This document shows positions 1-64,000 of a stretch of 64,000 nucleotides of DNA, piece by piece; the stretch's first letter is position 1; each line of letters opens with the position of its first letter. The notes under the pieces are model-generated. The model ran no database searches and had not been told where the DNA came from. It saw only the letters and a program-made list of their open reading frames with translations. The stretch is from Bacteriovoracaceae bacterium. GTDB taxonomy: Bacteria > Bdellovibrionota > Bacteriovoracia > Bacteriovoracales > Bacteriovoracaceae. The position numbers were made by a program, and so were the translations under genes. The stretch covers positions 1-64,000 of the forward strand of contig JBFGZE010000003.1 of assembly GCA_041586955.1 (NCBI GenBank), read 5' to 3'.

Positions 1-603
1 ATTATTATTACTCGTGGAGTGGGAGAAATCACTCTCGATCCAAATATGGCATCCGGGAATAACCGCATTATATTGGCCAAAACCCTGCCAGAAAACCCAC
101 CCGAATGGTACCGGGAAGGTGTTCATATGATTATTCCTCACGTGCGCCGGAATTCCCCTCAGACCCTAGATCCTGCCATCAAATCGGGTAATTACCTCAA
201 TAATGTCATGGCGATGGCCGAGGCCAAAAGGCGCCAGGCCTTTGATGCCATTATGCTAAACGAGGATGGCCATATTACAGAGGCAACGACCAGTAATATC
301 TGGATCATTAAAGATCGCCAGATTATAACTCCACCACTAGAGGTTGGTATTCTGGAAGGTATTACTCGACGTAAAATTCTCCATCTGGCCCGTCACGAAA
401 AATGGCCTGTTAAGGAGCAGAAATTTGGTGAACTCGACCTGAAAGGGGCCGATGAAGTTTTCCTAACTAGTACCACCAAAAAAGTCGTCCCTATCGTTCA
501 GGTTGATGATCAACTCATCGGTGATGGCAAGCCCGGCCCATTAACTCACAAAATTTCACAGCTTTACCATGATTTTATTGAGAAAGTTATCCTGAATGAA
601 TAA
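1..603 (+). CDS. Aminotransferase class IV (IlvE/Dat/PabC family), 5'-partial
   Basis: Frame open from base 1 (IIITRGVGE...); PLP lysine motif IKSGNYLNN, EATTSNI, ILEGITR, ADEVFLTST. Confidence 0.9.
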   Translation: MIITRGVGEITLDPNMASGNNRIILAKTLPENPPEWYREGVHMIIPHVRRNSPQTLDPAIKSGNYLNNVMAMAEAKRRQAFDAIMLNEDGHITEATTSNIWIIKDRQIITPPLEVGILEGITRRKILHLARHEKWPVKEQKFGELDLKGADEVFLTSTTKKVVPIVQVDDQLIGDGKPGPLTHKISQLYHDFIEKVILNE

Positions 604-639
604 AGATGGCCCTTTTTTTCACTCTTTGCCCCTTTAATA

Positions 640-668
640 TTGCCAATTTAAGGTGTTTAAGGTAGTTT
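640..668 (+). promoter_or_regulatory. Candidate sigma70 promoter of rpsD
   Basis: TTGCCA-17 nt-TAGTTT about 100 nt upstream of the rpsD start. Confidence 0.5.
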
Positions 669-768
669 TCGCCTCACGCGTTCGTCAAAAATTTTAATAC
701 CAATAATGTGACGCGTCCGTGGCATATGGCCCTGGCCATTGTGGTATTAATTAAAAGGAGATTATGAG

Positions 769-1401
769 ATGGCAAAGAGTACAACAGGTCGAAGCAAGTT
801 TAAGCTTCAAAGAGCATTAGGTTTAGAACTTCCAGGTCTTGGTAAAGCTGGCGCTTTAGAGAGACGTCCTTACGGACCAGGTGTTCATGGTAATAGAAGA
901 AAGAAAATTTCTGACTATGCCGTTCGTTTAAAAGAAAAGCAAAAACTCGTTTACCATTATGGCCTTCGCGAAAAGCAACTTGTTAGATATGTTGTTGCTG
1001 CGAAAAAAGATCTTTCAGGTAAAGCGTGGATGGATGTACTTCTTACCAATCTTGAACAACGTCTTAACAACGTTATTTTCCGTTTGAATTGGGCACCTTC
1101 AATTCCTGCCGCTTCTCAAATGGTTTCTCACGGTCAAATTCGTGTAAACGGTAAAAAAGTTGATAAAGCTGGCTATATTGTTCAAAAAGGTGACGTGATC
1201 ACTCTTACTGACAAAGGTTATGCTAACCAACTTTATAAGCAGTCTTTAGAAACTCCTCGTTTACCAAGTGTTCCTGCTTGTTTCAACGTTGAGGGAACAG
1301 AAAAGAAAACTGCTACTCTTATCGACTTACCACTTCCTGGCGATGTTCCATTTGAATTTGATGGCCAATTAGTGATCGAATACTATTGGAAAACTAAATA
1401 A
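769..1401 (+). CDS. rpsD: 30S ribosomal protein S4 (form without the zinc-ribbon cysteines)
   Basis: RPYGPGVHG, SDYAVRLKEKQKL, LEQRLNNVIFR, QMVSHGQIRVNG motifs; AAGGAG RBS. Confidence 0.97.
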   Translation: MAKSTTGRSKFKLQRALGLELPGLGKAGALERRPYGPGVHGNRRKKISDYAVRLKEKQKLVYHYGLREKQLVRYVVAAKKDLSGKAWMDVLLTNLEQRLNNVIFRLNWAPSIPAASQMVSHGQIRVNGKKVDKAGYIVQKGDVITLTDKGYANQLYKQSLETPRLPSVPACFNVEGTEKKTATLIDLPLPGDVPFEFDGQLVIEYYWKTK

Positions 1402-1434
1402 TTCCATTAGTGCATTTAAAATTTTAAAAAAGAG

Positions 1435-1464
1435 AAAGGCCCCAATTTATATGGGGCCTTTTTT
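1435..1464 (+). terminator. Rho-independent terminator after rpsD
   Basis: AAAGGCCCCA-7 nt loop-TGGGGCCTTT followed by T run. Confidence 0.85.
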
Positions 1465-1545
1465 ATGTCTAGAGAATTGAAATATCATGCCCCCCATTGA
1501 AATTGGGTGCCACCGTTCCTCCTCTTGGGCCTATAGAATTACCTA

Positions 1546-2259
1546 TTAAGAATTATTACGAATTTTACTTGAGGAGAGATCCTCAAAATCATGATGATTT
1601 AAAAAGTGAATTTCTAAATTCGGATTCATTTTTAATAAAACTTCTTTCTGCTGCGTTTTATCTTTGTCTGATACTAATCGAGGAGCAATATAAATCCCTT
1701 TTAAAAGCTTTAGAACCTCATCTCCCCTAGTCCAACGGTGTAGGTCTAAAAAGGTGTCATCCCCCATTAAAAGGTATTTATCCGGAGCTTTTACTTGTGA
1801 TAACCAATTAATGCTTGGATTCGCCTCTGTTCGTGCAAGAAATCCTGGATAAAAGCTCCAAGGACTCCCCTTAAAATGCTGCACGAGATGGAGAAAGTCA
1901 AAAAAAGGATGCTCTCGTTGAACAAAACTTTTCCACGGATTGAGGTCTGGCATAACGATAATATTGGGATGCGGGCATAGATCCAAACATGCCTGATGAC
2001 CCAAATGCCAGGGGAAAAAGCTACCTGCAAAAAAGCATAGCGACGTTTCTTGAACAGGAAATGAACATAAAAGAGAAGGTCTTCTCTCCTTTTTTTCCTC
2101 ACCTAAGAAATCAAAAAACTCCTCTGCCAAAAGCGAGCATAGCTCTTTCTCTTCACTTAATGATAATAATCCCTGGTCACGCTCACTGATCCACTTACCT
2201 TTGGCCGGAGAAAAAACTCGTAATTTTCCATCTTCCCATTTAATTTCAACCTTTCCCAT
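1546..2259 (-). CDS. HxGH nucleotidyltransferase, divergent NadD-like
   Basis: FAGSFFPWHLGH, LLMGDD and C-terminal LSSSKIR motifs of the NadD/cytidylyltransferase family. Confidence 0.75.
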   Translation of the reverse strand: MGKVEIKWEDGKLRVFSPAKGKWISERDQGLLSLSEEKELCSLLAEEFFDFLGEEKKERRPSLLCSFPVQETSLCFFAGSFFPWHLGHQACLDLCPHPNIIVMPDLNPWKSFVQREHPFFDFLHLVQHFKGSPWSFYPGFLARTEANPSINWLSQVKAPDKYLLMGDDTFLDLHRWTRGDEVLKLLKGIYIAPRLVSDKDKTQQKEVLLKMNPNLEIHFLNHHDFEDLSSSKIRNNS

Positions 2260-3130
2260 GGAGCTCCTCCCTCAAGGGTAATGGCCTAAAGTTGGGGATA
2301 AGAAAAATGATCACACCAATAAAAATAAAAACGATGCCAATCCCCTTAAGTATCCCAAAACTTTCTTTAAAAAAAAGTACTCCCAACAAAAACTGGCCTA
2401 GGGGGGCCATGTATTGCCACATTCCCATTAAGCTCATGGGCAGTCGCTGAATTCCCTGGGTGAATAAGAAAAGTGGAATGACAGTGACTGGTCCGGCCAG
2501 AGCGAATTTCCACCAGGCGAGATCTTCACGGTGAAATGCCCAGTCTTGAAATTTGGTATTAATCAACAAGACGCTCACCATAAAAACAAAACCCAAAACC
2601 ATTTCCAATTGTAAGGCCATAATTGGCCTAACCTGATCTTTCTTGCGCAAGAATCCGTATGTCGCAAAACTAAAGGCAACGCCAAGACTAATTAAAGGAG
2701 ATGCCCATTCATTCATAAATAAAAAGCTTGTGCCAATAAAGGCCAAGCTAAGGGCCACCCGTTGGGATGCTTTAAGGACTTCTCCAAAAAAGAAGACTCC
2801 CAGAAGAACGTTAATAAGGGGATTAATGAAATATCCTAAGCTGGCCTCAATAACATGGCCATTAGTCACTGCCCACACGAATAGAGTCCAATTGAAGATA
2901 ATAAGAACACTGCTAGAAATAACTGAACGACCGGCCGACTTAAGAACATGCCATGTTTCGGCCATATGCCGACAAGTAAAAGGTAAGACCATAATAATTC
3001 CCCAAAAGAGACGGTGAACCATAAGCTCCCAGCTACTGACCGAGGGTAAAATGGACCAAAAAATAGGTGCGATGGCCCAAATAAGGAAAGCACCGAAAGC
3101 GCTTAAATGACCGATTGTTCTACTTTGCAT
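2246..3130 (-). CDS. rarD: EamA/RarD family transporter
   Basis: NWTLFVWAVTNGHVIEASLGYFINPL signature, multi-TM; start placed at MQSRT. Confidence 0.88.
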   Translation of the reverse strand: MQSRTIGHLSAFGAFLIWAIAPIFWSILPSVSSWELMVHRLFWGIIMVLPFTCRHMAETWHVLKSAGRSVISSSVLIIFNWTLFVWAVTNGHVIEASLGYFINPLINVLLGVFFFGEVLKASQRVALSLAFIGTSFLFMNEWASPLISLGVAFSFATYGFLRKKDQVRPIMALQLEMVLGFVFMVSVLLINTKFQDWAFHREDLAWWKFALAGPVTVIPLFLFTQGIQRLPMSLMGMWQYMAPLGQFLLGVLFFKESFGILKGIGIVFIFIGVIIFLIPNFRPLPLREELHGKG

Positions 3131-3217
3131 CCTCTCTTTTATCCAAAGATCGAAAGAAAAACTACCGAAAAGGTCATTTCTCCATGACAAGGGAAGGAAT
3201 TTACATTAAAAAGCCAT

Positions 3218-3553
3218 ATGGAATTCGAAATTGAAATTGAGGGAATTCAGCTCAAACTTAACCTTGTCAAAGATGATCTTTTCTCTCCTTGTGGAAAATC
3301 ACAACAAATCACCAAAAAGTGCCAAAAATTGCTCCGCTCAAAGGCCCTAGCTTTCTATACCTTAAGTATCCTGGCCTCTAAAGAAGGTACCAATATGGAA
3401 TTCTTACTCCCAGGATTGCTTCTCTCCACGCAACGAGAGGAAAGGATCGAAGAATTAGAGATCTTATTAGAAGAAGAGGGCAAGGTTGAGGCCATATACG
3501 ATAGATTTCAAACACTTAACTCCGATAAGCAAACCCCTCCCTGGGCCCAATAA
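3218..3553 (+). CDS. Hypothetical protein
   Basis: 111-aa ORF divergent from rarD, fills the gap, normal composition. Confidence 0.6.
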   Translation: MEFEIEIEGIQLKLNLVKDDLFSPCGKSQQITKKCQKLLRSKALAFYTLSILASKEGTNMEFLLPGLLLSTQREERIEELEILLEEEGKVEAIYDRFQTLNSDKQTPPWAQ

Positions 3554-3674
3554 ATTAAAAAAATAACCGATAGGTCCTTTAGATAGGGAAATTAATACCA
3601 ACTTATAAAAATGGTAAGTAGATTTTATAACCAAAGTCGAACGCAGCGCATTGGATGCTATAAAGAAGGTGCTT

Positions 3675-5291
3675 ATGAAAAATATGTTAATTATATTCGC
3701 TATTTGCTTGATTTCTCTCACCATCAGCGCTGAGCAGTCTTTGGCGGCGAAATCGCCATCAATCGAATTATCCATCGACAATTATTTAGAACTTTCTAAA
3801 AAATTAAGAGAGATTCAAAAAGGTCGTCTCAAAAACCTCGATGGGGCCAAATTAACGGTCCCACATAAAATCGAATCAATGAACAGGCTTCTCACTCTCA
3901 ATAATAAAGTTTTTAACTTTGTTAATAATCTGGCCAGTGCTTTAGAGGAGCATATGGCCAAAGGGAATCGACTTTCAGGCCATCAAATTCTCTTAATGCA
4001 AGAGGGACTAAGTGCCTTCATCCACACCTCCAATGATAATTTAACTTTTATTAAAAATTTAAAAGATGGAAAGATAACTCTCCAATCATTAATTTGGGCC
4101 AATACCTATGCCCAGACGCAGGAACGATTTAAAATCACTTATGATATTTATTTTGCTCAAAAATCTCTGCGTTTTATTATTAGGGATCAACTTAAAGAAA
4201 AAGACTCCAGCTCTATCATTGCTAAAAATTTACGTTTAAAAATTTTCCATTCTAAAGAACTCAAGGCATTGGAAATGATTCTTAACAAACTAAGAGTCCA
4301 AAAGATTAATCGTTGGAATGAGCAAAAAAAAGAACTTGTAAGACAAATTTCAGGGACTCTCGCCTATCAATATAATAAAAAAGGTATCCCTTTTAGAACA
4401 AAATTTACGGCAAAAAGCTATCTTGCTGACGGGATGATGTCGATGTTATCGAATCTTACCAAAGGAATTAGTTTTGGTTTTGGAAAAGTCGCTGGCAATA
4501 TTAAATGGCGAAATGGCCATATGAATAAGAATAAGAATGCCTATAAACATCTAACAGAAACATTAAGGCCCTTTGATATGATATTAGAAAAAAGAGGGTT
4601 TCTTTTTACTGATTATACCATTCCCGGTCATTGGGGCCATATCGGAGTCTACCTGGGAACTGAAAAACAACTTAAAGAGGAAGGACTATGGAATCATCCA
4701 AGTATCCTTCCTTTTCAAGATAAGATACGCCAAGGCCATAGTATTTACGAAGTTAGGCGCTGGGGTCTCGTTTTTCAAAAGCTCGACACTTGGCTCAATA
4801 TTGATGAATTGGCGGTCATTCGAGTAAAAAGCTTAGATAAAGCGCCCGATCAACTCAAATATGAAATGATGGAAAACCTTCTTTCTCAATACGGGAAAAA
4901 ATATGATTATAATTTCGATGCTATGACCACTTCAACAGTAACTTGTTCTGAGATTATTACCTTTTCTTATGGGCCCATTCATTGGCCGAGTGATTTTACT
5001 CTTGGCCGCATGGTCATTACACCAAATAATATGGCAGAACTTGCGCTTTTTGAAAACTCTCCCATAGAGTTTGTCACATACCTCAAGGCCACCAATAAAG
5101 GACTCAGTCGATTAGGCATTAAAGACTACGCCAAAGTCATCAATTACGTCCCTCGCCGCGAGGGAGAGAGGATTTTATTTGATGAAAAAGGTGAAAAGTG
5201 CAGGGCCAAATTTATACGCAAAAAACGCAATCGTATTGTCATCGACAATAAATGTGTGGACACATTTACTCACCACGAATACCTCTATTAA
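3675..5291 (+). CDS. Exported permuted papain-like NlpC/P60 (YiiX/YebB family) cysteine amidase
   Basis: Signal peptide; IPGHWGHIGVYLG precedes GKKYDYNFD...TCSEI (His before Cys, the permuted order). Confidence 0.8.
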   Translation: MKNMLIIFAICLISLTISAEQSLAAKSPSIELSIDNYLELSKKLREIQKGRLKNLDGAKLTVPHKIESMNRLLTLNNKVFNFVNNLASALEEHMAKGNRLSGHQILLMQEGLSAFIHTSNDNLTFIKNLKDGKITLQSLIWANTYAQTQERFKITYDIYFAQKSLRFIIRDQLKEKDSSSIIAKNLRLKIFHSKELKALEMILNKLRVQKINRWNEQKKELVRQISGTLAYQYNKKGIPFRTKFTAKSYLADGMMSMLSNLTKGISFGFGKVAGNIKWRNGHMNKNKNAYKHLTETLRPFDMILEKRGFLFTDYTIPGHWGHIGVYLGTEKQLKEEGLWNHPSILPFQDKIRQGHSIYEVRRWGLVFQKLDTWLNIDELAVIRVKSLDKAPDQLKYEMMENLLSQYGKKYDYNFDAMTTSTVTCSEIITFSYGPIHWPSDFTLGRMVITPNNMAELALFENSPIEFVTYLKATNKGLSRLGIKDYAKVINYVPRREGERILFDEKGEKCRAKFIRKKRNRIVIDNKCVDTFTHHEYLY

Positions 5292-5725
5292 AACTCTAAA
5301 AAAAAGGTCACTGGGCCATGATTATGGATATTAACATCCATTTTTGCACCAAAGCGCCCCGTGGCGACGGTGACCTTTTCCGCTAAATAATCACAAAAAA
5401 GGCGAAAATAAACGCGAGCATCATTGGGTGCCATAGAGCTTTCAAAACCAGGCCTATTTCCTTTTTGCCCCTTCCATGACAAAGTGAATTGACTGATTGC
5501 CAAAATTTGCCCCTTTGTCTGCGCGATATTAAAGTCCATTTTATCGGTTTCTGGATTCTCAAAAACTCTTAAATTGAGAATTTTATCTCCTGCTTTTTTA
5601 ATAAGGTCCCTAGAATCCCCTTTTTCAAAGCAGACCAGTAAAACAAGACCGTGCTCTATTTCCCCGACCTTTTCGTCGGCAACGTGCACACTAGACTTTA
5701 AACTCCGTTGAACAACAATTCTCAT
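5288..5725 (-). CDS. dtd: D-aminoacyl-tRNA deacylase
   Basis: MRIVVQR start, SQFTL, GNRPGF, NHGPVT motifs. Confidence 0.95.
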   Translation of the reverse strand: MRIVVQRSLKSSVHVADEKVGEIEHGLVLLVCFEKGDSRDLIKKAGDKILNLRVFENPETDKMDFNIAQTKGQILAISQFTLSWKGQKGNRPGFESSMAPNDARVYFRLFCDYLAEKVTVATGRFGAKMDVNIHNHGPVTFFLEF

Positions 5726-5733
5726 AGCAATTC

Positions 5734-7329
5734 CTAATACAAAGCTTCTAAGCGTAAAGTTGTCAGCTGTTTATTATACTCGTAACTAATGTCCTTAGAT
5801 GATTGCTTGGTATAGTCATGAGCGAGAGAGAATTTAAAATAAGAACCAAGTCGTTTAGATAACTTGAGCCCAAGTGTCAGCATTTTTTCGGACCCGCGAG
5901 TCGCTTTTTGCTCACCCGTGTCAGTCAAGGTTCCCGACAGCGAAAACATTGCCGTTAAGGACTTCCACATATTAGGCCATAAATAATCCAAACGCATGAG
6001 ATAAGAGTCGGTACTATAGAGATCTAAATTGGTAGTGACCAAATCACCTTGTAAGGTAGTGATAATAATATGACCATTTTTTCTCTGCCAAACTTGATCT
6101 AAATAAATGATAGTAGACTTCGAAGAAAGATCATCTGAAAAGGACGTAAATTGTTTCAACTTAAATTTAAAAGTAGTGTCACCGGCCGCGAAGAGCCGAA
6201 ATTTTTCACCAAACGAATTTATTAAAGAGCGCCCATAAAAAATCTTTTGATGCAGACCATTTCGGTCTCTTGCTGTGTAATCATATTCAAGATCGTATAA
6301 AAAGCTTCCTTGGGAATGACCCCATCTATGATCAATCTCCATGCGAAATGCAGGCGAGATTGAATAGGTATCATTTACAAAAACTTCGCTATTAGTCTGG
6401 TCATTATATTTAAGTGAAGTATAGCGTATTTCCGGTGTAAAGATGAATTGCCTTTCCTTAACTGAGCGATAACTAGCGAAAAGTCCCCACCCTCGATACC
6501 AAGAGCTAAACAATGTCCCGCTGACTGCCCCTTCATTAGCTTCGTTGACTGAGGTAACATTAGTATCATACGAATAATCCAAATTTGCCTCAAAAGTGAA
6601 TCCCTTTTTACCGAGAAAACGTCCTGATTTTAATTGAAGTGGGTGGCGATTATACTTGTATTGAACCTCTTCAAGCTTACGAGACAGAGTGCGTCCTTGA
6701 CTCGATTTAGGGTTGATTGCTTCCCCATTTTTAAGGAGAGGAATAATATATTTTTCCACAATACGGCCACGATCCCTTTTCCCCTCAATAAGACCAATCA
6801 ATATATCGGCGAGCCGTAAATAAGCAGCTTGCCTTAATTCTGGTGCCGCCTCTTTGTCTTTGATAATTTTAAGATAATTTTTTTTAACACCCTTAAAATT
6901 ATCTTTAAACTCTTCCATCGATCCTAAGTAATAATAACTATAAAAAGGTTTAAAATTTGCCTTAATCGATTGCTTAAAATATTTACTGGCCTCACTAAAA
7001 TCATTTGAGGCGTAATATACCTGCCCCATCTCATAATATATTTCAGGAGGTGAATAATTATTCTTAAGTGATTTCTTAAAATGGTCTTTGGCCTTTTCAA
7101 AGTCTTGCATTTTAGAATAACAAGTGGCACGTAAATAATGATTTAGACCTCGATCCTTTTTTCTCACGGATGAAGAGTCAAGAATCTTGATCGCCTGTAT
7201 GTATTGCCCCTGACGAAATAATTTATAAAATTTTTCATGGGCCTCATTCGCCCAAAGGGGAGAGGGGGAGATGAAACAGACCAATATGATCAACAAAGAA
7301 GGGAGCTGAATTATTTTTTTCACTCCCAT
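5734..7329 (-). CDS. TPR-repeat outer-membrane beta-barrel protein
   Basis: Signal peptide, N-terminal TPR-like repeats, alternating aromatic beta-strands in C-terminal half, terminal aromatic residue (LEALY). Confidence 0.7.
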   Translation of the reverse strand: MGVKKIIQLPSLLIILVCFISPSPLWANEAHEKFYKLFRQGQYIQAIKILDSSSVRKKDRGLNHYLRATCYSKMQDFEKAKDHFKKSLKNNYSPPEIYYEMGQVYYASNDFSEASKYFKQSIKANFKPFYSYYYLGSMEEFKDNFKGVKKNYLKIIKDKEAAPELRQAAYLRLADILIGLIEGKRDRGRIVEKYIIPLLKNGEAINPKSSQGRTLSRKLEEVQYKYNRHPLQLKSGRFLGKKGFTFEANLDYSYDTNVTSVNEANEGAVSGTLFSSWYRGWGLFASYRSVKERQFIFTPEIRYTSLKYNDQTNSEVFVNDTYSISPAFRMEIDHRWGHSQGSFLYDLEYDYTARDRNGLHQKIFYGRSLINSFGEKFRLFAAGDTTFKFKLKQFTSFSDDLSSKSTIIYLDQVWQRKNGHIIITTLQGDLVTTNLDLYSTDSYLMRLDYLWPNMWKSLTAMFSLSGTLTDTGEQKATRGSEKMLTLGLKLSKRLGSYFKFSLAHDYTKQSSKDISYEYNKQLTTLRLEALY

Positions 7330-7344
7330 TAGTTTACGATTAAA

Positions 7345-8673
7345 CTACGGAAGGATAAAGCGAAAATTAACTTTAGAAAAATTACTGGGAAGAGGAGGTG
7401 GCGCGAGACGTGTAACATCTTCATCTCTCTCTTTGGCAAGCTCTTCCACTAATTTTTGATCTTCTGCTCCACCAATATTTTGAGAATTGATAAGAACTGG
7501 TGCCACTTCTTCTTTAGACCCAATCGTATAATGATTCTCTTTTGTACTAATTGAGGCGATTGTTCGTTCAGCGGATTCTTTTATGGCGATAAACTCCCCT
7601 TGAGAAGTCAGATTAAAACCACTTGGCGGGTTATAATCTCCAGATTCGTGATCAATAGAGCCAATCGCCGCAGAGGGTGTATAAGTTCCACTATTATCAT
7701 CAAAATATGATCCTTCTGCAGGAGGAATATAGAGCGCCGTATCCATGTCCACATAACCTCCGGCCGGAGGAGCATACGCCTTAGTTTTGGCATCATAAAA
7801 TCCTTGTGGTGGTGGAGATTGTTCAGTCTTTTTTGTTATCTGTACCTTTTTTTCAACGGTTTCAATTATCCCCTGACCAATATTTTGCCCTAATTCTTTT
7901 TTTATCCCCTCATGGCCAGTCATAAAGTCATCACCACTAACACCTGGAGGGATAATCGACCTCATTTTGGGAGATTCCTTGCCTTTGAGCTTTCCTCTTT
8001 TGGACCCTTGAATTGAAAGGTCATTATTTTTTAAAATTTCTAATTGGGTCGGGCTAATTTTCACAGGTAAAGTGGCGCGATCACGATCAGGATCAGCTCC
8101 TGAAAATTGTCCTTTTTTAACAATCACAACCTCACGAGATGCCAGACGTGCACCTAAATTTTGATGCCCCCAATTTCTTTCCTGATCAATTTTCGCCATC
8201 GCGACGGCACCTGAAAAAGTAATTAAAGAGGTTCTTTTATTCTCTGTATTAAAATTCACTTGAAAGTCTGTTCCCCGCACCCCCATTGCCGCAGACTGAG
8301 TGCGGATATAGAGTTTATCTTTCTCCTTTCCTTTGATCTCCAAATAGTCCTTACTCACTTTCGCCCGCAATTGACCTTTAATTAAATTAACAATGCCTGC
8401 TTTTTTACGAGGAAAGGCCTTAATTTTGATTTCTGACTCTGGGCCTAAATTCATTTGAGATTTATCGATAAAAATTAATTTTACAAAACTTTTTTTAGAG
8501 GTCTTAATAACGGCACCAATCGGTAACCACGACTTAGCATTCACAGGGTAATGACTACCATTATGATGGTAAGAGACCTTACCTCTCACAATGAGTGCTT
8601 TGGCGACCTTGGAATCATCTTGGGCAAAGAGAGGTCCCAATATAAAAAATATCAACATTATATTTAGTTTCAT
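7345..8673 (-). CDS. Exported FecR-domain protein
   Basis: Signal peptide; FecR-like DKSQMNLGPESEI and TQSAAMGVRGTDF; Pro-rich C-terminal repeats. Confidence 0.8.
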   Translation of the reverse strand: MKLNIMLIFFILGPLFAQDDSKVAKALIVRGKVSYHHNGSHYPVNAKSWLPIGAVIKTSKKSFVKLIFIDKSQMNLGPESEIKIKAFPRKKAGIVNLIKGQLRAKVSKDYLEIKGKEKDKLYIRTQSAAMGVRGTDFQVNFNTENKRTSLITFSGAVAMAKIDQERNWGHQNLGARLASREVVIVKKGQFSGADPDRDRATLPVKISPTQLEILKNNDLSIQGSKRGKLKGKESPKMRSIIPPGVSGDDFMTGHEGIKKELGQNIGQGIIETVEKKVQITKKTEQSPPPQGFYDAKTKAYAPPAGGYVDMDTALYIPPAEGSYFDDNSGTYTPSAAIGSIDHESGDYNPPSGFNLTSQGEFIAIKESAERTIASISTKENHYTIGSKEEVAPVLINSQNIGGAEDQKLVEELAKERDEDVTRLAPPPLPSNFSKVNFRFILP

Positions 8674-8806
8674 CTTTCTCGCCTTTAAGTAGACACTTTT
8701 TATTATCCAACCTTCACGATTGTTATTAAATTTCAACCGCTTAGATGGAAACCCCTGGGTTAAAATGCCAACTTTCTAGGGCCTTCCCACAGCAGATCTT
8801 TTATCA

Positions 8807-8834
8807 TTATCGGCTTACCATTAACTTTTCTTGA
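8807..8834 (-). promoter_or_regulatory. Candidate sigma28 (FliA) promoter for FecR-TPR-dtd
   Basis: Minus strand TCAAG-15 nt-GCCGATAA; -10 element is a perfect consensus match. Confidence 0.6.
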
Positions 8835-8955
8835 TAGAAGCGATGCTCTGAGCACCTTCGTAAGTCTTTGAAGTCAAAGGATAAATCGCTTAAGCAATAA
8901 TCATCTTCCTATTGCCTTCTTAGACATTGATCTTCATATTTGTTACATTTCTCCA

Positions 8956-9663
8956 ATGATTAGTGTGATAATTCCTGTTCATGGCGCCCAAGACTTAAAG
9001 CATATCTCCATGGCCTCCCATCTTTGTGAACGCTACCAAGATATTGAATTCCTTTTTATTGGAAATATAGTCGAGGAATTAATTCCCTCAAATCTGAAAC
9101 AATCTCACCCCATTCAATTCCATCAACTTGATACCCACTCCCGTGCTGTTCGTTTAAATGCAGGCGTTAAGCTTTCGAGAGGCGAAATGATTTTATTCCA
9201 CCACCCGCGCTCTTGCCTTGAAGAGAAAGCGTGGCCATTATTAATAAAACAACAAAACTTATTGAGATGGGGCGGATTTACTCATCGCTTTGATATAGAC
9301 CATCCTCTCTTGAACTTTACCTCCTATTATTCCAACCGCGTGCGCGGTCATATTCGCGGTATCCTCTATCTAGACCATTGTATCTTCTTTCACCGTAAGT
9401 TATGGCGGTATCCCATCCCAGAAGTAGATATTTTTGAAGACACATATTTATCAAAAATGCTTAACACCTATTCATCTCCGATCCTTTTGCCTCTCTATTC
9501 CACGACTTCGGCCATTCGCTTTCAGGAAAATGGAATTTGGTATCAATCAATTCTCAACCAAATTCTCAAGCTAGGTTTTATATTAGGGGTATCCGATCAA
9601 TTAATGAATATCCTGTACGAAAAAGGTCTTCACTTAAATGCAAGTTATTGTGATAAAAAATAA
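8956..9663 (+). CDS. GT2 glycosyltransferase (TIGR04283-like)
   Basis: MISVIIPVH start, SRAVRLNAG, WGGF, FED, TTSAIRF motifs. Confidence 0.75.
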   Translation: MISVIIPVHGAQDLKHISMASHLCERYQDIEFLFIGNIVEELIPSNLKQSHPIQFHQLDTHSRAVRLNAGVKLSRGEMILFHHPRSCLEEKAWPLLIKQQNLLRWGGFTHRFDIDHPLLNFTSYYSNRVRGHIRGILYLDHCIFFHRKLWRYPIPEVDIFEDTYLSKMLNTYSSPILLPLYSTTSAIRFQENGIWYQSILNQILKLGFILGVSDQLMNILYEKGLHLNASYCDKK

Positions 9664-9725
9664 CTGCAGCTCTGTGATTTTTTTGGCACAATATTCTTAA
9701 GATATTTCTCATTTAAGGACGGACT

Positions 9726-10850
9726 ATGAGCTTGCTCAAGATATTTGGATTGGTGTGCACAATGATTGTGCCACTTTCCGCTCAAGAATTTTATCATGCC
9801 CCCTATCTCATTTATAAAGACACTCAGGAAATACTTTTAAAGTTAGCGAGTCCAAGAGCTGGTCGTATTCAAGTTCAATTTGGAAAGAATGATCTTGGAT
9901 TTTTTTCTCTTAAAGAAAAAGAATTAATCACTATTAACCTTGGTCCGCGCGATTGTCATAACGAAAAAGAAATTGTGATAAAAGGGAATGGACACGAGTG
10001 GCATGAATTTGTTGAGAAGGCCCCTTGTGATAGCGAGGAACCCCTGCGTTTTGCTTTTATCAGTGATACTCAAGAAAATCGTACGAAACACCAGGATATT
10101 TCCACATTATTAACCAAGCATCATCAGGCCAATCCCTATCAGTTTATTATAAATGGTGGAGATATTGTCGATCAAGGAAATGACATCTCTCAATGGCATC
10201 ATTACCTAGAAGATGGCCACCAGTATATGAAAAATATCCCTCAAGTCGCTGTTATCGGCAATCATGATTATAAAGGCTTTAAAGGCAAGAGACCTGCGCC
10301 CCTCCCCGCTTATTTTAAAAAATACATGCGATGGAAAAATATCCACCCCCTAGGAAATATCGCAATGGCAACATCCCAGGCGATGTTTCTCATCATCAAT
10401 TCAAATTTTAAAATCTTGTCTCCAAAACAAATCAAATGGCAAAAAGATTGGATGGAAGAGCAAATTGCGAGGGCCAAGTCCCAAGGACTCCCCATTATTA
10501 TTGCAACTCACTTTCCTGTATTCTCTTCATCCCTCAATAAATTTTTCAGTAAGAATGTTAAACAATTAAAAAAACTCATTTTACCCTTAGTCAACAAACA
10601 TAATATCAAGGTGGTTCTCTCTGGCCATACTCATATGTATGAGCGCAGTATTCACAAAGGCGTCCATTATATTGTGGCCGGTCCTGCTGGAGGGCAAAAG
10701 AATAGACCGACTTGGAAGAATAAGTTTAAAGTCTTTCTTAATCCCAAGATTCTCACTTTGAGCTCTATTACCATTCAGCAGGGTGTCTTTAATCTAAGAA
10801 CTTATGATCAAAAAGATAATCTGGTTGACCAATTAAAAATACAACTTTAA
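9726..10850 (+). CDS. Exported metallophosphoesterase (purple acid phosphatase-like)
   Basis: Signal peptide; SDTQ, GDIVD, GNHD, GHTH motifs. Confidence 0.85.
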   Translation: MSLLKIFGLVCTMIVPLSAQEFYHAPYLIYKDTQEILLKLASPRAGRIQVQFGKNDLGFFSLKEKELITINLGPRDCHNEKEIVIKGNGHEWHEFVEKAPCDSEEPLRFAFISDTQENRTKHQDISTLLTKHHQANPYQFIINGGDIVDQGNDISQWHHYLEDGHQYMKNIPQVAVIGNHDYKGFKGKRPAPLPAYFKKYMRWKNIHPLGNIAMATSQAMFLIINSNFKILSPKQIKWQKDWMEEQIARAKSQGLPIIIATHFPVFSSSLNKFFSKNVKQLKKLILPLVNKHNIKVVLSGHTHMYERSIHKGVHYIVAGPAGGQKNRPTWKNKFKVFLNPKILTLSSITIQQGVFNLRTYDQKDNLVDQLKIQL

Positions 10851-10870
10851 TTGGTCAACGAGGAAATAGC

Positions 10871-11854
10871 TTATAAAAGTTTTTGAATTCTTTTAAATGA
10901 CTCTGATGTGATTTTTGTGCCGACGTTGGAAAAGCTCCCCGCCATATGATTCATTTGATTAACCCTCTTTTGAGAAGGAGGATGAGTACTCATGGCGTCG
11001 GCAAAGGCCGCCATAATGCCATTTTTCTTCCCCTTATGCTTTTGTTCCATTACTAATAAACGATTATAAAAACGGCCAATATAATCCTTATGATAGCCTG
11101 TCTGTAATGATGTTTTAAAACCAATACGATCCGCTTCCATCTCGTCTTCACGCCCGTTCGCCATAAAAGCAAATTTTTGTATCAAAAGACCTCCACCAGC
11201 ACCGGCGGCGGCTCCATAAGTCATCGCTCTTCTCATACATTCGCGCTCTTGCTTTTGGCACAGAACTTTCCCGAGACCATAACCAGCAGCACCACCTAAA
11301 ATGGCACCTCCAAGGCCAAAGAGAATCCCTTTATTCTTTTCCTTTTTGGCCGTCTCTATTCTCTCAGCAGTGTGCCGGGCCTTCACATGGCCAATCTCAT
11401 GGCCAATAACCCCGGCCAATTCCGCCTCACTCCTGGCCATTTTAATTAATGGTGCGGTGACAAAGACAGTGCCCGCAGGTAGAGCGAAAGCATTCACCAT
11501 TTTGGCGTCGACCACTGCAAATGTGTAATGATAAGGGTTGCCGGCCAAACCATTCGCCTGAACAATATCATTACCAAGAGAAGCGATATAACGCTGGGCC
11601 TTTGCATTACGATGGGTGGGGTATTCTTTCGCCATTTGAGGTAAATATTCCTGTGCCATTCGCCGTTCGTCGGCCACTGTAAGAGATGTTTTCTGACCAG
11701 TATTATCCCCTTCCCTATACCGGCTTTTTTGACCAGTAGCACAACTGGCCAATAAGAGGGGAAGTCCAGTGAGAAAGGTACGCCGACCGGTAGGGGTCGT
11801 CATCAATAAGTGTAATTCATTCCTTAAAAGTTCCAAGGCCTTATTAGATTCCAT
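10871..11854 (-). CDS. M48 family Zn metalloprotease, probable Tat lipoprotein
   Basis: NAFALPAG, HEIGH, EMEAD, STHP motifs; GRRTFL twin-arginine and LASC lipobox; GGAGG RBS. Confidence 0.88.
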   Translation of the reverse strand: MESNKALELLRNELHLLMTTPTGRRTFLTGLPLLLASCATGQKSRYREGDNTGQKTSLTVADERRMAQEYLPQMAKEYPTHRNAKAQRYIASLGNDIVQANGLAGNPYHYTFAVVDAKMVNAFALPAGTVFVTAPLIKMARSEAELAGVIGHEIGHVKARHTAERIETAKKEKNKGILFGLGGAILGGAAGYGLGKVLCQKQERECMRRAMTYGAAAGAGGGLLIQKFAFMANGREDEMEADRIGFKTSLQTGYHKDYIGRFYNRLLVMEQKHKGKKNGIMAAFADAMSTHPPSQKRVNQMNHMAGSFSNVGTKITSESFKRIQKLL

Positions 11855-12026
11855 GGCCACCTCCTATTTCTTTTCTCCTATTGTAATAAAATCGCCAATT
11901 AACGCAAATCAAGAGCATCCGAGCAAAACTTTAATCAATATAATAAAGTTTCTCATGCCTCAACAAATAAGGCAGGCCGATTTCTAATTGGCAAGTTCCG
12001 CCATTAAAAGTGGAACCTAAGTTCAA

Positions 12027-12257
12027 CTAAAAACTGCTTTTTCTTAATATAAGGATGGCCCCCAATGCCGGGTAAAGAGTCATAGGGCTGCTCACCGCCG
12101 TTATAAAAGCATCACTAATTTGGTCACGCGATAAGATATAAGACTTCTCTCCCCATGCTTTACCGGGCCTGTTGGTACTAACTCCTATTAAAATGAAAAG
12201 AAAAAAGACCTGCTTCACTTTAACGACCTTTGATACACTGATATTAATGGCCGCCAT
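12027..12257 (-). pseudogene. Possible truncated gene fragment
   Basis: Hydrophobic leader then GKAWGE...TAVSSPMTLYPALGA, reminiscent from memory of N-termini of PAP2-like proteins; stops after 76 aa. Confidence 0.25.
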
Positions 12258-12314
12258 AAAAATAGCATTAATTTAGATTTCTAGATAGCTCAACGCTTAT
12301 CTCAAATCATTGGA

Positions 12315-12464
12315 CTAGTTTCTTGATAAACGATGAATTGATTGCTTTTTAAAAGATAATTTAACTGGTGGTGAATAATGCGTATCGTCGCCCAAGACTT
12401 CCCCCATCAAAATAAGAAAGAACCCTAATAATAAAATGGAGTATTGGTAGCAGGCCTTATTCAT
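12315..12464 (-). CDS. Small 49-aa protein with N-terminal hydrophobic segment (not in ORF track)
   Basis: AAGGAG RBS; MNKACYQYSILLLGFFLILMGEVLGDDTHYSPPVKLSFKKQSIHRLSRN; sigma54-like site upstream. Confidence 0.5.
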   Translation of the reverse strand: MNKACYQYSILLLGFFLILMGEVLGDDTHYSPPVKLSFKKQSIHRLSRN

Positions 12465-12514
12465 TATCGCTCCTTGATTACATAATACTCAATCCTCGAG
12501 TACACCCCTCTATG

Positions 12515-12530
12515 TACAAACAGAGTGCCA
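12515..12530 (-). promoter_or_regulatory. Candidate sigma54 promoter
   Basis: TGGCAC-TCTGT-TTGTA, one mismatch to TGGCAC-N5-TTGCA (at the -12 C); imperfect dyad TGTCTCATTTTAGATA at 12591-12606. Confidence 0.4.
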
Positions 12531-12730
12531 AAGCTTACTTAGTAATTACAGAACCTTGGCCCATTCTATACTGATAAAAACTTACACAGATGTCTCATTT
12601 TAGATAATCAATTCGACTGTAAACTCACATATCCTCAAAAATATAAATTTTTTCTATTGAGATTTATTTCTCAATGACCCACAATACTAAACTTGATATC
12701 GAGTCCTTAAACTTTTTAATAAGGTCAAAA

Positions 12731-14536
12731 ATGAAATCAATCACCATTCTACCTTTCCTGGTTTTTGTCTTTTTTCAGCTCCATGCTGCCCCTCTTGTGG
12801 AATTTAATCAAATTCTTCCTAAGCACGGTGTCGTATGGAATAGCAAAACCCCAAGTTTTTATACAGGTTTTGCCATGCGAGTTGAGGCCCCTCATCGCCT
12901 TCATTTTCGGATGGCCCGGGGAAATGTCCTTAGACTGACGGCCATTCTCGATGATTTGGCAGTCATGACCTACCCCTATCAATTACTAAAGAGGGCCACC
13001 GTTTATAAAGATATTCAAAACCAAGGACTTATTCAAAAGAAATACATCGATACCCTTTCACAATACCAATCCATCGTATCGGGCGATTATTATGGAATAC
13101 AGGCAATGACCTCTCAATTTGAAAGAGGAAAATTAACCAAGGCGCAACTTTACCAAAAATCTTTAAACCTCCTGGCAGCACTTAACCCGGGAAGAGTTTT
13201 TCCCATGAAGTTCTCCTTCCAAAATTTACTAGAAAATTGGAAAGCTCCATTATCCCAATTTTTGGCCCAGTATAAACTCAGTGAAACATCGTCCAAGGAT
13301 AGTTTATTACGTATATTTTCTAAGAATCCCAAAGACACATTATGGCTGATTGAACAATTTCTCCCTGGCCGAATCAATTCCACTCATACCTCTAAGCACA
13401 CACAATTGGCCCTGGCCCAATTAATCACCTCTCTAGGTACCGACCAATCACTAACTCAGGCAAAAAACTTTTTTATCAAAGCAACTGGAGTAAAGTATCA
13501 ATTTCAAACTGCGATTGGTGGCACTTGGAAAAATGCCCTCACCTGCACCAACAATGATTGTTTTCTTGAGTATTATGAATTTACTGCTGTTTACCCCGTA
13601 GGTACGGCCGCCTCTTATACCAAGGACCGCGACGGCAACTCAATTGGCAAGATTAGAACATTGGGCGCACGTTATTTCGTCGACAATCAAGACCAAGGTC
13701 ATGATGTAGACAATATCCGCTCTAAATCCTATTATGGCTGGGCACCTAAAATGGATTACCAGACCAATGGCAACGGCATCCATAACCCAGCTGTGCTATT
13801 ACGACTGCGCTCAGAAAAAAACTTTGATCTTTATAAAGAGTTAAAAATCGATAAAGATTATAAATATTTATGGTCACCTGCACGGGGTGGTGTGTCCCGC
13901 GGTTGTATCCGGATGGGCCTGGGTCATTTATGGGAAGTTCGCCACATTTTTCCAACTAGTAATCAATATTTGAAAGCTGTTCGCTACTTCGGCAATGACT
14001 CTCGTGATTACGATGTTTTTGATATTAATGGCGATGGACAATTAGAAGTCATGGGAAGTCCTTACTTCATTGCCTATTCTCTTATGGGCGATGATGATGA
14101 TTCTCGTTATCAAGGAAAAGAGCTGACAAAAGAATCTTTTAATCGCCTGCCCTTTTATAAAAAGCTCTATGGTTTAGGTCAATACTATATCGAGGGAAAT
14201 AAATTAATATTTAAAAAGGCCTTCCAATCTTTTTTTCAATCTTCTCGACCCAACAATAAAGCGAAGCCTTTTTCTAAAAGGTCCGCAAAAAATATACCTC
14301 TCTATGAACAAGATTATGAGAAAGAAAAGGTTCAGTTTTATCGTTTAAGAGATATTAAAGAAAAGAACATTCTTAAACCCAAAAAAAATACTCGTAACCC
14401 AATAAAACAATTTATTCGTGTACTCGGCCGTATCAATGGCTGCGGACCTTTTCACAATAATCCTAGCTGTCAAGAAAAGGCCTTTGATAATGAATACTAT
14501 CAACTCATTCAAGAAGTTAAGAGGAAACAGAAGTAA
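12731..14536 (+). CDS. Exported protein with a divergent L,D-transpeptidase (YkuD)-like catalytic motif
   Basis: Signal peptide MKSITILPFLVFVFFQLHA; GIHNP...SRGCIRM; DINGDG Ca-binding-type motif. Confidence 0.55.
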   Translation: MKSITILPFLVFVFFQLHAAPLVEFNQILPKHGVVWNSKTPSFYTGFAMRVEAPHRLHFRMARGNVLRLTAILDDLAVMTYPYQLLKRATVYKDIQNQGLIQKKYIDTLSQYQSIVSGDYYGIQAMTSQFERGKLTKAQLYQKSLNLLAALNPGRVFPMKFSFQNLLENWKAPLSQFLAQYKLSETSSKDSLLRIFSKNPKDTLWLIEQFLPGRINSTHTSKHTQLALAQLITSLGTDQSLTQAKNFFIKATGVKYQFQTAIGGTWKNALTCTNNDCFLEYYEFTAVYPVGTAASYTKDRDGNSIGKIRTLGARYFVDNQDQGHDVDNIRSKSYYGWAPKMDYQTNGNGIHNPAVLLRLRSEKNFDLYKELKIDKDYKYLWSPARGGVSRGCIRMGLGHLWEVRHIFPTSNQYLKAVRYFGNDSRDYDVFDINGDGQLEVMGSPYFIAYSLMGDDDDSRYQGKELTKESFNRLPFYKKLYGLGQYYIEGNKLIFKKAFQSFFQSSRPNNKAKPFSKRSAKNIPLYEQDYEKEKVQFYRLRDIKEKNILKPKKNTRNPIKQFIRVLGRINGCGPFHNNPSCQEKAFDNEYYQLIQEVKRKQK

Positions 14537-14553
14537 GGACAGCAGGAGCTACT

Positions 14554-17406
14554 ATGAAATTATACGCCACCTTTTTCCTATTATTGGTTATTTTAATAAA
14601 CACCTCTACCTATAGTAAAACATACGACAATCGTGCGAAAGAAAGGATCAGTAAAATTATAAAAAAAATGAAGGGTCGAAAAAAGGGTCCTTTTTCTAAA
14701 AATTTTTACCAAGGGGTTGGTGGACGTGCACGAGTTGGCTCGTCACTCGGCAATGTCAGAAGAGCACCACAAAAAATACGTCCGATTCTGTTTACCTCGG
14801 CCTTTCGCAATAAATATTCTGAAGAGTTGGCCAAGGATTATCATATTTATACCGGCAATTTGTTTACCACTAATTATTATGAGCTCTATGGCCAATCACA
14901 CTTAGTGACGGGACGTCAGGTTAGAAAAAATGCCTTCCCTATCAATATGGACAAATTTAATTCCCAAAGCCAATTATTACCTAAGGCCCAATATATTCTT
15001 ATTCAAATGATGATGGAGCAATTTTTCACTCGAGAGAACCCCTCTCATTTTTTGGCCACTTCGCGCCTTATCCGTGGTATATCGGGTATCGAAGATGAGT
15101 CCCAATACTTTGAATATTTTTGTCAATACTTTGCCGCTCAAATAAAAAATGATCGCGATTACTTCCTCCTCTATGAATTGATTCGTCGTTATGACCTCAA
15201 TGGCCAAGATCAAGAGGAAGAAACAGATATAAAGGAATTACGAGACAAGGTTTCTATTCTCGCTGCAAAAATAATGGAATGGCAAGGCAAAAATAGCAGT
15301 ATGTATGGCCGCTTCTTCGCCATTCGCAATAAGGTTCATAATCAATTAGACAGTGATGTTCTTAAACGCTTTGCCGAGTTTGACAAACGTTATAAAGAGA
15401 GTATGAGACAGGCCCCCTTTTATCGCCTTTACCAAACATTTCACACAAAATTAATCCGCTATTTTGAAATCGATTTAAAGAAACTCACCCATACTGCAAA
15501 AAAGCTCTACCCAATTTTACCCAAGGAGATCATTCGCTTCTTTAATGAAATCAAAGGTCGTCCTCTCGATCCTGAGACTCTATACGAACTATCCCAAACG
15601 GCAGTCGAATTAAGAGCATTTTTCTTTGAAGAGCGCAATCCTAAAATTGTCCAATTGGTAAAGAAGATTCAAGATTTTAGCGGTCAGATACAGGCCAATT
15701 TTAATAAGGAAGAAAAATTATCTCCCCTTCTCCTTAAATCATCGCTTAGTCTGGCATATGCCCAAGGTTTAATCAATCATAAGATATTTACTCAGGCGAA
15801 AGAAGAAATTGATACTCAAAATTTTCAAAGTGAACAATTGGAAACTCCTATTTGGTCGGCAGATCAGACCCTACGCAAAACATTTACAGATGGTATAGAG
15901 ACCTGGACAATTTTTTCAAGTAAAATGAAAGGCTTCATTGACGATACTCTTCGTAGCTCGGGCATGAATGCCTACGCCAATACTCTTCAGAAAATTAAAG
16001 AGGAGCAAAGTTCTGTTTCACATCCCAATGATTCAGAGTTCACCATTATGAATAAAGGAACCTGTTATGGTTACCTCACATATCTGGATAAAAATGATAT
16101 TCTAACGGAAACGGAAAGCTATAAAGAGCTCAATAAGAAATCCCTTCCTATTTTTGAAATTCTTCCCTTAGACCTTACCGTGGTAGCAGGGATTATTACA
16201 ATTGAGGGACAAACTCCCCTAAGTCACGTTAATATCAAATCAAAAGCGCGTGGGACTCCCAATCTCGTTTACCCAAAGATTATGAATAACTCCCGCCTTC
16301 AAAAGCTTATCAAGAATAATGCCCTCGTTAGCATGACTTTAAAAAATGGCAAAGTTTCCATTCAAAAAGCGACTCTTGCCGAGGCACAAGACTTTTGGTC
16401 GGGAACCTCCCGGCCAACTCAAGTGCGCTTATTTTCTGACTTAGAGGAAACGAGAATACGATCAACTACGCAAGTGCGCTCAAGCGACGTTCACACAATT
16501 GGCGCCAAAGCAGCAAATTATGGCGAATTACAAAAGGTCCTCGGTCCCCGCGTCGTCCTTGAGGGGATTACCATTCCCTTTTATTATTACCAACAATTTC
16601 TTGAGGAAAATGGCATTGATCAAAAAATTGAAGCTTTTCTTAGTCATCCGAGTTTATCAAAAGATCGCGTTATAGAAATCGCCGAACTTAAAAAAATTAA
16701 AAAGTCCTATAAAAAAGGAGTCGTCAATCCTTCCTTAATAAATGCCATTAGTGAAAAGTTAAATCTCATGTACCCCAATCGCAAGATGAGATTTAGAAGC
16801 TCAACGAACTCAGAAGATCTACCACAGTTTTCCGGTGCCGGTCTTTACGATTCGACTAGCTATTTACCAGGGGATCAAAAGAAAACGATTGCCCGCGCCT
16901 TGAAAAAAATATGGGCCTCAGTTTGGAATTTACGCGCTTTTGATGAACGCAATTTCTTCAATATTTCTCATCGCGATGTTTACGTTGGTATACTCGTCAA
17001 CCCGGCCTTCCCCCAAGAAGAGGCCAACGGGGTTGTTGTCACTCGTAATATTGTGCAAACAAATGGGAAAAATGGTTTTTACCTGAACCTCCAAATAGGT
17101 GAAGAATCTGTCACTAATCCTAGTGGAACAACTAGGCCTGAAGAAATTCTCATCTATCCCCAGGAGAATGGCTTCTCAGTCGATTTCATTAAATACTCCA
17201 CACTATCTCCCAATTTACCAATCCTCCAAGTCAAGGAATACCAAACTCTAGGATTATATTTACAAAAGGCCCATGACCATTTTAAAAAGGTCATGGATCC
17301 AGATAATCTGGACCCTTCATTTTCTTTAGATTTAGAATTTAAGGTCGATGATTTTTCAGGTCAAAGACGAGTCTATTTCAAACAGGCCCGTCCTTACGTG
17401 CAATAG
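14554..17406 (+). CDS. Exported PEP synthase/PPDK-type ATP-grasp dikinase-like protein
   Basis: Signal peptide; QTPLSHVNI phospho-His motif; GAKAANYGEL, RSSTNSEDL...GAGLYDS, DLEFK, KQARP; no PEP-binding barrel. Confidence 0.8.
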   Translation: MKLYATFFLLLVILINTSTYSKTYDNRAKERISKIIKKMKGRKKGPFSKNFYQGVGGRARVGSSLGNVRRAPQKIRPILFTSAFRNKYSEELAKDYHIYTGNLFTTNYYELYGQSHLVTGRQVRKNAFPINMDKFNSQSQLLPKAQYILIQMMMEQFFTRENPSHFLATSRLIRGISGIEDESQYFEYFCQYFAAQIKNDRDYFLLYELIRRYDLNGQDQEEETDIKELRDKVSILAAKIMEWQGKNSSMYGRFFAIRNKVHNQLDSDVLKRFAEFDKRYKESMRQAPFYRLYQTFHTKLIRYFEIDLKKLTHTAKKLYPILPKEIIRFFNEIKGRPLDPETLYELSQTAVELRAFFFEERNPKIVQLVKKIQDFSGQIQANFNKEEKLSPLLLKSSLSLAYAQGLINHKIFTQAKEEIDTQNFQSEQLETPIWSADQTLRKTFTDGIETWTIFSSKMKGFIDDTLRSSGMNAYANTLQKIKEEQSSVSHPNDSEFTIMNKGTCYGYLTYLDKNDILTETESYKELNKKSLPIFEILPLDLTVVAGIITIEGQTPLSHVNIKSKARGTPNLVYPKIMNNSRLQKLIKNNALVSMTLKNGKVSIQKATLAEAQDFWSGTSRPTQVRLFSDLEETRIRSTTQVRSSDVHTIGAKAANYGELQKVLGPRVVLEGITIPFYYYQQFLEENGIDQKIEAFLSHPSLSKDRVIEIAELKKIKKSYKKGVVNPSLINAISEKLNLMYPNRKMRFRSSTNSEDLPQFSGAGLYDSTSYLPGDQKKTIARALKKIWASVWNLRAFDERNFFNISHRDVYVGILVNPAFPQEEANGVVVTRNIVQTNGKNGFYLNLQIGEESVTNPSGTTRPEEILIYPQENGFSVDFIKYSTLSPNLPILQVKEYQTLGLYLQKAHDHFKKVMDPDNLDPSFSLDLEFKVDDFSGQRRVYFKQARPYVQ

Positions 17407-17409
17407 AAA

Positions 17410-18441
17410 TTATTCCAGCTCGAAATGAGCTGGAACTTTCATAAGATCACTAATCACTTCGCGCGGATCACTATCTTCATAGAGAACACTATAGACGCCT
17501 CCAAAAATACGCGCCTTAATATCATAGCGCTCTGCAATCAATTGGGCGGCCCGGGTCGTTTTATACCCTTCAACCACGGAGCGTTGGGATTCAATAATCT
17601 CTAAGGCCTTACGCCCTTTGGCCATTTCTAAACCAAAAATTTTATTACGAGATAGACCACCTGTAGTGGTTAAAATGAGGTCGCCCATTCCAGAGAGGCC
17701 ATAAAAAGTTTCTGGCCGTGCATTAAAAACGCGTCCAAATCGTAACATTTCTGCAATACCACGGGCGATCATCGCTGCTCGAGTATTATGATTATATCCC
17801 AATCCCTCGATGATTCCGCCGGCAATGGCCAAAATATTCTTAAGCGCCCCTCCAAGAAGAACGCCCTTCACATCATAACTCCCAAGCGCTTTAAAAGATG
17901 GAGTTTCTAGCATGGTAGAAACCGTCTCAATTACCGATTTACTACGACCTGCTAAAGTGACAAGGGTAATTTGACCTTCGATGATTTCTTTAGCGAAGCT
18001 TGGCCCAGAAAGAAAGGTAAAAAGATCTTTATGATGGGGCCAATAATCGAAAAAAAGATCATCGGCCAGTTCTAAAGATTCGGGATCAATCCCTTTAGAA
18101 AGGGAGACCAGCGGAATTTCTTTGGAAAAATATCTATCAAAGCGGTCGAAATGTTCTTTAAAATAACTAGAAATGGCAGCGGTAGGTAGACCGGAAACAA
18201 TGAGTTTTGGATCTCCACCCATCAATTCGTCAGTTTCTTCCCAGGTCAAAGCGGGAATAATATTATTAGGAATATCAAGGCCAGGTAAATAGACCTCATT
18301 TTTTCCTTTAAGAATAGAGTTATAAACATCTTCAGATCGGACCTTTAGAATAACTTTTTCAAAATTATTGGCCAATACTGAGGCGATACTAGTTCCAAAT
18401 GCCCCAGCTGCGATGACTAGGGCCTTACCTTCTTTTGCCAT
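17410..18441 (-). CDS. gpsA: NAD(P)H-dependent glycerol-3-phosphate dehydrogenase
   Basis: AGAFGT, SKGI, SGPSFA, GGALKNILAIA, GLSGMGDLILT, SRN motifs. Confidence 0.95.
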   Translation of the reverse strand: MAKEGKALVIAAGAFGTSIASVLANNFEKVILKVRSEDVYNSILKGKNEVYLPGLDIPNNIIPALTWEETDELMGGDPKLIVSGLPTAAISSYFKEHFDRFDRYFSKEIPLVSLSKGIDPESLELADDLFFDYWPHHKDLFTFLSGPSFAKEIIEGQITLVTLAGRSKSVIETVSTMLETPSFKALGSYDVKGVLLGGALKNILAIAGGIIEGLGYNHNTRAAMIARGIAEMLRFGRVFNARPETFYGLSGMGDLILTTTGGLSRNKIFGLEMAKGRKALEIIESQRSVVEGYKTTRAAQLIAERYDIKARIFGGVYSVLYEDSDPREVISDLMKVPAHFELE

Positions 18442-18451
18442 TTTAGGCTCC

Positions 18452-18721
18452 TTATAAGGAAATAACACCATCAATAACGGCCACTCTCATATACATACGA
18501 ATCACCTCTTCAGCACTCGCAACTGTCTTTTTAATAGTAACACTAATATACTTACCTGTCCGTGACGGCTTAGAACTCGCCTGGCAATCAACAAATAAAG
18601 TAACTAATTGAGGGTATTTATCGTTTGGGACAATAAATTTAAAAGTATATTCTGCCGGCCAGTCATAGGTATCATTTAATAATGATATAAATTTTTTATT
18701 ATCTTTAGGTTCATTTGCCAT
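18452..18721 (-). CDS. DUF493 (YbeD-like) protein
   Basis: WPAEYTFKFIVP and SRTGKYISVTI motifs. Confidence 0.85.
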   Translation of the reverse strand: MANEPKDNKKFISLLNDTYDWPAEYTFKFIVPNDKYPQLVTLFVDCQASSKPSRTGKYISVTIKKTVASAEEVIRMYMRVAVIDGVISL

Positions 18722-18731
18722 GGGAATCCCT

Positions 18732-19289
18732 TTATTCAAAATCTGGTATTGATGGCCTAATACCCTTTACTTCTCTGAGGATGTCTATGACTTCTCGAAC
18801 ACAACCCATCCCCGCGTTTCTCTGAGTAATATAATCGCAAACGCTATGAACTTCACCACTCGCATGAGGGACGGTTGCCGCAAATCCGGCCCTTTTTAGT
18901 AAAGGGATATCAAAAAGCTCATCCCCCATATAAAGGATTTCGCTGGCATCATAACCTTCACTTTCGATTTTTAAAAAGGCGTGACGCTTGTCCTCATTTC
19001 CCATATGAATAAAATCGAGAGGGAGATTTTCCTGAAACCGTTTAAGTACGGAAAGAGAATTACCGCCAGTCACGACACCAACCTTAATGCCTGCTTGCAT
19101 CAGAAGAAGCATGCCATAACCATCATTAACATTAAAGGCCCGGTTAAAACCGATGTCCTCGCCATCCCAGTGAATCAGACCACGAGTTAAAATACCATCA
19201 ACATCAAAAGCACATACTTTGATGTTCTTCAATTGTGATTCAAACCTCTGGGCCAATTCTTTTATATTATTCACCTGTAACAACCTCAT
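18732..19289 (-). CDS. kdsC: KDO 8-phosphate phosphatase
   Basis: FDVDGILT, FNVNDGYG, YMGDELFD; kds gene context. Confidence 0.92.
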   Translation of the reverse strand: MRLLQVNNIKELAQRFESQLKNIKVCAFDVDGILTRGLIHWDGEDIGFNRAFNVNDGYGMLLLMQAGIKVGVVTGGNSLSVLKRFQENLPLDFIHMGNEDKRHAFLKIESEGYDASEILYMGDELFDIPLLKRAGFAATVPHASGEVHSVCDYITQRNAGMGCVREVIDILREVKGIRPSIPDFE

Positions 19290-20076
19290 AAATAGCGAGT
19301 AGTTTGGCCACGACTTTAGGAATACGCTCTAAAGGAAGTGACGTCGTGGGATCAGAGAGGGCCTTATCAGGGTTGGGATGACATTCCATAAAAACACCAT
19401 CTGCCCCCGCAGCGATGGCCGCTTTAGCGAGGACTTCAATTTGTTCTCTTTTGCCACCAGTTGATTTACCAAGACCACCCGGCCGTTGCACACAATGAGT
19501 CGCATCATGTACCGTTTTAACACCAAAACTTTTCATAATTTGAAAAGAGGCCATATCAACCACAAGATTATTATAACCAAAAGAGGTGCCTCTTTCGGTC
19601 AAAAGAATAGAATCTAGGTCTAGAAAATTACGGGCCTTATCAACTATATTTTTAGTTTCTTCAGGGGAAAGAAATTGTCCTTTTTTGATTTTTAGACGAC
19701 TGTTAAATTCCTTACAGGCCTCTGCTCCGGCAATAATCATATCTGTTTGCCGACATAGAAAGGCCGGAACCTGTAACGTATCAACCACCGCCGCGACCGT
19801 CTTGGCCTGCTCTGGTTTATGATAATCAGTAATGACGGGAAGTCCATATTGAGATTTGACCATTTCCAAAAGTTTAAGTCCTTCATCAATACCAGGTCCA
19901 CGATAACTATCAATAGATGAACGATTGGCCTTGTCAAAGCTTCCCTTGAAGGTTAATTGAATTTTTTTATCAAAGGTTTTTAAGCTCTCCAATAAAGATT
20001 CAACTATTTCTTTAACGAGGGCCTCACTCTCTAAAACACAAGGTCCAATAAATAATTCTAAAGGTCGGTTTGGCAT
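19267..20076 (-). CDS. kdsA: KDO 8-phosphate synthase
   Basis: GPCVLES, KGSFDKANRSS, PAFLCRQTD, ERGTSFGYNNL, DATH. Confidence 0.96.
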   Translation of the reverse strand: MPNRPLELFIGPCVLESEALVKEIVESLLESLKTFDKKIQLTFKGSFDKANRSSIDSYRGPGIDEGLKLLEMVKSQYGLPVITDYHKPEQAKTVAAVVDTLQVPAFLCRQTDMIIAGAEACKEFNSRLKIKKGQFLSPEETKNIVDKARNFLDLDSILLTERGTSFGYNNLVVDMASFQIMKSFGVKTVHDATHCVQRPGGLGKSTGGKREQIEVLAKAAIAAGADGVFMECHPNPDKALSDPTTSLPLERIPKVVAKLLAIYEVVTGE

Positions 20077-20079
20077 TCA

Positions 20080-21702
20080 CTATCCTCTTTTAATTTTTCC
20101 CGCTTCCTCTAAAAAACGCTTAAATAAGGGGTGCGGAGAAAAAGGTTTCGATTTAAACTCAGGATGGTATTGGCAAGCAATGAAATAAGGATGATCACTT
20201 AATTCGATAACCTCCACTAATTGTAATTTAGGATTGGTCCCCGAAATAATCATTCCCTTATCCTTTAACTGCTTCACAAATTCATTATTCACCTCTAAGC
20301 GGTGACGGTGTCGTTCATGAATCAAATCGGATTGATAAATTTGATAGGCCAATGTCCCTTTTTCCAGCTGACAATCATAGGCGCCTAAGCGCATGGAACC
20401 ACCTTTTTTGCCTTCTTCAGATTGGCCTTCCATAAAATGAACGACTAGGCTACCATCAGTACCAAACTCTTCGCTGGAAGCATCTTTAACCCCTGCGATA
20501 TGGCGGGCAAACTCAATCATCGCCAATTGCATGCCAAGACAAATACCAAAAAATGGGACTTTATTTTCGCGAGCATATTGAATGGCCTTAATTTTCCCCT
20601 CTGTTCCTCTTTGACCAAAGCCTCCAGGAACGAGAATACCATTAACTTGAGACAAGATGGCCTCTGCCTTTGTTTCATCTTCTAAGTCTTCAGCATCAAT
20701 ATAAACGGGAACCAGTTTAAAGCGATTGGCAACCGCTCCATGCCTGAGCGCTTCATCTAAGGATTTATATGATTCAATGAGCTCAGTATATTTACCAACA
20801 ATACCAATTTTCACATCCTGTAGAGGATTATCGATATTATAAACAACCGTTTCCAATTCTTTGATATCGGGAGTTGTCGTCCACATTCCCAATAATTCCG
20901 TGATTTTCTCATCCAGCCCTTGACGGTTAAAGCTCATAGGCACTTTATAAATGGAGTCGAGATCAATCGAACTAAAGACATGGTCTTTAGGAACATTACA
21001 AAACAGGCTCAATTTTTCAAAAATTGATTGGTCAATTTCAGTTTCTGAGCGACAGATAATGATATGGGGAAATAAACCGATCTCGCGCAATTCTCTGACT
21101 GAATGCTGGGCCGGTTTCGTTTTTAATTCGCCGGCCGCAGTGATATAGGGCAAAAGAACTAAATGGATGAAAAGAACATTTTCAGGACCCACATCTTGAG
21201 CAAATTGACGGATCGACTCTAGAAAAGGCAAGGACTCAATATCTCCGACTGTTCCACCGATTTCACCAATTAATAATTCGGCATCCTCACTTGCGACATG
21301 AATTCGCCTTTTAATTTCATTCGTCACGTGCGGGACAACTTGAACTGTTTTCCCTAAATACTTCCCTTCCCTCTCATTTTCAATCACCTGGAGGTAAACT
21401 TGCCCTGTGGTGAAATTAGATGAGCGACTTAGAGTGAGCGAGGTGAACCTTTCGTAATGGCCGAGATCTAAATCCGTTTCAGCACCATCATCTGTGACAA
21501 AAACCTCTCCATGCTGAGTAGGACTCATTGTTCCTGGATCAACATTGATATAAGGGTCCATTTTTAAAAGATTAACTTTAATGCCACGGCGCTCTAGCAG
21601 GCAGGCCAAGCTGGCAGCAGCAAGTCCTTTCCCAAGAGAACTGGCCACTCCACCAGTGATAAAAATGTATTTCTTATTTGCCTTTGGCCTTTGATAGGTC
21701 AC
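20080..21702 (-). CDS. pyrG: CTP synthase
   Basis: TGGVASSLGKG, DPYINVDPGTMSP, GICLGMQ, QYHPEF. Confidence 0.98.
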   Translation of the reverse strand: MTYQRPKANKKYIFITGGVASSLGKGLAAASLACLLERRGIKVNLLKMDPYINVDPGTMSPTQHGEVFVTDDGAETDLDLGHYERFTSLTLSRSSNFTTGQVYLQVIENEREGKYLGKTVQVVPHVTNEIKRRIHVASEDAELLIGEIGGTVGDIESLPFLESIRQFAQDVGPENVLFIHLVLLPYITAAGELKTKPAQHSVRELREIGLFPHIIICRSETEIDQSIFEKLSLFCNVPKDHVFSSIDLDSIYKVPMSFNRQGLDEKITELLGMWTTTPDIKELETVVYNIDNPLQDVKIGIVGKYTELIESYKSLDEALRHGAVANRFKLVPVYIDAEDLEDETKAEAILSQVNGILVPGGFGQRGTEGKIKAIQYARENKVPFFGICLGMQLAMIEFARHIAGVKDASSEEFGTDGSLVVHFMEGQSEEGKKGGSMRLGAYDCQLEKGTLAYQIYQSDLIHERHRHRLEVNNEFVKQLKDKGMIISGTNPKLQLVEVIELSDHPYFIACQYHPEFKSKPFSPHPLFKRFLEEAGKIKRG

Positions 21703-22465
21703 TTAATGCTCCTTCTACTTTTTTAATATCTTCAGGAGTATCAACCCCAATTAATTCGTCTTCAATAGTAATCGCGCCAATTTTCATTCCCAAATCTAGC
21801 GCCCTTAATTGCTCCAACTTCTCTTGCTCTTCCAAAAAACTGGCCGGAGCATTTTTAAACTTTTCAAGAGATTCTGGAGAATAAAGATAGACTCCAATAT
21901 GGTGGAACCAGGGCCGAGTCTTCTCCTCGGGATTTCGAACATGAGGAATAGAGGAGCGCGAAAAATAATGACATTGGCCAGAGTTGGAGCTAAAGGCGAC
22001 TTTAACTTGATTGGGGTCGAGAAAACCCTCTTCATCAATTCTTGGCCGCACCATAGTAGCAATATCACAATTATGACTCGACGCATATTCATCCAGCGCT
22101 TGTAACAAGCGCCCTGATAATAAGGGCTCATCCCCTTGAACATTAATAATTGAATCAATATTCTGATGAGAAAAATAACGATTAAAGGCCAAGGCGATTC
22201 GCTCAGTCCCTGAGATGACATCATCATCGACACGCAAAACTTGACCACCAAAGGCAGTCACTTCATCTTCGATGCGCTGATCATCAGTAACAACATAAAC
22301 CTGAATTTCTGGGGTAGTGGGGCCTTGGAAATTCCAATTTTCCCTACATTGCTGATAGACCCATTCAATCATCGTTTTACCCAGAATTTTTGCCAATGGC
22401 TTTCCGGGAAATCGACTGGACTGATAACGGGCCGGAATAAGGATAAGCACTTGCCGCTTCGTCAC
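21674..22465 (-). CDS. kdsB: CMP-KDO synthetase
   Basis: IPARYQSSRFPGKPL, NVQGDEP, EKLEQLRAL, GVDTPED. Confidence 0.96.
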   Translation of the reverse strand: MTKRQVLILIPARYQSSRFPGKPLAKILGKTMIEWVYQQCRENWNFQGPTTPEIQVYVVTDDQRIEDEVTAFGGQVLRVDDDVISGTERIALAFNRYFSHQNIDSIINVQGDEPLLSGRLLQALDEYASSHNCDIATMVRPRIDEEGFLDPNQVKVAFSSNSGQCHYFSRSSIPHVRNPEEKTRPWFHHIGVYLYSPESLEKFKNAPASFLEEQEKLEQLRALDLGMKIGAITIEDELIGVDTPEDIKKVEGALSDLSKAKGK

Positions 22466-22544
22466 CCGACCTCCAAAAGAACTTGATTAGCCAATGTATC
22501 AAATTTCCGATCTAGTGGCAAAAGTATGGTAAACTTTATTTCAT

Positions 22545-22880
22545 ATGGCCTATTTATTATTCTTACTCACAGCATTATCTTTACACGCCAATGAAGTGGA
22601 TTACCGCCGCTCAGTCATCACCGACCCCAGTATCAGCCGCCGCTGTGAAAAACTACTGCAAAAGCGCAAGAGAAAGTTAAACCATAAACAAAAACTACAA
22701 GGTCTCATCCGCCGCAACGAGAACCTACAAAAATCGGCGCCCCGCGAGCGTCAAACTCTCATCAAAAAATTAGAAAAAAATCTAGGTCAATTAAAGCAAG
22801 AATTAAAAATCACTCTGCTTGAAATTGAAAATCAAGAAGAAAATATTATTCGAAAAGGCTGCCCAGGGGTCACTCTTTAG
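22545..22880 (+). CDS. Exported coiled-coil hypothetical protein
   Basis: Short signal peptide; helical hairpin with two Cys. Confidence 0.7.
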   Translation: MAYLLFLLTALSLHANEVDYRRSVITDPSISRRCEKLLQKRKRKLNHKQKLQGLIRRNENLQKSAPRERQTLIKKLEKNLGQLKQELKITLLEIENQEENIIRKGCPGVTL

Positions 22881-22936
22881 CTTCACACCCTGTTTTCTAT
22901 CCTTTATCATTATTAAAAAACAGAACAAGGTAGTTT

Positions 22937-24409
22937 ATGGAAAAACTCCGAGGATATGGGATGGCCGTAATTTTGGCCACCTTCATGACGATCAACGCTC
23001 AAGATACACAAGCCCCTTTTGATGAGAAGGAGGAATCAGCTCAAAAGTCCAGCTATGTGCAAAAGTATGAGCATCTAGAAGAAAATCTCACAACTCTCCC
23101 TCTTTCGCTTAAAGGTGCGATTGAACAAAGTTTTCGTAAAAACTTTGGCGAGCGTGATCGAGTTTATCAAAAAGAGTTATTAGAACTTAACTATGATGAT
23201 GCCAAAGATAAATTCTGGTTTCCTGAAGTCAACCTCACACTCAGTACTGAACCACAAAAAATAGGTCGCTTAAGGAAAGGAAATAAAGATGGTAGTGCTA
23301 GCAAATATGCCAACGGTGCTTTTGCTTTAGACCTTGGAGAATTTACTCTTTTTAATTGGGGTAAGGATTATCTTAGCTACCTAAACGCTAAGAACTCATT
23401 TTTACGTGGCGTCGATCAATTAAGCGAGGCCCAAAGAGCTCTTCGCCATCAAATCATTCTTAAATATTTTGAACTAGAACAATGGCAAAGTATTGTCAAA
23501 AGTCACAAAGAACAATTGAGACACGCCTCTTTCACGTATCGATACACACGTGAAAAAGTCTCTCTTAAAAAGGTATCTAAACAAGATTATTATCAAGCGC
23601 GAAGTGAATTCCTGAAGGCCCAAAGTGAATACCACCTGGCCAAAAATAACTTTCAAGTAGTCCAAGATAGTATGGCCACCCTGATTGGCGATGAAGGCGG
23701 TATCCGCTATATCTTAAGAGACCAACTCACTTTTAAAAAATTAGAAATGAAAAGAGATACGGCCTTAGAGATGGCAAGAAAGCGCAATCCCCAAATTCTT
23801 GACGCCAAAGTTAATCTTAAAAATGCCCAGCGGGAATACGAAATTCAAGTTCGAGAAAATATGCCCTTGCCCAAAGTCACTATGGACTTGGGAGCTTATA
23901 CTCAAAGCTTTGGTTCCAACAATAACCGCTTCAATTATCAAACTCAAAATGGCGGCAGTAATCTTGATATCGTTGCCACGATCAATGCCTCCTGGACACT
24001 TTACGGCCCAGGTGGTTTTTTTAACCGAAGACGGACACGGGAAAAAACGATAGAAAAGTACCGCCAATTTAATCAATTAACAAAGGCGAAACTCGAATCC
24101 AAAAATAGTACCCTCACGGGTATTCACAAAATTAAATACCTGGAAAATCAAATTTCCATTCTAGAAGCAAGAAATGGCACTCTTCAAAGAAATTTCGATA
24201 CAGTGCTTGAAAATTACCTTAATCGCAAAACGACTTTTGTCGATTATCATCATGCCCTTAATGAAATGATTAACAATGAAATTTTATTAAGCAAAAATAA
24301 GTATTGGCACCTTTACGAAAAAATCTCTTTAGCGCAAACCCTTGGGCTGGATGATTTCCCCAGCGATAATTTTGAAAATCTTGGTCAATTAAATGGGAGA
24401 GCGCAATGA
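22937..24409 (+). CDS. TolC family outer-membrane channel
   Basis: Signal peptide, LSLKGAIEQS, duplicated P-x-V-x-L beta plus long helical repeats. Confidence 0.75.
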   Translation: MEKLRGYGMAVILATFMTINAQDTQAPFDEKEESAQKSSYVQKYEHLEENLTTLPLSLKGAIEQSFRKNFGERDRVYQKELLELNYDDAKDKFWFPEVNLTLSTEPQKIGRLRKGNKDGSASKYANGAFALDLGEFTLFNWGKDYLSYLNAKNSFLRGVDQLSEAQRALRHQIILKYFELEQWQSIVKSHKEQLRHASFTYRYTREKVSLKKVSKQDYYQARSEFLKAQSEYHLAKNNFQVVQDSMATLIGDEGGIRYILRDQLTFKKLEMKRDTALEMARKRNPQILDAKVNLKNAQREYEIQVRENMPLPKVTMDLGAYTQSFGSNNNRFNYQTQNGGSNLDIVATINASWTLYGPGGFFNRRRTREKTIEKYRQFNQLTKAKLESKNSTLTGIHKIKYLENQISILEARNGTLQRNFDTVLENYLNRKTTFVDYHHALNEMINNEILLSKNKYWHLYEKISLAQTLGLDDFPSDNFENLGQLNGRAQ

Positions 24410-25137
24410 AATATTTAATCTTATTCCTACTCATTCTTCCGAGCACCATTTCTGCGCAACGAGCCTCGATTAATGAGCGCCCCATCGAACTGACAGAAAA
24501 AGATGTCGATGCCATTGAGCAGGAAATTAATAATATCAATTTAGATGAGTTTAATACTAGCACCGGCGTAGTTAAAAATGGTCGCACGACAGCTAATGAC
24601 CAAAACTTGCTAGGCCTTAGAGGTTTTATGCGACCACTCCTCACAGATCTTACGGCGCAAATGGGCTATGAAGTTAGCTATGCCCATCTTGTGAGAGATA
24701 TGTGGATTGAGGCCTTTGCTAATATTATCAACGCTAAATTCCGCACAATAGGAGACCCTTCACAACTAACCGGCGACAGAGAAGAAATCAATGAGACATC
24801 TGAATCGATTAATAGCTTCGGCCTAGGTTTTGGTTACCGTAGTCATTATATTCAAGGCCTACTTGACAATAAACGCCTGGGAGAATTGATTTCGGCCTAT
24901 TTAACTTATTATTCAATGTCCGAAGCCTATACGCAAACGAGCTATTCTGGCGTCGGCATACGAACTGACTTTGGTATCTTTCACCGATCATCAGAAAGTA
25001 CTCAATTGGCGATGCGCTTAAGCTATAATCTCGCTCCCCTGACCCATGCGCCAGAGTTCGAAGGGCAAACCCATAATGAACGCAGCTTAACTTTAAGCTG
25101 GGTTAGTTTAGGAGTTGATCTCAGCTTCTACTTTTAA
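24406..25137 (+). CDS. Small outer-membrane beta-barrel protein
   Basis: Signal peptide, amphipathic strands, C-terminal LSFYF; ATGA overlap with TolC gene. Confidence 0.65.
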   Translation: MKYLILFLLILPSTISAQRASINERPIELTEKDVDAIEQEINNINLDEFNTSTGVVKNGRTTANDQNLLGLRGFMRPLLTDLTAQMGYEVSYAHLVRDMWIEAFANIINAKFRTIGDPSQLTGDREEINETSESINSFGLGFGYRSHYIQGLLDNKRLGELISAYLTYYSMSEAYTQTSYSGVGIRTDFGIFHRSSESTQLAMRLSYNLAPLTHAPEFEGQTHNERSLTLSWVSLGVDLSFYF

Positions 25138-25175
25138 TAAATAAAGATAAACCCTGAATTCAAAGAGGCCAAACT

Positions 25176-26498
25176 ATGATCTCCCGCTATGATATCCCCG
25201 AAATGTCCCAATTGTGGACAGAAGAAGCGAAATTTCACACCTTTCTCCAAGTTGAACTTGCCCTTTTAAAGGCCCTCGAGCATTTTAACCGCATTCCTGT
25301 GGGAACCCATGCCGCCTTTTCCAAGGTAAAAATCAATAAAGAGCGTATTTATGAATTGGAAAGGACCACCAAGCATGATGTTCTGGCATTTTGCTCCTCG
25401 ATTACAGAGCAAGTCTCACCAGAGTTCTCTCGTTATTTTCATTATGGTGTGACCAGTAGTGATATTATCGATACTGCTCTCAGTCTACAAATTAAACGCT
25501 CTATGGAGCTCATTCTGCCCCAACTGGCCAAGACTCTGTCCCAAATTAAAGAGAAGGCGATCGAACATCAAGAAACCCTCGCAATGGGGCGCTCTCATGG
25601 AATGAATGCCGAGCCCATGAGTTTTGGTCAAAAGTTTTTGGGTATTTATGGCGAATTAGCACGTCGCTACCAAGACTTATTTAACTTTTATCAAAATGAA
25701 CTAACAGCGCAATTCTCTGGTGCCGTAGGAAATTACACCATCCTCACTCCAGAAATTGAGGAGTACGCAGCGACACTCTTAGGCCTTCAAGTCGAACCAC
25801 TTTCCACACAAGTAATCCCACGTGACCGTCTTGCCAAATTAATCGGCTATCATGCCCTACTAGCGAGTGGTATAGAGCGCTTTGCCGTGGAAATACGCCA
25901 TTTACACCACTCAGATATTGGAGAAATACACGAAGGTTTTACAAAAGGCCAAAAGGGCTCCTCCACTATGCCTCATAAGAAAAATCCCATCTCTGGAGAA
26001 AACTTATCCGGCCTAGTGCGTGTCCTGCGCTCCCACCAAAGCATTGCTTTGGAAAATATTGTCCTATGGCACGAAAGAGATATAAGCCACTCCTCCGCCG
26101 AAAGAATGTATCTACCAGACAATTTTGGTCTGACACTTTATACTCTCAAGCGCTTGGGAAATACGATCCAAGACCTTGTTGTCCACAAAGAAATTATCGA
26201 AAATAAGGCCTATGCTTATCCACAGGCCCTTTCAAGCTTTTACCTTCATCACTTGATTGACCATACGAGTCTGACAAGAGAGGAGTTATATCCTATTGTT
26301 CAACATGCTAGCTTTTCCGCCGATAAGAATCTAGGAGCGAAAGGGCTTGCAGAAGAAATACAAACTCAATTAGGCAAAATTGATCTAATGGTCGAACTTC
26401 CCACTCCGACGGATAATGAAATTAAATCCATTTTTTTAAAACAGATCGGCAAGGTATTTAACCGATCATTGGACCAATACAACATAGAGCCTTTATGA
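25176..26498 (+). CDS. purB: Adenylosuccinate lyase
   Basis: MISRY, HYGVTSSD, GRSHG, GSSTMPHKKNP, WHERDISHSS. Confidence 0.97.
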   Translation: MISRYDIPEMSQLWTEEAKFHTFLQVELALLKALEHFNRIPVGTHAAFSKVKINKERIYELERTTKHDVLAFCSSITEQVSPEFSRYFHYGVTSSDIIDTALSLQIKRSMELILPQLAKTLSQIKEKAIEHQETLAMGRSHGMNAEPMSFGQKFLGIYGELARRYQDLFNFYQNELTAQFSGAVGNYTILTPEIEEYAATLLGLQVEPLSTQVIPRDRLAKLIGYHALLASGIERFAVEIRHLHHSDIGEIHEGFTKGQKGSSTMPHKKNPISGENLSGLVRVLRSHQSIALENIVLWHERDISHSSAERMYLPDNFGLTLYTLKRLGNTIQDLVVHKEIIENKAYAYPQALSSFYLHHLIDHTSLTREELYPIVQHASFSADKNLGAKGLAEEIQTQLGKIDLMVELPTPTDNEIKSIFLKQIGKVFNRSLDQYNIEPL

Positions 26499-27181
26499 AA
26501 TTTGTAAAAACCCTATTTTTCGCCGCATCTTGTATCACTCAGCTGTACGCCCTTGACCCCATCAAGGAATTTACCTGGGAAGTTATTCATGAAAAAGGCG
26601 ATACTAAGGTTTATAAGTCTAAAAATAAATTACCTGGTAGTGACATCATCCCTATACGCGCTCATTCAATTTTTAATGCCCCCGTTAAAAAGGTACTCAC
26701 TCTGCTCCAGGATACTAAGGGTCGGCTTAATTGGGTCCCACGCTTAAAAGAGGCCAGAACAATTAAAAAATTGAGCCCCTATCATCATATTGAATATTCC
26801 CGCTATACAGCACCATGGCCTTTTTATGACCGTTCATTCGTCATTCGTAATAAAGGTCATTTTGATGACGAAGGTAGTTATTACGCCCGTATGGAATCAA
26901 CAGAAATCAAAGGTCTCAAAGAGGGTAAGCGCCTTGTTCGTGGGAAAAGTCATTTTGGTATCGTTATTATCAAACCACTCGATGGTGGTAAAAAAAGTTA
27001 TTTAGAAATGGCCTTTCTAACTGATTTCAAAGGCAATATTCCCGATTGGGTTATCAATATCATCCAGCACCGCTGGCCCCTAGATTCTTTTGCCCGCATA
27101 AGAAAGGAACTCAAAAAGGACTTCCCAACAGAGCCCCGTTGGGATTTTGATAATTACCTGAAAAACGTTGTCAATAAATGA
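26495..27181 (+). CDS. Exported START-domain lipid-binding protein
   Basis: Signal peptide; APWPFYDRSF and DFKGNIPDWVIN motifs. Confidence 0.8.
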   Translation: MKFVKTLFFAASCITQLYALDPIKEFTWEVIHEKGDTKVYKSKNKLPGSDIIPIRAHSIFNAPVKKVLTLLQDTKGRLNWVPRLKEARTIKKLSPYHHIEYSRYTAPWPFYDRSFVIRNKGHFDDEGSYYARMESTEIKGLKEGKRLVRGKSHFGIVIIKPLDGGKKSYLEMAFLTDFKGNIPDWVINIIQHRWPLDSFARIRKELKKDFPTEPRWDFDNYLKNVVNK

Positions 27182-27214
27182 AGTGCCACTGTTAAAGTTC
27201 AGAATAAAATAATG

Positions 27215-27245
27215 GATAGACCTCGCCCTTGAGTCAAGGTCTATC
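27215..27245. terminator. Hairpin between convergent genes
   Basis: GATAGACCT...AGGTCTATC inverted repeat. Confidence 0.5.
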
Positions 27246-27261
27246 AAGTTTTAAACTATTT

Positions 27262-28344
27262 TTATAACAATTCTTTTCCTCGTGGATCCTTTTTTAAAGC
27301 ACTCACAATATTTTTCACTTTTTGAGATTGATCTTTGGGGAGAACCATTACCACATCATCGTTAGAGACAACAATCAAGTCATTGACTCCAATTAGAGAA
27401 ACAAATTTATCGGGAGCATAAATAATATTTCCCTTCGCTTCTTCAAAATAGGTGTCATTACATTGGACTAGAATATTATCATCCTTCTTATCAATTACCG
27501 CCTCAAGAGCATCCCAGCTCCCCAAATCATTCCAATCAAATTCAGCAGCAATAACATAAACACGAGATGATTTTTCCATCACAGCGTAATCGATCGAGTC
27601 ACTAGGAATGGCACGATAAATTTCACTGACTTTATTAAAATCTTGGTAATGATCGCGTAAACCCGCATAAGACTTATAGGTTTCAGCAGAGTGAGCGGCA
27701 AACTCCTCTAAGAGAACTTTAATCGGCGCCACAAACATACCAGCATTCCAATAATAATCCCCCGTGCCTAAATAAGCTTCTGCGGTCTCTTTATTGGGCT
27801 TTTCTTTAAATTGGACCACTTTATGGCCAGCTCCGGCCGCCTCTCCTCGCTGGATATAACCAAAGCCAGTATGAGGAAATGTCGGGTTAATGCCGATGGT
27901 AACAATCGCCTCTTTCTCCGCTGCTAAAGCATAAGCTTTTTTAAGCGTCGATTGAAATCCTTCCCTATTGAGGATGACATGGTCTGAGGGAACGATGGCA
28001 ACGAGATCATCACCACTACGATCCATCGATTGAAGGGCCGCCATCGCCAATAAAATACATGGAGCAGTATTCCGTCCAGATGGTTCAAAGATAAGCCCGC
28101 CGTCACCGATTAAGCTTTTCGAGCATTCCTTCGCTAGTTTCTCCTGTTCTTTGACCGTGACAATAAAACGATCTTTCGTATCAACCAGGCCATCAAATCT
28201 TTTGAGAGTCTCTGTTAGCAAGGTATCTGGACCTAGTAGGTTAAGGTACTGCTTGGGCCTACGGCTAGTAGACTCTGGCCAAAAACGTGTTCCCTGACCG
28301 CCCGCCATAATAATAGCATGACACTTAGCATTGGATCTATTCAT
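27262..28344 (-). CDS. manC: Mannose-1-phosphate guanylyltransferase
   Basis: MAGGQGTRFWP, PKQYL, EPSGRNTAP, FKEKP, WNAGMF, SIDYAVMEK, WNDLGSW. Confidence 0.93.
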   Translation of the reverse strand: MNRSNAKCHAIIMAGGQGTRFWPESTSRRPKQYLNLLGPDTLLTETLKRFDGLVDTKDRFIVTVKEQEKLAKECSKSLIGDGGLIFEPSGRNTAPCILLAMAALQSMDRSGDDLVAIVPSDHVILNREGFQSTLKKAYALAAEKEAIVTIGINPTFPHTGFGYIQRGEAAGAGHKVVQFKEKPNKETAEAYLGTGDYYWNAGMFVAPIKVLLEEFAAHSAETYKSYAGLRDHYQDFNKVSEIYRAIPSDSIDYAVMEKSSRVYVIAAEFDWNDLGSWDALEAVIDKKDDNILVQCNDTYFEEAKGNIIYAPDKFVSLIGVNDLIVVSNDDVVMVLPKDQSQKVKNIVSALKKDPRGKELL

Positions 28345-28394
28345 GTGAATCTCCTTAAAGAATGTCTGGAGCTACTATACTAGGAAGAGAGAGA

Positions 28395-29099
28395 TCAATC
28401 AAAACGCCCTATGACGTAATCTTGGCCTTGAAATAATGTGCGCTGCTTAATGATATATTCTTTCGCCTCGGTAACTGAATCAAAAACCCCTAGGCTGACT
28501 CGATACCAAGTGCCACGTTTTGGTAAAATAACTTCATTAATAATGGGGTTATAACCCCGAATCTTAAAACCTTCCGCAAATTCCTCAGCTTCCTTGAGGC
28601 CTCGGTGGCTACCCAATTGAATGGTGTATTTGCCACTAAAGCGGTCTTTTTCAGACTGTGGTTTAGCCGCTGTAGGAGTCTCCTCCATCACTGCAGCTGG
28701 TTCATCGACTTCAGGAGTAATGGGTGCTTCAGTTTTTTTTAGCTGATTGGTTTTTGGGGCCTGGTCAATATCCTGCTTTCTAAGCTTCGGATCTTTTTCC
28801 ATTTCTTCCCGCAACCGCTCACCAAGCGCCTGGTGAACAGATTCCATATCCAAGGGTTTCACGCCATCACCCGTCTTCTCATTTTCATGAACGACTTGGT
28901 TAACTTGTTCTTCCTGGCCGGAAAGGAGGTCAACTTTTCTTTGATCACTTTGGGTGATACCTGCCCCTTTTAATGTATTCATACGCCCTATCTTAATGCC
29001 CATTCCAAAAGAAATAACGGCAATAAGGATCATGAATCCAAAAATTAGGATGACTTCATAACGATCAAATACATATAATTTCGAAGATTTTTCACTCAT
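28395..29099 (-). CDS. Membrane-anchored SPOR-domain protein (FtsN-like)
   Basis: N-terminal TM, linker, YTIQLGSH...WYRVSLGVF. Confidence 0.85.
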   Translation of the reverse strand: MSEKSSKLYVFDRYEVILIFGFMILIAVISFGMGIKIGRMNTLKGAGITQSDQRKVDLLSGQEEQVNQVVHENEKTGDGVKPLDMESVHQALGERLREEMEKDPKLRKQDIDQAPKTNQLKKTEAPITPEVDEPAAVMEETPTAAKPQSEKDRFSGKYTIQLGSHRGLKEAEEFAEGFKIRGYNPIINEVILPKRGTWYRVSLGVFDSVTEAKEYIIKQRTLFQGQDYVIGRFD

Positions 29100-29282
29100 A
29101 AAGATATTTTAATCCTCTTTTGCTAAAACCTCTAAGTTCTTTGAAATAGGTCAATTTTTCCTACTATTCTTCTCAAGACCTGCTCTTTTGTTTCTTTTTT
29201 AAAAAATAAGCATTCGCGATGTCCTATTTTCGCCGGCCACTAATCTTTTTATGCCATAAATCACCCAACAAAAGGAGTAAAA

Positions 29283-29450
29283 ATGAAATTGATAAAAAAC
29301 CAAAAAGGTCAAGGAGTACTGGAATACATCATTATTACCAGTCTCATTGGCATTACCTGTTTGATCGCGATGAAACAATTTGGTCAGGTCGTCAAACACC
29401 GCATCGATGGCATGAAATCAAAAATCTCAAAAGAAATAAGAATTAATTAA
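29283..29450 (+). CDS. flp: Flp family type IVb pilin (55 aa, not in ORF track)
   Basis: AAGGAG RBS; MKLIKNQKG|QGVLEYIIITSLIGITC, with G-1/E+5/Y+6 Flp motif. Confidence 0.88.
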   Translation: MKLIKNQKGQGVLEYIIITSLIGITCLIAMKQFGQVVKHRIDGMKSKISKEIRIN

Positions 29451-29735
29451 ATGAATCTCTTAAACCTTATTCTTTTACTGGGTTTTAGTCTGACTTTCTG
29501 GATACAGATCATCATCGTCATGTTTCATGCTCAAGAAAACTTATTGGCCGGTGCAAAAACACAAGAATTAGCGACGAGAATGGCCCATGAAAAGTTTATT
29601 AAATCCCCTCTTTTTAAAATTAAGTCCCATCTATGGCGTGTTCATTATAGAGAGAATCAAATTCAAGGCCGTGCTCTGGCGCCACAGAACACATCCTTCT
29701 ACGTGCAATTGGAAGGTAAACTTGTGGCGCAATGA
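29451..29735 (+). CDS. Small membrane protein, possible minor pilin
   Basis: Abuts flp stop codon; N-terminal hydrophobic helix. Confidence 0.55.
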   Translation: MNLLNLILLLGFSLTFWIQIIIVMFHAQENLLAGAKTQELATRMAHEKFIKSPLFKIKSHLWRVHYRENQIQGRALAPQNTSFYVQLEGKLVAQ

Positions 29736-30294
29736 AAAAGGATGGGCCGACTTATGGGGTATTTTTTTATTATTAATAACGTTAGGCCTGGTGCAATTCT
29801 ATTGCCTCCAAGGTCTCGCTCTCCAAAAGCGACTCAAAAAACGTTTTCAAACCTATCTTTGCTTCAAGCAAAGAGTGCGTCATTTCCAAAACTATTACCA
29901 AAAGATGATTTATTTCGATCGCTCTATCGCTGCACTCTTCGCCGCCAAACAAATATACCCCTTTTTACAACCCGCTTTTGTCGCCACCAAAACATCGCAA
30001 AAGGTTTACCATACTTTTTATCTAACCAAATGGTTCTCTCTCTCACATTGCAAATTCGGGCAAATTCACCCTCCTCCAGCACCCTTTGGCCTCATCAAAA
30101 TCAAAGAAAACCCTTATGGTGCCATGATGGTCAACAACACCAAAGGCTCCTTTTACGTCGGCAAGGTATTAAACCAAGTGAGCAAGAGCTTTATTCTCAC
30201 CGCCCGATGGAAACTATCCAAAAAATGGCAAGGAGATCTCATTATCAAAACCAAGGAAGTCAGCTGGGATCAATGGAATTATCTTGGGCCATGA
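29722..30294 (+). CDS. Pseudopilin-like protein (TadE/TadG-like)
   Basis: TTG start after GAAGG gives MWRNEKG followed by a hydrophobic helix, a prepilin-like leader. Confidence 0.5.
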   Translation: MWRNEKGWADLWGIFLLLITLGLVQFYCLQGLALQKRLKKRFQTYLCFKQRVRHFQNYYQKMIYFDRSIAALFAAKQIYPFLQPAFVATKTSQKVYHTFYLTKWFSLSHCKFGQIHPPPAPFGLIKIKENPYGAMMVNNTKGSFYVGKVLNQVSKSFILTARWKLSKKWQGDLIIKTKEVSWDQWNYLGP

Positions 30295-30410
30295 TGATGA
30301 CCTTACTCTTTCTCAGCTTTCTCGCCTTTATGCATATTGATCAAACCCTTCGTCAAAACCAATACCGACTTTACAAGGAGTTCCACCGTGAATGGAAATC
30401 AATCAAATGA
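30225..30410 (+). CDS. Small pseudopilin-like protein (61 aa)
   Basis: MARRSHYQNQGSQLGSMELSWAMMMTLLFL: basic leader, Gly, Glu, hydrophobic helix; overlaps neighbours. Confidence 0.4.
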   Translation: MARRSHYQNQGSQLGSMELSWAMMMTLLFLSFLAFMHIDQTLRQNQYRLYKEFHREWKSIK

Positions 30411-30867
30411 TCTTTTCTTTGATAAAAAAAAAGAAAAAAAGCTTAAACAAGCCCTGACAATTAAATTTATAATCTGTTTACTTTTAAGTCATGCCATCAT
30501 TTTTTTATGGAATAGCGATGAGGCCACGCCTCCCCTTGCTGAGCAATTTATCCCTCATAAAGATTATGAATTAATTCAAATTTCTTTGAATCTTCACGTC
30601 CCACTTCTCGCTCAGAAAAAAACCCCTATCTCTCTCTATGCGGGAAATAAGCGAATTATTGAAAAGGCCTTTGTCTATCCTGAAAAAGTTAATTGTCAGC
30701 AAGACCAACTAAGTGAGCAAAAAACCCGCTATAACGTGGAGATAAAAAAACAAGAAATTCACTTATTGCCTAATAAAGGTCAAGTGACGTTAGGAGCTTG
30801 GCCGATACACCATCAACCACTACTTAAAGCTCAACACAAAAGGGGGCATTATGAAGTTAAGTTTTAA
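30388..30867 (+). CDS. Bitopic membrane protein in Tad locus (CpaB-like by position only)
   Basis: GTG start 7 nt after AAGGAG; single TM. Confidence 0.5.
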   Translation: MNGNQSNDLFFDKKKEKKLKQALTIKFIICLLLSHAIIFLWNSDEATPPLAEQFIPHKDYELIQISLNLHVPLLAQKKTPISLYAGNKRIIEKAFVYPEKVNCQQDQLSEQKTRYNVEIKKQEIHLLPNKGQVTLGAWPIHHQPLLKAQHKRGHYEVKF

Positions 30868-31168
30868 AGTTTATTTAAGTTATACCCTCTTATTTTTTAG
30901 TCAGCTTTACGCCTATGGCCCAGTTCATATTGATTTTTCCAAGCACGAACAAAAAGCATTATTAATTAAAAAAATTATGATGAAAGAATTTAATATTCCG
31001 ACCTCACTTGTGACTCTCCACCAAAGTAAAGGCAATCATTGTAATCAAAGAAAATACCCGTTCCATATTTTGGTAAACGATAATAACGAAATGATCATTC
31101 ATCATGTCGATCATCTTTTTATCAAAAATAATTTAGGACAATTTAATAATTGGAAGGATGGCCAATGA
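30851..31168 (+). CDS. Exported hypothetical protein
   Basis: Signal peptide ending LYA; overlaps previous gene. Confidence 0.55.
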   Translation: MKLSFKVYLSYTLLFFSQLYAYGPVHIDFSKHEQKALLIKKIMMKEFNIPTSLVTLHQSKGNHCNQRKYPFHILVNDNNEMIIHHVDHLFIKNNLGQFNNWKDGQ

Positions 31169-31184
31169 GGACCTGTGGAAACAC

Positions 31185-31211
31185 AAAAAGCTTCCATAAA
31201 GGAAGCTTTTT
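31185..31211. terminator. Bidirectional intrinsic terminator
   Basis: AAAAAGCTTCC-ATAAA-GGAAGCTTTTT, perfect 11-bp inverted repeat. Confidence 0.85.
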
Positions 31212-31241
31212 ATCAACTTATTCAAAACCAAGATTGGTTAA

Positions 31242-31370
31242 TTATTTGTCGAGGTGGATCGCAAATTTAGGAGTTGTTCCCTTTGTACGATTCTGGGCCT
31301 TTCTTCTTGATCCCATTTTCTTTTTACGGTTAGATCTTTTTGTTTTTGTTACTCTTGTATTTGAAACCAT
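31242..31370 (-). CDS. Small very basic protein (42 aa)
   Basis: AGGAG RBS; MVSNTRVTKTKRSNRKKKMGSRRKAQNRTKGTTPKFAIHLDK; own promoter and terminator. Confidence 0.75.
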   Translation of the reverse strand: MVSNTRVTKTKRSNRKKKMGSRRKAQNRTKGTTPKFAIHLDK

Positions 31371-31428
31371 ATCGGCACTCCTGATTCTTCTTACAGCAAT
31401 TAGCAAACAAGCTTTTAATAACTTCAAG

Positions 31429-31457
31429 TATTTATCGAATTTAGGGCCACATGTCAA
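31429..31457 (-). promoter_or_regulatory. Candidate sigma70 promoter of the small basic gene
   Basis: TTGACA-17 nt-TAAATA on minus strand. Confidence 0.5.
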
Positions 31458-31464
31458 AACAAAG

Positions 31465-32706
31465 TTGAGTCTTTCTCTTTTTTTCTTAGTACCAGTTCTC
31501 GCCTCTTGCAACGTATATTCAAGCACTTACAAGACAATCATCCTGGCAAAAGGAGAGCACTATACTATTGCTGCGCCGAACCTCAAGCAATTTACACTAG
31601 GAAACCCCGAAGTACTCAAGGCAAAATTCCAAGAAAGAAAAAAGTCCCTATGGCTTAAGGCCATTGGTCTGGGCTTTTCCGAAGTGTTGGTTTGGGAGAA
31701 AAAAAAGACATCCTATCATGTTTACGTCTTGGATAGACGAGTCCATATGGCCCAAGCAGCACAATTGGCGCTCATTCAAAATAAGGGGCTTAAGGTAAAT
31801 ATTAAAGGGGGGCAGTTTTTAATCACTGGAAGAGTCGCCGAACTCGACACTCTCATGCTCCTCAAAAAAATACAGGAAAAATTGCAATTAAAAATTTCGT
31901 TGCAACTAACACTTACTCCAGGCCTAAAAAAAATTATGATGGCCGAATTAATCTCTTATCTATTTTCAGAGGGGCTCCAAGAATTTAATTGTTATATCAT
32001 TGGGGTCTTTCCCGAATGCTCAATCCCCCATCAATTGATGCCTTCAAAAGTTGTTCTCAAGCATTTAAAGTCAAAATGGCCGATTACTATCGTTCCTCGT
32101 TTTCAGACGATGGGGTTAAATTATAAATTAGAGCTCAAACTCTTTCTTATTAGTTTTTCTAAAGATACCCAACAGGCATTTGGTGCGCAAAAGATTGAAG
32201 GTCCATTAAAAAACTTTATTAAAACAAAACTCTATCAACCACTCGAAAATAATACGGTCATCTACAAGGGTGAAGATATTTCTGTCGAAACCATGGCCAG
32301 TCCAACCATATTAATCACCCTTGATAATGAGGCCGAGTTATCATTAGGCGCAGAGGTCCCATTTCAGCAAAAGGAAACCTCACCGGTTTTTAAATTCGCT
32401 GGCCTTAAAATTAAAACTCTTCTCAAGGGTAAAAATGGTCACCTCTATTTGCAATACCAAGTTGAGCTAACAAGGCCCGGCGTTGGTCAAATGATTGGTG
32501 GTTTAAAGAAAAAATCTCAATTGCGCCTGAATCTTGGCCAAAAAACGGACCTTTTTCAATTGAATTACCGATCCATGGGTAAAGAGAAGGTGCACTTACC
32601 AACCCTTGGTAAAATACCGCTATTAGGTCAATTATTTTCCTATAACGCCCATCAATCAAATATTAAAAATATTTACGCCACTGTCACTTTAAAAAAGGAA
32701 GAATAG
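31465..32706 (+). CDS. Divergent Flp pilus secretin (CpaC/RcpA-like)
   Basis: TLGNPEVL pilus-formation N domain, GAEVPF, FKFAGL, LGKIPLLGQLF; start uncertain (TTG 31465 suggested). Confidence 0.7.
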   Translation: MSLSLFFLVPVLASCNVYSSTYKTIILAKGEHYTIAAPNLKQFTLGNPEVLKAKFQERKKSLWLKAIGLGFSEVLVWEKKKTSYHVYVLDRRVHMAQAAQLALIQNKGLKVNIKGGQFLITGRVAELDTLMLLKKIQEKLQLKISLQLTLTPGLKKIMMAELISYLFSEGLQEFNCYIIGVFPECSIPHQLMPSKVVLKHLKSKWPITIVPRFQTMGLNYKLELKLFLISFSKDTQQAFGAQKIEGPLKNFIKTKLYQPLENNTVIYKGEDISVETMASPTILITLDNEAELSLGAEVPFQQKETSPVFKFAGLKIKTLLKGKNGHLYLQYQVELTRPGVGQMIGGLKKKSQLRLNLGQKTDLFQLNYRSMGKEKVHLPTLGKIPLLGQLFSYNAHQSNIKNIYATVTLKKEE

Positions 32707-32709
32707 TTT

Positions 32710-33810
32710 ATGGGCGCGCTTGAACAATTGGAACCCAATAAACAAAATATTGTTTTTGAATCCTTCAAGGAAATTTTTAAAAAAAAGATTCAACACACAC
32801 CGACGATTACCTTCGACCATATTGCTCAGGATATCGGAGACTTTTATGGATTTGATTGGCAACATTACCCTTGGCCCTACGCTCGCCATTGGTTTCAACA
32901 AATCACTTCATTAACCTTTGCTAGTGATTTGTTAAAGGAAAAGGGTCTCTACGAAGTCATTTTTCATAATCATGAATACATCACTCTTTGGGGCGAAAGT
33001 CCGCGCCAATTTCAAAATGATGGTCTTTCGGAAGACGATTTTAATTTAGCACTAGAAGTGTTGGCGTTAAAAAATTATCAAGACTTCAATTATCAAAACC
33101 CCTTTGTTAGCTTTAAACTAGAAGTCAGTGACTTTAAATTGAGGGCCACCCTTATCCATAAAGAACTAACTCCAGAGAAAAAATCACATCAATTGATTTT
33201 ACGCTTACCTCCAGCTAAGGAGATCCTTCTAAAAAACTTTTATCAAAATAATGAACAAAAGGTTTTCATTGAAAAACTAATTAAGGAAAAGAAAAATCTC
33301 GTTATCTGTGGTGCGACAGGCTCGGGAAAGACAACATTCATTCGCAATTTATTGCCACTAATCCCAAAGCAAGAGCATGTTATTATCCTAGAGGATACTC
33401 ATGAGATTATTCCGCCATCTCCTTATTGGGGCCATCTCTTGGCCAAAGATGAGGACGGTAAACGTCTCGTTGATTTTTGCCATTATACTTTAAGGATGTC
33501 TCCCGAGCGGTTGATTTTAGGAGAAATACGCTCCCATGAAGTTGTTCCCTTTCTTCTTATGGCGAATAGCGGACACCGAGGAATTATGACCACCTGTCAT
33601 GCAGACTCCCCTCGAGACGCTTTAAATCGTCTTGCGCTTTTATTTCAAATTTACTCTCAAACAGAAGGATTGCAGTATGAAAATATTATGAAGATCCTCT
33701 GTCAAGGAGTTGATTTCGTCATTTTTTTAGATAAAAGGAAGGTGAGAACGATCTCTCAGGTCTTAGGCCAAGAAAATGGTCACCCCTACTTAGAAGAATT
33801 TAATTTTTAA
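32710..33810 (+). CDS. cpaF: CpaF/TadA (VirB11-family) pilus assembly ATPase
   Basis: GATGSGKTT Walker A, LEDTHE, LRMSPERLILGEIR, SGHRG..TTCHA. Confidence 0.85.
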   Translation: MGALEQLEPNKQNIVFESFKEIFKKKIQHTPTITFDHIAQDIGDFYGFDWQHYPWPYARHWFQQITSLTFASDLLKEKGLYEVIFHNHEYITLWGESPRQFQNDGLSEDDFNLALEVLALKNYQDFNYQNPFVSFKLEVSDFKLRATLIHKELTPEKKSHQLILRLPPAKEILLKNFYQNNEQKVFIEKLIKEKKNLVICGATGSGKTTFIRNLLPLIPKQEHVIILEDTHEIIPPSPYWGHLLAKDEDGKRLVDFCHYTLRMSPERLILGEIRSHEVVPFLLMANSGHRGIMTTCHADSPRDALNRLALLFQIYSQTEGLQYENIMKILCQGVDFVIFLDKRKVRTISQVLGQENGHPYLEEFNF

Positions 33811-34906
33811 TAATAACCTTGTGGATCATTGGCAATACTTCTAAAAGGTCCTGCCCGGCGACAGAAAAACTGCGAAAATGAGATGAATTATCGATCTCGG
33901 TCAGATCAATTTGAAATTGATCTAAGGCCTGACCTATTATACTGACAATATAATCTTCTTTATACGGCCTTAAAGCGATGGCCAAGGCCCCTGGATGGGG
34001 AATGATATGGCCAGCAATTTCGGTGCCGCCGGCCTCCGGCATTAAACTCGAGCCCACAAAGACAGTCAGCCCTGAGCGCTTGGCCGGCAAAAGAGTTTTG
34101 GGAAATAAAATATTGGCACCTTTTTCGGCCATGATTCCCGCCTCGTCAAAATGCAAGGCCCGAATGACTTTTGCGGCATCAACCCTCTTCGGGTCAGTGG
34201 TAAAAACACCTGGGACATCAGTCCAAATCTCGACTCGCTTGGCGTTAAGTGCCTCACCTAAAAGAGTGGCACTATAGTCTGATCCCTCTCGCCCCAGGGT
34301 AGTCGTTTCACCATGTTTATTGGAGCCAATAAAACCTTGAGTAATAATCACAGTCTCTTTATTCACTAAAGGACGTAAGTGGCCGGCAACACAATCTTTA
34401 GTCATAGGAATATCTGGAAAGGCCCTATTCCAGTCACTATTTGTTTTTATCACTTGCCGCACGTCAAACCACAAAGGAGTGCGAGAAGACCAAGAATCCC
34501 GGCAAACTTCAACAAAGATCTTAGAGGATAAACGCTCACCAAGAGAATAAATATGATCCATTGCCTGGTCGGAGAGATGCCCCTCAAGGGCAACTCCCTT
34601 GAGGACGCCCATTCCCTCTTGAATCAATTGATCAATATCTTGTTTTAATTTGGTGTTTTTAGGCAAATAAGAGGCAATCCCATGATGGCGGTCACGGATC
34701 ATTTGCATGATCCCGCGTGCGTCCTCTTCACCCATCGTCCAGGCGCGCTTAGCGGCCTTTTCTAATTGATTAGTCGTATCATAAGTGGCACTAATCACCG
34801 CTAGGCCGGAACAGGGATTTTTTTCAAGAATCCGGGCACAGCGAACCATGCCCTCGTAATCGCGGACACTGGAGCCACCAAATTTTGCGATTGTTAATTC
34901 ATCCAC
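33800..34906 (-). CDS. lysC: Aspartate kinase with shortened regulatory region
   Basis: KFGGSSV, GERLSS, QGFIG, TTLGREGSDYSA, WTDVPGV. Confidence 0.9.
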   Translation of the reverse strand: MDELTIAKFGGSSVRDYEGMVRCARILEKNPCSGLAVISATYDTTNQLEKAAKRAWTMGEEDARGIMQMIRDRHHGIASYLPKNTKLKQDIDQLIQEGMGVLKGVALEGHLSDQAMDHIYSLGERLSSKIFVEVCRDSWSSRTPLWFDVRQVIKTNSDWNRAFPDIPMTKDCVAGHLRPLVNKETVIITQGFIGSNKHGETTTLGREGSDYSATLLGEALNAKRVEIWTDVPGVFTTDPKRVDAAKVIRALHFDEAGIMAEKGANILFPKTLLPAKRSGLTVFVGSSLMPEAGGTEIAGHIIPHPGALAIALRPYKEDYIVSIIGQALDQFQIDLTEIDNSSHFRSFSVAGQDLLEVLPMIHKVIIKN

Positions 34907-34918
34907 AAATACTGAACC

Positions 34919-36604
34919 CTAATCTCGTTTAAGTTTTTTATAGGTATGCCTTTGCGGATTAAGAGCATTTTCACCTAAACGGCGCTTTTTATCCTCTTCA
35001 TAATCCGAAAAGTTACCGTCAAACCAGACCACTTCACTATCGCTTTCAAAGGCCATAATATGAGTTGCAATACGATCTAAGAAAAACCTATCGTGGGAGA
35101 TCACCACGGCACAACCAGGATAATCTACTAAAGCTTTTTCTAAGGCCTGCAGAGTATTAACATCGAGATCATTGGTGGGCTCATCAAGAAGGAGGACATT
35201 CCCCTCTTGCTTGAGCACAGAGGCCAAATGAACGCGATTTCTTTCTCCACCAGATAATTCGCTCACCAATTTTTTCTGGTCTTCACCAGAAAAATTAAAT
35301 TTCGCGATATAGGCCCGAGAATTGACCTTATGCCCACCAATATCCATAAACTCCGTCCCTCCTGAAACCACATCATAAATGGTATGAGAGGGGTCGAGAT
35401 CACGACCTTGATCCACGTAGGATAGTTTAACAGTTTCCCCTACTTTAAAGGTTCCAGCGTCGGCCTTTTCTTGCTCCATAATAAGTTTGAAAAGAGTCGT
35501 TTTACCAGCACCGTTGGGCCCAATGATGCCAACAATACCACCAGGGGGAAGTTTAAAAGTGAGATTTTCATAAAGAATTCGATCGTCAAAGGCCTTCTTA
35601 ATACCACAGGCCTCTAAAACCATGTCACCAAGACGCGGCCCGGGGGGGATAAAGAGTTCATTCATCTCAACTCTTTGCTCCTTCGATTCTTTAAGACGTT
35701 CTTCGTAATTTTTAATACGTGCCTTACTTTTTGCCTGCCGCGCTTTAGGAGAGGCATTAATCCATTCGAGCTCCTCTTTCATTGCGCGTTGCCGTTTTGA
35801 TTCTGTCTTTTCCTCTTTCTCCAAACGTTTCGCTTTTTGTTCAAGCCAGCCACTATAATTCCCTTCAAAAGGAATACCTTCACCACGGTCTAATTCTAAA
35901 ATCCAACCGGCGACATTATCGAGGAAATAACGATCATGGGTTACGGCAATAACAGTGCCTTTATATTGTTGTAAATGTCTTTCTAACCACCAAACAGTTT
36001 CTGCATCGAGGTGGTTGGTCGGTTCATCTAATAAAAGAATATCGGGCTCACGAAGAAGAAGGCGACAAAGGGCAACTCTTCTTTTCTCACCACCAGAGAG
36101 GACCCCACATTTAGCATCGGCCGGCGGACAGCGAAGAGCTTCCATTGCCAACTCAAGGCGAGAATCAAGATCCCAGGCCTGACTGGCATCGAGCTTATCT
36201 TGAAGCTTGGCCTGCTTTTCAAGAAGAGCGTTCATTTCATCATCACTCATCTCTTCGGCGAATTTCGCGGAAATTTCGTCAAATTGAGTCAATAGATCAA
36301 CAACTTCTTGAACCCCTTCCTGCACAACTTCTTTAACCGTTTTATTGTCATCTAGTTTTGGCTCTTGCTCCAAAAGGCCCACAGTATAACCTTTGGACAA
36401 ATGGGTTTCGCCCAGATGGTCATCATCAAGACCGGCCAAGATTCTAAGAAGAGTCGATTTCCCCGCACCATTAAGGCCGAGAACACCAATTTTGGCACCA
36501 TAAAAATATGACAAACTAATATTCTTGAGAACGTGTTTTTGCTTATAGACTTTTCCAACTCGGTTCATCGAGTAGATAATTTGCTTATCATTTACTTGCG
36601 CCAT
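34919..36604 (-). CDS. ettA: Energy-dependent translational throttle ABC-F protein
   Basis: Two ABC domains; [37 protein letters not shown] linker. Confidence 0.95.
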
Positions 36605-36656
36605 AAATATCTCCTTAAAATTAAGCTTTATTTATAGCATGGAGTTTATACTTCAT

Positions 36657-37550
36657 CTAGCCCAAGACGCATGCCATTAGTCCTAAAACAAAGGCCAAAA
36701 ACCCAAGGAGCAGAAATAGCGCCGAAAACAGTAGTTGACCTCCTGCAATCAAAGTTTGAAACTTCTTTTGACGCTCCTCGAGAAGGAACCATGAATGATG
36801 TAAAAGGCGCTTAACCTCCTCGCGAATAGGCCGCCCATTATGACTCCAATTATTTAAAAGCTCTCTTAATTGCTCGGTTAAATCAATTAAGCTTTTTTCA
36901 GGCCGTTGCCATAATTCATGACAAGCGCTGCGCTCCAAAATGGCCTTAATTGGTAGACCTGTTTCACATAACGCCATCAAGCGTAAAAGAGCAGCCAAGG
37001 TTTTTTCATGAGCGAAAAAATAGGTCTGCCTTAATTTTTTGAGCCATAAAAAGAAGAGCATCATACCTATTAATTGCCATAAAATGACCCCTCCCTTAAG
37101 CCATAAGGGAATGATGATCTGTAAATGTTTTTCACTGAGAATCATAAAGGAGGTTGTGATCAAGGCCATCGCCACCATTTGCAAGAGACCTTGGGATACC
37201 ATCCGATTACTCATTACTTCAAATTGTTCCTCCTTTCCTAAAAAAGTCATCAACTCACGGCCTATTTTTTGCTTAGGAAATCCTAATTGGCGGTGTAGGC
37301 CAATTAGATCTTCAATAAGAAAAGAATAAAATTTAAAGGTGGGAAACTCCTGATCGGAGGAAAACGAACCACTTCCGGTCCATTTTAAAACAATTCGCAA
37401 TAAAAAACGCGCTCCTTGAGTCTGGGACGTAGGCCCATATTGACGGCAATAACCACTTAATTTGCCGAATAAATCCCCTAGAATTGACCACTTGGACCAA
37501 GGAATGAGGAGACAAATAAAAAAAATAATTATAATAATAATGGCTTTCAT
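36657..37550 (-). CDS. Divergent TadB/TadC-like (T2SSF-like) inner-membrane platform protein
   Basis: TM-soluble-two TM-soluble (ETGLPI...NGRPI)-TM pattern; 3 kb from Tad locus. Confidence 0.5.
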   Translation of the reverse strand: MKAIIIIIIFFICLLIPWSKWSILGDLFGKLSGYCRQYGPTSQTQGARFLLRIVLKWTGSGSFSSDQEFPTFKFYSFLIEDLIGLHRQLGFPKQKIGRELMTFLGKEEQFEVMSNRMVSQGLLQMVAMALITTSFMILSEKHLQIIIPLWLKGGVILWQLIGMMLFFLWLKKLRQTYFFAHEKTLAALLRLMALCETGLPIKAILERSACHELWQRPEKSLIDLTEQLRELLNNWSHNGRPIREEVKRLLHHSWFLLEERQKKFQTLIAGGQLLFSALFLLLGFLAFVLGLMACVLG

Positions 37551-37563
37551 CACTCCCCCTATG

Positions 37564-37579
37564 AGCAGGTTTGATGCCA
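37564..37579 (-). promoter_or_regulatory. Candidate sigma54 promoter
   Basis: TGGCAT-CAAAC-CTGCT with conserved GG and GC. Confidence 0.35.
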
Positions 37580-37633
37580 GGCCCATAGGAATTTAATATT
37601 GACGATACTCGTCAAAGAGGTTAATCAATAACC

Positions 37634-37900
37634 ATGAACCAAGAGCAACACACCCCTCATTCTTCGAGCAAAGATTTATCCATCCTCAAGGAGCTCTCTT
37701 TAAGTGAGCTGCATGAGAGAATCAGTCAATTAGAGTACTTATCGCAAAACTTTGATCCCTTCGGATCTAAGGATGACTTTAATGATGTTCTCAAAGTCTT
37801 CAGTCTTGAAACCCTAGAAGACCCATTCGCTCTCACCAATCAAATTATTTTTCTTTTAGAGAATGCGCTTGAAGAATTACAAAAAAGGGGCCGTATTTGA
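37634..37900 (+). CDS. Hypothetical acidic protein
   Basis: 88-aa ORF overlapping the next gene by 4 nt. Confidence 0.65.
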   Translation: MNQEQHTPHSSSKDLSILKELSLSELHERISQLEYLSQNFDPFGSKDDFNDVLKVFSLETLEDPFALTNQIIFLLENALEELQKRGRI

Positions 37901-39093
37901 ATCTCAAAGGACTCACTTCTGTGCGCTTGCACCCAGCTTCTATTAAATACCTAGGTAAGGGCCATCCTTGGATCACAGAAGACCAATACACGGAGAAATT
38001 TCCAAAGGGCGCAAAATTTTTAATTGGTGGTAAAGAGTTTGTGCTTTTACACGATCCCACCCATAAGAAGATCAAAGCGCGCCTTTGGCGAAAATGGGAT
38101 CACTCGATTAAAACTTTTGACTTTAAAAGAGATCTCAATAAACGCATTGAAAAGGCCTTGGCCCAAAGACAAGAGCAGAATATCGCTAGTGATAGAGATA
38201 ATTATTATCTGATCTTTGGTGAAACTGATGCCATCCCAGGGATCTATGTTCAAAAAATCAAAGGCCATATCCTATTACAAACCCAAATGGATTTTTGGAA
38301 ACCTTATTTAGGAGATATTGTCCGTAAAATTAGAGAGGCCTTTCCCGAACAAGAACTTATTGTCTGGTGGCAAAAACGTGATCAAACAGCACAGGCAAAA
38401 TGGATCCCCTTTGCCCATGAACAGGAATCCGCTAATTTCGTTATTAAAGAATATGATATTAATTATCAAATCAAATTAGGGCCTCATTACGATTTTGGCA
38501 TCTATACCGATATGGCGGCCATCCGTGGCCAATTACCACAAAAACAATTGGAAAATAAAAAGGTTCTTAACCTTTTCGCCTATACTGGCGCCTTCTCTCT
38601 TTTTGCTCTCAAAAATCAAGCGGCAGAGGTGACTTCAGTTGACCTCTCTAAGGTTTATTCAACATGGCTTGAAGAAAATATCGATCTTAATCCAGACCTT
38701 GATAAAAGCAAGCACCAAATGATCACAATGCCGACAATTAAAGCGCTCAACCGATTGATTAAGGAAGAAAAATCATTTGACCTCATCATTTGTGACCCAC
38801 CCTCGGCCAGTTCTGATGGCAAGAAAATGACGAGTGCAATTAGGGGCTACGAGCAATTAATGCCTTTGATTGCCAAACTTCTTGCCCCTCACGGAACGGT
38901 AATAACCTTTATTAACACCCATAGTATTAATTTAGATCAATACCGCCGCAAGATGAATCAATACATTCATAAAAACGAGCTACATCTTAAGAGTCAGAAA
39001 ATTTATCAATTAAATTCTGATTGTCCCACTCTTGCGACTTTTCCTGAGGGAAATTATCTCAAGGGTATTTGTTTCAAAAAATTAGATAAATAA
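37897..39093 (+). CDS. RlmI-like 23S rRNA m5C methyltransferase
   Basis: GHPWI, GETDAIPG, LNLFAYTGAFS, DLIICDPPS, GNYLKG. Confidence 0.85.
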   Translation: MNLKGLTSVRLHPASIKYLGKGHPWITEDQYTEKFPKGAKFLIGGKEFVLLHDPTHKKIKARLWRKWDHSIKTFDFKRDLNKRIEKALAQRQEQNIASDRDNYYLIFGETDAIPGIYVQKIKGHILLQTQMDFWKPYLGDIVRKIREAFPEQELIVWWQKRDQTAQAKWIPFAHEQESANFVIKEYDINYQIKLGPHYDFGIYTDMAAIRGQLPQKQLENKKVLNLFAYTGAFSLFALKNQAAEVTSVDLSKVYSTWLEENIDLNPDLDKSKHQMITMPTIKALNRLIKEEKSFDLIICDPPSASSDGKKMTSAIRGYEQLMPLIAKLLAPHGTVITFINTHSINLDQYRRKMNQYIHKNELHLKSQKIYQLNSDCPTLATFPEGNYLKGICFKKLDK

Positions 39094-39232
39094 ATCAACT
39101 TTGCTTGAGTATTGCCGCCTGGCACTTGTTTCATGATATAGCTCACCTTCATGAGCAAGATGAGTCATCACGAAATTCCTCATTTTCCTTTAAGCTAAAG
39201 TCTAGAAAGTAAGGCATGCGCAGGAGGCTATC

Positions 39233-40000
39233 TTGATGGAATTATCACAGAGAATTTTAAAACGAGCACAAACGCCACTATATCTAGAATCGACAGTCGA
39301 AAAAGAGGCCTTCCTGGCGGAAAAACGCCCCCATTCTTTTTCAACATCTGTGGAGACCAAAAATGATGGGGAAATTACCCTCTTCGGATTGATTGATGAA
39401 AATCAGGTGCCTCCTCAGTTTTTGGCGATTAAATATACAGGAAACCTTAAACAAGAGGTTTTGGCCTTAGTCGATGTCTTTGTTGAATTCTCAACAGGAA
39501 AAGATATAAGAGGAATTAAGGCACTCTCTCTAAGAGAGATAGATAGTTTTTTACGAGACAATAACCTCCATTCGGCCTTCCCTGAAAATAACACAAACCT
39601 TTTAATACTTTTTGACCAATTAAAAAAGGCCCTGGAAAAAGTCATTGAGGCCGATGACCAAAGGCCAGCTGGTGAAAAGATCTCGCCAACCATCAACAGA
39701 GACTATAAAAACAAAGGTTCTTATTATCCTTATAATAATAAGAATAACTATCATGATCTTGACCAGGGAGAAAAGGCCCAATTAATTGCTCAGATTATTG
39801 AAGATCATATCGCCACCCCTTTAAGTCGAGATGGTGGAGGAATATATTGTGTTTTTACCGATGATAATTTAGTGGTGATAGAATACTTAGGGGCATGTCA
39901 GGGTTGTTTATCATCCTTGACCACCACAATGAATTTCATTCAAAGGGTTTTCCAATTGGAAACCGGTGCCCCTGGTATTCTCGTTATGACAGATTCTTAG
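39233..40000 (+). CDS. Protein with C-terminal NifU/Nfu domain
   Basis: LSRDGGGI...YLGACQGC Nfu motif; unassigned N-terminal part. Confidence 0.78.
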   Translation: MMELSQRILKRAQTPLYLESTVEKEAFLAEKRPHSFSTSVETKNDGEITLFGLIDENQVPPQFLAIKYTGNLKQEVLALVDVFVEFSTGKDIRGIKALSLREIDSFLRDNNLHSAFPENNTNLLILFDQLKKALEKVIEADDQRPAGEKISPTINRDYKNKGSYYPYNNKNNYHDLDQGEKAQLIAQIIEDHIATPLSRDGGGIYCVFTDDNLVVIEYLGACQGCLSSLTTTMNFIQRVFQLETGAPGILVMTDS

Positions 40001-40022
40001 ACAATGGCATCGATAGTTGCCA

Positions 40023-40508
40023 TTAATTTTTTTCTTGGGCATTTTCAAATAGTGGCAACATAATCAAGTCACCATCACCATGAACATCATTTATCTTCTC
40101 TGCCATTTTATAAAGAATATTGTTCTCTTTATCGATATGCTCCAATAATATTTGAGCATATTCATAAACATAAATTTTAAATTGCTCCCACGACTCTTCG
40201 TCACCGCCTTGGACTTTTTGTAGTGTTAAACTGGCCCTATCGACAATTTCCCGGCTCTTGTCGTGCTCTCCTAGCATACAGCGAAGAGGCCCATTTTCAA
40301 GATCCGGTTCTTTAGAGCGCATCCATAAGAAATAAATATCTTCTTCCTTAGCGTGATGATAATCATCAGCGTAACTTTTTAAAAAATGAAGAAAGGTCGT
40401 CCAATACTTCAAATCATGCCAATTTTCAGTGTCTAAAAAGCGCAGGGCATCGTTAATCGTATTGGAAATAACTTGATGCTCTTCTTTAAGAATTTCTGTC
40501 GCTTTCAT
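40023..40508 (-). CDS. Hemerythrin-like (HHE) domain protein
   Basis: EEH, HHAKEE, EH, HIDKEN di-iron-type ligands. Confidence 0.88.
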   Translation of the reverse strand: MKATEILKEEHQVISNTINDALRFLDTENWHDLKYWTTFLHFLKSYADDYHHAKEEDIYFLWMRSKEPDLENGPLRCMLGEHDKSREIVDRASLTLQKVQGGDEESWEQFKIYVYEYAQILLEHIDKENNILYKMAEKINDVHGDGDLIMLPLFENAQEKN

Positions 40509-40509
40509 A

Positions 40510-42279
40510 TCACTTCCTCTGAGAGTTTAAAACATAATCTAAGGAGAACTTGCCACTACCTGCCCAACTAAATGCCGCTAAACAAACCAACACTAATAAG
40601 GAGAATTGAAAGTCCTGGCCATGGGATAACATGCCATCCACCCCATGAATGAAAAATGTGGCACCAAATAGAACAGGAAGGTTCAATACGGCAAATGTCC
40701 GTGTGGCAAAACCTAGTAACAAGGAGATCCCTCCGGCAATATGTGCGAAAATCACGTACCAACTGGTGACATTTTGAAAATGCCCCATATGGCCAGTCAT
40801 ACTTTCAATCGTCTGCATATTGAGGATGAAATAGATTCCCTTAATCGCCAATGCCCCCCCTAAAAAGACTCGTAACATATCGAGGGGGTTAAAAGTGGTG
40901 AGAAAATCTGGAACAAGACGAGGTCTCCCTTCTTTACTGCCTTCGTAAGCTGCATCAATGGCAGCTTGCGTACGAACGGCTTCATCGTGAGCGAGTTTTG
41001 CGGCCTTCTCTTCAGCGGTCGAAAATGTAACAAAAAGAGCTGCAAAAGAAAATAAAAGGACTAATACTCCCAGGATAAGAAGTGCCTGTGGCCAGCTTAA
41101 CTCAGGGGAGCGAAAAAGAAAACCTGCTCCAACCGCTCCCATATTACCGCCAGCACCAACAATACCTGATACAGACCCAAGTGCTTTTTTATTAATAAAA
41201 GGAACAACGGAATAAGTCGCCCCCTCAGACATTTGCACGAAAAGCGAAAAGATCACCATGGTGCCGATCGCGACGGGGAGAACTTTAACTTGAGAAAATA
41301 TAATAAGAGCGAAACCTTCTACAACAAGGGCCATAAATAACCAGCGAACCCTTCCCTTAAGTCCCCATTTATGTCCAAACTTATCCCCAATAATTCCACC
41401 TGTGGTACGGGCAAAAATATTCATGAGTCCAAAAAGTCCGGCGACAAGACCAGCTGTTTTAACACCGAGTCCGAAGTAATCTTTATAATAAAGAGCGGCA
41501 ATATTATTGAGGGTCAATTCAATACCAAAGCTAGCCGCGTAAACCAGAAATAGCATCCAAACACGATGATCTTTACAGGCATCCATGAAGGAACCACCAT
41601 TTTTGGAAAGTTTCTTACGAGCAGCAGTAATGCCAAGATCCTTATAATTCCCATCTGGTAAATCAGTTGTTAAAAAATAATAAGCGACACCTGTAAGCAT
41701 ACAAACACCACCCGCCACAACCATGGATAATCGCCATGACCAAAAGGTGGAAACACCCCAACCAACAAAAGATGCAAAGACGATAGGCATCACCATTTGA
41801 GTAATGCCTCCACCAAGATTCCCCCACCCGGCGGAGGTCGCATTCGCCGTACCGACACAATTGGGAGCAAACATAACGGAAGTATGAAATTGCGTGATCA
41901 CAAATGCGGCACCGATGGCACCAATACCTAGCCGAAATAAAAGGAAGGTTTCATAAGAGTTAGCAAACCCAATTCCCATGACAGGTAATGACCCAAGCAT
42001 AAGTAACCAGGTATAACATAAACGCGGACCAATTTTATCACATAACCAGCCAATAAAGAGTCGGGCCAGGATGGTAATGGAAACCGACGCAATAATAGTG
42101 TTGCCAATTTGAGTTTTAGTTAAATGCAATTCGTCTCTAACAATCGCCATGAGAGGAGCAATACCAAACCAGGCGAAAAAACAAAGAAAGAAGGAAAACC
42201 AAGACATGTGAAAGGCACGCATCTGAGGTGTTGAAAAGTTAAAAAGATCAATTCTCGTTGCTTTGTTTTTAATTTCCAT
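40510..42279 (-). CDS. narK: NarK/NRT2-type nitrate MFS transporter fused to C-terminal DoxX domain
   Basis: MRAFHMSW, AGWGNLGGG, GAGGNMG; C-terminal MLRVFLG...LLLGFATR...GSGKFSLD. Confidence 0.88.
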   Translation of the reverse strand: MEIKNKATRIDLFNFSTPQMRAFHMSWFSFFLCFFAWFGIAPLMAIVRDELHLTKTQIGNTIIASVSITILARLFIGWLCDKIGPRLCYTWLLMLGSLPVMGIGFANSYETFLLFRLGIGAIGAAFVITQFHTSVMFAPNCVGTANATSAGWGNLGGGITQMVMPIVFASFVGWGVSTFWSWRLSMVVAGGVCMLTGVAYYFLTTDLPDGNYKDLGITAARKKLSKNGGSFMDACKDHRVWMLFLVYAASFGIELTLNNIAALYYKDYFGLGVKTAGLVAGLFGLMNIFARTTGGIIGDKFGHKWGLKGRVRWLFMALVVEGFALIIFSQVKVLPVAIGTMVIFSLFVQMSEGATYSVVPFINKKALGSVSGIVGAGGNMGAVGAGFLFRSPELSWPQALLILGVLVLLFSFAALFVTFSTAEEKAAKLAHDEAVRTQAAIDAAYEGSKEGRPRLVPDFLTTFNPLDMLRVFLGGALAIKGIYFILNMQTIESMTGHMGHFQNVTSWYVIFAHIAGGISLLLGFATRTFAVLNLPVLFGATFFIHGVDGMLSHGQDFQFSLLVLVCLAAFSWAGSGKFSLDYVLNSQRK

Positions 42280-42308
42280 AATGGCCTCGACTAACTCAAA
42301 AAATTAAA

Positions 42309-43907
42309 CTAAGGATTCTTATAATCTGCTTTTGGCCCTAAGTAATACCACCAATTGATTATGGCACAGAGGGCGTAAAATACAGCAAAACCATAAAGAG
42401 CATATTCAGGAGTTGTCGCCTTAATCTGCTCACCAAACACTTTAGGAATAATAAAGGCCCCATAAGCGGCCACAGCAGAAGTCCATCCCAGTACAGGTCC
42501 TCTCTGCTCTTCATTAAAAATCACAGCAATAGTCCTAAAGGTCGAACCATTACCAACACCGGTCGCTGTAAATAAAAGGAGAAATAATAAAAAGAAAGGC
42601 ATAAAGTAGACTTCCGGTGTTTCAGAAATATAAGCAGCATGCATATAATGAGCAACGCCAAGTGACGCCACGACCATAGTGATAGCACAAATTTGAGTAA
42701 CAAGAGCTCCACCAAACTTATCCGAAATCTTGCCACCAATAGGACGAATAAGAGCGCCAATAAATGGGGCCAACCAAGCATATGCTAAAGCTGAAGGCCC
42801 GTTGGGGTTGATGATAGAGTGATCAAACCCTCCTCCTGCAGTGGCAACATGCTTAAAACCAAAGATAACTTTAATCGCCAAAGGGAAGGCAGCAGAAAAA
42901 CCAATAAAAGAGCCGAAAGTCATGGTGTAGATGACAGTCATAACCCAGTTATGCTTATTGCCAAAAATCTTATATTGCCTGGTTAGTGATTCCTTTAATT
43001 GACCGGGTGAAAGAAACTTCATTAAATTGACGGTTAATGCAATAACTAGGGGCAAAACAATCCACTTAGAAACGCCCACCTTCAATAAAAGAACCAGTCC
43101 AATAATCGCGGAAACAAATCCTAAGAGTAATAGCCATGACATTTTAGCAATAGCGCCGGCGGTAGAGCCCAGGTCTGGTGAAACCACTTCATTTTTAATA
43201 TTATTCATTTTAAAAAATGCTAAAACGGAAGTCACAATTAAGATGGGGACCCATATAAAACCAGCATTATGAATAAAGGACATTTCACCTGCGGGAATTT
43301 TACCAATTAATGAACCACTTGGTTTGATAAGTTCCATTGGAACGCCACCAAATAGCCCAAAAGTCATCACTAAGGGAACTAAAATCTGCATCGTGGTCAC
43401 ACCAAAATTACCGAGTCCGGCATTGAGCCCGAGTGCCATTCCTTGAACTTTTTTTGGATAGAAGTAGGAAATATTACTCATGGAGGAGGCAAAGTTTCCG
43501 CCACCAATCCCCGATAAAAGGGCCAAGATCTGGAAAACCCATAAAGGAGTGTTTTGATCTTGAAGAGCAAGGCCGACCCCAAGAGCGGGTAAAATTAAAA
43601 GTGCCGAAGTAAAAAAGATAGTGTTCCGGCCACCACAGGGACGAATAAAAAAGGTGCTCGGGATACGAAGAGTGGCGCCAGTCAACCCAGCAATCGCCAT
43701 TAGCGAAAATAATTGCGCTTTTTCAAATGGGAAACCCACATTAAGCATTTGAACTGTAATAATGCTCCATTGCAGCCAAATGGCAAATCCACATAAAAGG
43801 TTGGGAATAGAAATCCATAAATTCCAATTCGCAATAGATTTACCTTTTGATTCCCAAAACTCAGGGTCTTCGACCCGCCAATCCGTTAAATCTCTATTAC
43901 CTGCCAT
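42309..43907 (-). CDS. narK: NarK2-type nitrate/nitrite antiporter
   Basis: EDPEFWE...NLWIS, GGGNFASSM, TFGSFIGFSAAFP, GVGNGSTFR. Confidence 0.93.
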   Translation of the reverse strand: MAGNRDLTDWRVEDPEFWESKGKSIANWNLWISIPNLLCGFAIWLQWSIITVQMLNVGFPFEKAQLFSLMAIAGLTGATLRIPSTFFIRPCGGRNTIFFTSALLILPALGVGLALQDQNTPLWVFQILALLSGIGGGNFASSMSNISYFYPKKVQGMALGLNAGLGNFGVTTMQILVPLVMTFGLFGGVPMELIKPSGSLIGKIPAGEMSFIHNAGFIWVPILIVTSVLAFFKMNNIKNEVVSPDLGSTAGAIAKMSWLLLLGFVSAIIGLVLLLKVGVSKWIVLPLVIALTVNLMKFLSPGQLKESLTRQYKIFGNKHNWVMTVIYTMTFGSFIGFSAAFPLAIKVIFGFKHVATAGGGFDHSIINPNGPSALAYAWLAPFIGALIRPIGGKISDKFGGALVTQICAITMVVASLGVAHYMHAAYISETPEVYFMPFFLLFLLLFTATGVGNGSTFRTIAVIFNEEQRGPVLGWTSAVAAYGAFIIPKVFGEQIKATTPEYALYGFAVFYALCAIINWWYYLGPKADYKNP

Positions 43908-43930
43908 AATATTTCCCCTCTTCTAATATT

Positions 43931-45124
43931 TTATTGGTGTAAATGTATTCCTTCTTTTAAGTAAGGGTCGTTCACGGCAACAAGCTTCACTCTTTTTAAA
44001 TCGCGCGCGATAAAAAGAGCAAAGAAACAACCAAATCCCACGGCCATCCCCACTTCAATTAGGCCAATCTGAGGATTAGTCACACCGGAATGGCCATAAA
44101 CATCTGGCGCAACCATCAGGTATAAATCAAGCCAACGACCAATAATCAGCAAAATACAAACACGCGATAAGATAAAGCGGCTGCGCTTAGCATCCCTTGT
44201 CATTAAGGCAAAGAATGGAATGATCCAATTGATGGCAAAATTAAAATAGAATAACCAATCCCAAGTATGTTTTTCTCGGGAGATATAATAAAGAGTTTCT
44301 TCTGGAATGTTTGAGTACCAAATGAGGAGATATTGGCTAAGCCAGATATAGGCCCAAAATGTAGTAAAAGCAAAAATAAACTTACCTAAGTCATGAAGAT
44401 TATGATCGCTAACTGCGCCCTTTAAATAACCTCTCCCTTGTAGCCAAATCACCATAAAAGTCACAGTGGCAAGGGCACTAATAAACATACCCGAAAAATT
44501 TTGGATACCATAAATAGTGCTATACCAATGGGGTTTTAAAGACATTAGCCAATCAAATGAAGCGAATGAATAAGTCAGTGCATAGGACACAAGAAAAATC
44601 GAGCTCCACTTGATGACTTGAGTGGTATGACTAGTCGAACCATCATCATCTTGTTTCTGTGAATAGTATTTGATCATTTTGCTGGTGACAATCCAAACGA
44701 CAAAAAAGATCACCATGCGAATCATAAAAAAGGGCGTATTAAGATAGGGCGTTTTAGAGCGTAGGATTTCATCCTTTAAAACCAGATCGTGATGAGTCCA
44801 TTCATAAAGAGAATGAAGTCCAAAGAAAAGTCCTAGCATCAGAATAAACCCAACTGGTAAAAATACTGTTAACGATTCTGACACTCTTTTAAACGGAGCT
44901 CCCCAAGCGGCATTTGAAACTGAGGCGATCGCTACAATAAGAGTTCCCCCTAAAGCGAGAGAAACAAAGTAAACAGAATTGACGAGATAGTTAATCCACA
45001 TCCTCTGTCCGTCGGTAATAATCCCCCAAACGGTACAGAGAACACCCAATAAAACACCGAATAAAAGAAGCCCTTGAGTCTTTGAGCTAAATTTAAATTC
45101 CTTTTGATTGATTTCCATTTTCAT
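43931..45124 (-). CDS. actF: Alternative complex III subunit F
   Basis: SLYEWTH, FDWLMSLKPHWYST, HDLGK, SQYLLIWYSNIPEET; position in act cluster. Confidence 0.88.
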   Translation of the reverse strand: MKMEINQKEFKFSSKTQGLLLFGVLLGVLCTVWGIITDGQRMWINYLVNSVYFVSLALGGTLIVAIASVSNAAWGAPFKRVSESLTVFLPVGFILMLGLFFGLHSLYEWTHHDLVLKDEILRSKTPYLNTPFFMIRMVIFFVVWIVTSKMIKYYSQKQDDDGSTSHTTQVIKWSSIFLVSYALTYSFASFDWLMSLKPHWYSTIYGIQNFSGMFISALATVTFMVIWLQGRGYLKGAVSDHNLHDLGKFIFAFTTFWAYIWLSQYLLIWYSNIPEETLYYISREKHTWDWLFYFNFAINWIIPFFALMTRDAKRSRFILSRVCILLIIGRWLDLYLMVAPDVYGHSGVTNPQIGLIEVGMAVGFGCFFALFIARDLKRVKLVAVNDPYLKEGIHLHQ

Positions 45125-45140
45125 TATCTCACTCTAGAAG

Positions 45141-45698
45141 TTATTTTTTCCTATAAGTTTCTTGAATATAATTCACATATTGCACAAGAAACCAACGGTC
45201 TTTAGAATTAATCTGCTCCTTATGAGATGGCATATCACCAGAACCTTCTGTAATAATGTGATATAAGCGACCATCTTCATACTTCAATAAGCGCTTCGCC
45301 GTTAATGAGGGAGGATTGGGAAATTTAGGTATTAAAGGGCCATCCCCTTTACCTTGGACCCCATGGCAGGCCAGGCAATAATTTGTATATAGAGACCGTC
45401 CTCTTTCCAGACCTTGCTTGGTTTCTGCAAAGGGATTGACCAATTCCTGACCTGCTCTTTTTGCTTCTGCCTCACCTTTCCCATAGGGAAAAGGAAGTTT
45501 ATTCCGAGCAATCGAGCCCTCTGGTGGTAATTGATTGGTTTTTCCATCGGCCATGATACTGTTTTCAGAATAGGCCTCATAACCTACGGAATGCACCATG
45601 TCGGGAAAAATCTCAATACCTGTTTCATCAGGATTACGACTACATCCGCTACTAATTAAAAGTAAGGTCACAATAATATAAATTCCAACTTTATCCAT
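45141..45698 (-). CDS. actE: Alternative complex III subunit E, monoheme lipoprotein cytochrome c
   Basis: Lipobox SSGC, PDM, CLACH, GDMP. Confidence 0.88.
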   Translation of the reverse strand: MDKVGIYIIVTLLLISSGCSRNPDETGIEIFPDMVHSVGYEAYSENSIMADGKTNQLPPEGSIARNKLPFPYGKGEAEAKRAGQELVNPFAETKQGLERGRSLYTNYCLACHGVQGKGDGPLIPKFPNPPSLTAKRLLKYEDGRLYHIITEGSGDMPSHKEQINSKDRWFLVQYVNYIQETYRKK

Positions 45699-46215
45699 GA
45701 TTCACAACCTCACTCGCGCCATGTTTTTTCATAATAGTGCTAACTTGATCGAAGTCGATGGCAGCGTTATTATGTTCAATGGCCAGAACAAAACTATAAT
45801 TGGTCATATTCGCATCTAAGATGGTTTCTTTTTTCCCTGGGAATAATCCACAACGATATAAGAAAAAGGCCACTGTAATAAGGGCACCCATCAATACTGT
45901 AATTTCGAACGCCACAGGTATAAAAGCGACAAAAGAATTAAATGGCTTACCACCAATATTCAAGGGCCAACTATATTTCGATGTCCAAACTTGGAAATAA
46001 ATGGCCACAAGGCAGCCAAATAGACAGGCGAAAAATGTAATAATTGGTAATCGCGAACGCTTAATTTCTAATAGCTCATCCAACCCATGCACAGGAAAGG
46101 GGGTATAGATGTCGAGAATCGGTATATTATAATCTCGCAAGCTTTTCCCGGCCTCGATCAAATGTTCCTCGTCTTCAAAAACGCCAAAAATTAATTTCCG
46201 GTTAGCATTTTTCAT
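45691..46215 (-). CDS. actD: Alternative complex III subunit D (DUF3341)
   Basis: [29 protein letters not shown]. Confidence 0.9.
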
Positions 46216-47578
46216 TTTTATTCCTTGCAAATTTCAATACTGTTTTAACCTCAGCTACGTTGATAGCTGGGAGAAAGCGGACAAAAAGTAAAAATAATGT
46301 AAAGAAAAGTCCAAAGCTTCCTATAAAAGTGATCACTTCAATTTTTGTTGGTGAATAACTCGCCCAGCTTGAGGGTAAATAATCCCGATGTAGTGAGGTG
46401 ACAATAATCACAAATCGCTCAAACCACATGCCAATATTAACAATAATGGAAAGGATAAAAACGGCTGCCACATTCGTTCTTATTTTTTTAAACCAAAAAA
46501 AGTGGGGAGAGATAACATTACAGGTTACCATAATCCAATAGGCCCAGCACATGGGCCCAGTCGCACGATTGATAAAAGCATATCTCTCATATTCATTACC
46601 TGAATACCAGGCGACAAAGAATTCTGTCATATAGGCCAGAGATACAAACATCCCAGTTAAAAGAACAATCTTGCACATCGCCTCAATATGGCCCATGGTA
46701 ATGTAATTTTCAAAATTCATCACCTTACGGGTAATGATCAATAAAGTTAATACCATTGCAAAGCCAGAAAAAACCGCACCTGCCACAAAATAGGGTGGCA
46801 AAATAGTAGTATGCCAGCCTGGTATAACCGAAGTCGCAAAGTCAAAAGAAACAATGGTATGAACTGAAACAACCAATGGAGTGGCCAACCCTGCTAAAAT
46901 AAGACATAGCATTTCATAACGATGCCAAGTTCGATGAGACCCGTTCCACCCAAAACTAAAGAAACGGTATATACTCTTTTTGATGCCAGTCTTTGCTCTA
47001 TCCCGCAAGGAAGCGAAGTCAGGAATCATCCCAACATACCAAAAGACCGCAGAAACAATAAAGTAGGTACTAATGGCAAAAACATCCCATAATAATGGTG
47101 ATCTAAAATTAACCCATAAGGTTCCCCGCATATTAGGATAGGGAAAAACCCAATGAGCAAGCCAAGGACGCCCCATATGGATAATAGGAAAAATACCGGC
47201 ACACATGACCGCAAAAATGGTCATCGCCTCTGCGGCACGGTTAACCGACGTTCTCCACTTTTGACGAAATAAAAGAAGAATGGCAGAGATCAAAGTACCT
47301 GCATGGCCAATACCAACCCAAAACACGAAATTGGTAATATCCCATGCCCAGCCGACGGTTTTATTAAGACCCCAAGTTCCTATGCCATAAATGATCTGAT
47401 AGGAAACAGCTGCGATTCCCATAACCAAGGCACAGATAGAAATTGAAAGACCAATATACCAAAGCTTACTTGGTGAGCCCTCAACAGACTTAAAAACATC
47501 GTCAGAAATCTCTTTATATGATCGAAACTTCGTTATAAGAGGATTTCTCAATTTTGAAGTATGCGTATCTGCAGACAT
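46202..47578 (-). CDS. actC: Alternative complex III subunit C (NrfD/PsrC family, quinol site)
   Basis: [44 protein letters not shown]. Confidence 0.95.
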
Positions 47579-47583
47579 ATATC

Positions 47584-50520
47584 CTACCCCTTATTCCTTA
47601 CTTTTGTGAGATAATTAACCCTCGGTTGAATATTTAATTCCTCGAGTAGTCGGTATTTTCTTGCATTTTTTAATAGGGTCGAGATTTTACTTTTTGGATC
47701 GTTTAAATTACCAAAAACAATCGCATCCCCAGGACAACTTTGCTGACAGGCCAATTGGATATCTCCGTCTTTAAGCGGGCGTTCCTCTTTTTTGGCGACA
47801 AGTTTTGACTCTTGAATACGTTGGATACACATCGAACATTTTTCCATAACCCCACGTGATCTCACTACGATGTCAGGATTGAGCACCATATTTTCGTATT
47901 TATCATCATGTGCATAATCAAACCAATTGAAGCGCCTTACTTTATAAGGACAATTATTGGCACAATAACGAGTCCCAACACAGCGATTATAGACCTGCTG
48001 ATTAAGTCCATCAGAACTCTGCACGGTGGCAATGACTGGACAGACAGTTTCGCAAGGAGCGTTATCACAATGCTGACACATAATGGGCTGATGAACGACT
48101 TCAGGATTTTCTTCATCACCTTTATAATAGCGGTCAATTCGTAACCAATGCATCTCACGACGACTATGAACTTCTTTCTTTCCAACAACTGGTACGTTAT
48201 TTTCAGCGTTACAAGAGATAATACAGCCCGAGCAACCGGTACATTTATTAAGATCTATGGCCATGCCCCATTGCTCACCACTTTGATCGTGCTTACCCCA
48301 CATCGAGACAAGCTTAATTGATGGTTTATTACCGGCATGGTTATCGACCTTCCATTCCTTTAATGTCGTTTCACGAACAATATCTCGTCCCTCCATTGAA
48401 TGATGGGTTTGAGTCAAGGCCATCTCCCTTTTTTCAGGGGTTATATCAACCTTAACGTCTGTCGCAATATTATTAAAAGAACCATTAGAAAATTGAACGA
48501 ATGGAAAGGCATTCCCACCAAGATTTTTGGCAACTTTCCCCGCCACGCTGCGACCGTACCCGTAGGCAACCCCAATCATATTTTCGCGTACTCCAGGCTG
48601 CACAATAATAGGAAGTACTAAGGTAACTTTATCTGTCGCAACCTTGATAACTTGACCTGTTTTTAAGTTTTGTTTTTTAGCGTCAATGGGACTAATAAGA
48701 AAGTAATTATCCCATGTCGCTTTGGTTATCGGGTCGGGTAATTCCTGTAACCAAGGATTATTGATCATATCCCCCGCGCGCATGCCTACCTTTTGGTAAC
48801 CAATTAAAGTCATGCCTTTATTTAGAGTTGCCTTCACAAGACGTGCATAGGAAAGGGCCACTACATTTTTTGCAAGATCTGATTTTTTGCTAAGTGAAGA
48901 ATTCATTAATGAGAGTCCGTCATGGACGGTATGATTCCAAAACTCATGAAACAACATTTTTTTTGTTTGCATTTTGAAGAATTTAATCTCTGCATTTTTC
49001 TTGAGAAAATCATAGTATTTAGTTGTTGAACCTGCCAATTTTAATAATGTCTCTTGCGCCATACGCGAACCAAACAATGGCTGAATAACAGGTTGAGAGT
49101 AAGTGAGAACATTAGGCGCTTGAAAATAATCATCCCATGACTCAAGAAAATGATTCATCGGCAACACATAATTACACAAGACTGAGGTTTCATCATCAGC
49201 GGAGGCAAACGAACATCTTGTCACAACTTTTTTCAATGCCTTAGTAAAACGTTGAGTGTCGCGATAATGATAGGCCAAATTCGTATCCCAAAAAAGAACC
49301 GCTCCTATTTCTCCCGCCTCCATTGTAGAAATCAAGTCTTCCGTTTCTTGATCTTTTGGCCCTTTAAAATAAGGATTCTCATAAAGATCAATCGTTTCAC
49401 CATAATTATCAAGAAGTGAATTCAAAGCATTAACCATGATTTGAATATCTTTATTTTGTGATCCGGAGAGAATGACGGACTTTCCTTTTTTCTCCCATAA
49501 CTCACCGGCAATTTGACTAACAAGCTCACGATTAGTACCAGGCAATTGTTGACCTGGAGGTAATAACGAGCGTCCGGCCTTTCGCTGTATCTCAGCGAGG
49601 AGATTTATGATAAAACTTTTTTCCTCCTCGGGCGTAACACTGAAGCGTTGATCAGCATTACTACCAGTAAGAGTCATTAATGATTCAAATTGGTAATGTT
49701 TAGATAAGGTATTATGAATTGTTAAATCCCTACGGGATGTATATTGTTTTGTGTACTCTACTGGAGAAAGCCATGTTCCTAAAAAGTCTGCGGAAAAACT
49801 GACAATGAGATCGGCCCGATCTAAAGAAATCGTTGGGTAAACGGCATTAGAAAAACATTCCTCGTTCGCCCTTAAAATGGCACTTTGAGAAGTTGGCTCA
49901 AATACCACATGATCGAAATTTGAATATTTCTCCTTCAGTTGCGCAATGATATCAAGAGTAGAAGGGCTAGAAATTGTTCTCGTGACTAGAACGATCTTTT
50001 TTTCCTTATCATTAGCATTATTTAAGGCCGCCTCAAGTTTCTTATCAATATTGGCCCATTCGATAGGTTTGCCATCTAATAGAGGACCTTTAAAACGTGA
50101 AGAATTATAGAGAGAGAGAACACTGGCCTGATCAGTCCCGAAAGTTCCTCCTTTAGTAATAGGAGAAAGACTATTCCCCTCAATCTTTATCGGTCTCCCC
50201 TCCCTTGTTTTGACTAATAAGGAGCTTCCCTTCATTGGATCCATGCTGGTGGCATACCAATTGGCGACACCAGGAGTCACCTGATCAGATTTATAAAGGT
50301 AGGGAATAGCTTTTTTGACAGGTATTCGCATACAGGAGGCGAGAGGTATCGCGGTAAAGGAAAATCCCATCACTTTTAAAAAGCTACGACGATCTTTTTT
50401 AATACTTCCGATATCAAATTGAAGTTCCCCTTCACCAAACTCAGATTTTAAGTGCTCAGGATCTAAAACTTTGTTTTCAACATCTTGCCAATAGGTAGTG
50501 TTATTTTTTTTCATTTTCAT
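47584..50520 (-). CDS. actB: Alternative complex III subunit B (Tat; molybdopterin-like fold plus Fe-S domain)
   Basis: DRRSFLK Tat motif, [24 protein letters not shown], four Cys clusters including [13 protein letters not shown]. Confidence 0.94.
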
Positions 50521-50542
50521 GGTCCCTATTCTTACTTAGCTC

Positions 50543-51091
50543 TTAATAATGGCATCTAGCACAATCTCCGCCGGCCCTACTTTTATGATCATCTGGCGCG
50601 GCAATATTATTTTGACGATGGCAATCTAAACACCAGCCCATATTAAGAGCATTTTCTTGCTTTAAGCGAGTCATCGTCTCTACCGGGCCATGACATTCTT
50701 GGCAGGAAATCTTACCCACCCGAACATGTTGACTATGATTAAAATAAGCAAAATCAGGAAAGTGATGAACTTTTTGCCATTCAATCTTTGCACCACCTGC
50801 AACCGCATCTTTAATCTTTTTAATTTCTGGCGAATCTTTTCTAATTTGATTGTGGCAATTTAAGCAAAGCTCTGTTGGTGGTATCCCAGCATGCCTCCCC
50901 TGCTCGGCGCCAAAATGGCAGTACAAACATTGAATTTGATTTTCACCAGCATGAATTTTATGAGAAAAATTAATTGGTTGCTGGGGTTCATAATCAACAT
51001 TAAAGTTCACCATTCGGGCTTCATAGGTAAAGGCGACAGAAACCCCAATGACAATCACCAAACATATTAAAAAGATAAGTTTATTTTTCAT
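50543..51091 (-). CDS. actA: Alternative complex III subunit A, pentaheme cytochrome c
   Basis: N-terminal TM, PQQPINFSHKIHAG, five CxxCH (CLYCH, CLNCH, CQECH, CLDCH, CARCH). Confidence 0.93.
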   Translation of the reverse strand: MKNKLIFLICLVIVIGVSVAFTYEARMVNFNVDYEPQQPINFSHKIHAGENQIQCLYCHFGAEQGRHAGIPPTELCLNCHNQIRKDSPEIKKIKDAVAGGAKIEWQKVHHFPDFAYFNHSQHVRVGKISCQECHGPVETMTRLKQENALNMGWCLDCHRQNNIAAPDDHKSRAGGDCARCHY

Positions 51092-51102
51092 ATTCCGGCC
51101 TA

Positions 51103-51792
51103 TTAAAATCTATTACGTTTCTGCTTTCTGTCATCATTCCAAATCACGACTTGCCATGAGCGCCAAATATAATGGATAGGAAGTACTAAAAAGTGTAATA
51201 AACGAGTAAATGGAAGTACTGCAATAATAAAAAAGGCATTTGCCATATGAAGTTTAACTGGCCATGGCATCGCCGAGACATACTGCATATCAGGGCTAAA
51301 GGAGAACAAGGACCTTAAATAAGGCACCATTGAAGTGGCATACCAATTAAATCCCCAACGATAATTAATCGCGGTCAAAACCCCTGTTAAAACTTGGACA
51401 AGAAGTAATAACAAGATAAAAATATCCATGCGGCTTGTGACGACCCGAACTCGTTTATTCTCAAATCTTCTTCGTATTAAGACAATGAGGCCAAAGAGTG
51501 CCATCAATCCAAAAATAAGAGAAAAGACTTCAATGACAAGGAGTCTCCAGGGGACACTACCAAATGCAATCATTTCGCGGGGAAATAAAAATCCTAAAAG
51601 GTGGCCTGTCAGAACGACGATGATACCATAATGCCAAGGAACTGATCCCCAAAATAAGTGGTCACTCTCTAGAAATTCAGAGGACAAGGAAGTAAACCTA
51701 TAGCTATTTGTAAAATACCTAGTTAGTGAAACCACCAGCATGACCGTCAAGGCGACGTAAGGAAAAATAACGAAGAGAAATAAATTTAACAT
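51103..51792 (-). CDS. narI: Nitrate reductase gamma subunit (diheme b)
   Basis: FPY, SSEFLE, WHYG/GH (H54, H64), KLH, PFTRLLH. Confidence 0.93.
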   Translation of the reverse strand: MLNLFLFVIFPYVALTVMLVVSLTRYFTNSYRFTSLSSEFLESDHLFWGSVPWHYGIIVVLTGHLLGFLFPREMIAFGSVPWRLLVIEVFSLIFGLMALFGLIVLIRRRFENKRVRVVTSRMDIFILLLLLVQVLTGVLTAINYRWGFNWYATSMVPYLRSLFSFSPDMQYVSAMPWPVKLHMANAFFIIAVLPFTRLLHFLVLPIHYIWRSWQVVIWNDDRKQKRNRF

Positions 51793-52331
51793 ACAGGTCC
51801 TCCAAAAATGGTTCGATCTATTGTATATTCCGTCTTAAACACAGATTCGATGGCCCTTAGGACATTCGAGTAAAAGTTATTAGCGGTTAGTTCATTTTGA
51901 AAATTTGACAGCATTTTCTCTAAGGCCGGTAAAAGAATCTTTTCAGATAATTCTTTTTTGTCGTCCTCATTGATTACTGACATTAATTTTAAAAAGTTAG
52001 TGAGGTGATCAGGAAGTTCAACTCCTGTTTCAACATTATTCTCTTTTTGTAGTCGCTGAATATTGACCAAAAACTCACCTCGTTTATAATCTTCTCCAAA
52101 AAGAACATAACCTATGTCTAAACAACACAGACCTTTAATATCAAAAGTTCGAGTGTAGATTTCCTCTAGTTCATCTAAGTCTTGCTTGTTGACATAATCC
52201 TCAAAGCCTAATAATAGCTTTGATGCCTCGGGATATTGATCTTTCATCTGATCAATTCCAGATTTTAGGGACGATTTGAAATCAGCACGTGGATAATCTG
52301 AAATCGTTGATAGGATTTGATAGGCGTCCAT
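51786..52331 (-). CDS. narJ: Nitrate reductase Mo-cofactor assembly chaperone
   Basis: YTRTFD, LFGEDYKRG, ELPDHL. Confidence 0.9.
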   Translation of the reverse strand: MDAYQILSTISDYPRADFKSSLKSGIDQMKDQYPEASKLLLGFEDYVNKQDLDELEEIYTRTFDIKGLCCLDIGYVLFGEDYKRGEFLVNIQRLQKENNVETGVELPDHLTNFLKLMSVINEDDKKELSEKILLPALEKMLSNFQNELTANNFYSNVLRAIESVFKTEYTIDRTIFGGPVC

Positions 52332-52333
52332 CG

Positions 52334-53824
52334 TTATTTCACCCTTTTTGGTTTCTCATTAAAACCAAATCCAGTTTCACCCTTATGCTCAAGAACCATT
52401 TTGGTCATTTCAATTGCTTCTTCACGATGGGAAGGAGGAATCACAAACCTTTCTTCAAATGTACATAGGGAAGACAATTTAAAGACATCATCTGCCATTT
52501 TAGCGGTCAGACCAGCTTCATTGAGAGAACCGACGGCATGCTCACCGGGCAAGTCCCCAACGGTCTCACTACGACGATGGATTCTTACGGCCATTAATTT
52601 TTTAAGGATATCTCGAACACGACCTTGGTCACCTGCAGAAAAGAGACTCGCCAAATACTTAATCGGTAAGCGACAATCGTCGATGCTGGTAAAATATGTT
52701 TGTTTGGCGTGATCATAAAGATTATCTGTCACATTACCCATAATTGGTAAAAGAGGTGGAACATAAAATAGCATGGGAACAGTTCTGTGTTCAGCGTGTA
52801 AAGGTAATGCCAATCCCCATTCTTTGACCCATTTATATACTGGTGACTTCTGTGCTGCTTCAATCATTGAATCAGCAATTCCATTCTTCTTACACTCTTT
52901 AATGACTTCAGGGTCAAAAGGATCGACGATGGCATCCATTTGGGCATCAATTAATTTATCTTCGTCCATATGAGCAATTTCTTTTATTTTGTCGGCGTCA
53001 TAAAGAAGAACACCTAAATAACGAATTCGTCCGACACACGAGTGAAAACATGCAGGTGCTTCACCAACTTCGAGACGAGGGAAGCAGAGAATACATTTCT
53101 CTGATTTACCGCTGGCCCAATTATAATATGTCTTTTTATAGGGACAAGCTGTAACGCACATTCTCCAAGCACGGCATTTTTCTTGGTTAATAAGAACAAC
53201 ACCATCCTCACCTCTTTTATAAATTGCTCCAGATGGGCAGCTGGCAAGGCAAGCAGGATTTAAACAATGATTACAAATACGGGGTAAATACATCATTACC
53301 AAACGTTCTAGCTTAAACATCTCTTCTTGCTCTTGTGCTGTTAGAGCAGAGAAATTTGGATCGTTTTTAGCGTAAATTTCAGAACCGCCTAAATCATCAT
53401 CCCAATTGGGGCCTGATTTGACCTCAATTTGCTCACCTGTAATAAGTGATATGGGACGGGCCGTTGGTTGATCATTTCCTTCTGGAGAATCGATTAAGTC
53501 TGAATAGGTATAAGTCCATGGTTCATAATAATCTTCAATGACAGGCAAATTAGGATTATGAAAAATATTTTTTAGTCCTCTAAATTTACCGGCACCTCGA
53601 AGGTTAACTTTACCACCCTCTTTTATCCAGCCACCCTTATAATCGTTTTGATCTTCCCAGCGATACGGATAACCCGTTCCAGGCTTTGTCTCAACGTTAT
53701 TCCACCACATGTACTCCGCGCCTTTGCGATCAGTCCAAAGGTTTTTACAAGCAATGGAACAGGTATGACATCCGATACATTTGTCGAGATGAAAAACCAT
53801 TGAAATTTGCGATTTAATATCCAT
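52334..53824 (-). CDS. narH: Nitrate reductase / nitrite oxidoreductase beta subunit
   Basis: LDKCIGCHTCSIACK, PRICNHCLNPAC, CRAWRMCVTACPY, KCILCFPR. Confidence 0.97.
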   Translation of the reverse strand: MDIKSQISMVFHLDKCIGCHTCSIACKNLWTDRKGAEYMWWNNVETKPGTGYPYRWEDQNDYKGGWIKEGGKVNLRGAGKFRGLKNIFHNPNLPVIEDYYEPWTYTYSDLIDSPEGNDQPTARPISLITGEQIEVKSGPNWDDDLGGSEIYAKNDPNFSALTAQEQEEMFKLERLVMMYLPRICNHCLNPACLASCPSGAIYKRGEDGVVLINQEKCRAWRMCVTACPYKKTYYNWASGKSEKCILCFPRLEVGEAPACFHSCVGRIRYLGVLLYDADKIKEIAHMDEDKLIDAQMDAIVDPFDPEVIKECKKNGIADSMIEAAQKSPVYKWVKEWGLALPLHAEHRTVPMLFYVPPLLPIMGNVTDNLYDHAKQTYFTSIDDCRLPIKYLASLFSAGDQGRVRDILKKLMAVRIHRRSETVGDLPGEHAVGSLNEAGLTAKMADDVFKLSSLCTFEERFVIPPSHREEAIEMTKMVLEHKGETGFGFNEKPKRVK

Positions 53825-53869
53825 AATTTATACCTTTCTATCCTCATTCCTTTATTTAACGACCAAATT

Positions 53870-56800
53870 TTACCAATCAACCTTATCTAATTTGCGGACC
53901 AAGATATGAGTATCTCTATTGACCCCAGTCGGCCCCCAATAATTAAAATGATAAGTAAATTGAGCATAACCGCCCATCATCAAATTCGGTTTCAAATGAA
54001 CTCTGGTAAGAGAGTTATTCATACCCGCTCGGCGATTTCCTCGACTAGGGGATTTTGGAGTCCCATAAGTCCTTTCCGTTGCGTGATAAACAATACAAAC
54101 ACCTGGCGGAATACGAGCACTCACGTTGGCCCGCGTGACAACAACACCATTATCATTAATGACTTCCACATAATCATTGTCTTTAATGTCTAATTTGGCC
54201 GCATCCTCAGGACTCATCCAAAATGGCTCTGCTCCCCTAGAAAGAGTCAACATGCGAAGAGTGTCACCATAGGTCGAGTGAATATGCCACTTCCCATGAG
54301 GAGTTAAATAATTGAGACGTAAACAATTTCCTTCAGGTTTAGTAACTCGAAGGTCTCCATAGGCTTCAGGGCTCGGCGATGGTTTATACGTTGGTAAATT
54401 CTCACCAAAGGAAATATAGCCTTCATGATCTAAATACAGACTTTGACGACCGGTTAACGTTCTCCAGGGAACCATACGATCGACATTATAAGTAAAGGCG
54501 GAATAAGTTCGACCATTTTCAATAATGCCCGACCAGATAGGACTTGAATGAAGCCTTTTTGGTGCCGCCTGAATGTCCTTAAAGTTCATTCTCACGCCTC
54601 TATTTTTTTCCGCGAGATCCTTTAATTTCAGTCCTGTTATTTTTTCCATCCCCTCGTAAGCACGGTAGGCCAACTCGCCATTAGTCTCTGAAGCAAAGGC
54701 CAAAATGGTATTACAAACATCATACCCATCTTCTAATGAGGGATAGGTATTGCCATCAAATTCATGAGTCGTTTGCGTTTTCATGCGCTCATCATACATA
54801 TCAGAGATATCGTATTTTACACCATGGGCCCCAATGCCGTTATTACGAGCGTTTGGACCAAATGAGCAAAATTTGTCATAAATCTTGGTATAATCTCTTT
54901 CCGTAACCACTAATTTATACATCGACTTACCAAGTTCGGGCTCACATTCACCCTTCGCCCAGTCTTTAATGCTCGGTTGAGATAATTCATCAATTGTATC
55001 GTGTTGCAATGGAACTGAGACGATGTCTTTAACAGGTCCTGTGAAGTGCTTTTTCGCAAGCTCTGAGGTAACTTTAGCAATACTTTTAAAGGTATCCCAA
55101 TCTGACTTTGACTCCCAAACAGGAGGGATGGCCTTGGCCAATGGGTGAATAAAAGTATGCATATCGGTGGTATTTAAATCAAATTTTTCATACCAAGAAG
55201 CCGCCGGTAAAACGATATCAGAATAAAGAGCACTAGTGTCCATTCTAAAATTGATATCGACAACTAAATCCATTTTTCCAGTAGGAGCTTCTTCATACCA
55301 CTTAATCTCTTTAACAGAGTCCTTGGCACATTCAGGAGCGATCTTATTGGTATGTGTTCCTAGATAATGATTAAGGAAATATTCGTGTCCCTTAGCTGAG
55401 GTGCCGATGGCATTTCCACGCCAAATATACCAAACTCTGGGAAAACTTTCTGGCGCATCAATATCCTCAATCGCCGGTGTAATTTTCTTATTAACGACCT
55501 TATCAAATACAAATTTCTTGATATCGTCATCTGTAGAAGCCCCCCCCTCTTGTGCCTCTTTACAAAGGTTAAGGGAGTTTTCTTTATACTGAGGATAAAA
55601 CGGAAGCCAACCATTTCTGACCGCCTTCGCATTAAGATCGGCCGTATGGCCTTTTGAAATAGGATCTTCTTCAGGAGACGCATTGATCTCATTATAATCA
55701 CCGTCATAACGCCATTGATCTGTATGCATATAATGCCAAGATGGCGCGTTTTGTAAACGAACCGGAGCTTGCCAATCTTTTGCAAAGGCAATCGCTCCCC
55801 ATGGTGCAGCTGGTGCTAGTTTTTCCTGACCAACATAATGGTTTAGGCCACCACCATTTTTTCCGACACAACCGCAAAGAATAAGAGCATTTTGAGCGGC
55901 CCGATAAATTAAATTATTATGGTACCAATGATCGATCCCTGCTCCGATGATGACGGAACATTTCCCTTCAGTGGAGGCCGCAGTATTGCCCCAATCTCTC
56001 GCAAAATTAATGACCGTTTCTTGACCAATTCCGGTGAAGCGCTCTTGCCACGCAGGAGTATAAGAAGCCGTTTCATCATTATAATCACTGGGGTAATCAC
56101 CAGCTAACCCTCTACCGACTCCGTATTGCGCCATTAATAAATCGTATACTGTTGTGACAGGAACTTTTTTTCCGTCATTCGTTTCGATATAGCGAACAGG
56201 AACACCTCGTTTATAATTATTGTCTAAACCAAACTCGGTAAATTCAACCTGCAATACTTCATCATGATTATTTAAAAGAGTTAAGCTGGGATTAATTGGA
56301 CTATCATCGAGAGTATCCTTTAACTCAAGGTTCCATTGCCCCTTTTTCTCTTGCCAGCGATGCCCCATGGTCCCCTTAGGCATTTTAAGTTCATTCGATT
56401 CCTCATCGAGAACAAGAAATTTCCAATCCCCATGTTCTTCTTGGGCATATTTATCGACTCTACCAGCTCTTAAAAAGCGCCCTGGCCTAAAACCACCATC
56501 CTTTTCGGTGACTTCTACTAAAAATGGGTTATCTGTATATTTCTTTTGGTAATCCATGAAATAGGGCGTTTGCTTTTCATGGTGAAATTCCTTCATAAGG
56601 ACATGAACAACAGACATCCAAAAAGCGCCATCTTGCCCAGCGTGAACAGGAACCCATTCATCACCAAACTTCGCTACCTGATTAAAGTCCGGAGAAAAAA
56701 CCGTCACCTTTGTGCCATTCATCTTCGCTTCAGGAATAAAATGGCAATCAGGTGTTCTAGTCATATTTAGATTGGCACCCATGATGGCAATCATCTTGGA

Positions 56801-57487
56801 ATTATACCAATCAGCAGATTCACCAACATCAGTTTGCTCACCCCATGTTTCAGGAGATGATGGAGGTAAATCGCAATACCAATCATAAAAAGATAAACAG
56901 ACACCACCCATCAATTGAAGAAATCGGGCACCTGAAGCATAACTAATTTGTGACATGGCAGGAATTGGAGAAAATCCTGTAATTCGATCCGGCCCATGAT
57001 TTTTTACGGTATAAATATTAGAAGCGGCAATCAATTCCAACATTTCATCCCAGGAGGCCCGTCTAAATCCTCCCTTACCACGCGCCTTTTGATAGCGCTT
57101 ACGAGCAGAGGGATTATCCTGAATCGATTTCCAAGCGTCGACAGGGTCTTTATGTTGCTTTTTGGCATCTCTCCATATATCGAGTAGAGCGCCTCTCACA
57201 TAGGGGTACTTAATACGAATTGGGCTATAGAGATACCAACTAAAGGAAATCCCTCTTTGACAGCCACGTGGTTCATACGGTGGAATTTCGGGGTTTATGA
57301 TGGGATAATCAACGGCCTGTAATTCCCAGGTGACAATTCCATCTTTTACGCAAACATTCCATGAACAACTACCCGTACAATTCACTCCGTGGGTAGAACG
57401 AACAATTTTATCATGTTGAAAGCGATTGCGGTAAAACTCTTCCCACAAACGTGCTTTTGGTGAAACAATATCGTCAATCCAACTCAT
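53870..57487 (-). CDS. narG: Nitrate reductase / nitrite oxidoreductase alpha subunit (no Tat signal)
   Basis: [52 protein letters not shown]. Confidence 0.97.
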
Positions 57488-57507
57488 ATATAGTCTCCTA
57501 GACTTTT

Positions 57508-58302
57508 TTAGTCTCGAAATGGTCTTCGTGTTTTTTTAATTCGGCCTTTCCATAAAAGATCAAAGGCACCCAGTACTAATAAGAACCCGATGATTCCCAA
57601 AAAGAAAAATTTCTTTTTGTGGCCGTTATCAACTTTTTTAGCGCGATCAACGCTCCATAAATAGGACTTGATTTGATAGGCCTCATCATCTGTCAGGGGG
57701 TTTTTCTTATAGAGACGAACCATTGTAGGAAAAGAAACGTTACGAATAACCTTCGATAGTCCTTTGTCATTATAGCTCGTATAAACATTTGTCAGATCTG
57801 GACCCAGTCCGCCGCCACCTAGCAATCCCGCTTCACCTGCACTATGGCAGGATAAGCAAGAAGGACCGCCATTTTTCAAGCGAGTCGCCCCAGTAAATAA
57901 ATTTTTACCTTGGTCAATTTCAAAGTCGTTGGCGCTGAGGGCCGATCTTAATTTTTCTACCGCGGACTTAACCTTACCACTATCAATATAGGCAATAAGC
58001 TCTTCCGCCTCGGAATCATCCAACTCTTGGTCAGGCATCTTCTTTCTTTTGTATTTCACGAATAATTCGTTAGCGATAGGATCACCCTCTTCAATCATAG
58101 ACTGGGATTCTTGAATAAAGCGGATAAGCCATTTCTTATCCCGTTTCTTTGAAACCCCCTTTAAGTCGGGTCCAACATCGTCACCTTGTCCAACGGTATG
58201 GCAACTCATACACTTCTGTTGAAAATAAGTGGCGGGTTCAAAAGCAAGTAAGGGCGTTAACCCTAGCAAACACAGTAAAATAAAAAGGAAACGATCCTTC
58301 AT
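57508..58302 (-). CDS. Membrane-anchored periplasmic diheme cytochrome c (NarC-like)
   Basis: Signal peptide, CMSCH...GPDL, CLSCH...GPDL, C-terminal TM; first gene of the operon. Confidence 0.85.
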
Positions 58303-58399
58303 AATGATCCTCTTATTAATAATTGAAGTTCACAAAAAGTAATTAATACTAAATTAACGACGCTCACCCGTTTTCAACATGCCATCAATAAGCAAAAAA

Positions 58400-58415
58400 T
58401 GTGATAGTTCTCAGG
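58400..58415. promoter_or_regulatory. Possible CRP/FNR-family site upstream of nar-act operon
   Basis: TGTGA-TAGTTC-TCAGG, 8/10 match to TGTGA-N6-TCACA. Confidence 0.3.
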
Positions 58416-58503
58416 TTGAATTTTTACGGCATCAATAAATCTTGTTGATACAATTCTATAGCTTTTTTTAGGGGAATTTATGAAAGAGGAGAGGACTAGA
58501 AGT

Positions 58504-58553
58504 AAAAAATGCCTTCTGCCCCCTCTACAAAAGGCTTTGAGGAAACAAAAGGC
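58504..58553 (-). terminator. Intrinsic terminator ending the feo operon
   Basis: Minus strand GCCTTTTGTTTCCTC / GAGGGGGCAGAAGGC stem (with G-U pairs) followed by T run. Confidence 0.6.
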
Positions 58554-58580
58554 TGATTTATGTAATCATTTATTTTTTTG

Positions 58581-58862
58581 TTATTTCTTCTTATTGATAA
58601 TGGTATTGGCCTTATCAAATTCTTTTTTCTCCAAAGACTGATATACATCATCCAGCATACTTTCATCGAAAGTTTTACCGTCCAAAAACTTAAGTGTTAC
58701 AATCGCCGATACCTCAAGGGACTTAAGTGCCGCCTTAACGATTTCTTCCTTCTCTGTGTCACTTTTCTTGTCATATGGAATAACTTCCTCAAGATTTTCT
58801 AAAGCGTAGTGGCTGATAACTGATAATAATTTACCTAGATTTTGATCACTTATTGTGTCCAT
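58581..58862 (-). CDS. Hypothetical protein (93 aa) in feo operon
   Basis: AGGAG RBS before MDTISDQ. Confidence 0.6.
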   Translation of the reverse strand: MDTISDQNLGKLLSVISHYALENLEEVIPYDKKSDTEKEEIVKAALKSLEVSAIVTLKFLDGKTFDESMLDDVYQSLEKKEFDKANTIINKKK

Positions 58863-58887
58863 TTTTTCTCCTATCTTCTCTATTGAA

Positions 58888-59046
58888 TTATTTTTTGATG
58901 CCGCAATGACACCCTCCACACTCTGTTTTGCTGCACGGATTGGCCAATTGATGTTTTCCTCTCTTTGGCACAAGCTTACTTGTTAATCCTCGCAGTATAT
59001 ATAAGGAAGCGATAAACAAAATTAAAAAAACAATCGCCTGCTCCAT
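58888..59046 (-). CDS. FeoB-associated Cys-rich membrane protein (52 aa)
   Basis: MEQAIVFLILF TM then CSKTECGGCHC; directly after feoB. Confidence 0.8.
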   Translation of the reverse strand: MEQAIVFLILFIASLYILRGLTSKLVPKRGKHQLANPCSKTECGGCHCGIKK

Positions 59047-59057
59047 TTTATCCCCCT

Positions 59058-61250
59058 TTAGAATATTGTATTCACAATAACCGCCACTATAAATGCGAGT
59101 CCTGTGTAACCAAATACCGTAAAAGCACCCCATTTACGTGATCCCGTTTCTTTACCAATCATCACCACAGTAACAAAACAGGGCGCATAAAGGATGGTAA
59201 AAAAGATCAAGGCCAAGGCCACTCCCCGATCCCAGGCGGGATCCTTGGCCAATTGCGTGGCCAAAGAACCTGTTTCTTCAGGGTCGACTGCTCCGATGGA
59301 ATAAGCGGTCCCTAAGGTTGAGACAACAATCTCTTTAGCAGCGATACCACCAATAATGGCAATATTTGTTCGCCAATCAAAGCCTGCATACTTTGTTATT
59401 GGTTCTAATAAAATTCCGGTACGCCCGGCTAGAGAATACCGTAATCCTATTTGAGATTCTTGATTATCAATGAGAATCAACTCTTTTTTTAGCTTTAAGG
59501 CCTGTTCCGATAATTCCTCATTATCCTCTTTGACCTCGTTTACAATATCCTGAGGATAATTTTTCGCAATTATTGTCTTCTGATCTTCAAACTGACGGCG
59601 TTCAGATTCTGGAAGCTGTGGGAAGGTCATCAATCCCCAAAGAATAATCGACATCGCCAAGATTGTGGTGCCGGCCTTGCGAACATACATCCACGTTTTT
59701 TCCCAAGAATGAAAAATAAGACCTTTCATTGTGGGAAAGCGATAAGGAGGGAGTTCCATAATAAAACTTGAGGCCTCTCCCTTAATAATAGTACTTCCTA
59801 AAACTTTCGCCATAATCAAAGCAGAGAGCCAACTAAGTAAAGTAACCCCTAATAATAGGAAGCCTTTATTTCCTGGAAAAAACGCCGAAATAAGTAGAGC
59901 AAAAACCGGAAGCTTCGCTCCGCATACCATAAAAGGAGCGGTCAAAATGGTTAACAAGCGCTCCTTATGGCCTTTAATTGTTCGTGTCGCCATCACTCCC
60001 GGAACGGCACAGCCGCCAGCAATCCCCCCTGATACGACATAGGGAAGAACTGAACTTCCTTGCAATCCAAATAAGCGAAAGAGCCTATCGAGCATATAGG
60101 CAACGCGGGCCATATATCCAGCATCTTCCAATATGGCGATCCCAAAAAACATAAACAGGATGAGAGGGGTAAATCCAAGAACCCCCCCAACTCCTCCTAT
60201 GATCCCATCAACAATAAGCGATTTTAATAACCCATCAGGTAATGCATTATTCGTCGTCGTCGCCAATACTTCAAAGAGCGATTCAAGCCAAGCAACAGGA
60301 TACTCACTCGCCCAAAAGGTAAATTGATAAGAAAAATATAGAATGGCCAAAAGAACAAAAGGACCAATATACCGGTGAGTGAGGACACGATCAATTCTAT
60401 CAGAGATGAAGATGCGGTCCACAGCAGATTCTTTTCGAGTAATAACTTCTTTTAGCACCGAGCTCACTATTCCATAGCGATAATTGGCAACAGCTCCTTC
60501 ACAATTGGTGTCATGAATTTTGATAATATGCTCGGTCAATTTTTTAATTTGACCTATTAGCTCAATATGTAATTTGATATTATCATTTTTACCCAATTCG
60601 AGAACTTGCTGATCTCCCTCAATATACTTTAAAGCGACCCAACGAGAGGAATATTTATCTTTAAGAAAACCCTGTTCCTCGATAGACTTTGCTAAATCTT
60701 CGAGAAGAACATCTATATCTTCACCATAAGAAAAGTCCTCAATAGCAAATGATTTTTCGTTTGCTTGATAATGAGTAATGGCCTTTAAAAGCTCCTCTTT
60801 TCCTTTATCTTTTCTTGCAATGGTGGGAATAATAGGAAGTCTTAGATTTTTTGATAACCGCTCAATATCAATCAATATTTCACGTTTTTCCGCGACATCG
60901 GTCATATTAAGGGCAAGAATTAATGGCACACCAAGCTCCATTAATTGCACTGTTAAATAGAGGTTTCGTTCAATATTAGAGGCATCAACCACCTGAACGA
61001 TAAGGTCTGGTTTTTCATCAACAATATAGTCCCTCGCCACTTTTTCTTCCAATGAATAGGGAGTTAGAGAATAAACTCCGGGGAGGTCGACGAGGTTAAT
61101 TGATTTATCATCAAATTGAATGGTCGCTGATTTTTTTTCCACGGTAACGCCAGGGTAATTCGCAACGTGATAATTGGTTCCCGCGAGAGCATTAAAAAGA
61201 GTTGTTTTTCCACTATTAGGGTTTCCAGCGATGGCAACATTAATATTCAT
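59058..61250 (-). CDS. feoB: Ferrous iron transporter B
   Basis: GNPNSGKTT, NYPGVTVE, DLPG, NMTD, MELPPYR, AKEIVV. Confidence 0.97.
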   Translation of the reverse strand: MNINVAIAGNPNSGKTTLFNALAGTNYHVANYPGVTVEKKSATIQFDDKSINLVDLPGVYSLTPYSLEEKVARDYIVDEKPDLIVQVVDASNIERNLYLTVQLMELGVPLILALNMTDVAEKREILIDIERLSKNLRLPIIPTIARKDKGKEELLKAITHYQANEKSFAIEDFSYGEDIDVLLEDLAKSIEEQGFLKDKYSSRWVALKYIEGDQQVLELGKNDNIKLHIELIGQIKKLTEHIIKIHDTNCEGAVANYRYGIVSSVLKEVITRKESAVDRIFISDRIDRVLTHRYIGPFVLLAILYFSYQFTFWASEYPVAWLESLFEVLATTTNNALPDGLLKSLIVDGIIGGVGGVLGFTPLILFMFFGIAILEDAGYMARVAYMLDRLFRLFGLQGSSVLPYVVSGGIAGGCAVPGVMATRTIKGHKERLLTILTAPFMVCGAKLPVFALLISAFFPGNKGFLLLGVTLLSWLSALIMAKVLGSTIIKGEASSFIMELPPYRFPTMKGLIFHSWEKTWMYVRKAGTTILAMSIILWGLMTFPQLPESERRQFEDQKTIIAKNYPQDIVNEVKEDNEELSEQALKLKKELILIDNQESQIGLRYSLAGRTGILLEPITKYAGFDWRTNIAIIGGIAAKEIVVSTLGTAYSIGAVDPEETGSLATQLAKDPAWDRGVALALIFFTILYAPCFVTVVMIGKETGSRKWGAFTVFGYTGLAFIVAVIVNTIF

Positions 61251-61488
61251 TAATGTCCCCTTCGATGCGAACTAAAATATAATTGGCCTCATTATTTCTT
61301 AATGTTAAAACGTTATCTCTCACTTTAATGGCAATAGGATCATATAAGGGGGCCTCGCCTAGCATTTTTAACTCTATCCCAGGAGTTATCCCCATCTCAC
61401 GGATTCTTCTGCCTAATTCGTTTTGCGCTGTAATTTTTAAAATAATTCCTTTTTGATTTTTAGTCATTTGTCTCAAGTTAACTTCCAT
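61240..61488 (-). CDS. feoA: Ferrous iron transport protein A
   Basis: RRIREMGITPG, APLYDP, LTLRNNEA. Confidence 0.93.
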   Translation of the reverse strand: MEVNLRQMTKNQKGIILKITAQNELGRRIREMGITPGIELKMLGEAPLYDPIAIKVRDNVLTLRNNEANYILVRIEGDINEY

Positions 61489-61542
61489 TTATCTGCTCCA
61501 CTAATATACTCGATACTCGCCGCTGGATTTGCGACGCACAAA

Positions 61543-61560
61543 AGTTTGACATATCAAACT
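61543..61560. promoter_or_regulatory. Palindromic operator upstream of feoA
   Basis: AGTTTGA-CATA-TCAAACT dyad. Confidence 0.6.
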
Positions 61561-61721
61561 ATAATCGACACGCCACATGAATTCCCTGACTAAGATCAGC
61601 TCCATTCCTAAATTTTCTCTACCTATTTTAAAAATAAGAAAGTGATGTACATCTTTTTTATTCTGCATCCTGCATAGTACTTTCTGGACAATAACCTATT
61701 CCCCATTAAAAGGCGGTCCTA

Positions 61722-62153
61722 ATGAGTCTCTTTGAATGTACACGAAAGATTAACTTTTGCTCTGGCCATAGAATTGTCGGCCACGAAAAGAAATGCGCGA
61801 ATGCGCACGGTCATAACTATACTCTTTTTATTACTGCCCGATCAAATCAATTAGATAGCATTGGCAGAGTGATTGATTTTTCCGACCTTAAAAAAATGAT
61901 GGAAGGCTGGATTGATCAAAACTGGGATCATACTTTTATTATTTTCGAAAAAGATGAATTATTGATGCCCTTAAAAGATAAACTAACAATAAATAAAAAA
62001 GTGTTCGTCTCACCATTTAATCCAACTGCGGAGAATATGGCCAATTATCTGCTCACCGAAGTCTGTCCTGACATATTTAAAGAAAAAGGAATCGTTGTGA
62101 CAAAGGTAGAAATTTGGGAAAGTGATAAAAACAAGGTCACAGTCTCTCTTTAA
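61722..62153 (+). CDS. queD: 6-carboxy-5,6,7,8-tetrahydropterin synthase
   Basis: CANAHGHNY, DFSDLK, WDH, NPTAENMA, IWES. Confidence 0.9.
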   Translation: MSLFECTRKINFCSGHRIVGHEKKCANAHGHNYTLFITARSNQLDSIGRVIDFSDLKKMMEGWIDQNWDHTFIIFEKDELLMPLKDKLTINKKVFVSPFNPTAENMANYLLTEVCPDIFKEKGIVVTKVEIWESDKNKVTVSL

Positions 62154-62180
62154 TTTAAAAGACTACAACCTATTTAAAGT

Positions 62181-62678
62181 TTAAAGGTTCCAATGATATC
62201 CGGTTAGCTCAAGACTTACCTGAGGAGTTTCAAGCTTTACCATACCATTAACGGGAAATGGGCCCATCCAAATATGGCCTTGAGATTTTCGATATTCGAA
62301 GGGAACGAACGACTCATAGGGATTTGCTTGAATTGGTAACTTACACGTTTGGACACTTTGATTATAGATAGTGAGTTTCTCAATAACGCCACCAATTTGA
62401 ACACAACGTTGAATCACAAGCATCGCCAATTGTGGCGTGAAAACATCTTTCATCTCCACTGTCTCGTTTTCAACTTTAAGGATATTTCCTTGTGCATCTG
62501 CTGTTAACTTTTCCTCAATAAGAGCGTCAGTGCGAGTGTGATGAGTTTTGTATTCATTTTGTAAGTAGGCGATATGGCCTTGGTTTGAATAAACGGCATG
62601 TTGAATCCACTCTCCGACACGGTCATTTGCACTTAGTGAAGATGATAAAAGGGTCAGGACCAATAGAAGTCTTTTCAT
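62181..62678 (-). CDS. Exported hypothetical protein
   Basis: GGAGG RBS, signal peptide MKRLLLVLTLLSSSLSA, two Cys. Confidence 0.65.
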   Translation of the reverse strand: MKRLLLVLTLLSSSLSANDRVGEWIQHAVYSNQGHIAYLQNEYKTHHTRTDALIEEKLTADAQGNILKVENETVEMKDVFTPQLAMLVIQRCVQIGGVIEKLTIYNQSVQTCKLPIQANPYESFVPFEYRKSQGHIWMGPFPVNGMVKLETPQVSLELTGYHWNL

Positions 62679-62765
62679 TATTCCCTCCTGGAATAAAAGT
62701 AGATAATCCTTAGATAGGTCTAATTGTACCCGTAGACTGGTCAATAAACAATTGGATTGGGACTC

Positions 62766-62798
62766 AAAAAAAAAGCTTCCATCAGGAAGCCTTTTTTT
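62766..62798 (-). terminator. Intrinsic terminator after nuoI
   Basis: GCTTCC-TGAT-GGAAGC followed by nine T on the minus strand. Confidence 0.85.
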
Positions 62799-62819
62799 AT
62801 TTAAAATTTAAATCAATTA

Positions 62820-63356
62820 TTATTTATCAACAATACGATGCTTCCATGCTCGAATATCTGGAGCAAGGTAATCGTATTTCATTTCCGTTACCGTGTATTG
62901 AGAGAACTCATAATCAGTTGTGTGAGTAATACACTCAGTAGGACAAGCAGCAGTACAAAGGCCACAATAGCAACATAGAGCGGTATCGATCGTGTATTGC
63001 TTCAGGTCTAATTTAATGGCGGTCCCACCATCAGTTTTAATCTTGGGGGCATCTTTATCTCTTCTTACCGCAGTAATATAGATACAGTCGACTGGACAAG
63101 CATTTGCACACTGCATACAGGAGATACAATTATCAACATCGTTAAAAAGACGGCTACGAGAATTTGCAGGTAGCTCCTCTCTTACTTCCGGATATTCAAT
63201 CGTCACAGGTTTTACCCCATAAACATATTTAAATGTGATCCCCATACCTTTAGTGACTGTTCTGGCCGCAGTCCAAATATTTTTTAGCCATTTACCAAAG
63301 GTTAAAGGCTCTTCCTCTCGTAGGGGAGCTAAAGTAGATAAGTCCTTCGCATTCAT
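62820..63356 (-). CDS. nuoI: NADH-quinone oxidoreductase subunit I
   Basis: VTIEYPE; CISCMQCANACP and CCYCGLCTAACP. Confidence 0.92.
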   Translation of the reverse strand: MNAKDLSTLAPLREEEPLTFGKWLKNIWTAARTVTKGMGITFKYVYGVKPVTIEYPEVREELPANSRSRLFNDVDNCISCMQCANACPVDCIYITAVRRDKDAPKIKTDGGTAIKLDLKQYTIDTALCCYCGLCTAACPTECITHTTDYEFSQYTVTEMKYDYLAPDIRAWKHRIVDK

Positions 63357-64000
63357 CGATCAACCTCACCAAGTACGATATCAATAGAACCAATACTCGC
63401 CACAAAGTCAGCAATCATTTGACCCGGGGCCATTTCTCCAAGCATTGAAACATGGGTAAAACAAGAAGACTTCACCTTTAAACGGTAAGGAGTTTTTCCA
63501 CCGTCAGAAATCAGGTGGTAGCCTAATTCGCCACGAGGGCATTCTGTTCGCATATAAATTTCGCCAGCAGGAACCTTAATAATTTTTGGCACTTTACCAA
63601 TGATTGGTCCCTCTTCAATACCATCAAGGCATTGGCGAATGATTTTAATAGATTCAAACATTTCAAGAACTCGGACTTGATAACGATCCCAACAATCTCC
63701 GACTTGACCTTTTTCACCTTTACCAACAATCACATCAAAATCAAGTTCCTCATAAAGACCATAAGGGCGTTTCTTTCTGAGGTCCCAATCAATACCGCTA
63801 CCGCGAAGAACAGGCCCTGTTGCACCATAGCGATAGGCCATCTCTTCAGAAATGACACCGACATTAGCAGTTCGACCAATAAAGATGGCATTCCCACCAA
63901 CAAGAGTATGATACTTCTTGAGGTTTTCTTCCATCGTATCGCAAAACTTAGCAATTCTTCTTAATTGGTCATCGTTAATGTCATTCCAAACACCGCCAAT
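63353..64000 (-). CDS. nuoD: NADH-quinone oxidoreductase subunit D, 5'-partial
   Basis: TGPVLRGSG, GDCWDRY, ECPRGELG, C-terminal DIVLGEVDR; frame open to window edge. Confidence 0.95.
   Translation of the reverse strand: MGGVWNDINDDQLRRIAKFCDTMEENLKKYHTLVGGNAIFIGRTANVGVISEEMAYRYGATGPVLRGSGIDWDLRKKRPYGLYEELDFDVIVGKGEKGQVGDCWDRYQVRVLEMFESIKIIRQCLDGIEEGPIIGKVPKIIKVPAGEIYMRTECPRGELGYHLISDGGKTPYRLKVKSSCFTHVSMLGEMAPGQMIADFVASIGSIDIVLGEVDR

What the first reader, a model, noticed from the sequence alone, without database searches (positions are those of the whole stretch)
40023..58302. One operon couples a Nar/Nxr molybdoenzyme and diheme cytochrome c to an alternative complex III with no oxygen reductase
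Seen: 14 co-oriented genes, cytC-narG-narH-narJ-narI-actA-actB-actC-actD-actE-actF-narK-narK/doxX-hemerythrin. No gap exceeds 45 nt and narI to actA is 11 nt. The act genes sit between narI and the narK genes, so they are inside the nitrate module. Known: ACIII is a quinol:cytochrome c oxidoreductase whose genes usually neighbour SCO and aa3/caa3 oxidase genes, and NarGHI normally takes electrons directly from quinol at NarI and needs no complex III. Inference: a dedicated ACIII-Nar chain or supercomplex (quinol to ActC/B/A/E to diheme cytochrome c to NarI/H/G, or the reverse). I do not recall this arrangement being characterised.
Basis: partly seen in the sequence, partly recalled or inferred. 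Interest (0 to 1): 0.9.

Follow-up and report, generated by a model that had tools for sequence, protein, structure and literature searches.

The report
Nitrate reductase operon with built-in ACIII
One operon joins a membrane nitrate reductase to its own alternative complex III, a pairing that recurs in several bacterial phyla and even as a fused protein, which suggests nitrate respiration can be wired behind a complex III.

Summary
Fourteen co-oriented minus-strand genes (58302 to 40023) encode a dihaem cytochrome c, NarGHJI, ActABCDEF, two NarK-type transporters (one fused to DoxX) and a hemerythrin-domain protein. The largest gap is 45 nt and narI-actA is 11 nt. No haem-copper oxidase gene lies in the 64 kb.

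It is not chance or misassembly. Seven of 80 ActB loci from other genomes (Acidobacteriota, Bacteroidota, one unclassified) carry narGHJI beside actABCDEF on the same strand. 43 of 80 have the usual cox genes instead. The nar-linked ACIIIs cluster on ActC and ActB trees, apart from cox-linked ACIIIs of the same phyla.

A 53-member protein cluster fuses NarI to an ActA-like multihaem cytochrome. Other representatives fuse cytochrome c to NarI, or NarI to a Rieske domain.

The first five genes plus the narK pair have the layout of the Thermus narCGHJIKT operon. The leading cytochrome's first domain resembles the cytochrome c domain of Flavobacterium ActA.

Best reading: a mobile nitrate-respiration module in which ACIII and Nar are physically coupled, probably quinol to ACIII to NarI to NarGH. 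The electron path is inferred, and NarI's own quinol site looks intact. The main rival is parallel, co-regulated branches. Ten literature searches found no description of this arrangement.

The parts
58511..58535 (-). Terminator-like hairpin ending the upstream small ORF; marks the 5' boundary. About 200 nt of presumed promoter region follow, down to 58303.
   Evidence: 9-pair stem followed by a T-run; sequence read. No convincing FNR-type box here (only a 2-mismatch match at 58445-58458).
57508..58302 (-). Dihaem cytochrome c, NarC-like by architecture: signal peptide, two CxxCH motifs, C-terminal membrane anchor.
   Evidence: Domain 1 matches PDB 2l4d_A (2e-18) and residues 59-148 of ACIII subunit A, 6btm_A (3.6e-10). 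Homologues precede narG in L002, L056 and L060.
53870..57487 (-). NarG, catalytic subunit of the membrane-bound (cytoplasm-facing) nitrate reductase.
   Evidence: TIGR01580 1509.5 bits against cut-off 1084. 46% identical to E. coli NarG over the full length. No twin-arginine leader in the translation.
52334..53824 (-). NarH, iron-sulfur subunit.
   Evidence: TIGR01660 663 bits against cut-off 524; PF14711.
51786..52331 (-). NarJ-like chaperone (weak match).
   Evidence: TIGR00684 40.6 bits (cut-off 59.35); PF02613 21 bits (cut-off 22.2); position between narH and narI.
51103..51792 (-). NarI, dihaem b membrane subunit.
   Evidence: TIGR00351 128 bits against 105.6. The histidines aligned with E. 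coli H56, H66, H187 and H205 are all present. Arg sits at the column of E. coli K86.
50543..51091 (-). ActA, pentahaem cytochrome c with an N-terminal membrane helix. Short form, without the extra cytochrome c domain seen in Bacteroidota.
   Evidence: Pfam c7/c3 families; five invariant CxxCH motifs in alignment A3; 11 nt after narI.
47584..50520 (-). ActB, fused molybdopterin-like and Fe-S subunit with a twin-arginine motif.
   Evidence: 6btm_B 7.3e-185. The RR-x-FL motif is invariant in alignment A1.
46202..47578 (-). ActC, NrfD-type quinol-binding membrane subunit.
   Evidence: 6btm_C 1.8e-201; PF03916.
45691..46230 (-). ActD.
   Evidence: PF11821, 178 bits.
45141..45698 (-). ActE, monohaem cytochrome c.
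   Evidence: 6btm_E 3.1e-26.
43931..45124 (-). ActF, second NrfD-like membrane subunit.
   Evidence: 6f0k_F 1.2e-66; no Pfam hit.
42309..43907 (-). NarK-type nitrate/nitrite transporter.
   Evidence: TIGR00886 2.7e-80, 270 bits, just under the cut-off of 311.7.
40510..42279 (-). Second NarK-type transporter with a C-terminal DoxX domain.
   Evidence: TIGR00886 2.5e-90; PF07681 DoxX at residues 468-546.
40023..40508 (-). Hemerythrin-domain di-iron protein, last gene of the operon.
   Evidence: PF01814, 66 bits. Only weak similarity to the YtfE/RIC repair protein: 32 bits against a cut-off of 254. A hemerythrin gene also follows actF in L066.
40003..40024 (+). Hairpin with a T-run between the operon's end and the convergent NifU-like gene; likely 3' boundary.

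Best explanation
The 14 genes are one operon encoding a self-contained nitrate-respiring chain. Its parts are:
- a NarC-type membrane nitrate reductase (membrane-anchored dihaem cytochrome c plus NarGHJI);
- a dedicated alternative complex III (ActABCDEF);
- two nitrate/nitrite transporters;
- a di-iron hemerythrin-domain protein.

This ACIII belongs to a nar-linked ACIII lineage that travels with nar genes between phyla. It is not the oxidase-serving kind.

Most likely Nar and ACIII are physically joined at NarI. ActA's membrane helix would lie next to NarI, and the dihaem cytochrome would dock on NarI's periplasmic face.

In that arrangement quinol is oxidised at ActC. Electrons pass through the ActB Fe-S clusters and the ActA/ActE/cytochrome c haems into the outer haem b of NarI. 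They then cross the membrane to NarH and NarG, where nitrate is reduced. Nitrate reductase would act as the terminal reductase of ACIII, so whatever ACIII conserves is added to Nar's own charge separation. NarI's own quinol site looks intact, so direct quinol oxidation probably remains as a second entry.

Shown: gene content, operon structure, conservation, the existence of fusions.
Inferred: physical contact in this organism, direction of electron flow, any gain in proton yield.

My odds:
- real, selected module: about 0.95
- physical Nar-ACIII association: about 0.6
- serial flow from ACIII into Nar as the main function: about 0.45
For: 1. Operon anatomy. There are 14 co-oriented genes with gaps of at most 45 nt, 11 nt between narI and actA, and three overlaps. 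Hairpins occur only at the two ends.

2. Recurrence. narG, narH, narJ and narI lie beside actA-F on the same strand in 7 of 80 ActB loci: L002, L003, L030, L031, L035, L056 and L066. These come from Blastocatellia, Terriglobales, Solibacteraceae, Thermoanaerobaculia, two Bacteroidota and one unclassified MAG.
   - In L002, L035 and L056 narI runs straight into actA, as in the window.
   - In L003, L030, L031 and L066 narK genes lie between them.

3. No downstream partner. None of these 7 loci, nor L004, nor the window has cox genes, whereas 43 of 80 loci have COX1/COX2 right after actF. None of the 37 other ORFs of 110 aa or more flanking the clusters in these 8 loci matched a Nir, Nor or Nos family. 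The conserved core is therefore nar + act + narK, which a role limited to feeding downstream reductases does not predict.

4. Phylogeny.
   - ActC tree, 73 rows: the nar label needs 2 changes and 0 of 500 shuffles are as low. Nar-linked Bacteroidota and Solibacteraceae copies sit away from cox-linked copies of the same taxa.
   - Holding the window, the 7 loci and L045 as one clade is not rejected (p-AU 0.574) and scores 2.84 log-likelihood units better than the free tree.
   - ActB tree, 70 rows: 2 changes, and starred branches force only 1.

5. Fusions.
   - P0428 is NarI followed by a membrane helix and an ActA domain 53% identical to the window's ActA (2e-53).
   - The ESM Atlas holds a 53-member cluster in which 100% carry the NarI family and 100% the cytochrome c7 family, commonest in Acidobacteriota.
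   - Cytochrome c-NarI fusions exist: P0368 and P0371. The cytochrome domain of P0368 is 36% identical to domain 1 of the window's cytochrome.
   - NarI-Rieske fusions exist in 5 representatives and in a 58-member Atlas cluster.

6. The cytochrome. Its first domain is homologous to the N-terminal cytochrome c domain of Flavobacterium johnsoniae ActA (6btm_A residues 59-148, 3.6e-10). The window's short ActA lacks that domain.

7. Close relatives. NarG and ActB hits share 11 identical longest-contig lengths, some as short as 14-25 kb. Cytochrome c hits share 8 of these lengths (read by eye).

8. Thermus. NarC binds NarI and exchanges electrons with it (PMC7694296, passages).
Against: - NarI keeps all four haem-ligand histidines and a basic residue (Arg) at the column of E. 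coli Lys86. Arg is the commonest residue there, in 73 of 113 aligned rows. Nothing in the sequence says direct quinol oxidation has been given up.
- Thermus NarC-type Nar works without any complex III.
- From established redox chemistry (recalled), passing electrons from c-type haems into NarI's outer haem b and across the membrane leaves little driving force. The Thermus and Nitrobacter precedents run NarI to cytochrome c, the opposite direction.
- Proton pumping by ACIII, on which the benefit depends, is proposed but unproven.
- No transcript, regulation or protein data exist, and no FNR-type box was found upstream.
- The fusion proteins come from other organisms. In the window narI and actA are separate genes.
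- The clade in the AU test was named after I had seen the tree.
- The contig-length matching is indirect.
- L060 shows that the same cytochrome-narG unit can lie apart from an ACIII that is followed by SCO and cox genes.
Confidence: 0.45

Rival explanations
1. Parallel, co-regulated branches. NarGHI, with its NarC-like cytochrome, oxidises quinol directly at NarI as in E. coli and Thermus. The ACIII in the operon is simply the anaerobically expressed quinol:cytochrome c oxidoreductase. It feeds cytochrome-c-dependent enzymes encoded elsewhere (nitrite, nitric oxide and nitrous oxide reductases, or a cbb3 oxidase), possibly through the dihaem cytochrome. Any Nar-ACIII contact only brings carriers together.
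For: - NarI's haem ligands and its basic Q-site residue are intact.
- In Thermus, NarC passes electrons outward to Nir and Nor, and Nar needs no complex III (PMC7694296).
- Reducing periplasmic carriers is the established role of ACIII (ACIII structures matched).
- The cox-linked ACIII operons (43 of 80) are tied to oxidase genes, so a separately regulated copy for anoxia is a simple rationale.
- The hemerythrin-domain gene fits nitrosative stress from further nitrite reduction.
Against: - No nir, nor or nos gene is linked to the module in the window. None of the 58 ORFs scanned in 64 kb matched one. Nor did any of the 37 flanking ORFs in 8 loci.
- Linkage to nar, the one N-oxide reductase that needs no complex III, is then unexplained.
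- Fusion of NarI to ActA in a 53-member family is hard to explain by co-regulation alone.
- A mobile module would not be expected to keep about 8 kb of act genes across phyla for the benefit of unlinked enzymes.
Confidence: 0.35
2. Reverse operation as a Nitrobacter-type nitrite oxidoreductase. Nitrite is oxidised at NarG. Electrons leave through NarI to the dihaem cytochrome c and on to an oxidase. ACIII runs backwards, driven by proton-motive force, to reduce quinone.
For: - The Nitrobacter nxr cluster is described as very similar to the Thermus narC operon, with a periplasmic NarC homologue (PMC7694296, passage).
- Some sources label relatives 'nitrate reductase / nitrite oxidoreductase alpha subunit', which is a generic name.
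- The cytochrome c-NarI connection fits outward electron flow.
Against: - No oxidase gene lies in the window or in any nar-linked locus.
- NarG scores far above the narG equivalog cut-off.
- Two NarK transporters and a hemerythrin-domain gene fit nitrate reduction.
- The hosts named for relatives are Bdellovibrionota, Acidobacteriota and Bacteroidota MAGs, not known nitrite oxidisers (my knowledge).
- No carbon-fixation genes were seen among the window ORFs scanned.
Confidence: 0.07
3. The adjacency is accidental: a chimeric assembly at narI/actA, or a recent fortuitous insertion with no shared function.
For: None specific. The window is a single contig of unknown provenance.
Against: - GC content is even, 0.39-0.43, across the cluster.
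- The same junction, with gaps of about 4-12 nt, occurs in L002, L035 and L056.
- A natural fusion family spans this junction.
- Eleven contigs of closer relatives appear to carry both NarG and ActB.
Confidence: 0.01

Closest known systems
Thermus thermophilus narCGHJIKT operon (NarC-containing nitrate reductase)
   Same: The layout is the same: the first gene is a membrane-bound periplasmic dihaem cytochrome c, then narG, narH, narJ and narI, then two NarK-type transporters. In Thermus, NarC binds NarI and is needed for Nar maturation (PMC7694296, passages read). The window's cytochrome has two CxxCH motifs and a C-terminal anchor.
   Different: Thermus has no ACIII in or near the operon, and NarC there substitutes for complex III. 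Here six act genes sit between narI and narK. Sequence homology to Thermus NarC was not tested, because no Thermus sequence was available to me.
ACIII-cytochrome aa3/caa3 operons and the Flavobacterium johnsoniae ACIII-aa3 supercomplex (PDB 6BTM)
   Same: All six Act subunits are present, with strong matches to the solved chains. As in those operons, ACIII is encoded directly beside a terminal reductase. The first domain of the leading cytochrome is homologous to the N-terminal cytochrome c domain of F. johnsoniae ActA.
   Different: The neighbour is a cytoplasm-facing nitrate reductase with its own quinol-oxidising subunit, not a cytochrome c oxidase. There are no SCO or cox genes. ActA is the short form. 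This ACIII belongs to a separate nar-linked group on the trees.
Haloarchaeal Rieske/cytochrome b-Nar gene cluster (periplasm-facing pNar)
   Same: A complex-III-type quinol oxidase is encoded with a nitrate reductase and is thought to serve nitrate respiration (PMC3509893, abstract and passages).
   Different: That system uses a Rieske/cytochrome b module and an outward-facing NarGH without NarI. Here the module is ACIII, and Nar is the inward-facing NarGHI type with no twin-arginine leader.
Nitrobacter-type nitrite oxidoreductase cluster
   Same: A cytochrome c gene sits with narGHJI-like genes, and electrons are exchanged between the NarI homologue and a periplasmic cytochrome c (PMC7694296, passage).
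   Different: It works in the oxidative direction in autotrophs that have oxidases. There is no evidence here for that direction, and no oxidase is linked.
QrcABCD menaquinone reductase of sulfate reducers
   Same: It is homologous to ActA, ActB and ActC. The best NCBIfam hits of ActA and ActB are QrcA, QrcB and QrcC, all below their cut-offs.
   Different: Qrc lacks ActD, ActE and ActF and reduces quinone from low-potential cytochrome c3. The window has the full ACIII set, with ActD (PF11821) and matches to solved ACIII chains.

Membership tests
Alternative complex III (ActABCDEF) | All six subunits encoded together in the order A-F | tested here: met
   ActB, ActC, ActE and ActF match 6btm/6f0k chains (7e-185, 2e-201, 3e-26, 1e-66). 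ActD matches PF11821 at 178 bits.
Alternative complex III (ActABCDEF) | ActA is a pentahaem cytochrome c with an N-terminal membrane helix | tested here: met
   Five invariant CxxCH motifs in alignment A3. The hydrophobic N-terminus was read from the sequence.
Alternative complex III (ActABCDEF) | ActB is a fused molybdopterin-like and Fe-S subunit exported by the Tat system | tested here: met
   Pfam and NCBIfam domains. The RR-x-FL motif is invariant in alignment A1. Absence of the molybdenum cofactor was not tested.
Alternative complex III (ActABCDEF) | Quinol:cytochrome c (or cupredoxin) oxidoreductase activity | not testable with these tools
   Needs biochemistry.
Alternative complex III (ActABCDEF) | Usual (not defining) genomic partner: SCO and haem-copper oxidase genes after actF | tested here: not met
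   No COX or SCO match in the window, whereas 43 of 80 comparison loci have them.
Membrane-bound respiratory nitrate reductase NarGHI (cytoplasm-facing) | NarG, NarH and NarI above the curated equivalog cut-offs | tested here: met
   1509.5 against 1084; 663 against 524; 128 against 106. NarG is 46% identical to E. coli NarG end to end.
Membrane-bound respiratory nitrate reductase NarGHI (cytoplasm-facing) | NarG has no functional Tat leader, and nitrate transporters are present | tested here: met
   No RR leader in the translation. Two NarK-type genes are present.
Membrane-bound respiratory nitrate reductase NarGHI (cytoplasm-facing) | NarI has four histidine ligands for two b haems | tested here: met
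   The columns of E. coli H56, H66, H187 and H205 all hold His.
Membrane-bound respiratory nitrate reductase NarGHI (cytoplasm-facing) | Quinol site residue equivalent to E. coli NarI Lys86 (role recalled from the literature) | tested here: inconclusive
   Arg sits at that column in the window and in all 8 other nar-act NarI sequences. Arg is also found in 73 of 113 rows of a wider alignment. The basic character is kept, but function is unknown.
Membrane-bound respiratory nitrate reductase NarGHI (cytoplasm-facing) | NarJ chaperone | tested here: inconclusive
   Below both cut-offs: 40.6 against 59.35, and 21 against 22.2. The position fits.
Thermus-type NarC-containing Nar (narCGHJIKT) | The first operon gene encodes a membrane-bound periplasmic dihaem cytochrome c | tested here: met
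   Signal peptide, two CxxCH motifs and a C-terminal helix. Homologues precede narG in L002, L056 and L060.
Thermus-type NarC-containing Nar (narCGHJIKT) | Sequence homology to Thermus NarC | not tested
   No Thermus sequence was at hand.
Thermus-type NarC-containing Nar (narCGHJIKT) | NarC binds NarI | not testable with these tools
   Only indirect evidence: cytochrome c-NarI fusion proteins P0368 and P0371.
Nitrobacter-type nitrite oxidoreductase | Physiological nitrite oxidation linked to an oxidase | not testable with these tools
   No oxidase gene is linked. No tree with named NxrA sequences was made.
Haloarchaeal Rieske/cytb-pNar cluster | Rieske and cytochrome b genes beside an outward-facing NarGH | tested here: not met
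   No Rieske or cytochrome b domain in the operon. NarG lacks a Tat leader.

The most novel reading that the evidence does not exclude
Nitrate reductase NarGHI can be wired behind a complex III. In the nar-act module, and in the fused NarI-ActA and NarI-Rieske proteins of other lineages, Nar would be the terminal reductase of a quinol-oxidising complex in a fixed supercomplex. Electrons would enter NarI from periplasmic haems or a Rieske centre rather than, or as well as, from quinol. Nitrate respiration would then yield more than the textbook 2 H+ per 2 e-. The module would also be an anaerobic system in which proton pumping by ACIII can be measured.
Probability: 0.4. Interest if true: 0.9.

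Novelty: new variant of a known kind. Interest (0 to 1): 0.78.

Why it matters
Textbook NarGHI takes electrons straight from quinol and needs no complex III. ACIII is usually treated as part of aerobic or phototrophic chains. [quoted passage not shown]

A nar-act module that is conserved and shared across phyla, with natural NarI-ActA fusions, points to an anaerobic role for ACIII. It also points to a nitrate-respiring supercomplex with a possibly higher energy yield.

This would turn an open question, whether ACIII conserves energy by pumping protons, into an experiment: compare H+/2e- for nitrate with and without the act genes.

The finding also suggests that relatives of Bdellovibrio-like bacteria can respire nitrate. 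It flags NarI-Rieske fusions as a parallel case that deserves its own study.

Tried and rejected
- **First genome scan.** The first genome-contig scan, with ActB alone, found no relative. The second, with alignment A1, gave 80 loci.
- **Complex prediction.** NarI (A4) with ActA (A3) scored 0.00 in two runs against a mark of 0.32. The tool's verdict is 'no answer', so this is not evidence either way.
- **Co-inheritance test.** I compared a NarH tree (9 rows) with an ActC subtree (12 rows). Both were unresolved, with no starred branches, so they say nothing.
- **NarI quinol site.** Arg at the column of E. coli K86 is the commonest state in the family, so it does not discriminate between serial and parallel flow.
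- **FNR/CRP-type box.** With up to 2 mismatches there is only one poor match in the promoter region among 101 in the window. No regulatory inference was drawn.
- **RNA features.** Rfam and tRNA scans of the window found nothing.
- **Fusion cluster sizes.** The ESM Atlas was used instead to gauge how common the fusions are.
- **L004 as a clue to mechanism.** Considered and set aside. It may be a decayed remnant left after loss of narGHJ.
- **Cytochrome-c-like hits upstream of actA in Bacteroidota.** Considered and rejected as NarC genes. They are the N-terminal domain of a long ActA (433 aa in L008).
- **Literature.** Ten full-text searches and passages of ten papers gave no description of a nar-act operon or of NarI-ActA or NarI-Rieske fusions. 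Subscription-only reviews on ACIII were not searchable. No supplementary files were opened.

Full report
**What is in the window.** One search lists 14 consecutive minus-strand ORFs between 58302 and 40023. From their coordinates the intergenic distances are 20, 45, 2, -7, 11, 22, 5, -29, -8, 16, 23, 29 and 1 nt.

Family scans give:
- NarG: TIGR01580, 1509.5 bits against a cut-off of 1084.
- NarH: TIGR01660, 663 against 524.
- NarI: TIGR00351, 128 against 106.
- NarJ: weak, below both cut-offs.
- ActD: PF11821, 178 bits.
- Two NarK-family transporters (2.7e-80 and 2.5e-90, just under the curated cut-off), the second with a C-terminal DoxX domain.
- A hemerythrin-domain protein.

ActB, ActC, ActE and ActF match the chains of solved ACIII structures (6btm_B 7e-185, 6btm_C 2e-201, 6btm_E 3e-26, 6f0k_F 1e-66). 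ActA has five invariant CxxCH motifs. NarG is 46% identical to E. coli NarG over its whole length and has no twin-arginine leader, so this is the cytoplasm-facing type.

The first gene encodes a 264-aa cytochrome c with a signal peptide, two CxxCH motifs and a C-terminal membrane helix.

Terminator-like hairpins lie just upstream (58535-58511) and just downstream (40003-40024). None lies in an intergenic gap inside the cluster. GC content is even.

The rest of the window holds housekeeping genes, feoAB, part of a nuo operon and pilus or secretin genes. It holds no oxidase and no nir, nor or nos gene among the 58 ORFs scanned. It has no COX or SCO match by tblastn.

**Is the linkage more than chance?** A scan of one genome per species with an ActB alignment returned 80 loci with up to 10 kb on each side. 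A first scan with the single protein had found nothing.

tblastn with the 14 window proteins, refined by ORF-level blastp, shows narG, narH, narJ and narI next to actA-F on the same strand in 7 of 80 loci:
- L002 (Blastocatellia)
- L056 (Terriglobales)
- L035 (Thermoanaerobaculia)
- L031 (Solibacteraceae)
- L003 and L030 (Bacteroidota)
- L066 (unclassified)

In L002, L035 and L056 narI runs directly into actA, as in the window. In the other four, one or two narK genes lie between them.

L002 and L056, where the DNA upstream of narG is visible, start with a homologue of the dihaem cytochrome. In the other five the 10-kb limit cuts the locus inside or at narG.

43 of 80 loci have COX2 and COX1 directly after actF. 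None of the nar-linked loci do. Many loci are short contigs, so these fractions are lower bounds.

Among the 37 other ORFs of 110 aa or more flanking the clusters in the seven loci and L004, Pfam found regulators, porins and hydrolases. It found no nitrite, nitric oxide or nitrous oxide reductase.

**A distinct ACIII lineage.**
- The ActC tree has 73 rows: 72 of 80 loci passed a 75% coverage filter, plus the window. On it the nar-linked rows sit together in the centre. They are separate from the cox-linked ACIIIs of the same phyla, for example Solibacteraceae L031 against L054. The label needs two changes, and 0 of 500 shuffles are as low.
- Forcing the window, the seven loci and L045 into one clade is not rejected (p-AU 0.574). 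The constrained tree is 2.84 log-likelihood units better than the free one. L045 is a close relative of L056 whose upstream DNA is cut off. I named this group after seeing the tree, so this is weak support for one origin, not proof.
- The ActB tree (70 rows, simpler model) again gives two changes, and strongly supported branches force only one.

The module therefore seems to move between phyla as a unit. This also answers the chimeric-assembly worry.

**Closer relatives and likely host.** The protein searches find relatives at up to 72% identity for ActB, 79% for the cytochrome and 89% for NarG. The named ones are MAGs of Halobacteriovoraceae, Bacteriovoracaceae, Bdellovibrionales and Bdellovibrio. 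The window is therefore probably from Bdellovibrionota.

Reading the three tables side by side, 11 longest-contig lengths are shared by a NarG hit and an ActB hit: 31612, 38739, 34701, 25058, 20993, 29966, 20976, 26781, 48788, 26482 and 14122. Eight of these are also shared by a cytochrome hit.

On contigs of 14-25 kb it does imply close linkage.

**Fusion proteins.** A sensitive search with NarI returned several longer representatives. Pfam shows:
- P0428: NarI followed by multihaem cytochrome c7/c3 domains. Residues 238-362 are 53% identical to the window's ActA (2e-53), and a hydrophobic helix lies between the two parts.
- P0368 and P0371: a cytochrome c domain followed by NarI. The P0368 domain is 36% identical to domain 1 of the window's cytochrome.
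- P0372, P0385, P0392, P0403 and P0421: NarI followed by a Rieske domain.
- P0380: NarI followed by an MFS transporter.

A single fusion across an 11-nt gap could be a sequencing artefact. However, the ESM Atlas holds a 53-member cluster, commonest in Acidobacteriota, in which all members carry both the NarI and the cytochrome c7 families. It also holds a 58-member NarI-Rieske cluster. Cluster sizes in the main protein collection could not be looked up.

The fusion order fits the known topology (my knowledge of the E. coli structure): the NarI C-terminus is in the cytoplasm, followed by a membrane helix and a periplasmic haem domain. These fusions are the strongest indication that NarI and ACIII's haem subunit work side by side.

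**The leading cytochrome.** Its first domain matches a SCO1-fused cytochrome c (2l4d_A, 2e-18). It also matches residues 59-148 of F. johnsoniae ACIII subunit A (6btm_A, 3.6e-10). That stretch is the extra N-terminal cytochrome c domain that long Bacteroidota ActA proteins carry (433 aa in L008) and that the window's short ActA lacks.

The gene order of cytochrome, narGHJI and two narK genes is that of the Thermus narCGHJIKT operon. There NarC is a membrane-bound periplasmic dihaem cytochrome that binds NarI. It is needed for Nar maturation and can pass electrons to nitrite and nitric oxide reductases in place of complex III. The same review notes the similar Nitrobacter nxr cluster (PMC7694296, passages read). 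I could not test sequence homology to Thermus NarC.

**How it probably works.** Two readings remain.

*Serial.* Quinol is oxidised at ActC. Electrons pass through ActB, ActA, ActE and the dihaem cytochrome into NarI's outer haem, then across the membrane to NarH and NarG. In favour:
- The linkage is to nar and never to nir, nor, nos or cox.
- About 8 kb of act genes are retained in a module that moves between phyla.
- The NarI-ActA, cytochrome c-NarI and NarI-Rieske fusions exist.
- The leading cytochrome is related to ACIII's own output domain.

This reading only pays if ACIII conserves energy.

*Parallel.* NarI oxidises quinol itself, and ACIII feeds cytochrome-c-dependent enzymes encoded elsewhere. 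In favour:
- NarI's four haem histidines are intact, and Arg sits at the column of E. coli Lys86. Arg is the commonest residue there, in 73 of 113 rows.
- The Thermus precedent works this way.
- The driving force from c-type haems into Nar is small (my knowledge).

I put serial flow at about 0.45, parallel flow at about 0.35, Nitrobacter-like reverse operation at about 0.07, and artefact at about 0.01. The complex prediction for NarI with ActA gave no answer and is not used.

**Comparison with what is known.** The components are ordinary members of the ACIII and NarGHI families. The cytochrome-led nar layout is known from Thermus. A complex-III-type module beside a nitrate reductase is known from haloarchaea, but there with Rieske/cytochrome b and an outward-facing enzyme (PMC3509893, abstract and passages).

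What I did not find in print, in ten searches and in passages of ten papers, is:
- ACIII inside a nar operon;
- a nar-linked ACIII lineage;
- NarI-ActA or NarI-Rieske fusions.

One survey states that ActB is known only from aerobic respiration (PMC10100899, passage). Subscription-only ACIII reviews were outside the library, so prior mention cannot be excluded.

I rate this a new variant of known kinds, with high interest because it makes ACIII energy conservation and a possible Nar supercomplex directly testable.

**Limits.**
- There are no expression or protein data.
- The rest of the genome is unseen, so a second ACIII or distant oxidase cannot be judged.
- The closest relatives' contigs were not readable.
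- The trees are quick searches with partly weak resolution.
- The fusion evidence comes from other organisms.

Noticed in passing
L004:3618-12639: A Candidatus Angelobacter MAG has a dihaem cytochrome c without a membrane anchor, overlapping the start of a NarI-like gene, followed after 4 nt by actABCDEF. There is no narG, narH or narJ and no cox genes. The NarI-like protein keeps the histidines aligned with E. coli H66 and H187 but has Gln and Thr at H56 and H205. It could therefore bind only the outer haem. It is either a decayed remnant of a nar-act operon or a cytochrome c/NarI accessory of ACIII in its own right.
   Followed up: partly
P0372, P0385, P0392, P0403, P0421; Atlas cluster: NarI fused to a C-terminal Rieske [2Fe-2S] domain occurs in five 50%-identity representatives and in a 58-member ESM Atlas cluster, commonest in Candidatus Hydrogenedentota. 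P0389 and P0480 show Rieske-like Cys/His motifs by eye. I found no description in the papers searched. It suggests Nar is also tied to Rieske-type complexes.
   Followed up: partly
window 40510-42279 (-): The second NarK-type transporter carries a C-terminal DoxX domain (residues 468-546). A NarI-MFS fusion (P0380, 644 aa) also exists among the NarI relatives. Fusions between the membrane parts of this module seem common.
   Followed up: no
whole window; The named closest relatives of NarG, ActB and the cytochrome are Bdellovibrionota MAGs (Halobacteriovoraceae 83%, Bacteriovoracaceae 77%, Bdellovibrionales 71% for NarG). A full respiratory nitrate reductase in a lineage generally regarded as aerobic predators (my knowledge) would be notable. 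The window's taxonomy was not tested with marker genes.
   Followed up: partly
(contig lengths 137799, 42143, 118567, 175664, 25781): Five longest-contig lengths are shared by an ActB hit and a cytochrome hit but by no NarG hit among the 120 listed. The dihaem cytochrome may therefore also accompany this ACIII type without NarGH, as in L004. Alternatively the NarG of those contigs fell outside the list.
   Followed up: no
L060:855-5470 (-) and 9318-20857 (+): In Candidatus Hinthialibacteria OLB16 the cytochrome-narG-narH unit lies divergently, about 4 kb from an ACIII that is followed by SCO, COX2 and COX1. The two systems are neighbours here but not one operon.
   Followed up: partly
L002:18022-19545 and L030:16735-18045: An Alginate_exp-family outer-membrane porin gene follows the nar-act-narK cluster in two loci from different phyla. 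It may be a nitrate/nitrite porin. L002 also has Rrf2-family and PAS-LuxR regulators just upstream of the cytochrome gene.
   Followed up: no
window 58431-58449: An inverted repeat, ATCAA-N9-TTGAT, lies in the presumed promoter region about 130 nt upstream of the cytochrome start codon. It is not a standard FNR box, and its meaning is unknown.
   Followed up: no
window 58581-61488 (-): feoA, feoB, a small Cys-rich membrane ORF and a small ORF with no family match lie directly upstream of the operon, ending at the hairpin. The Thermus nar cluster is reported to hold a decayed iron-transporter gene (PMC7694296, passage).
   Followed up: no
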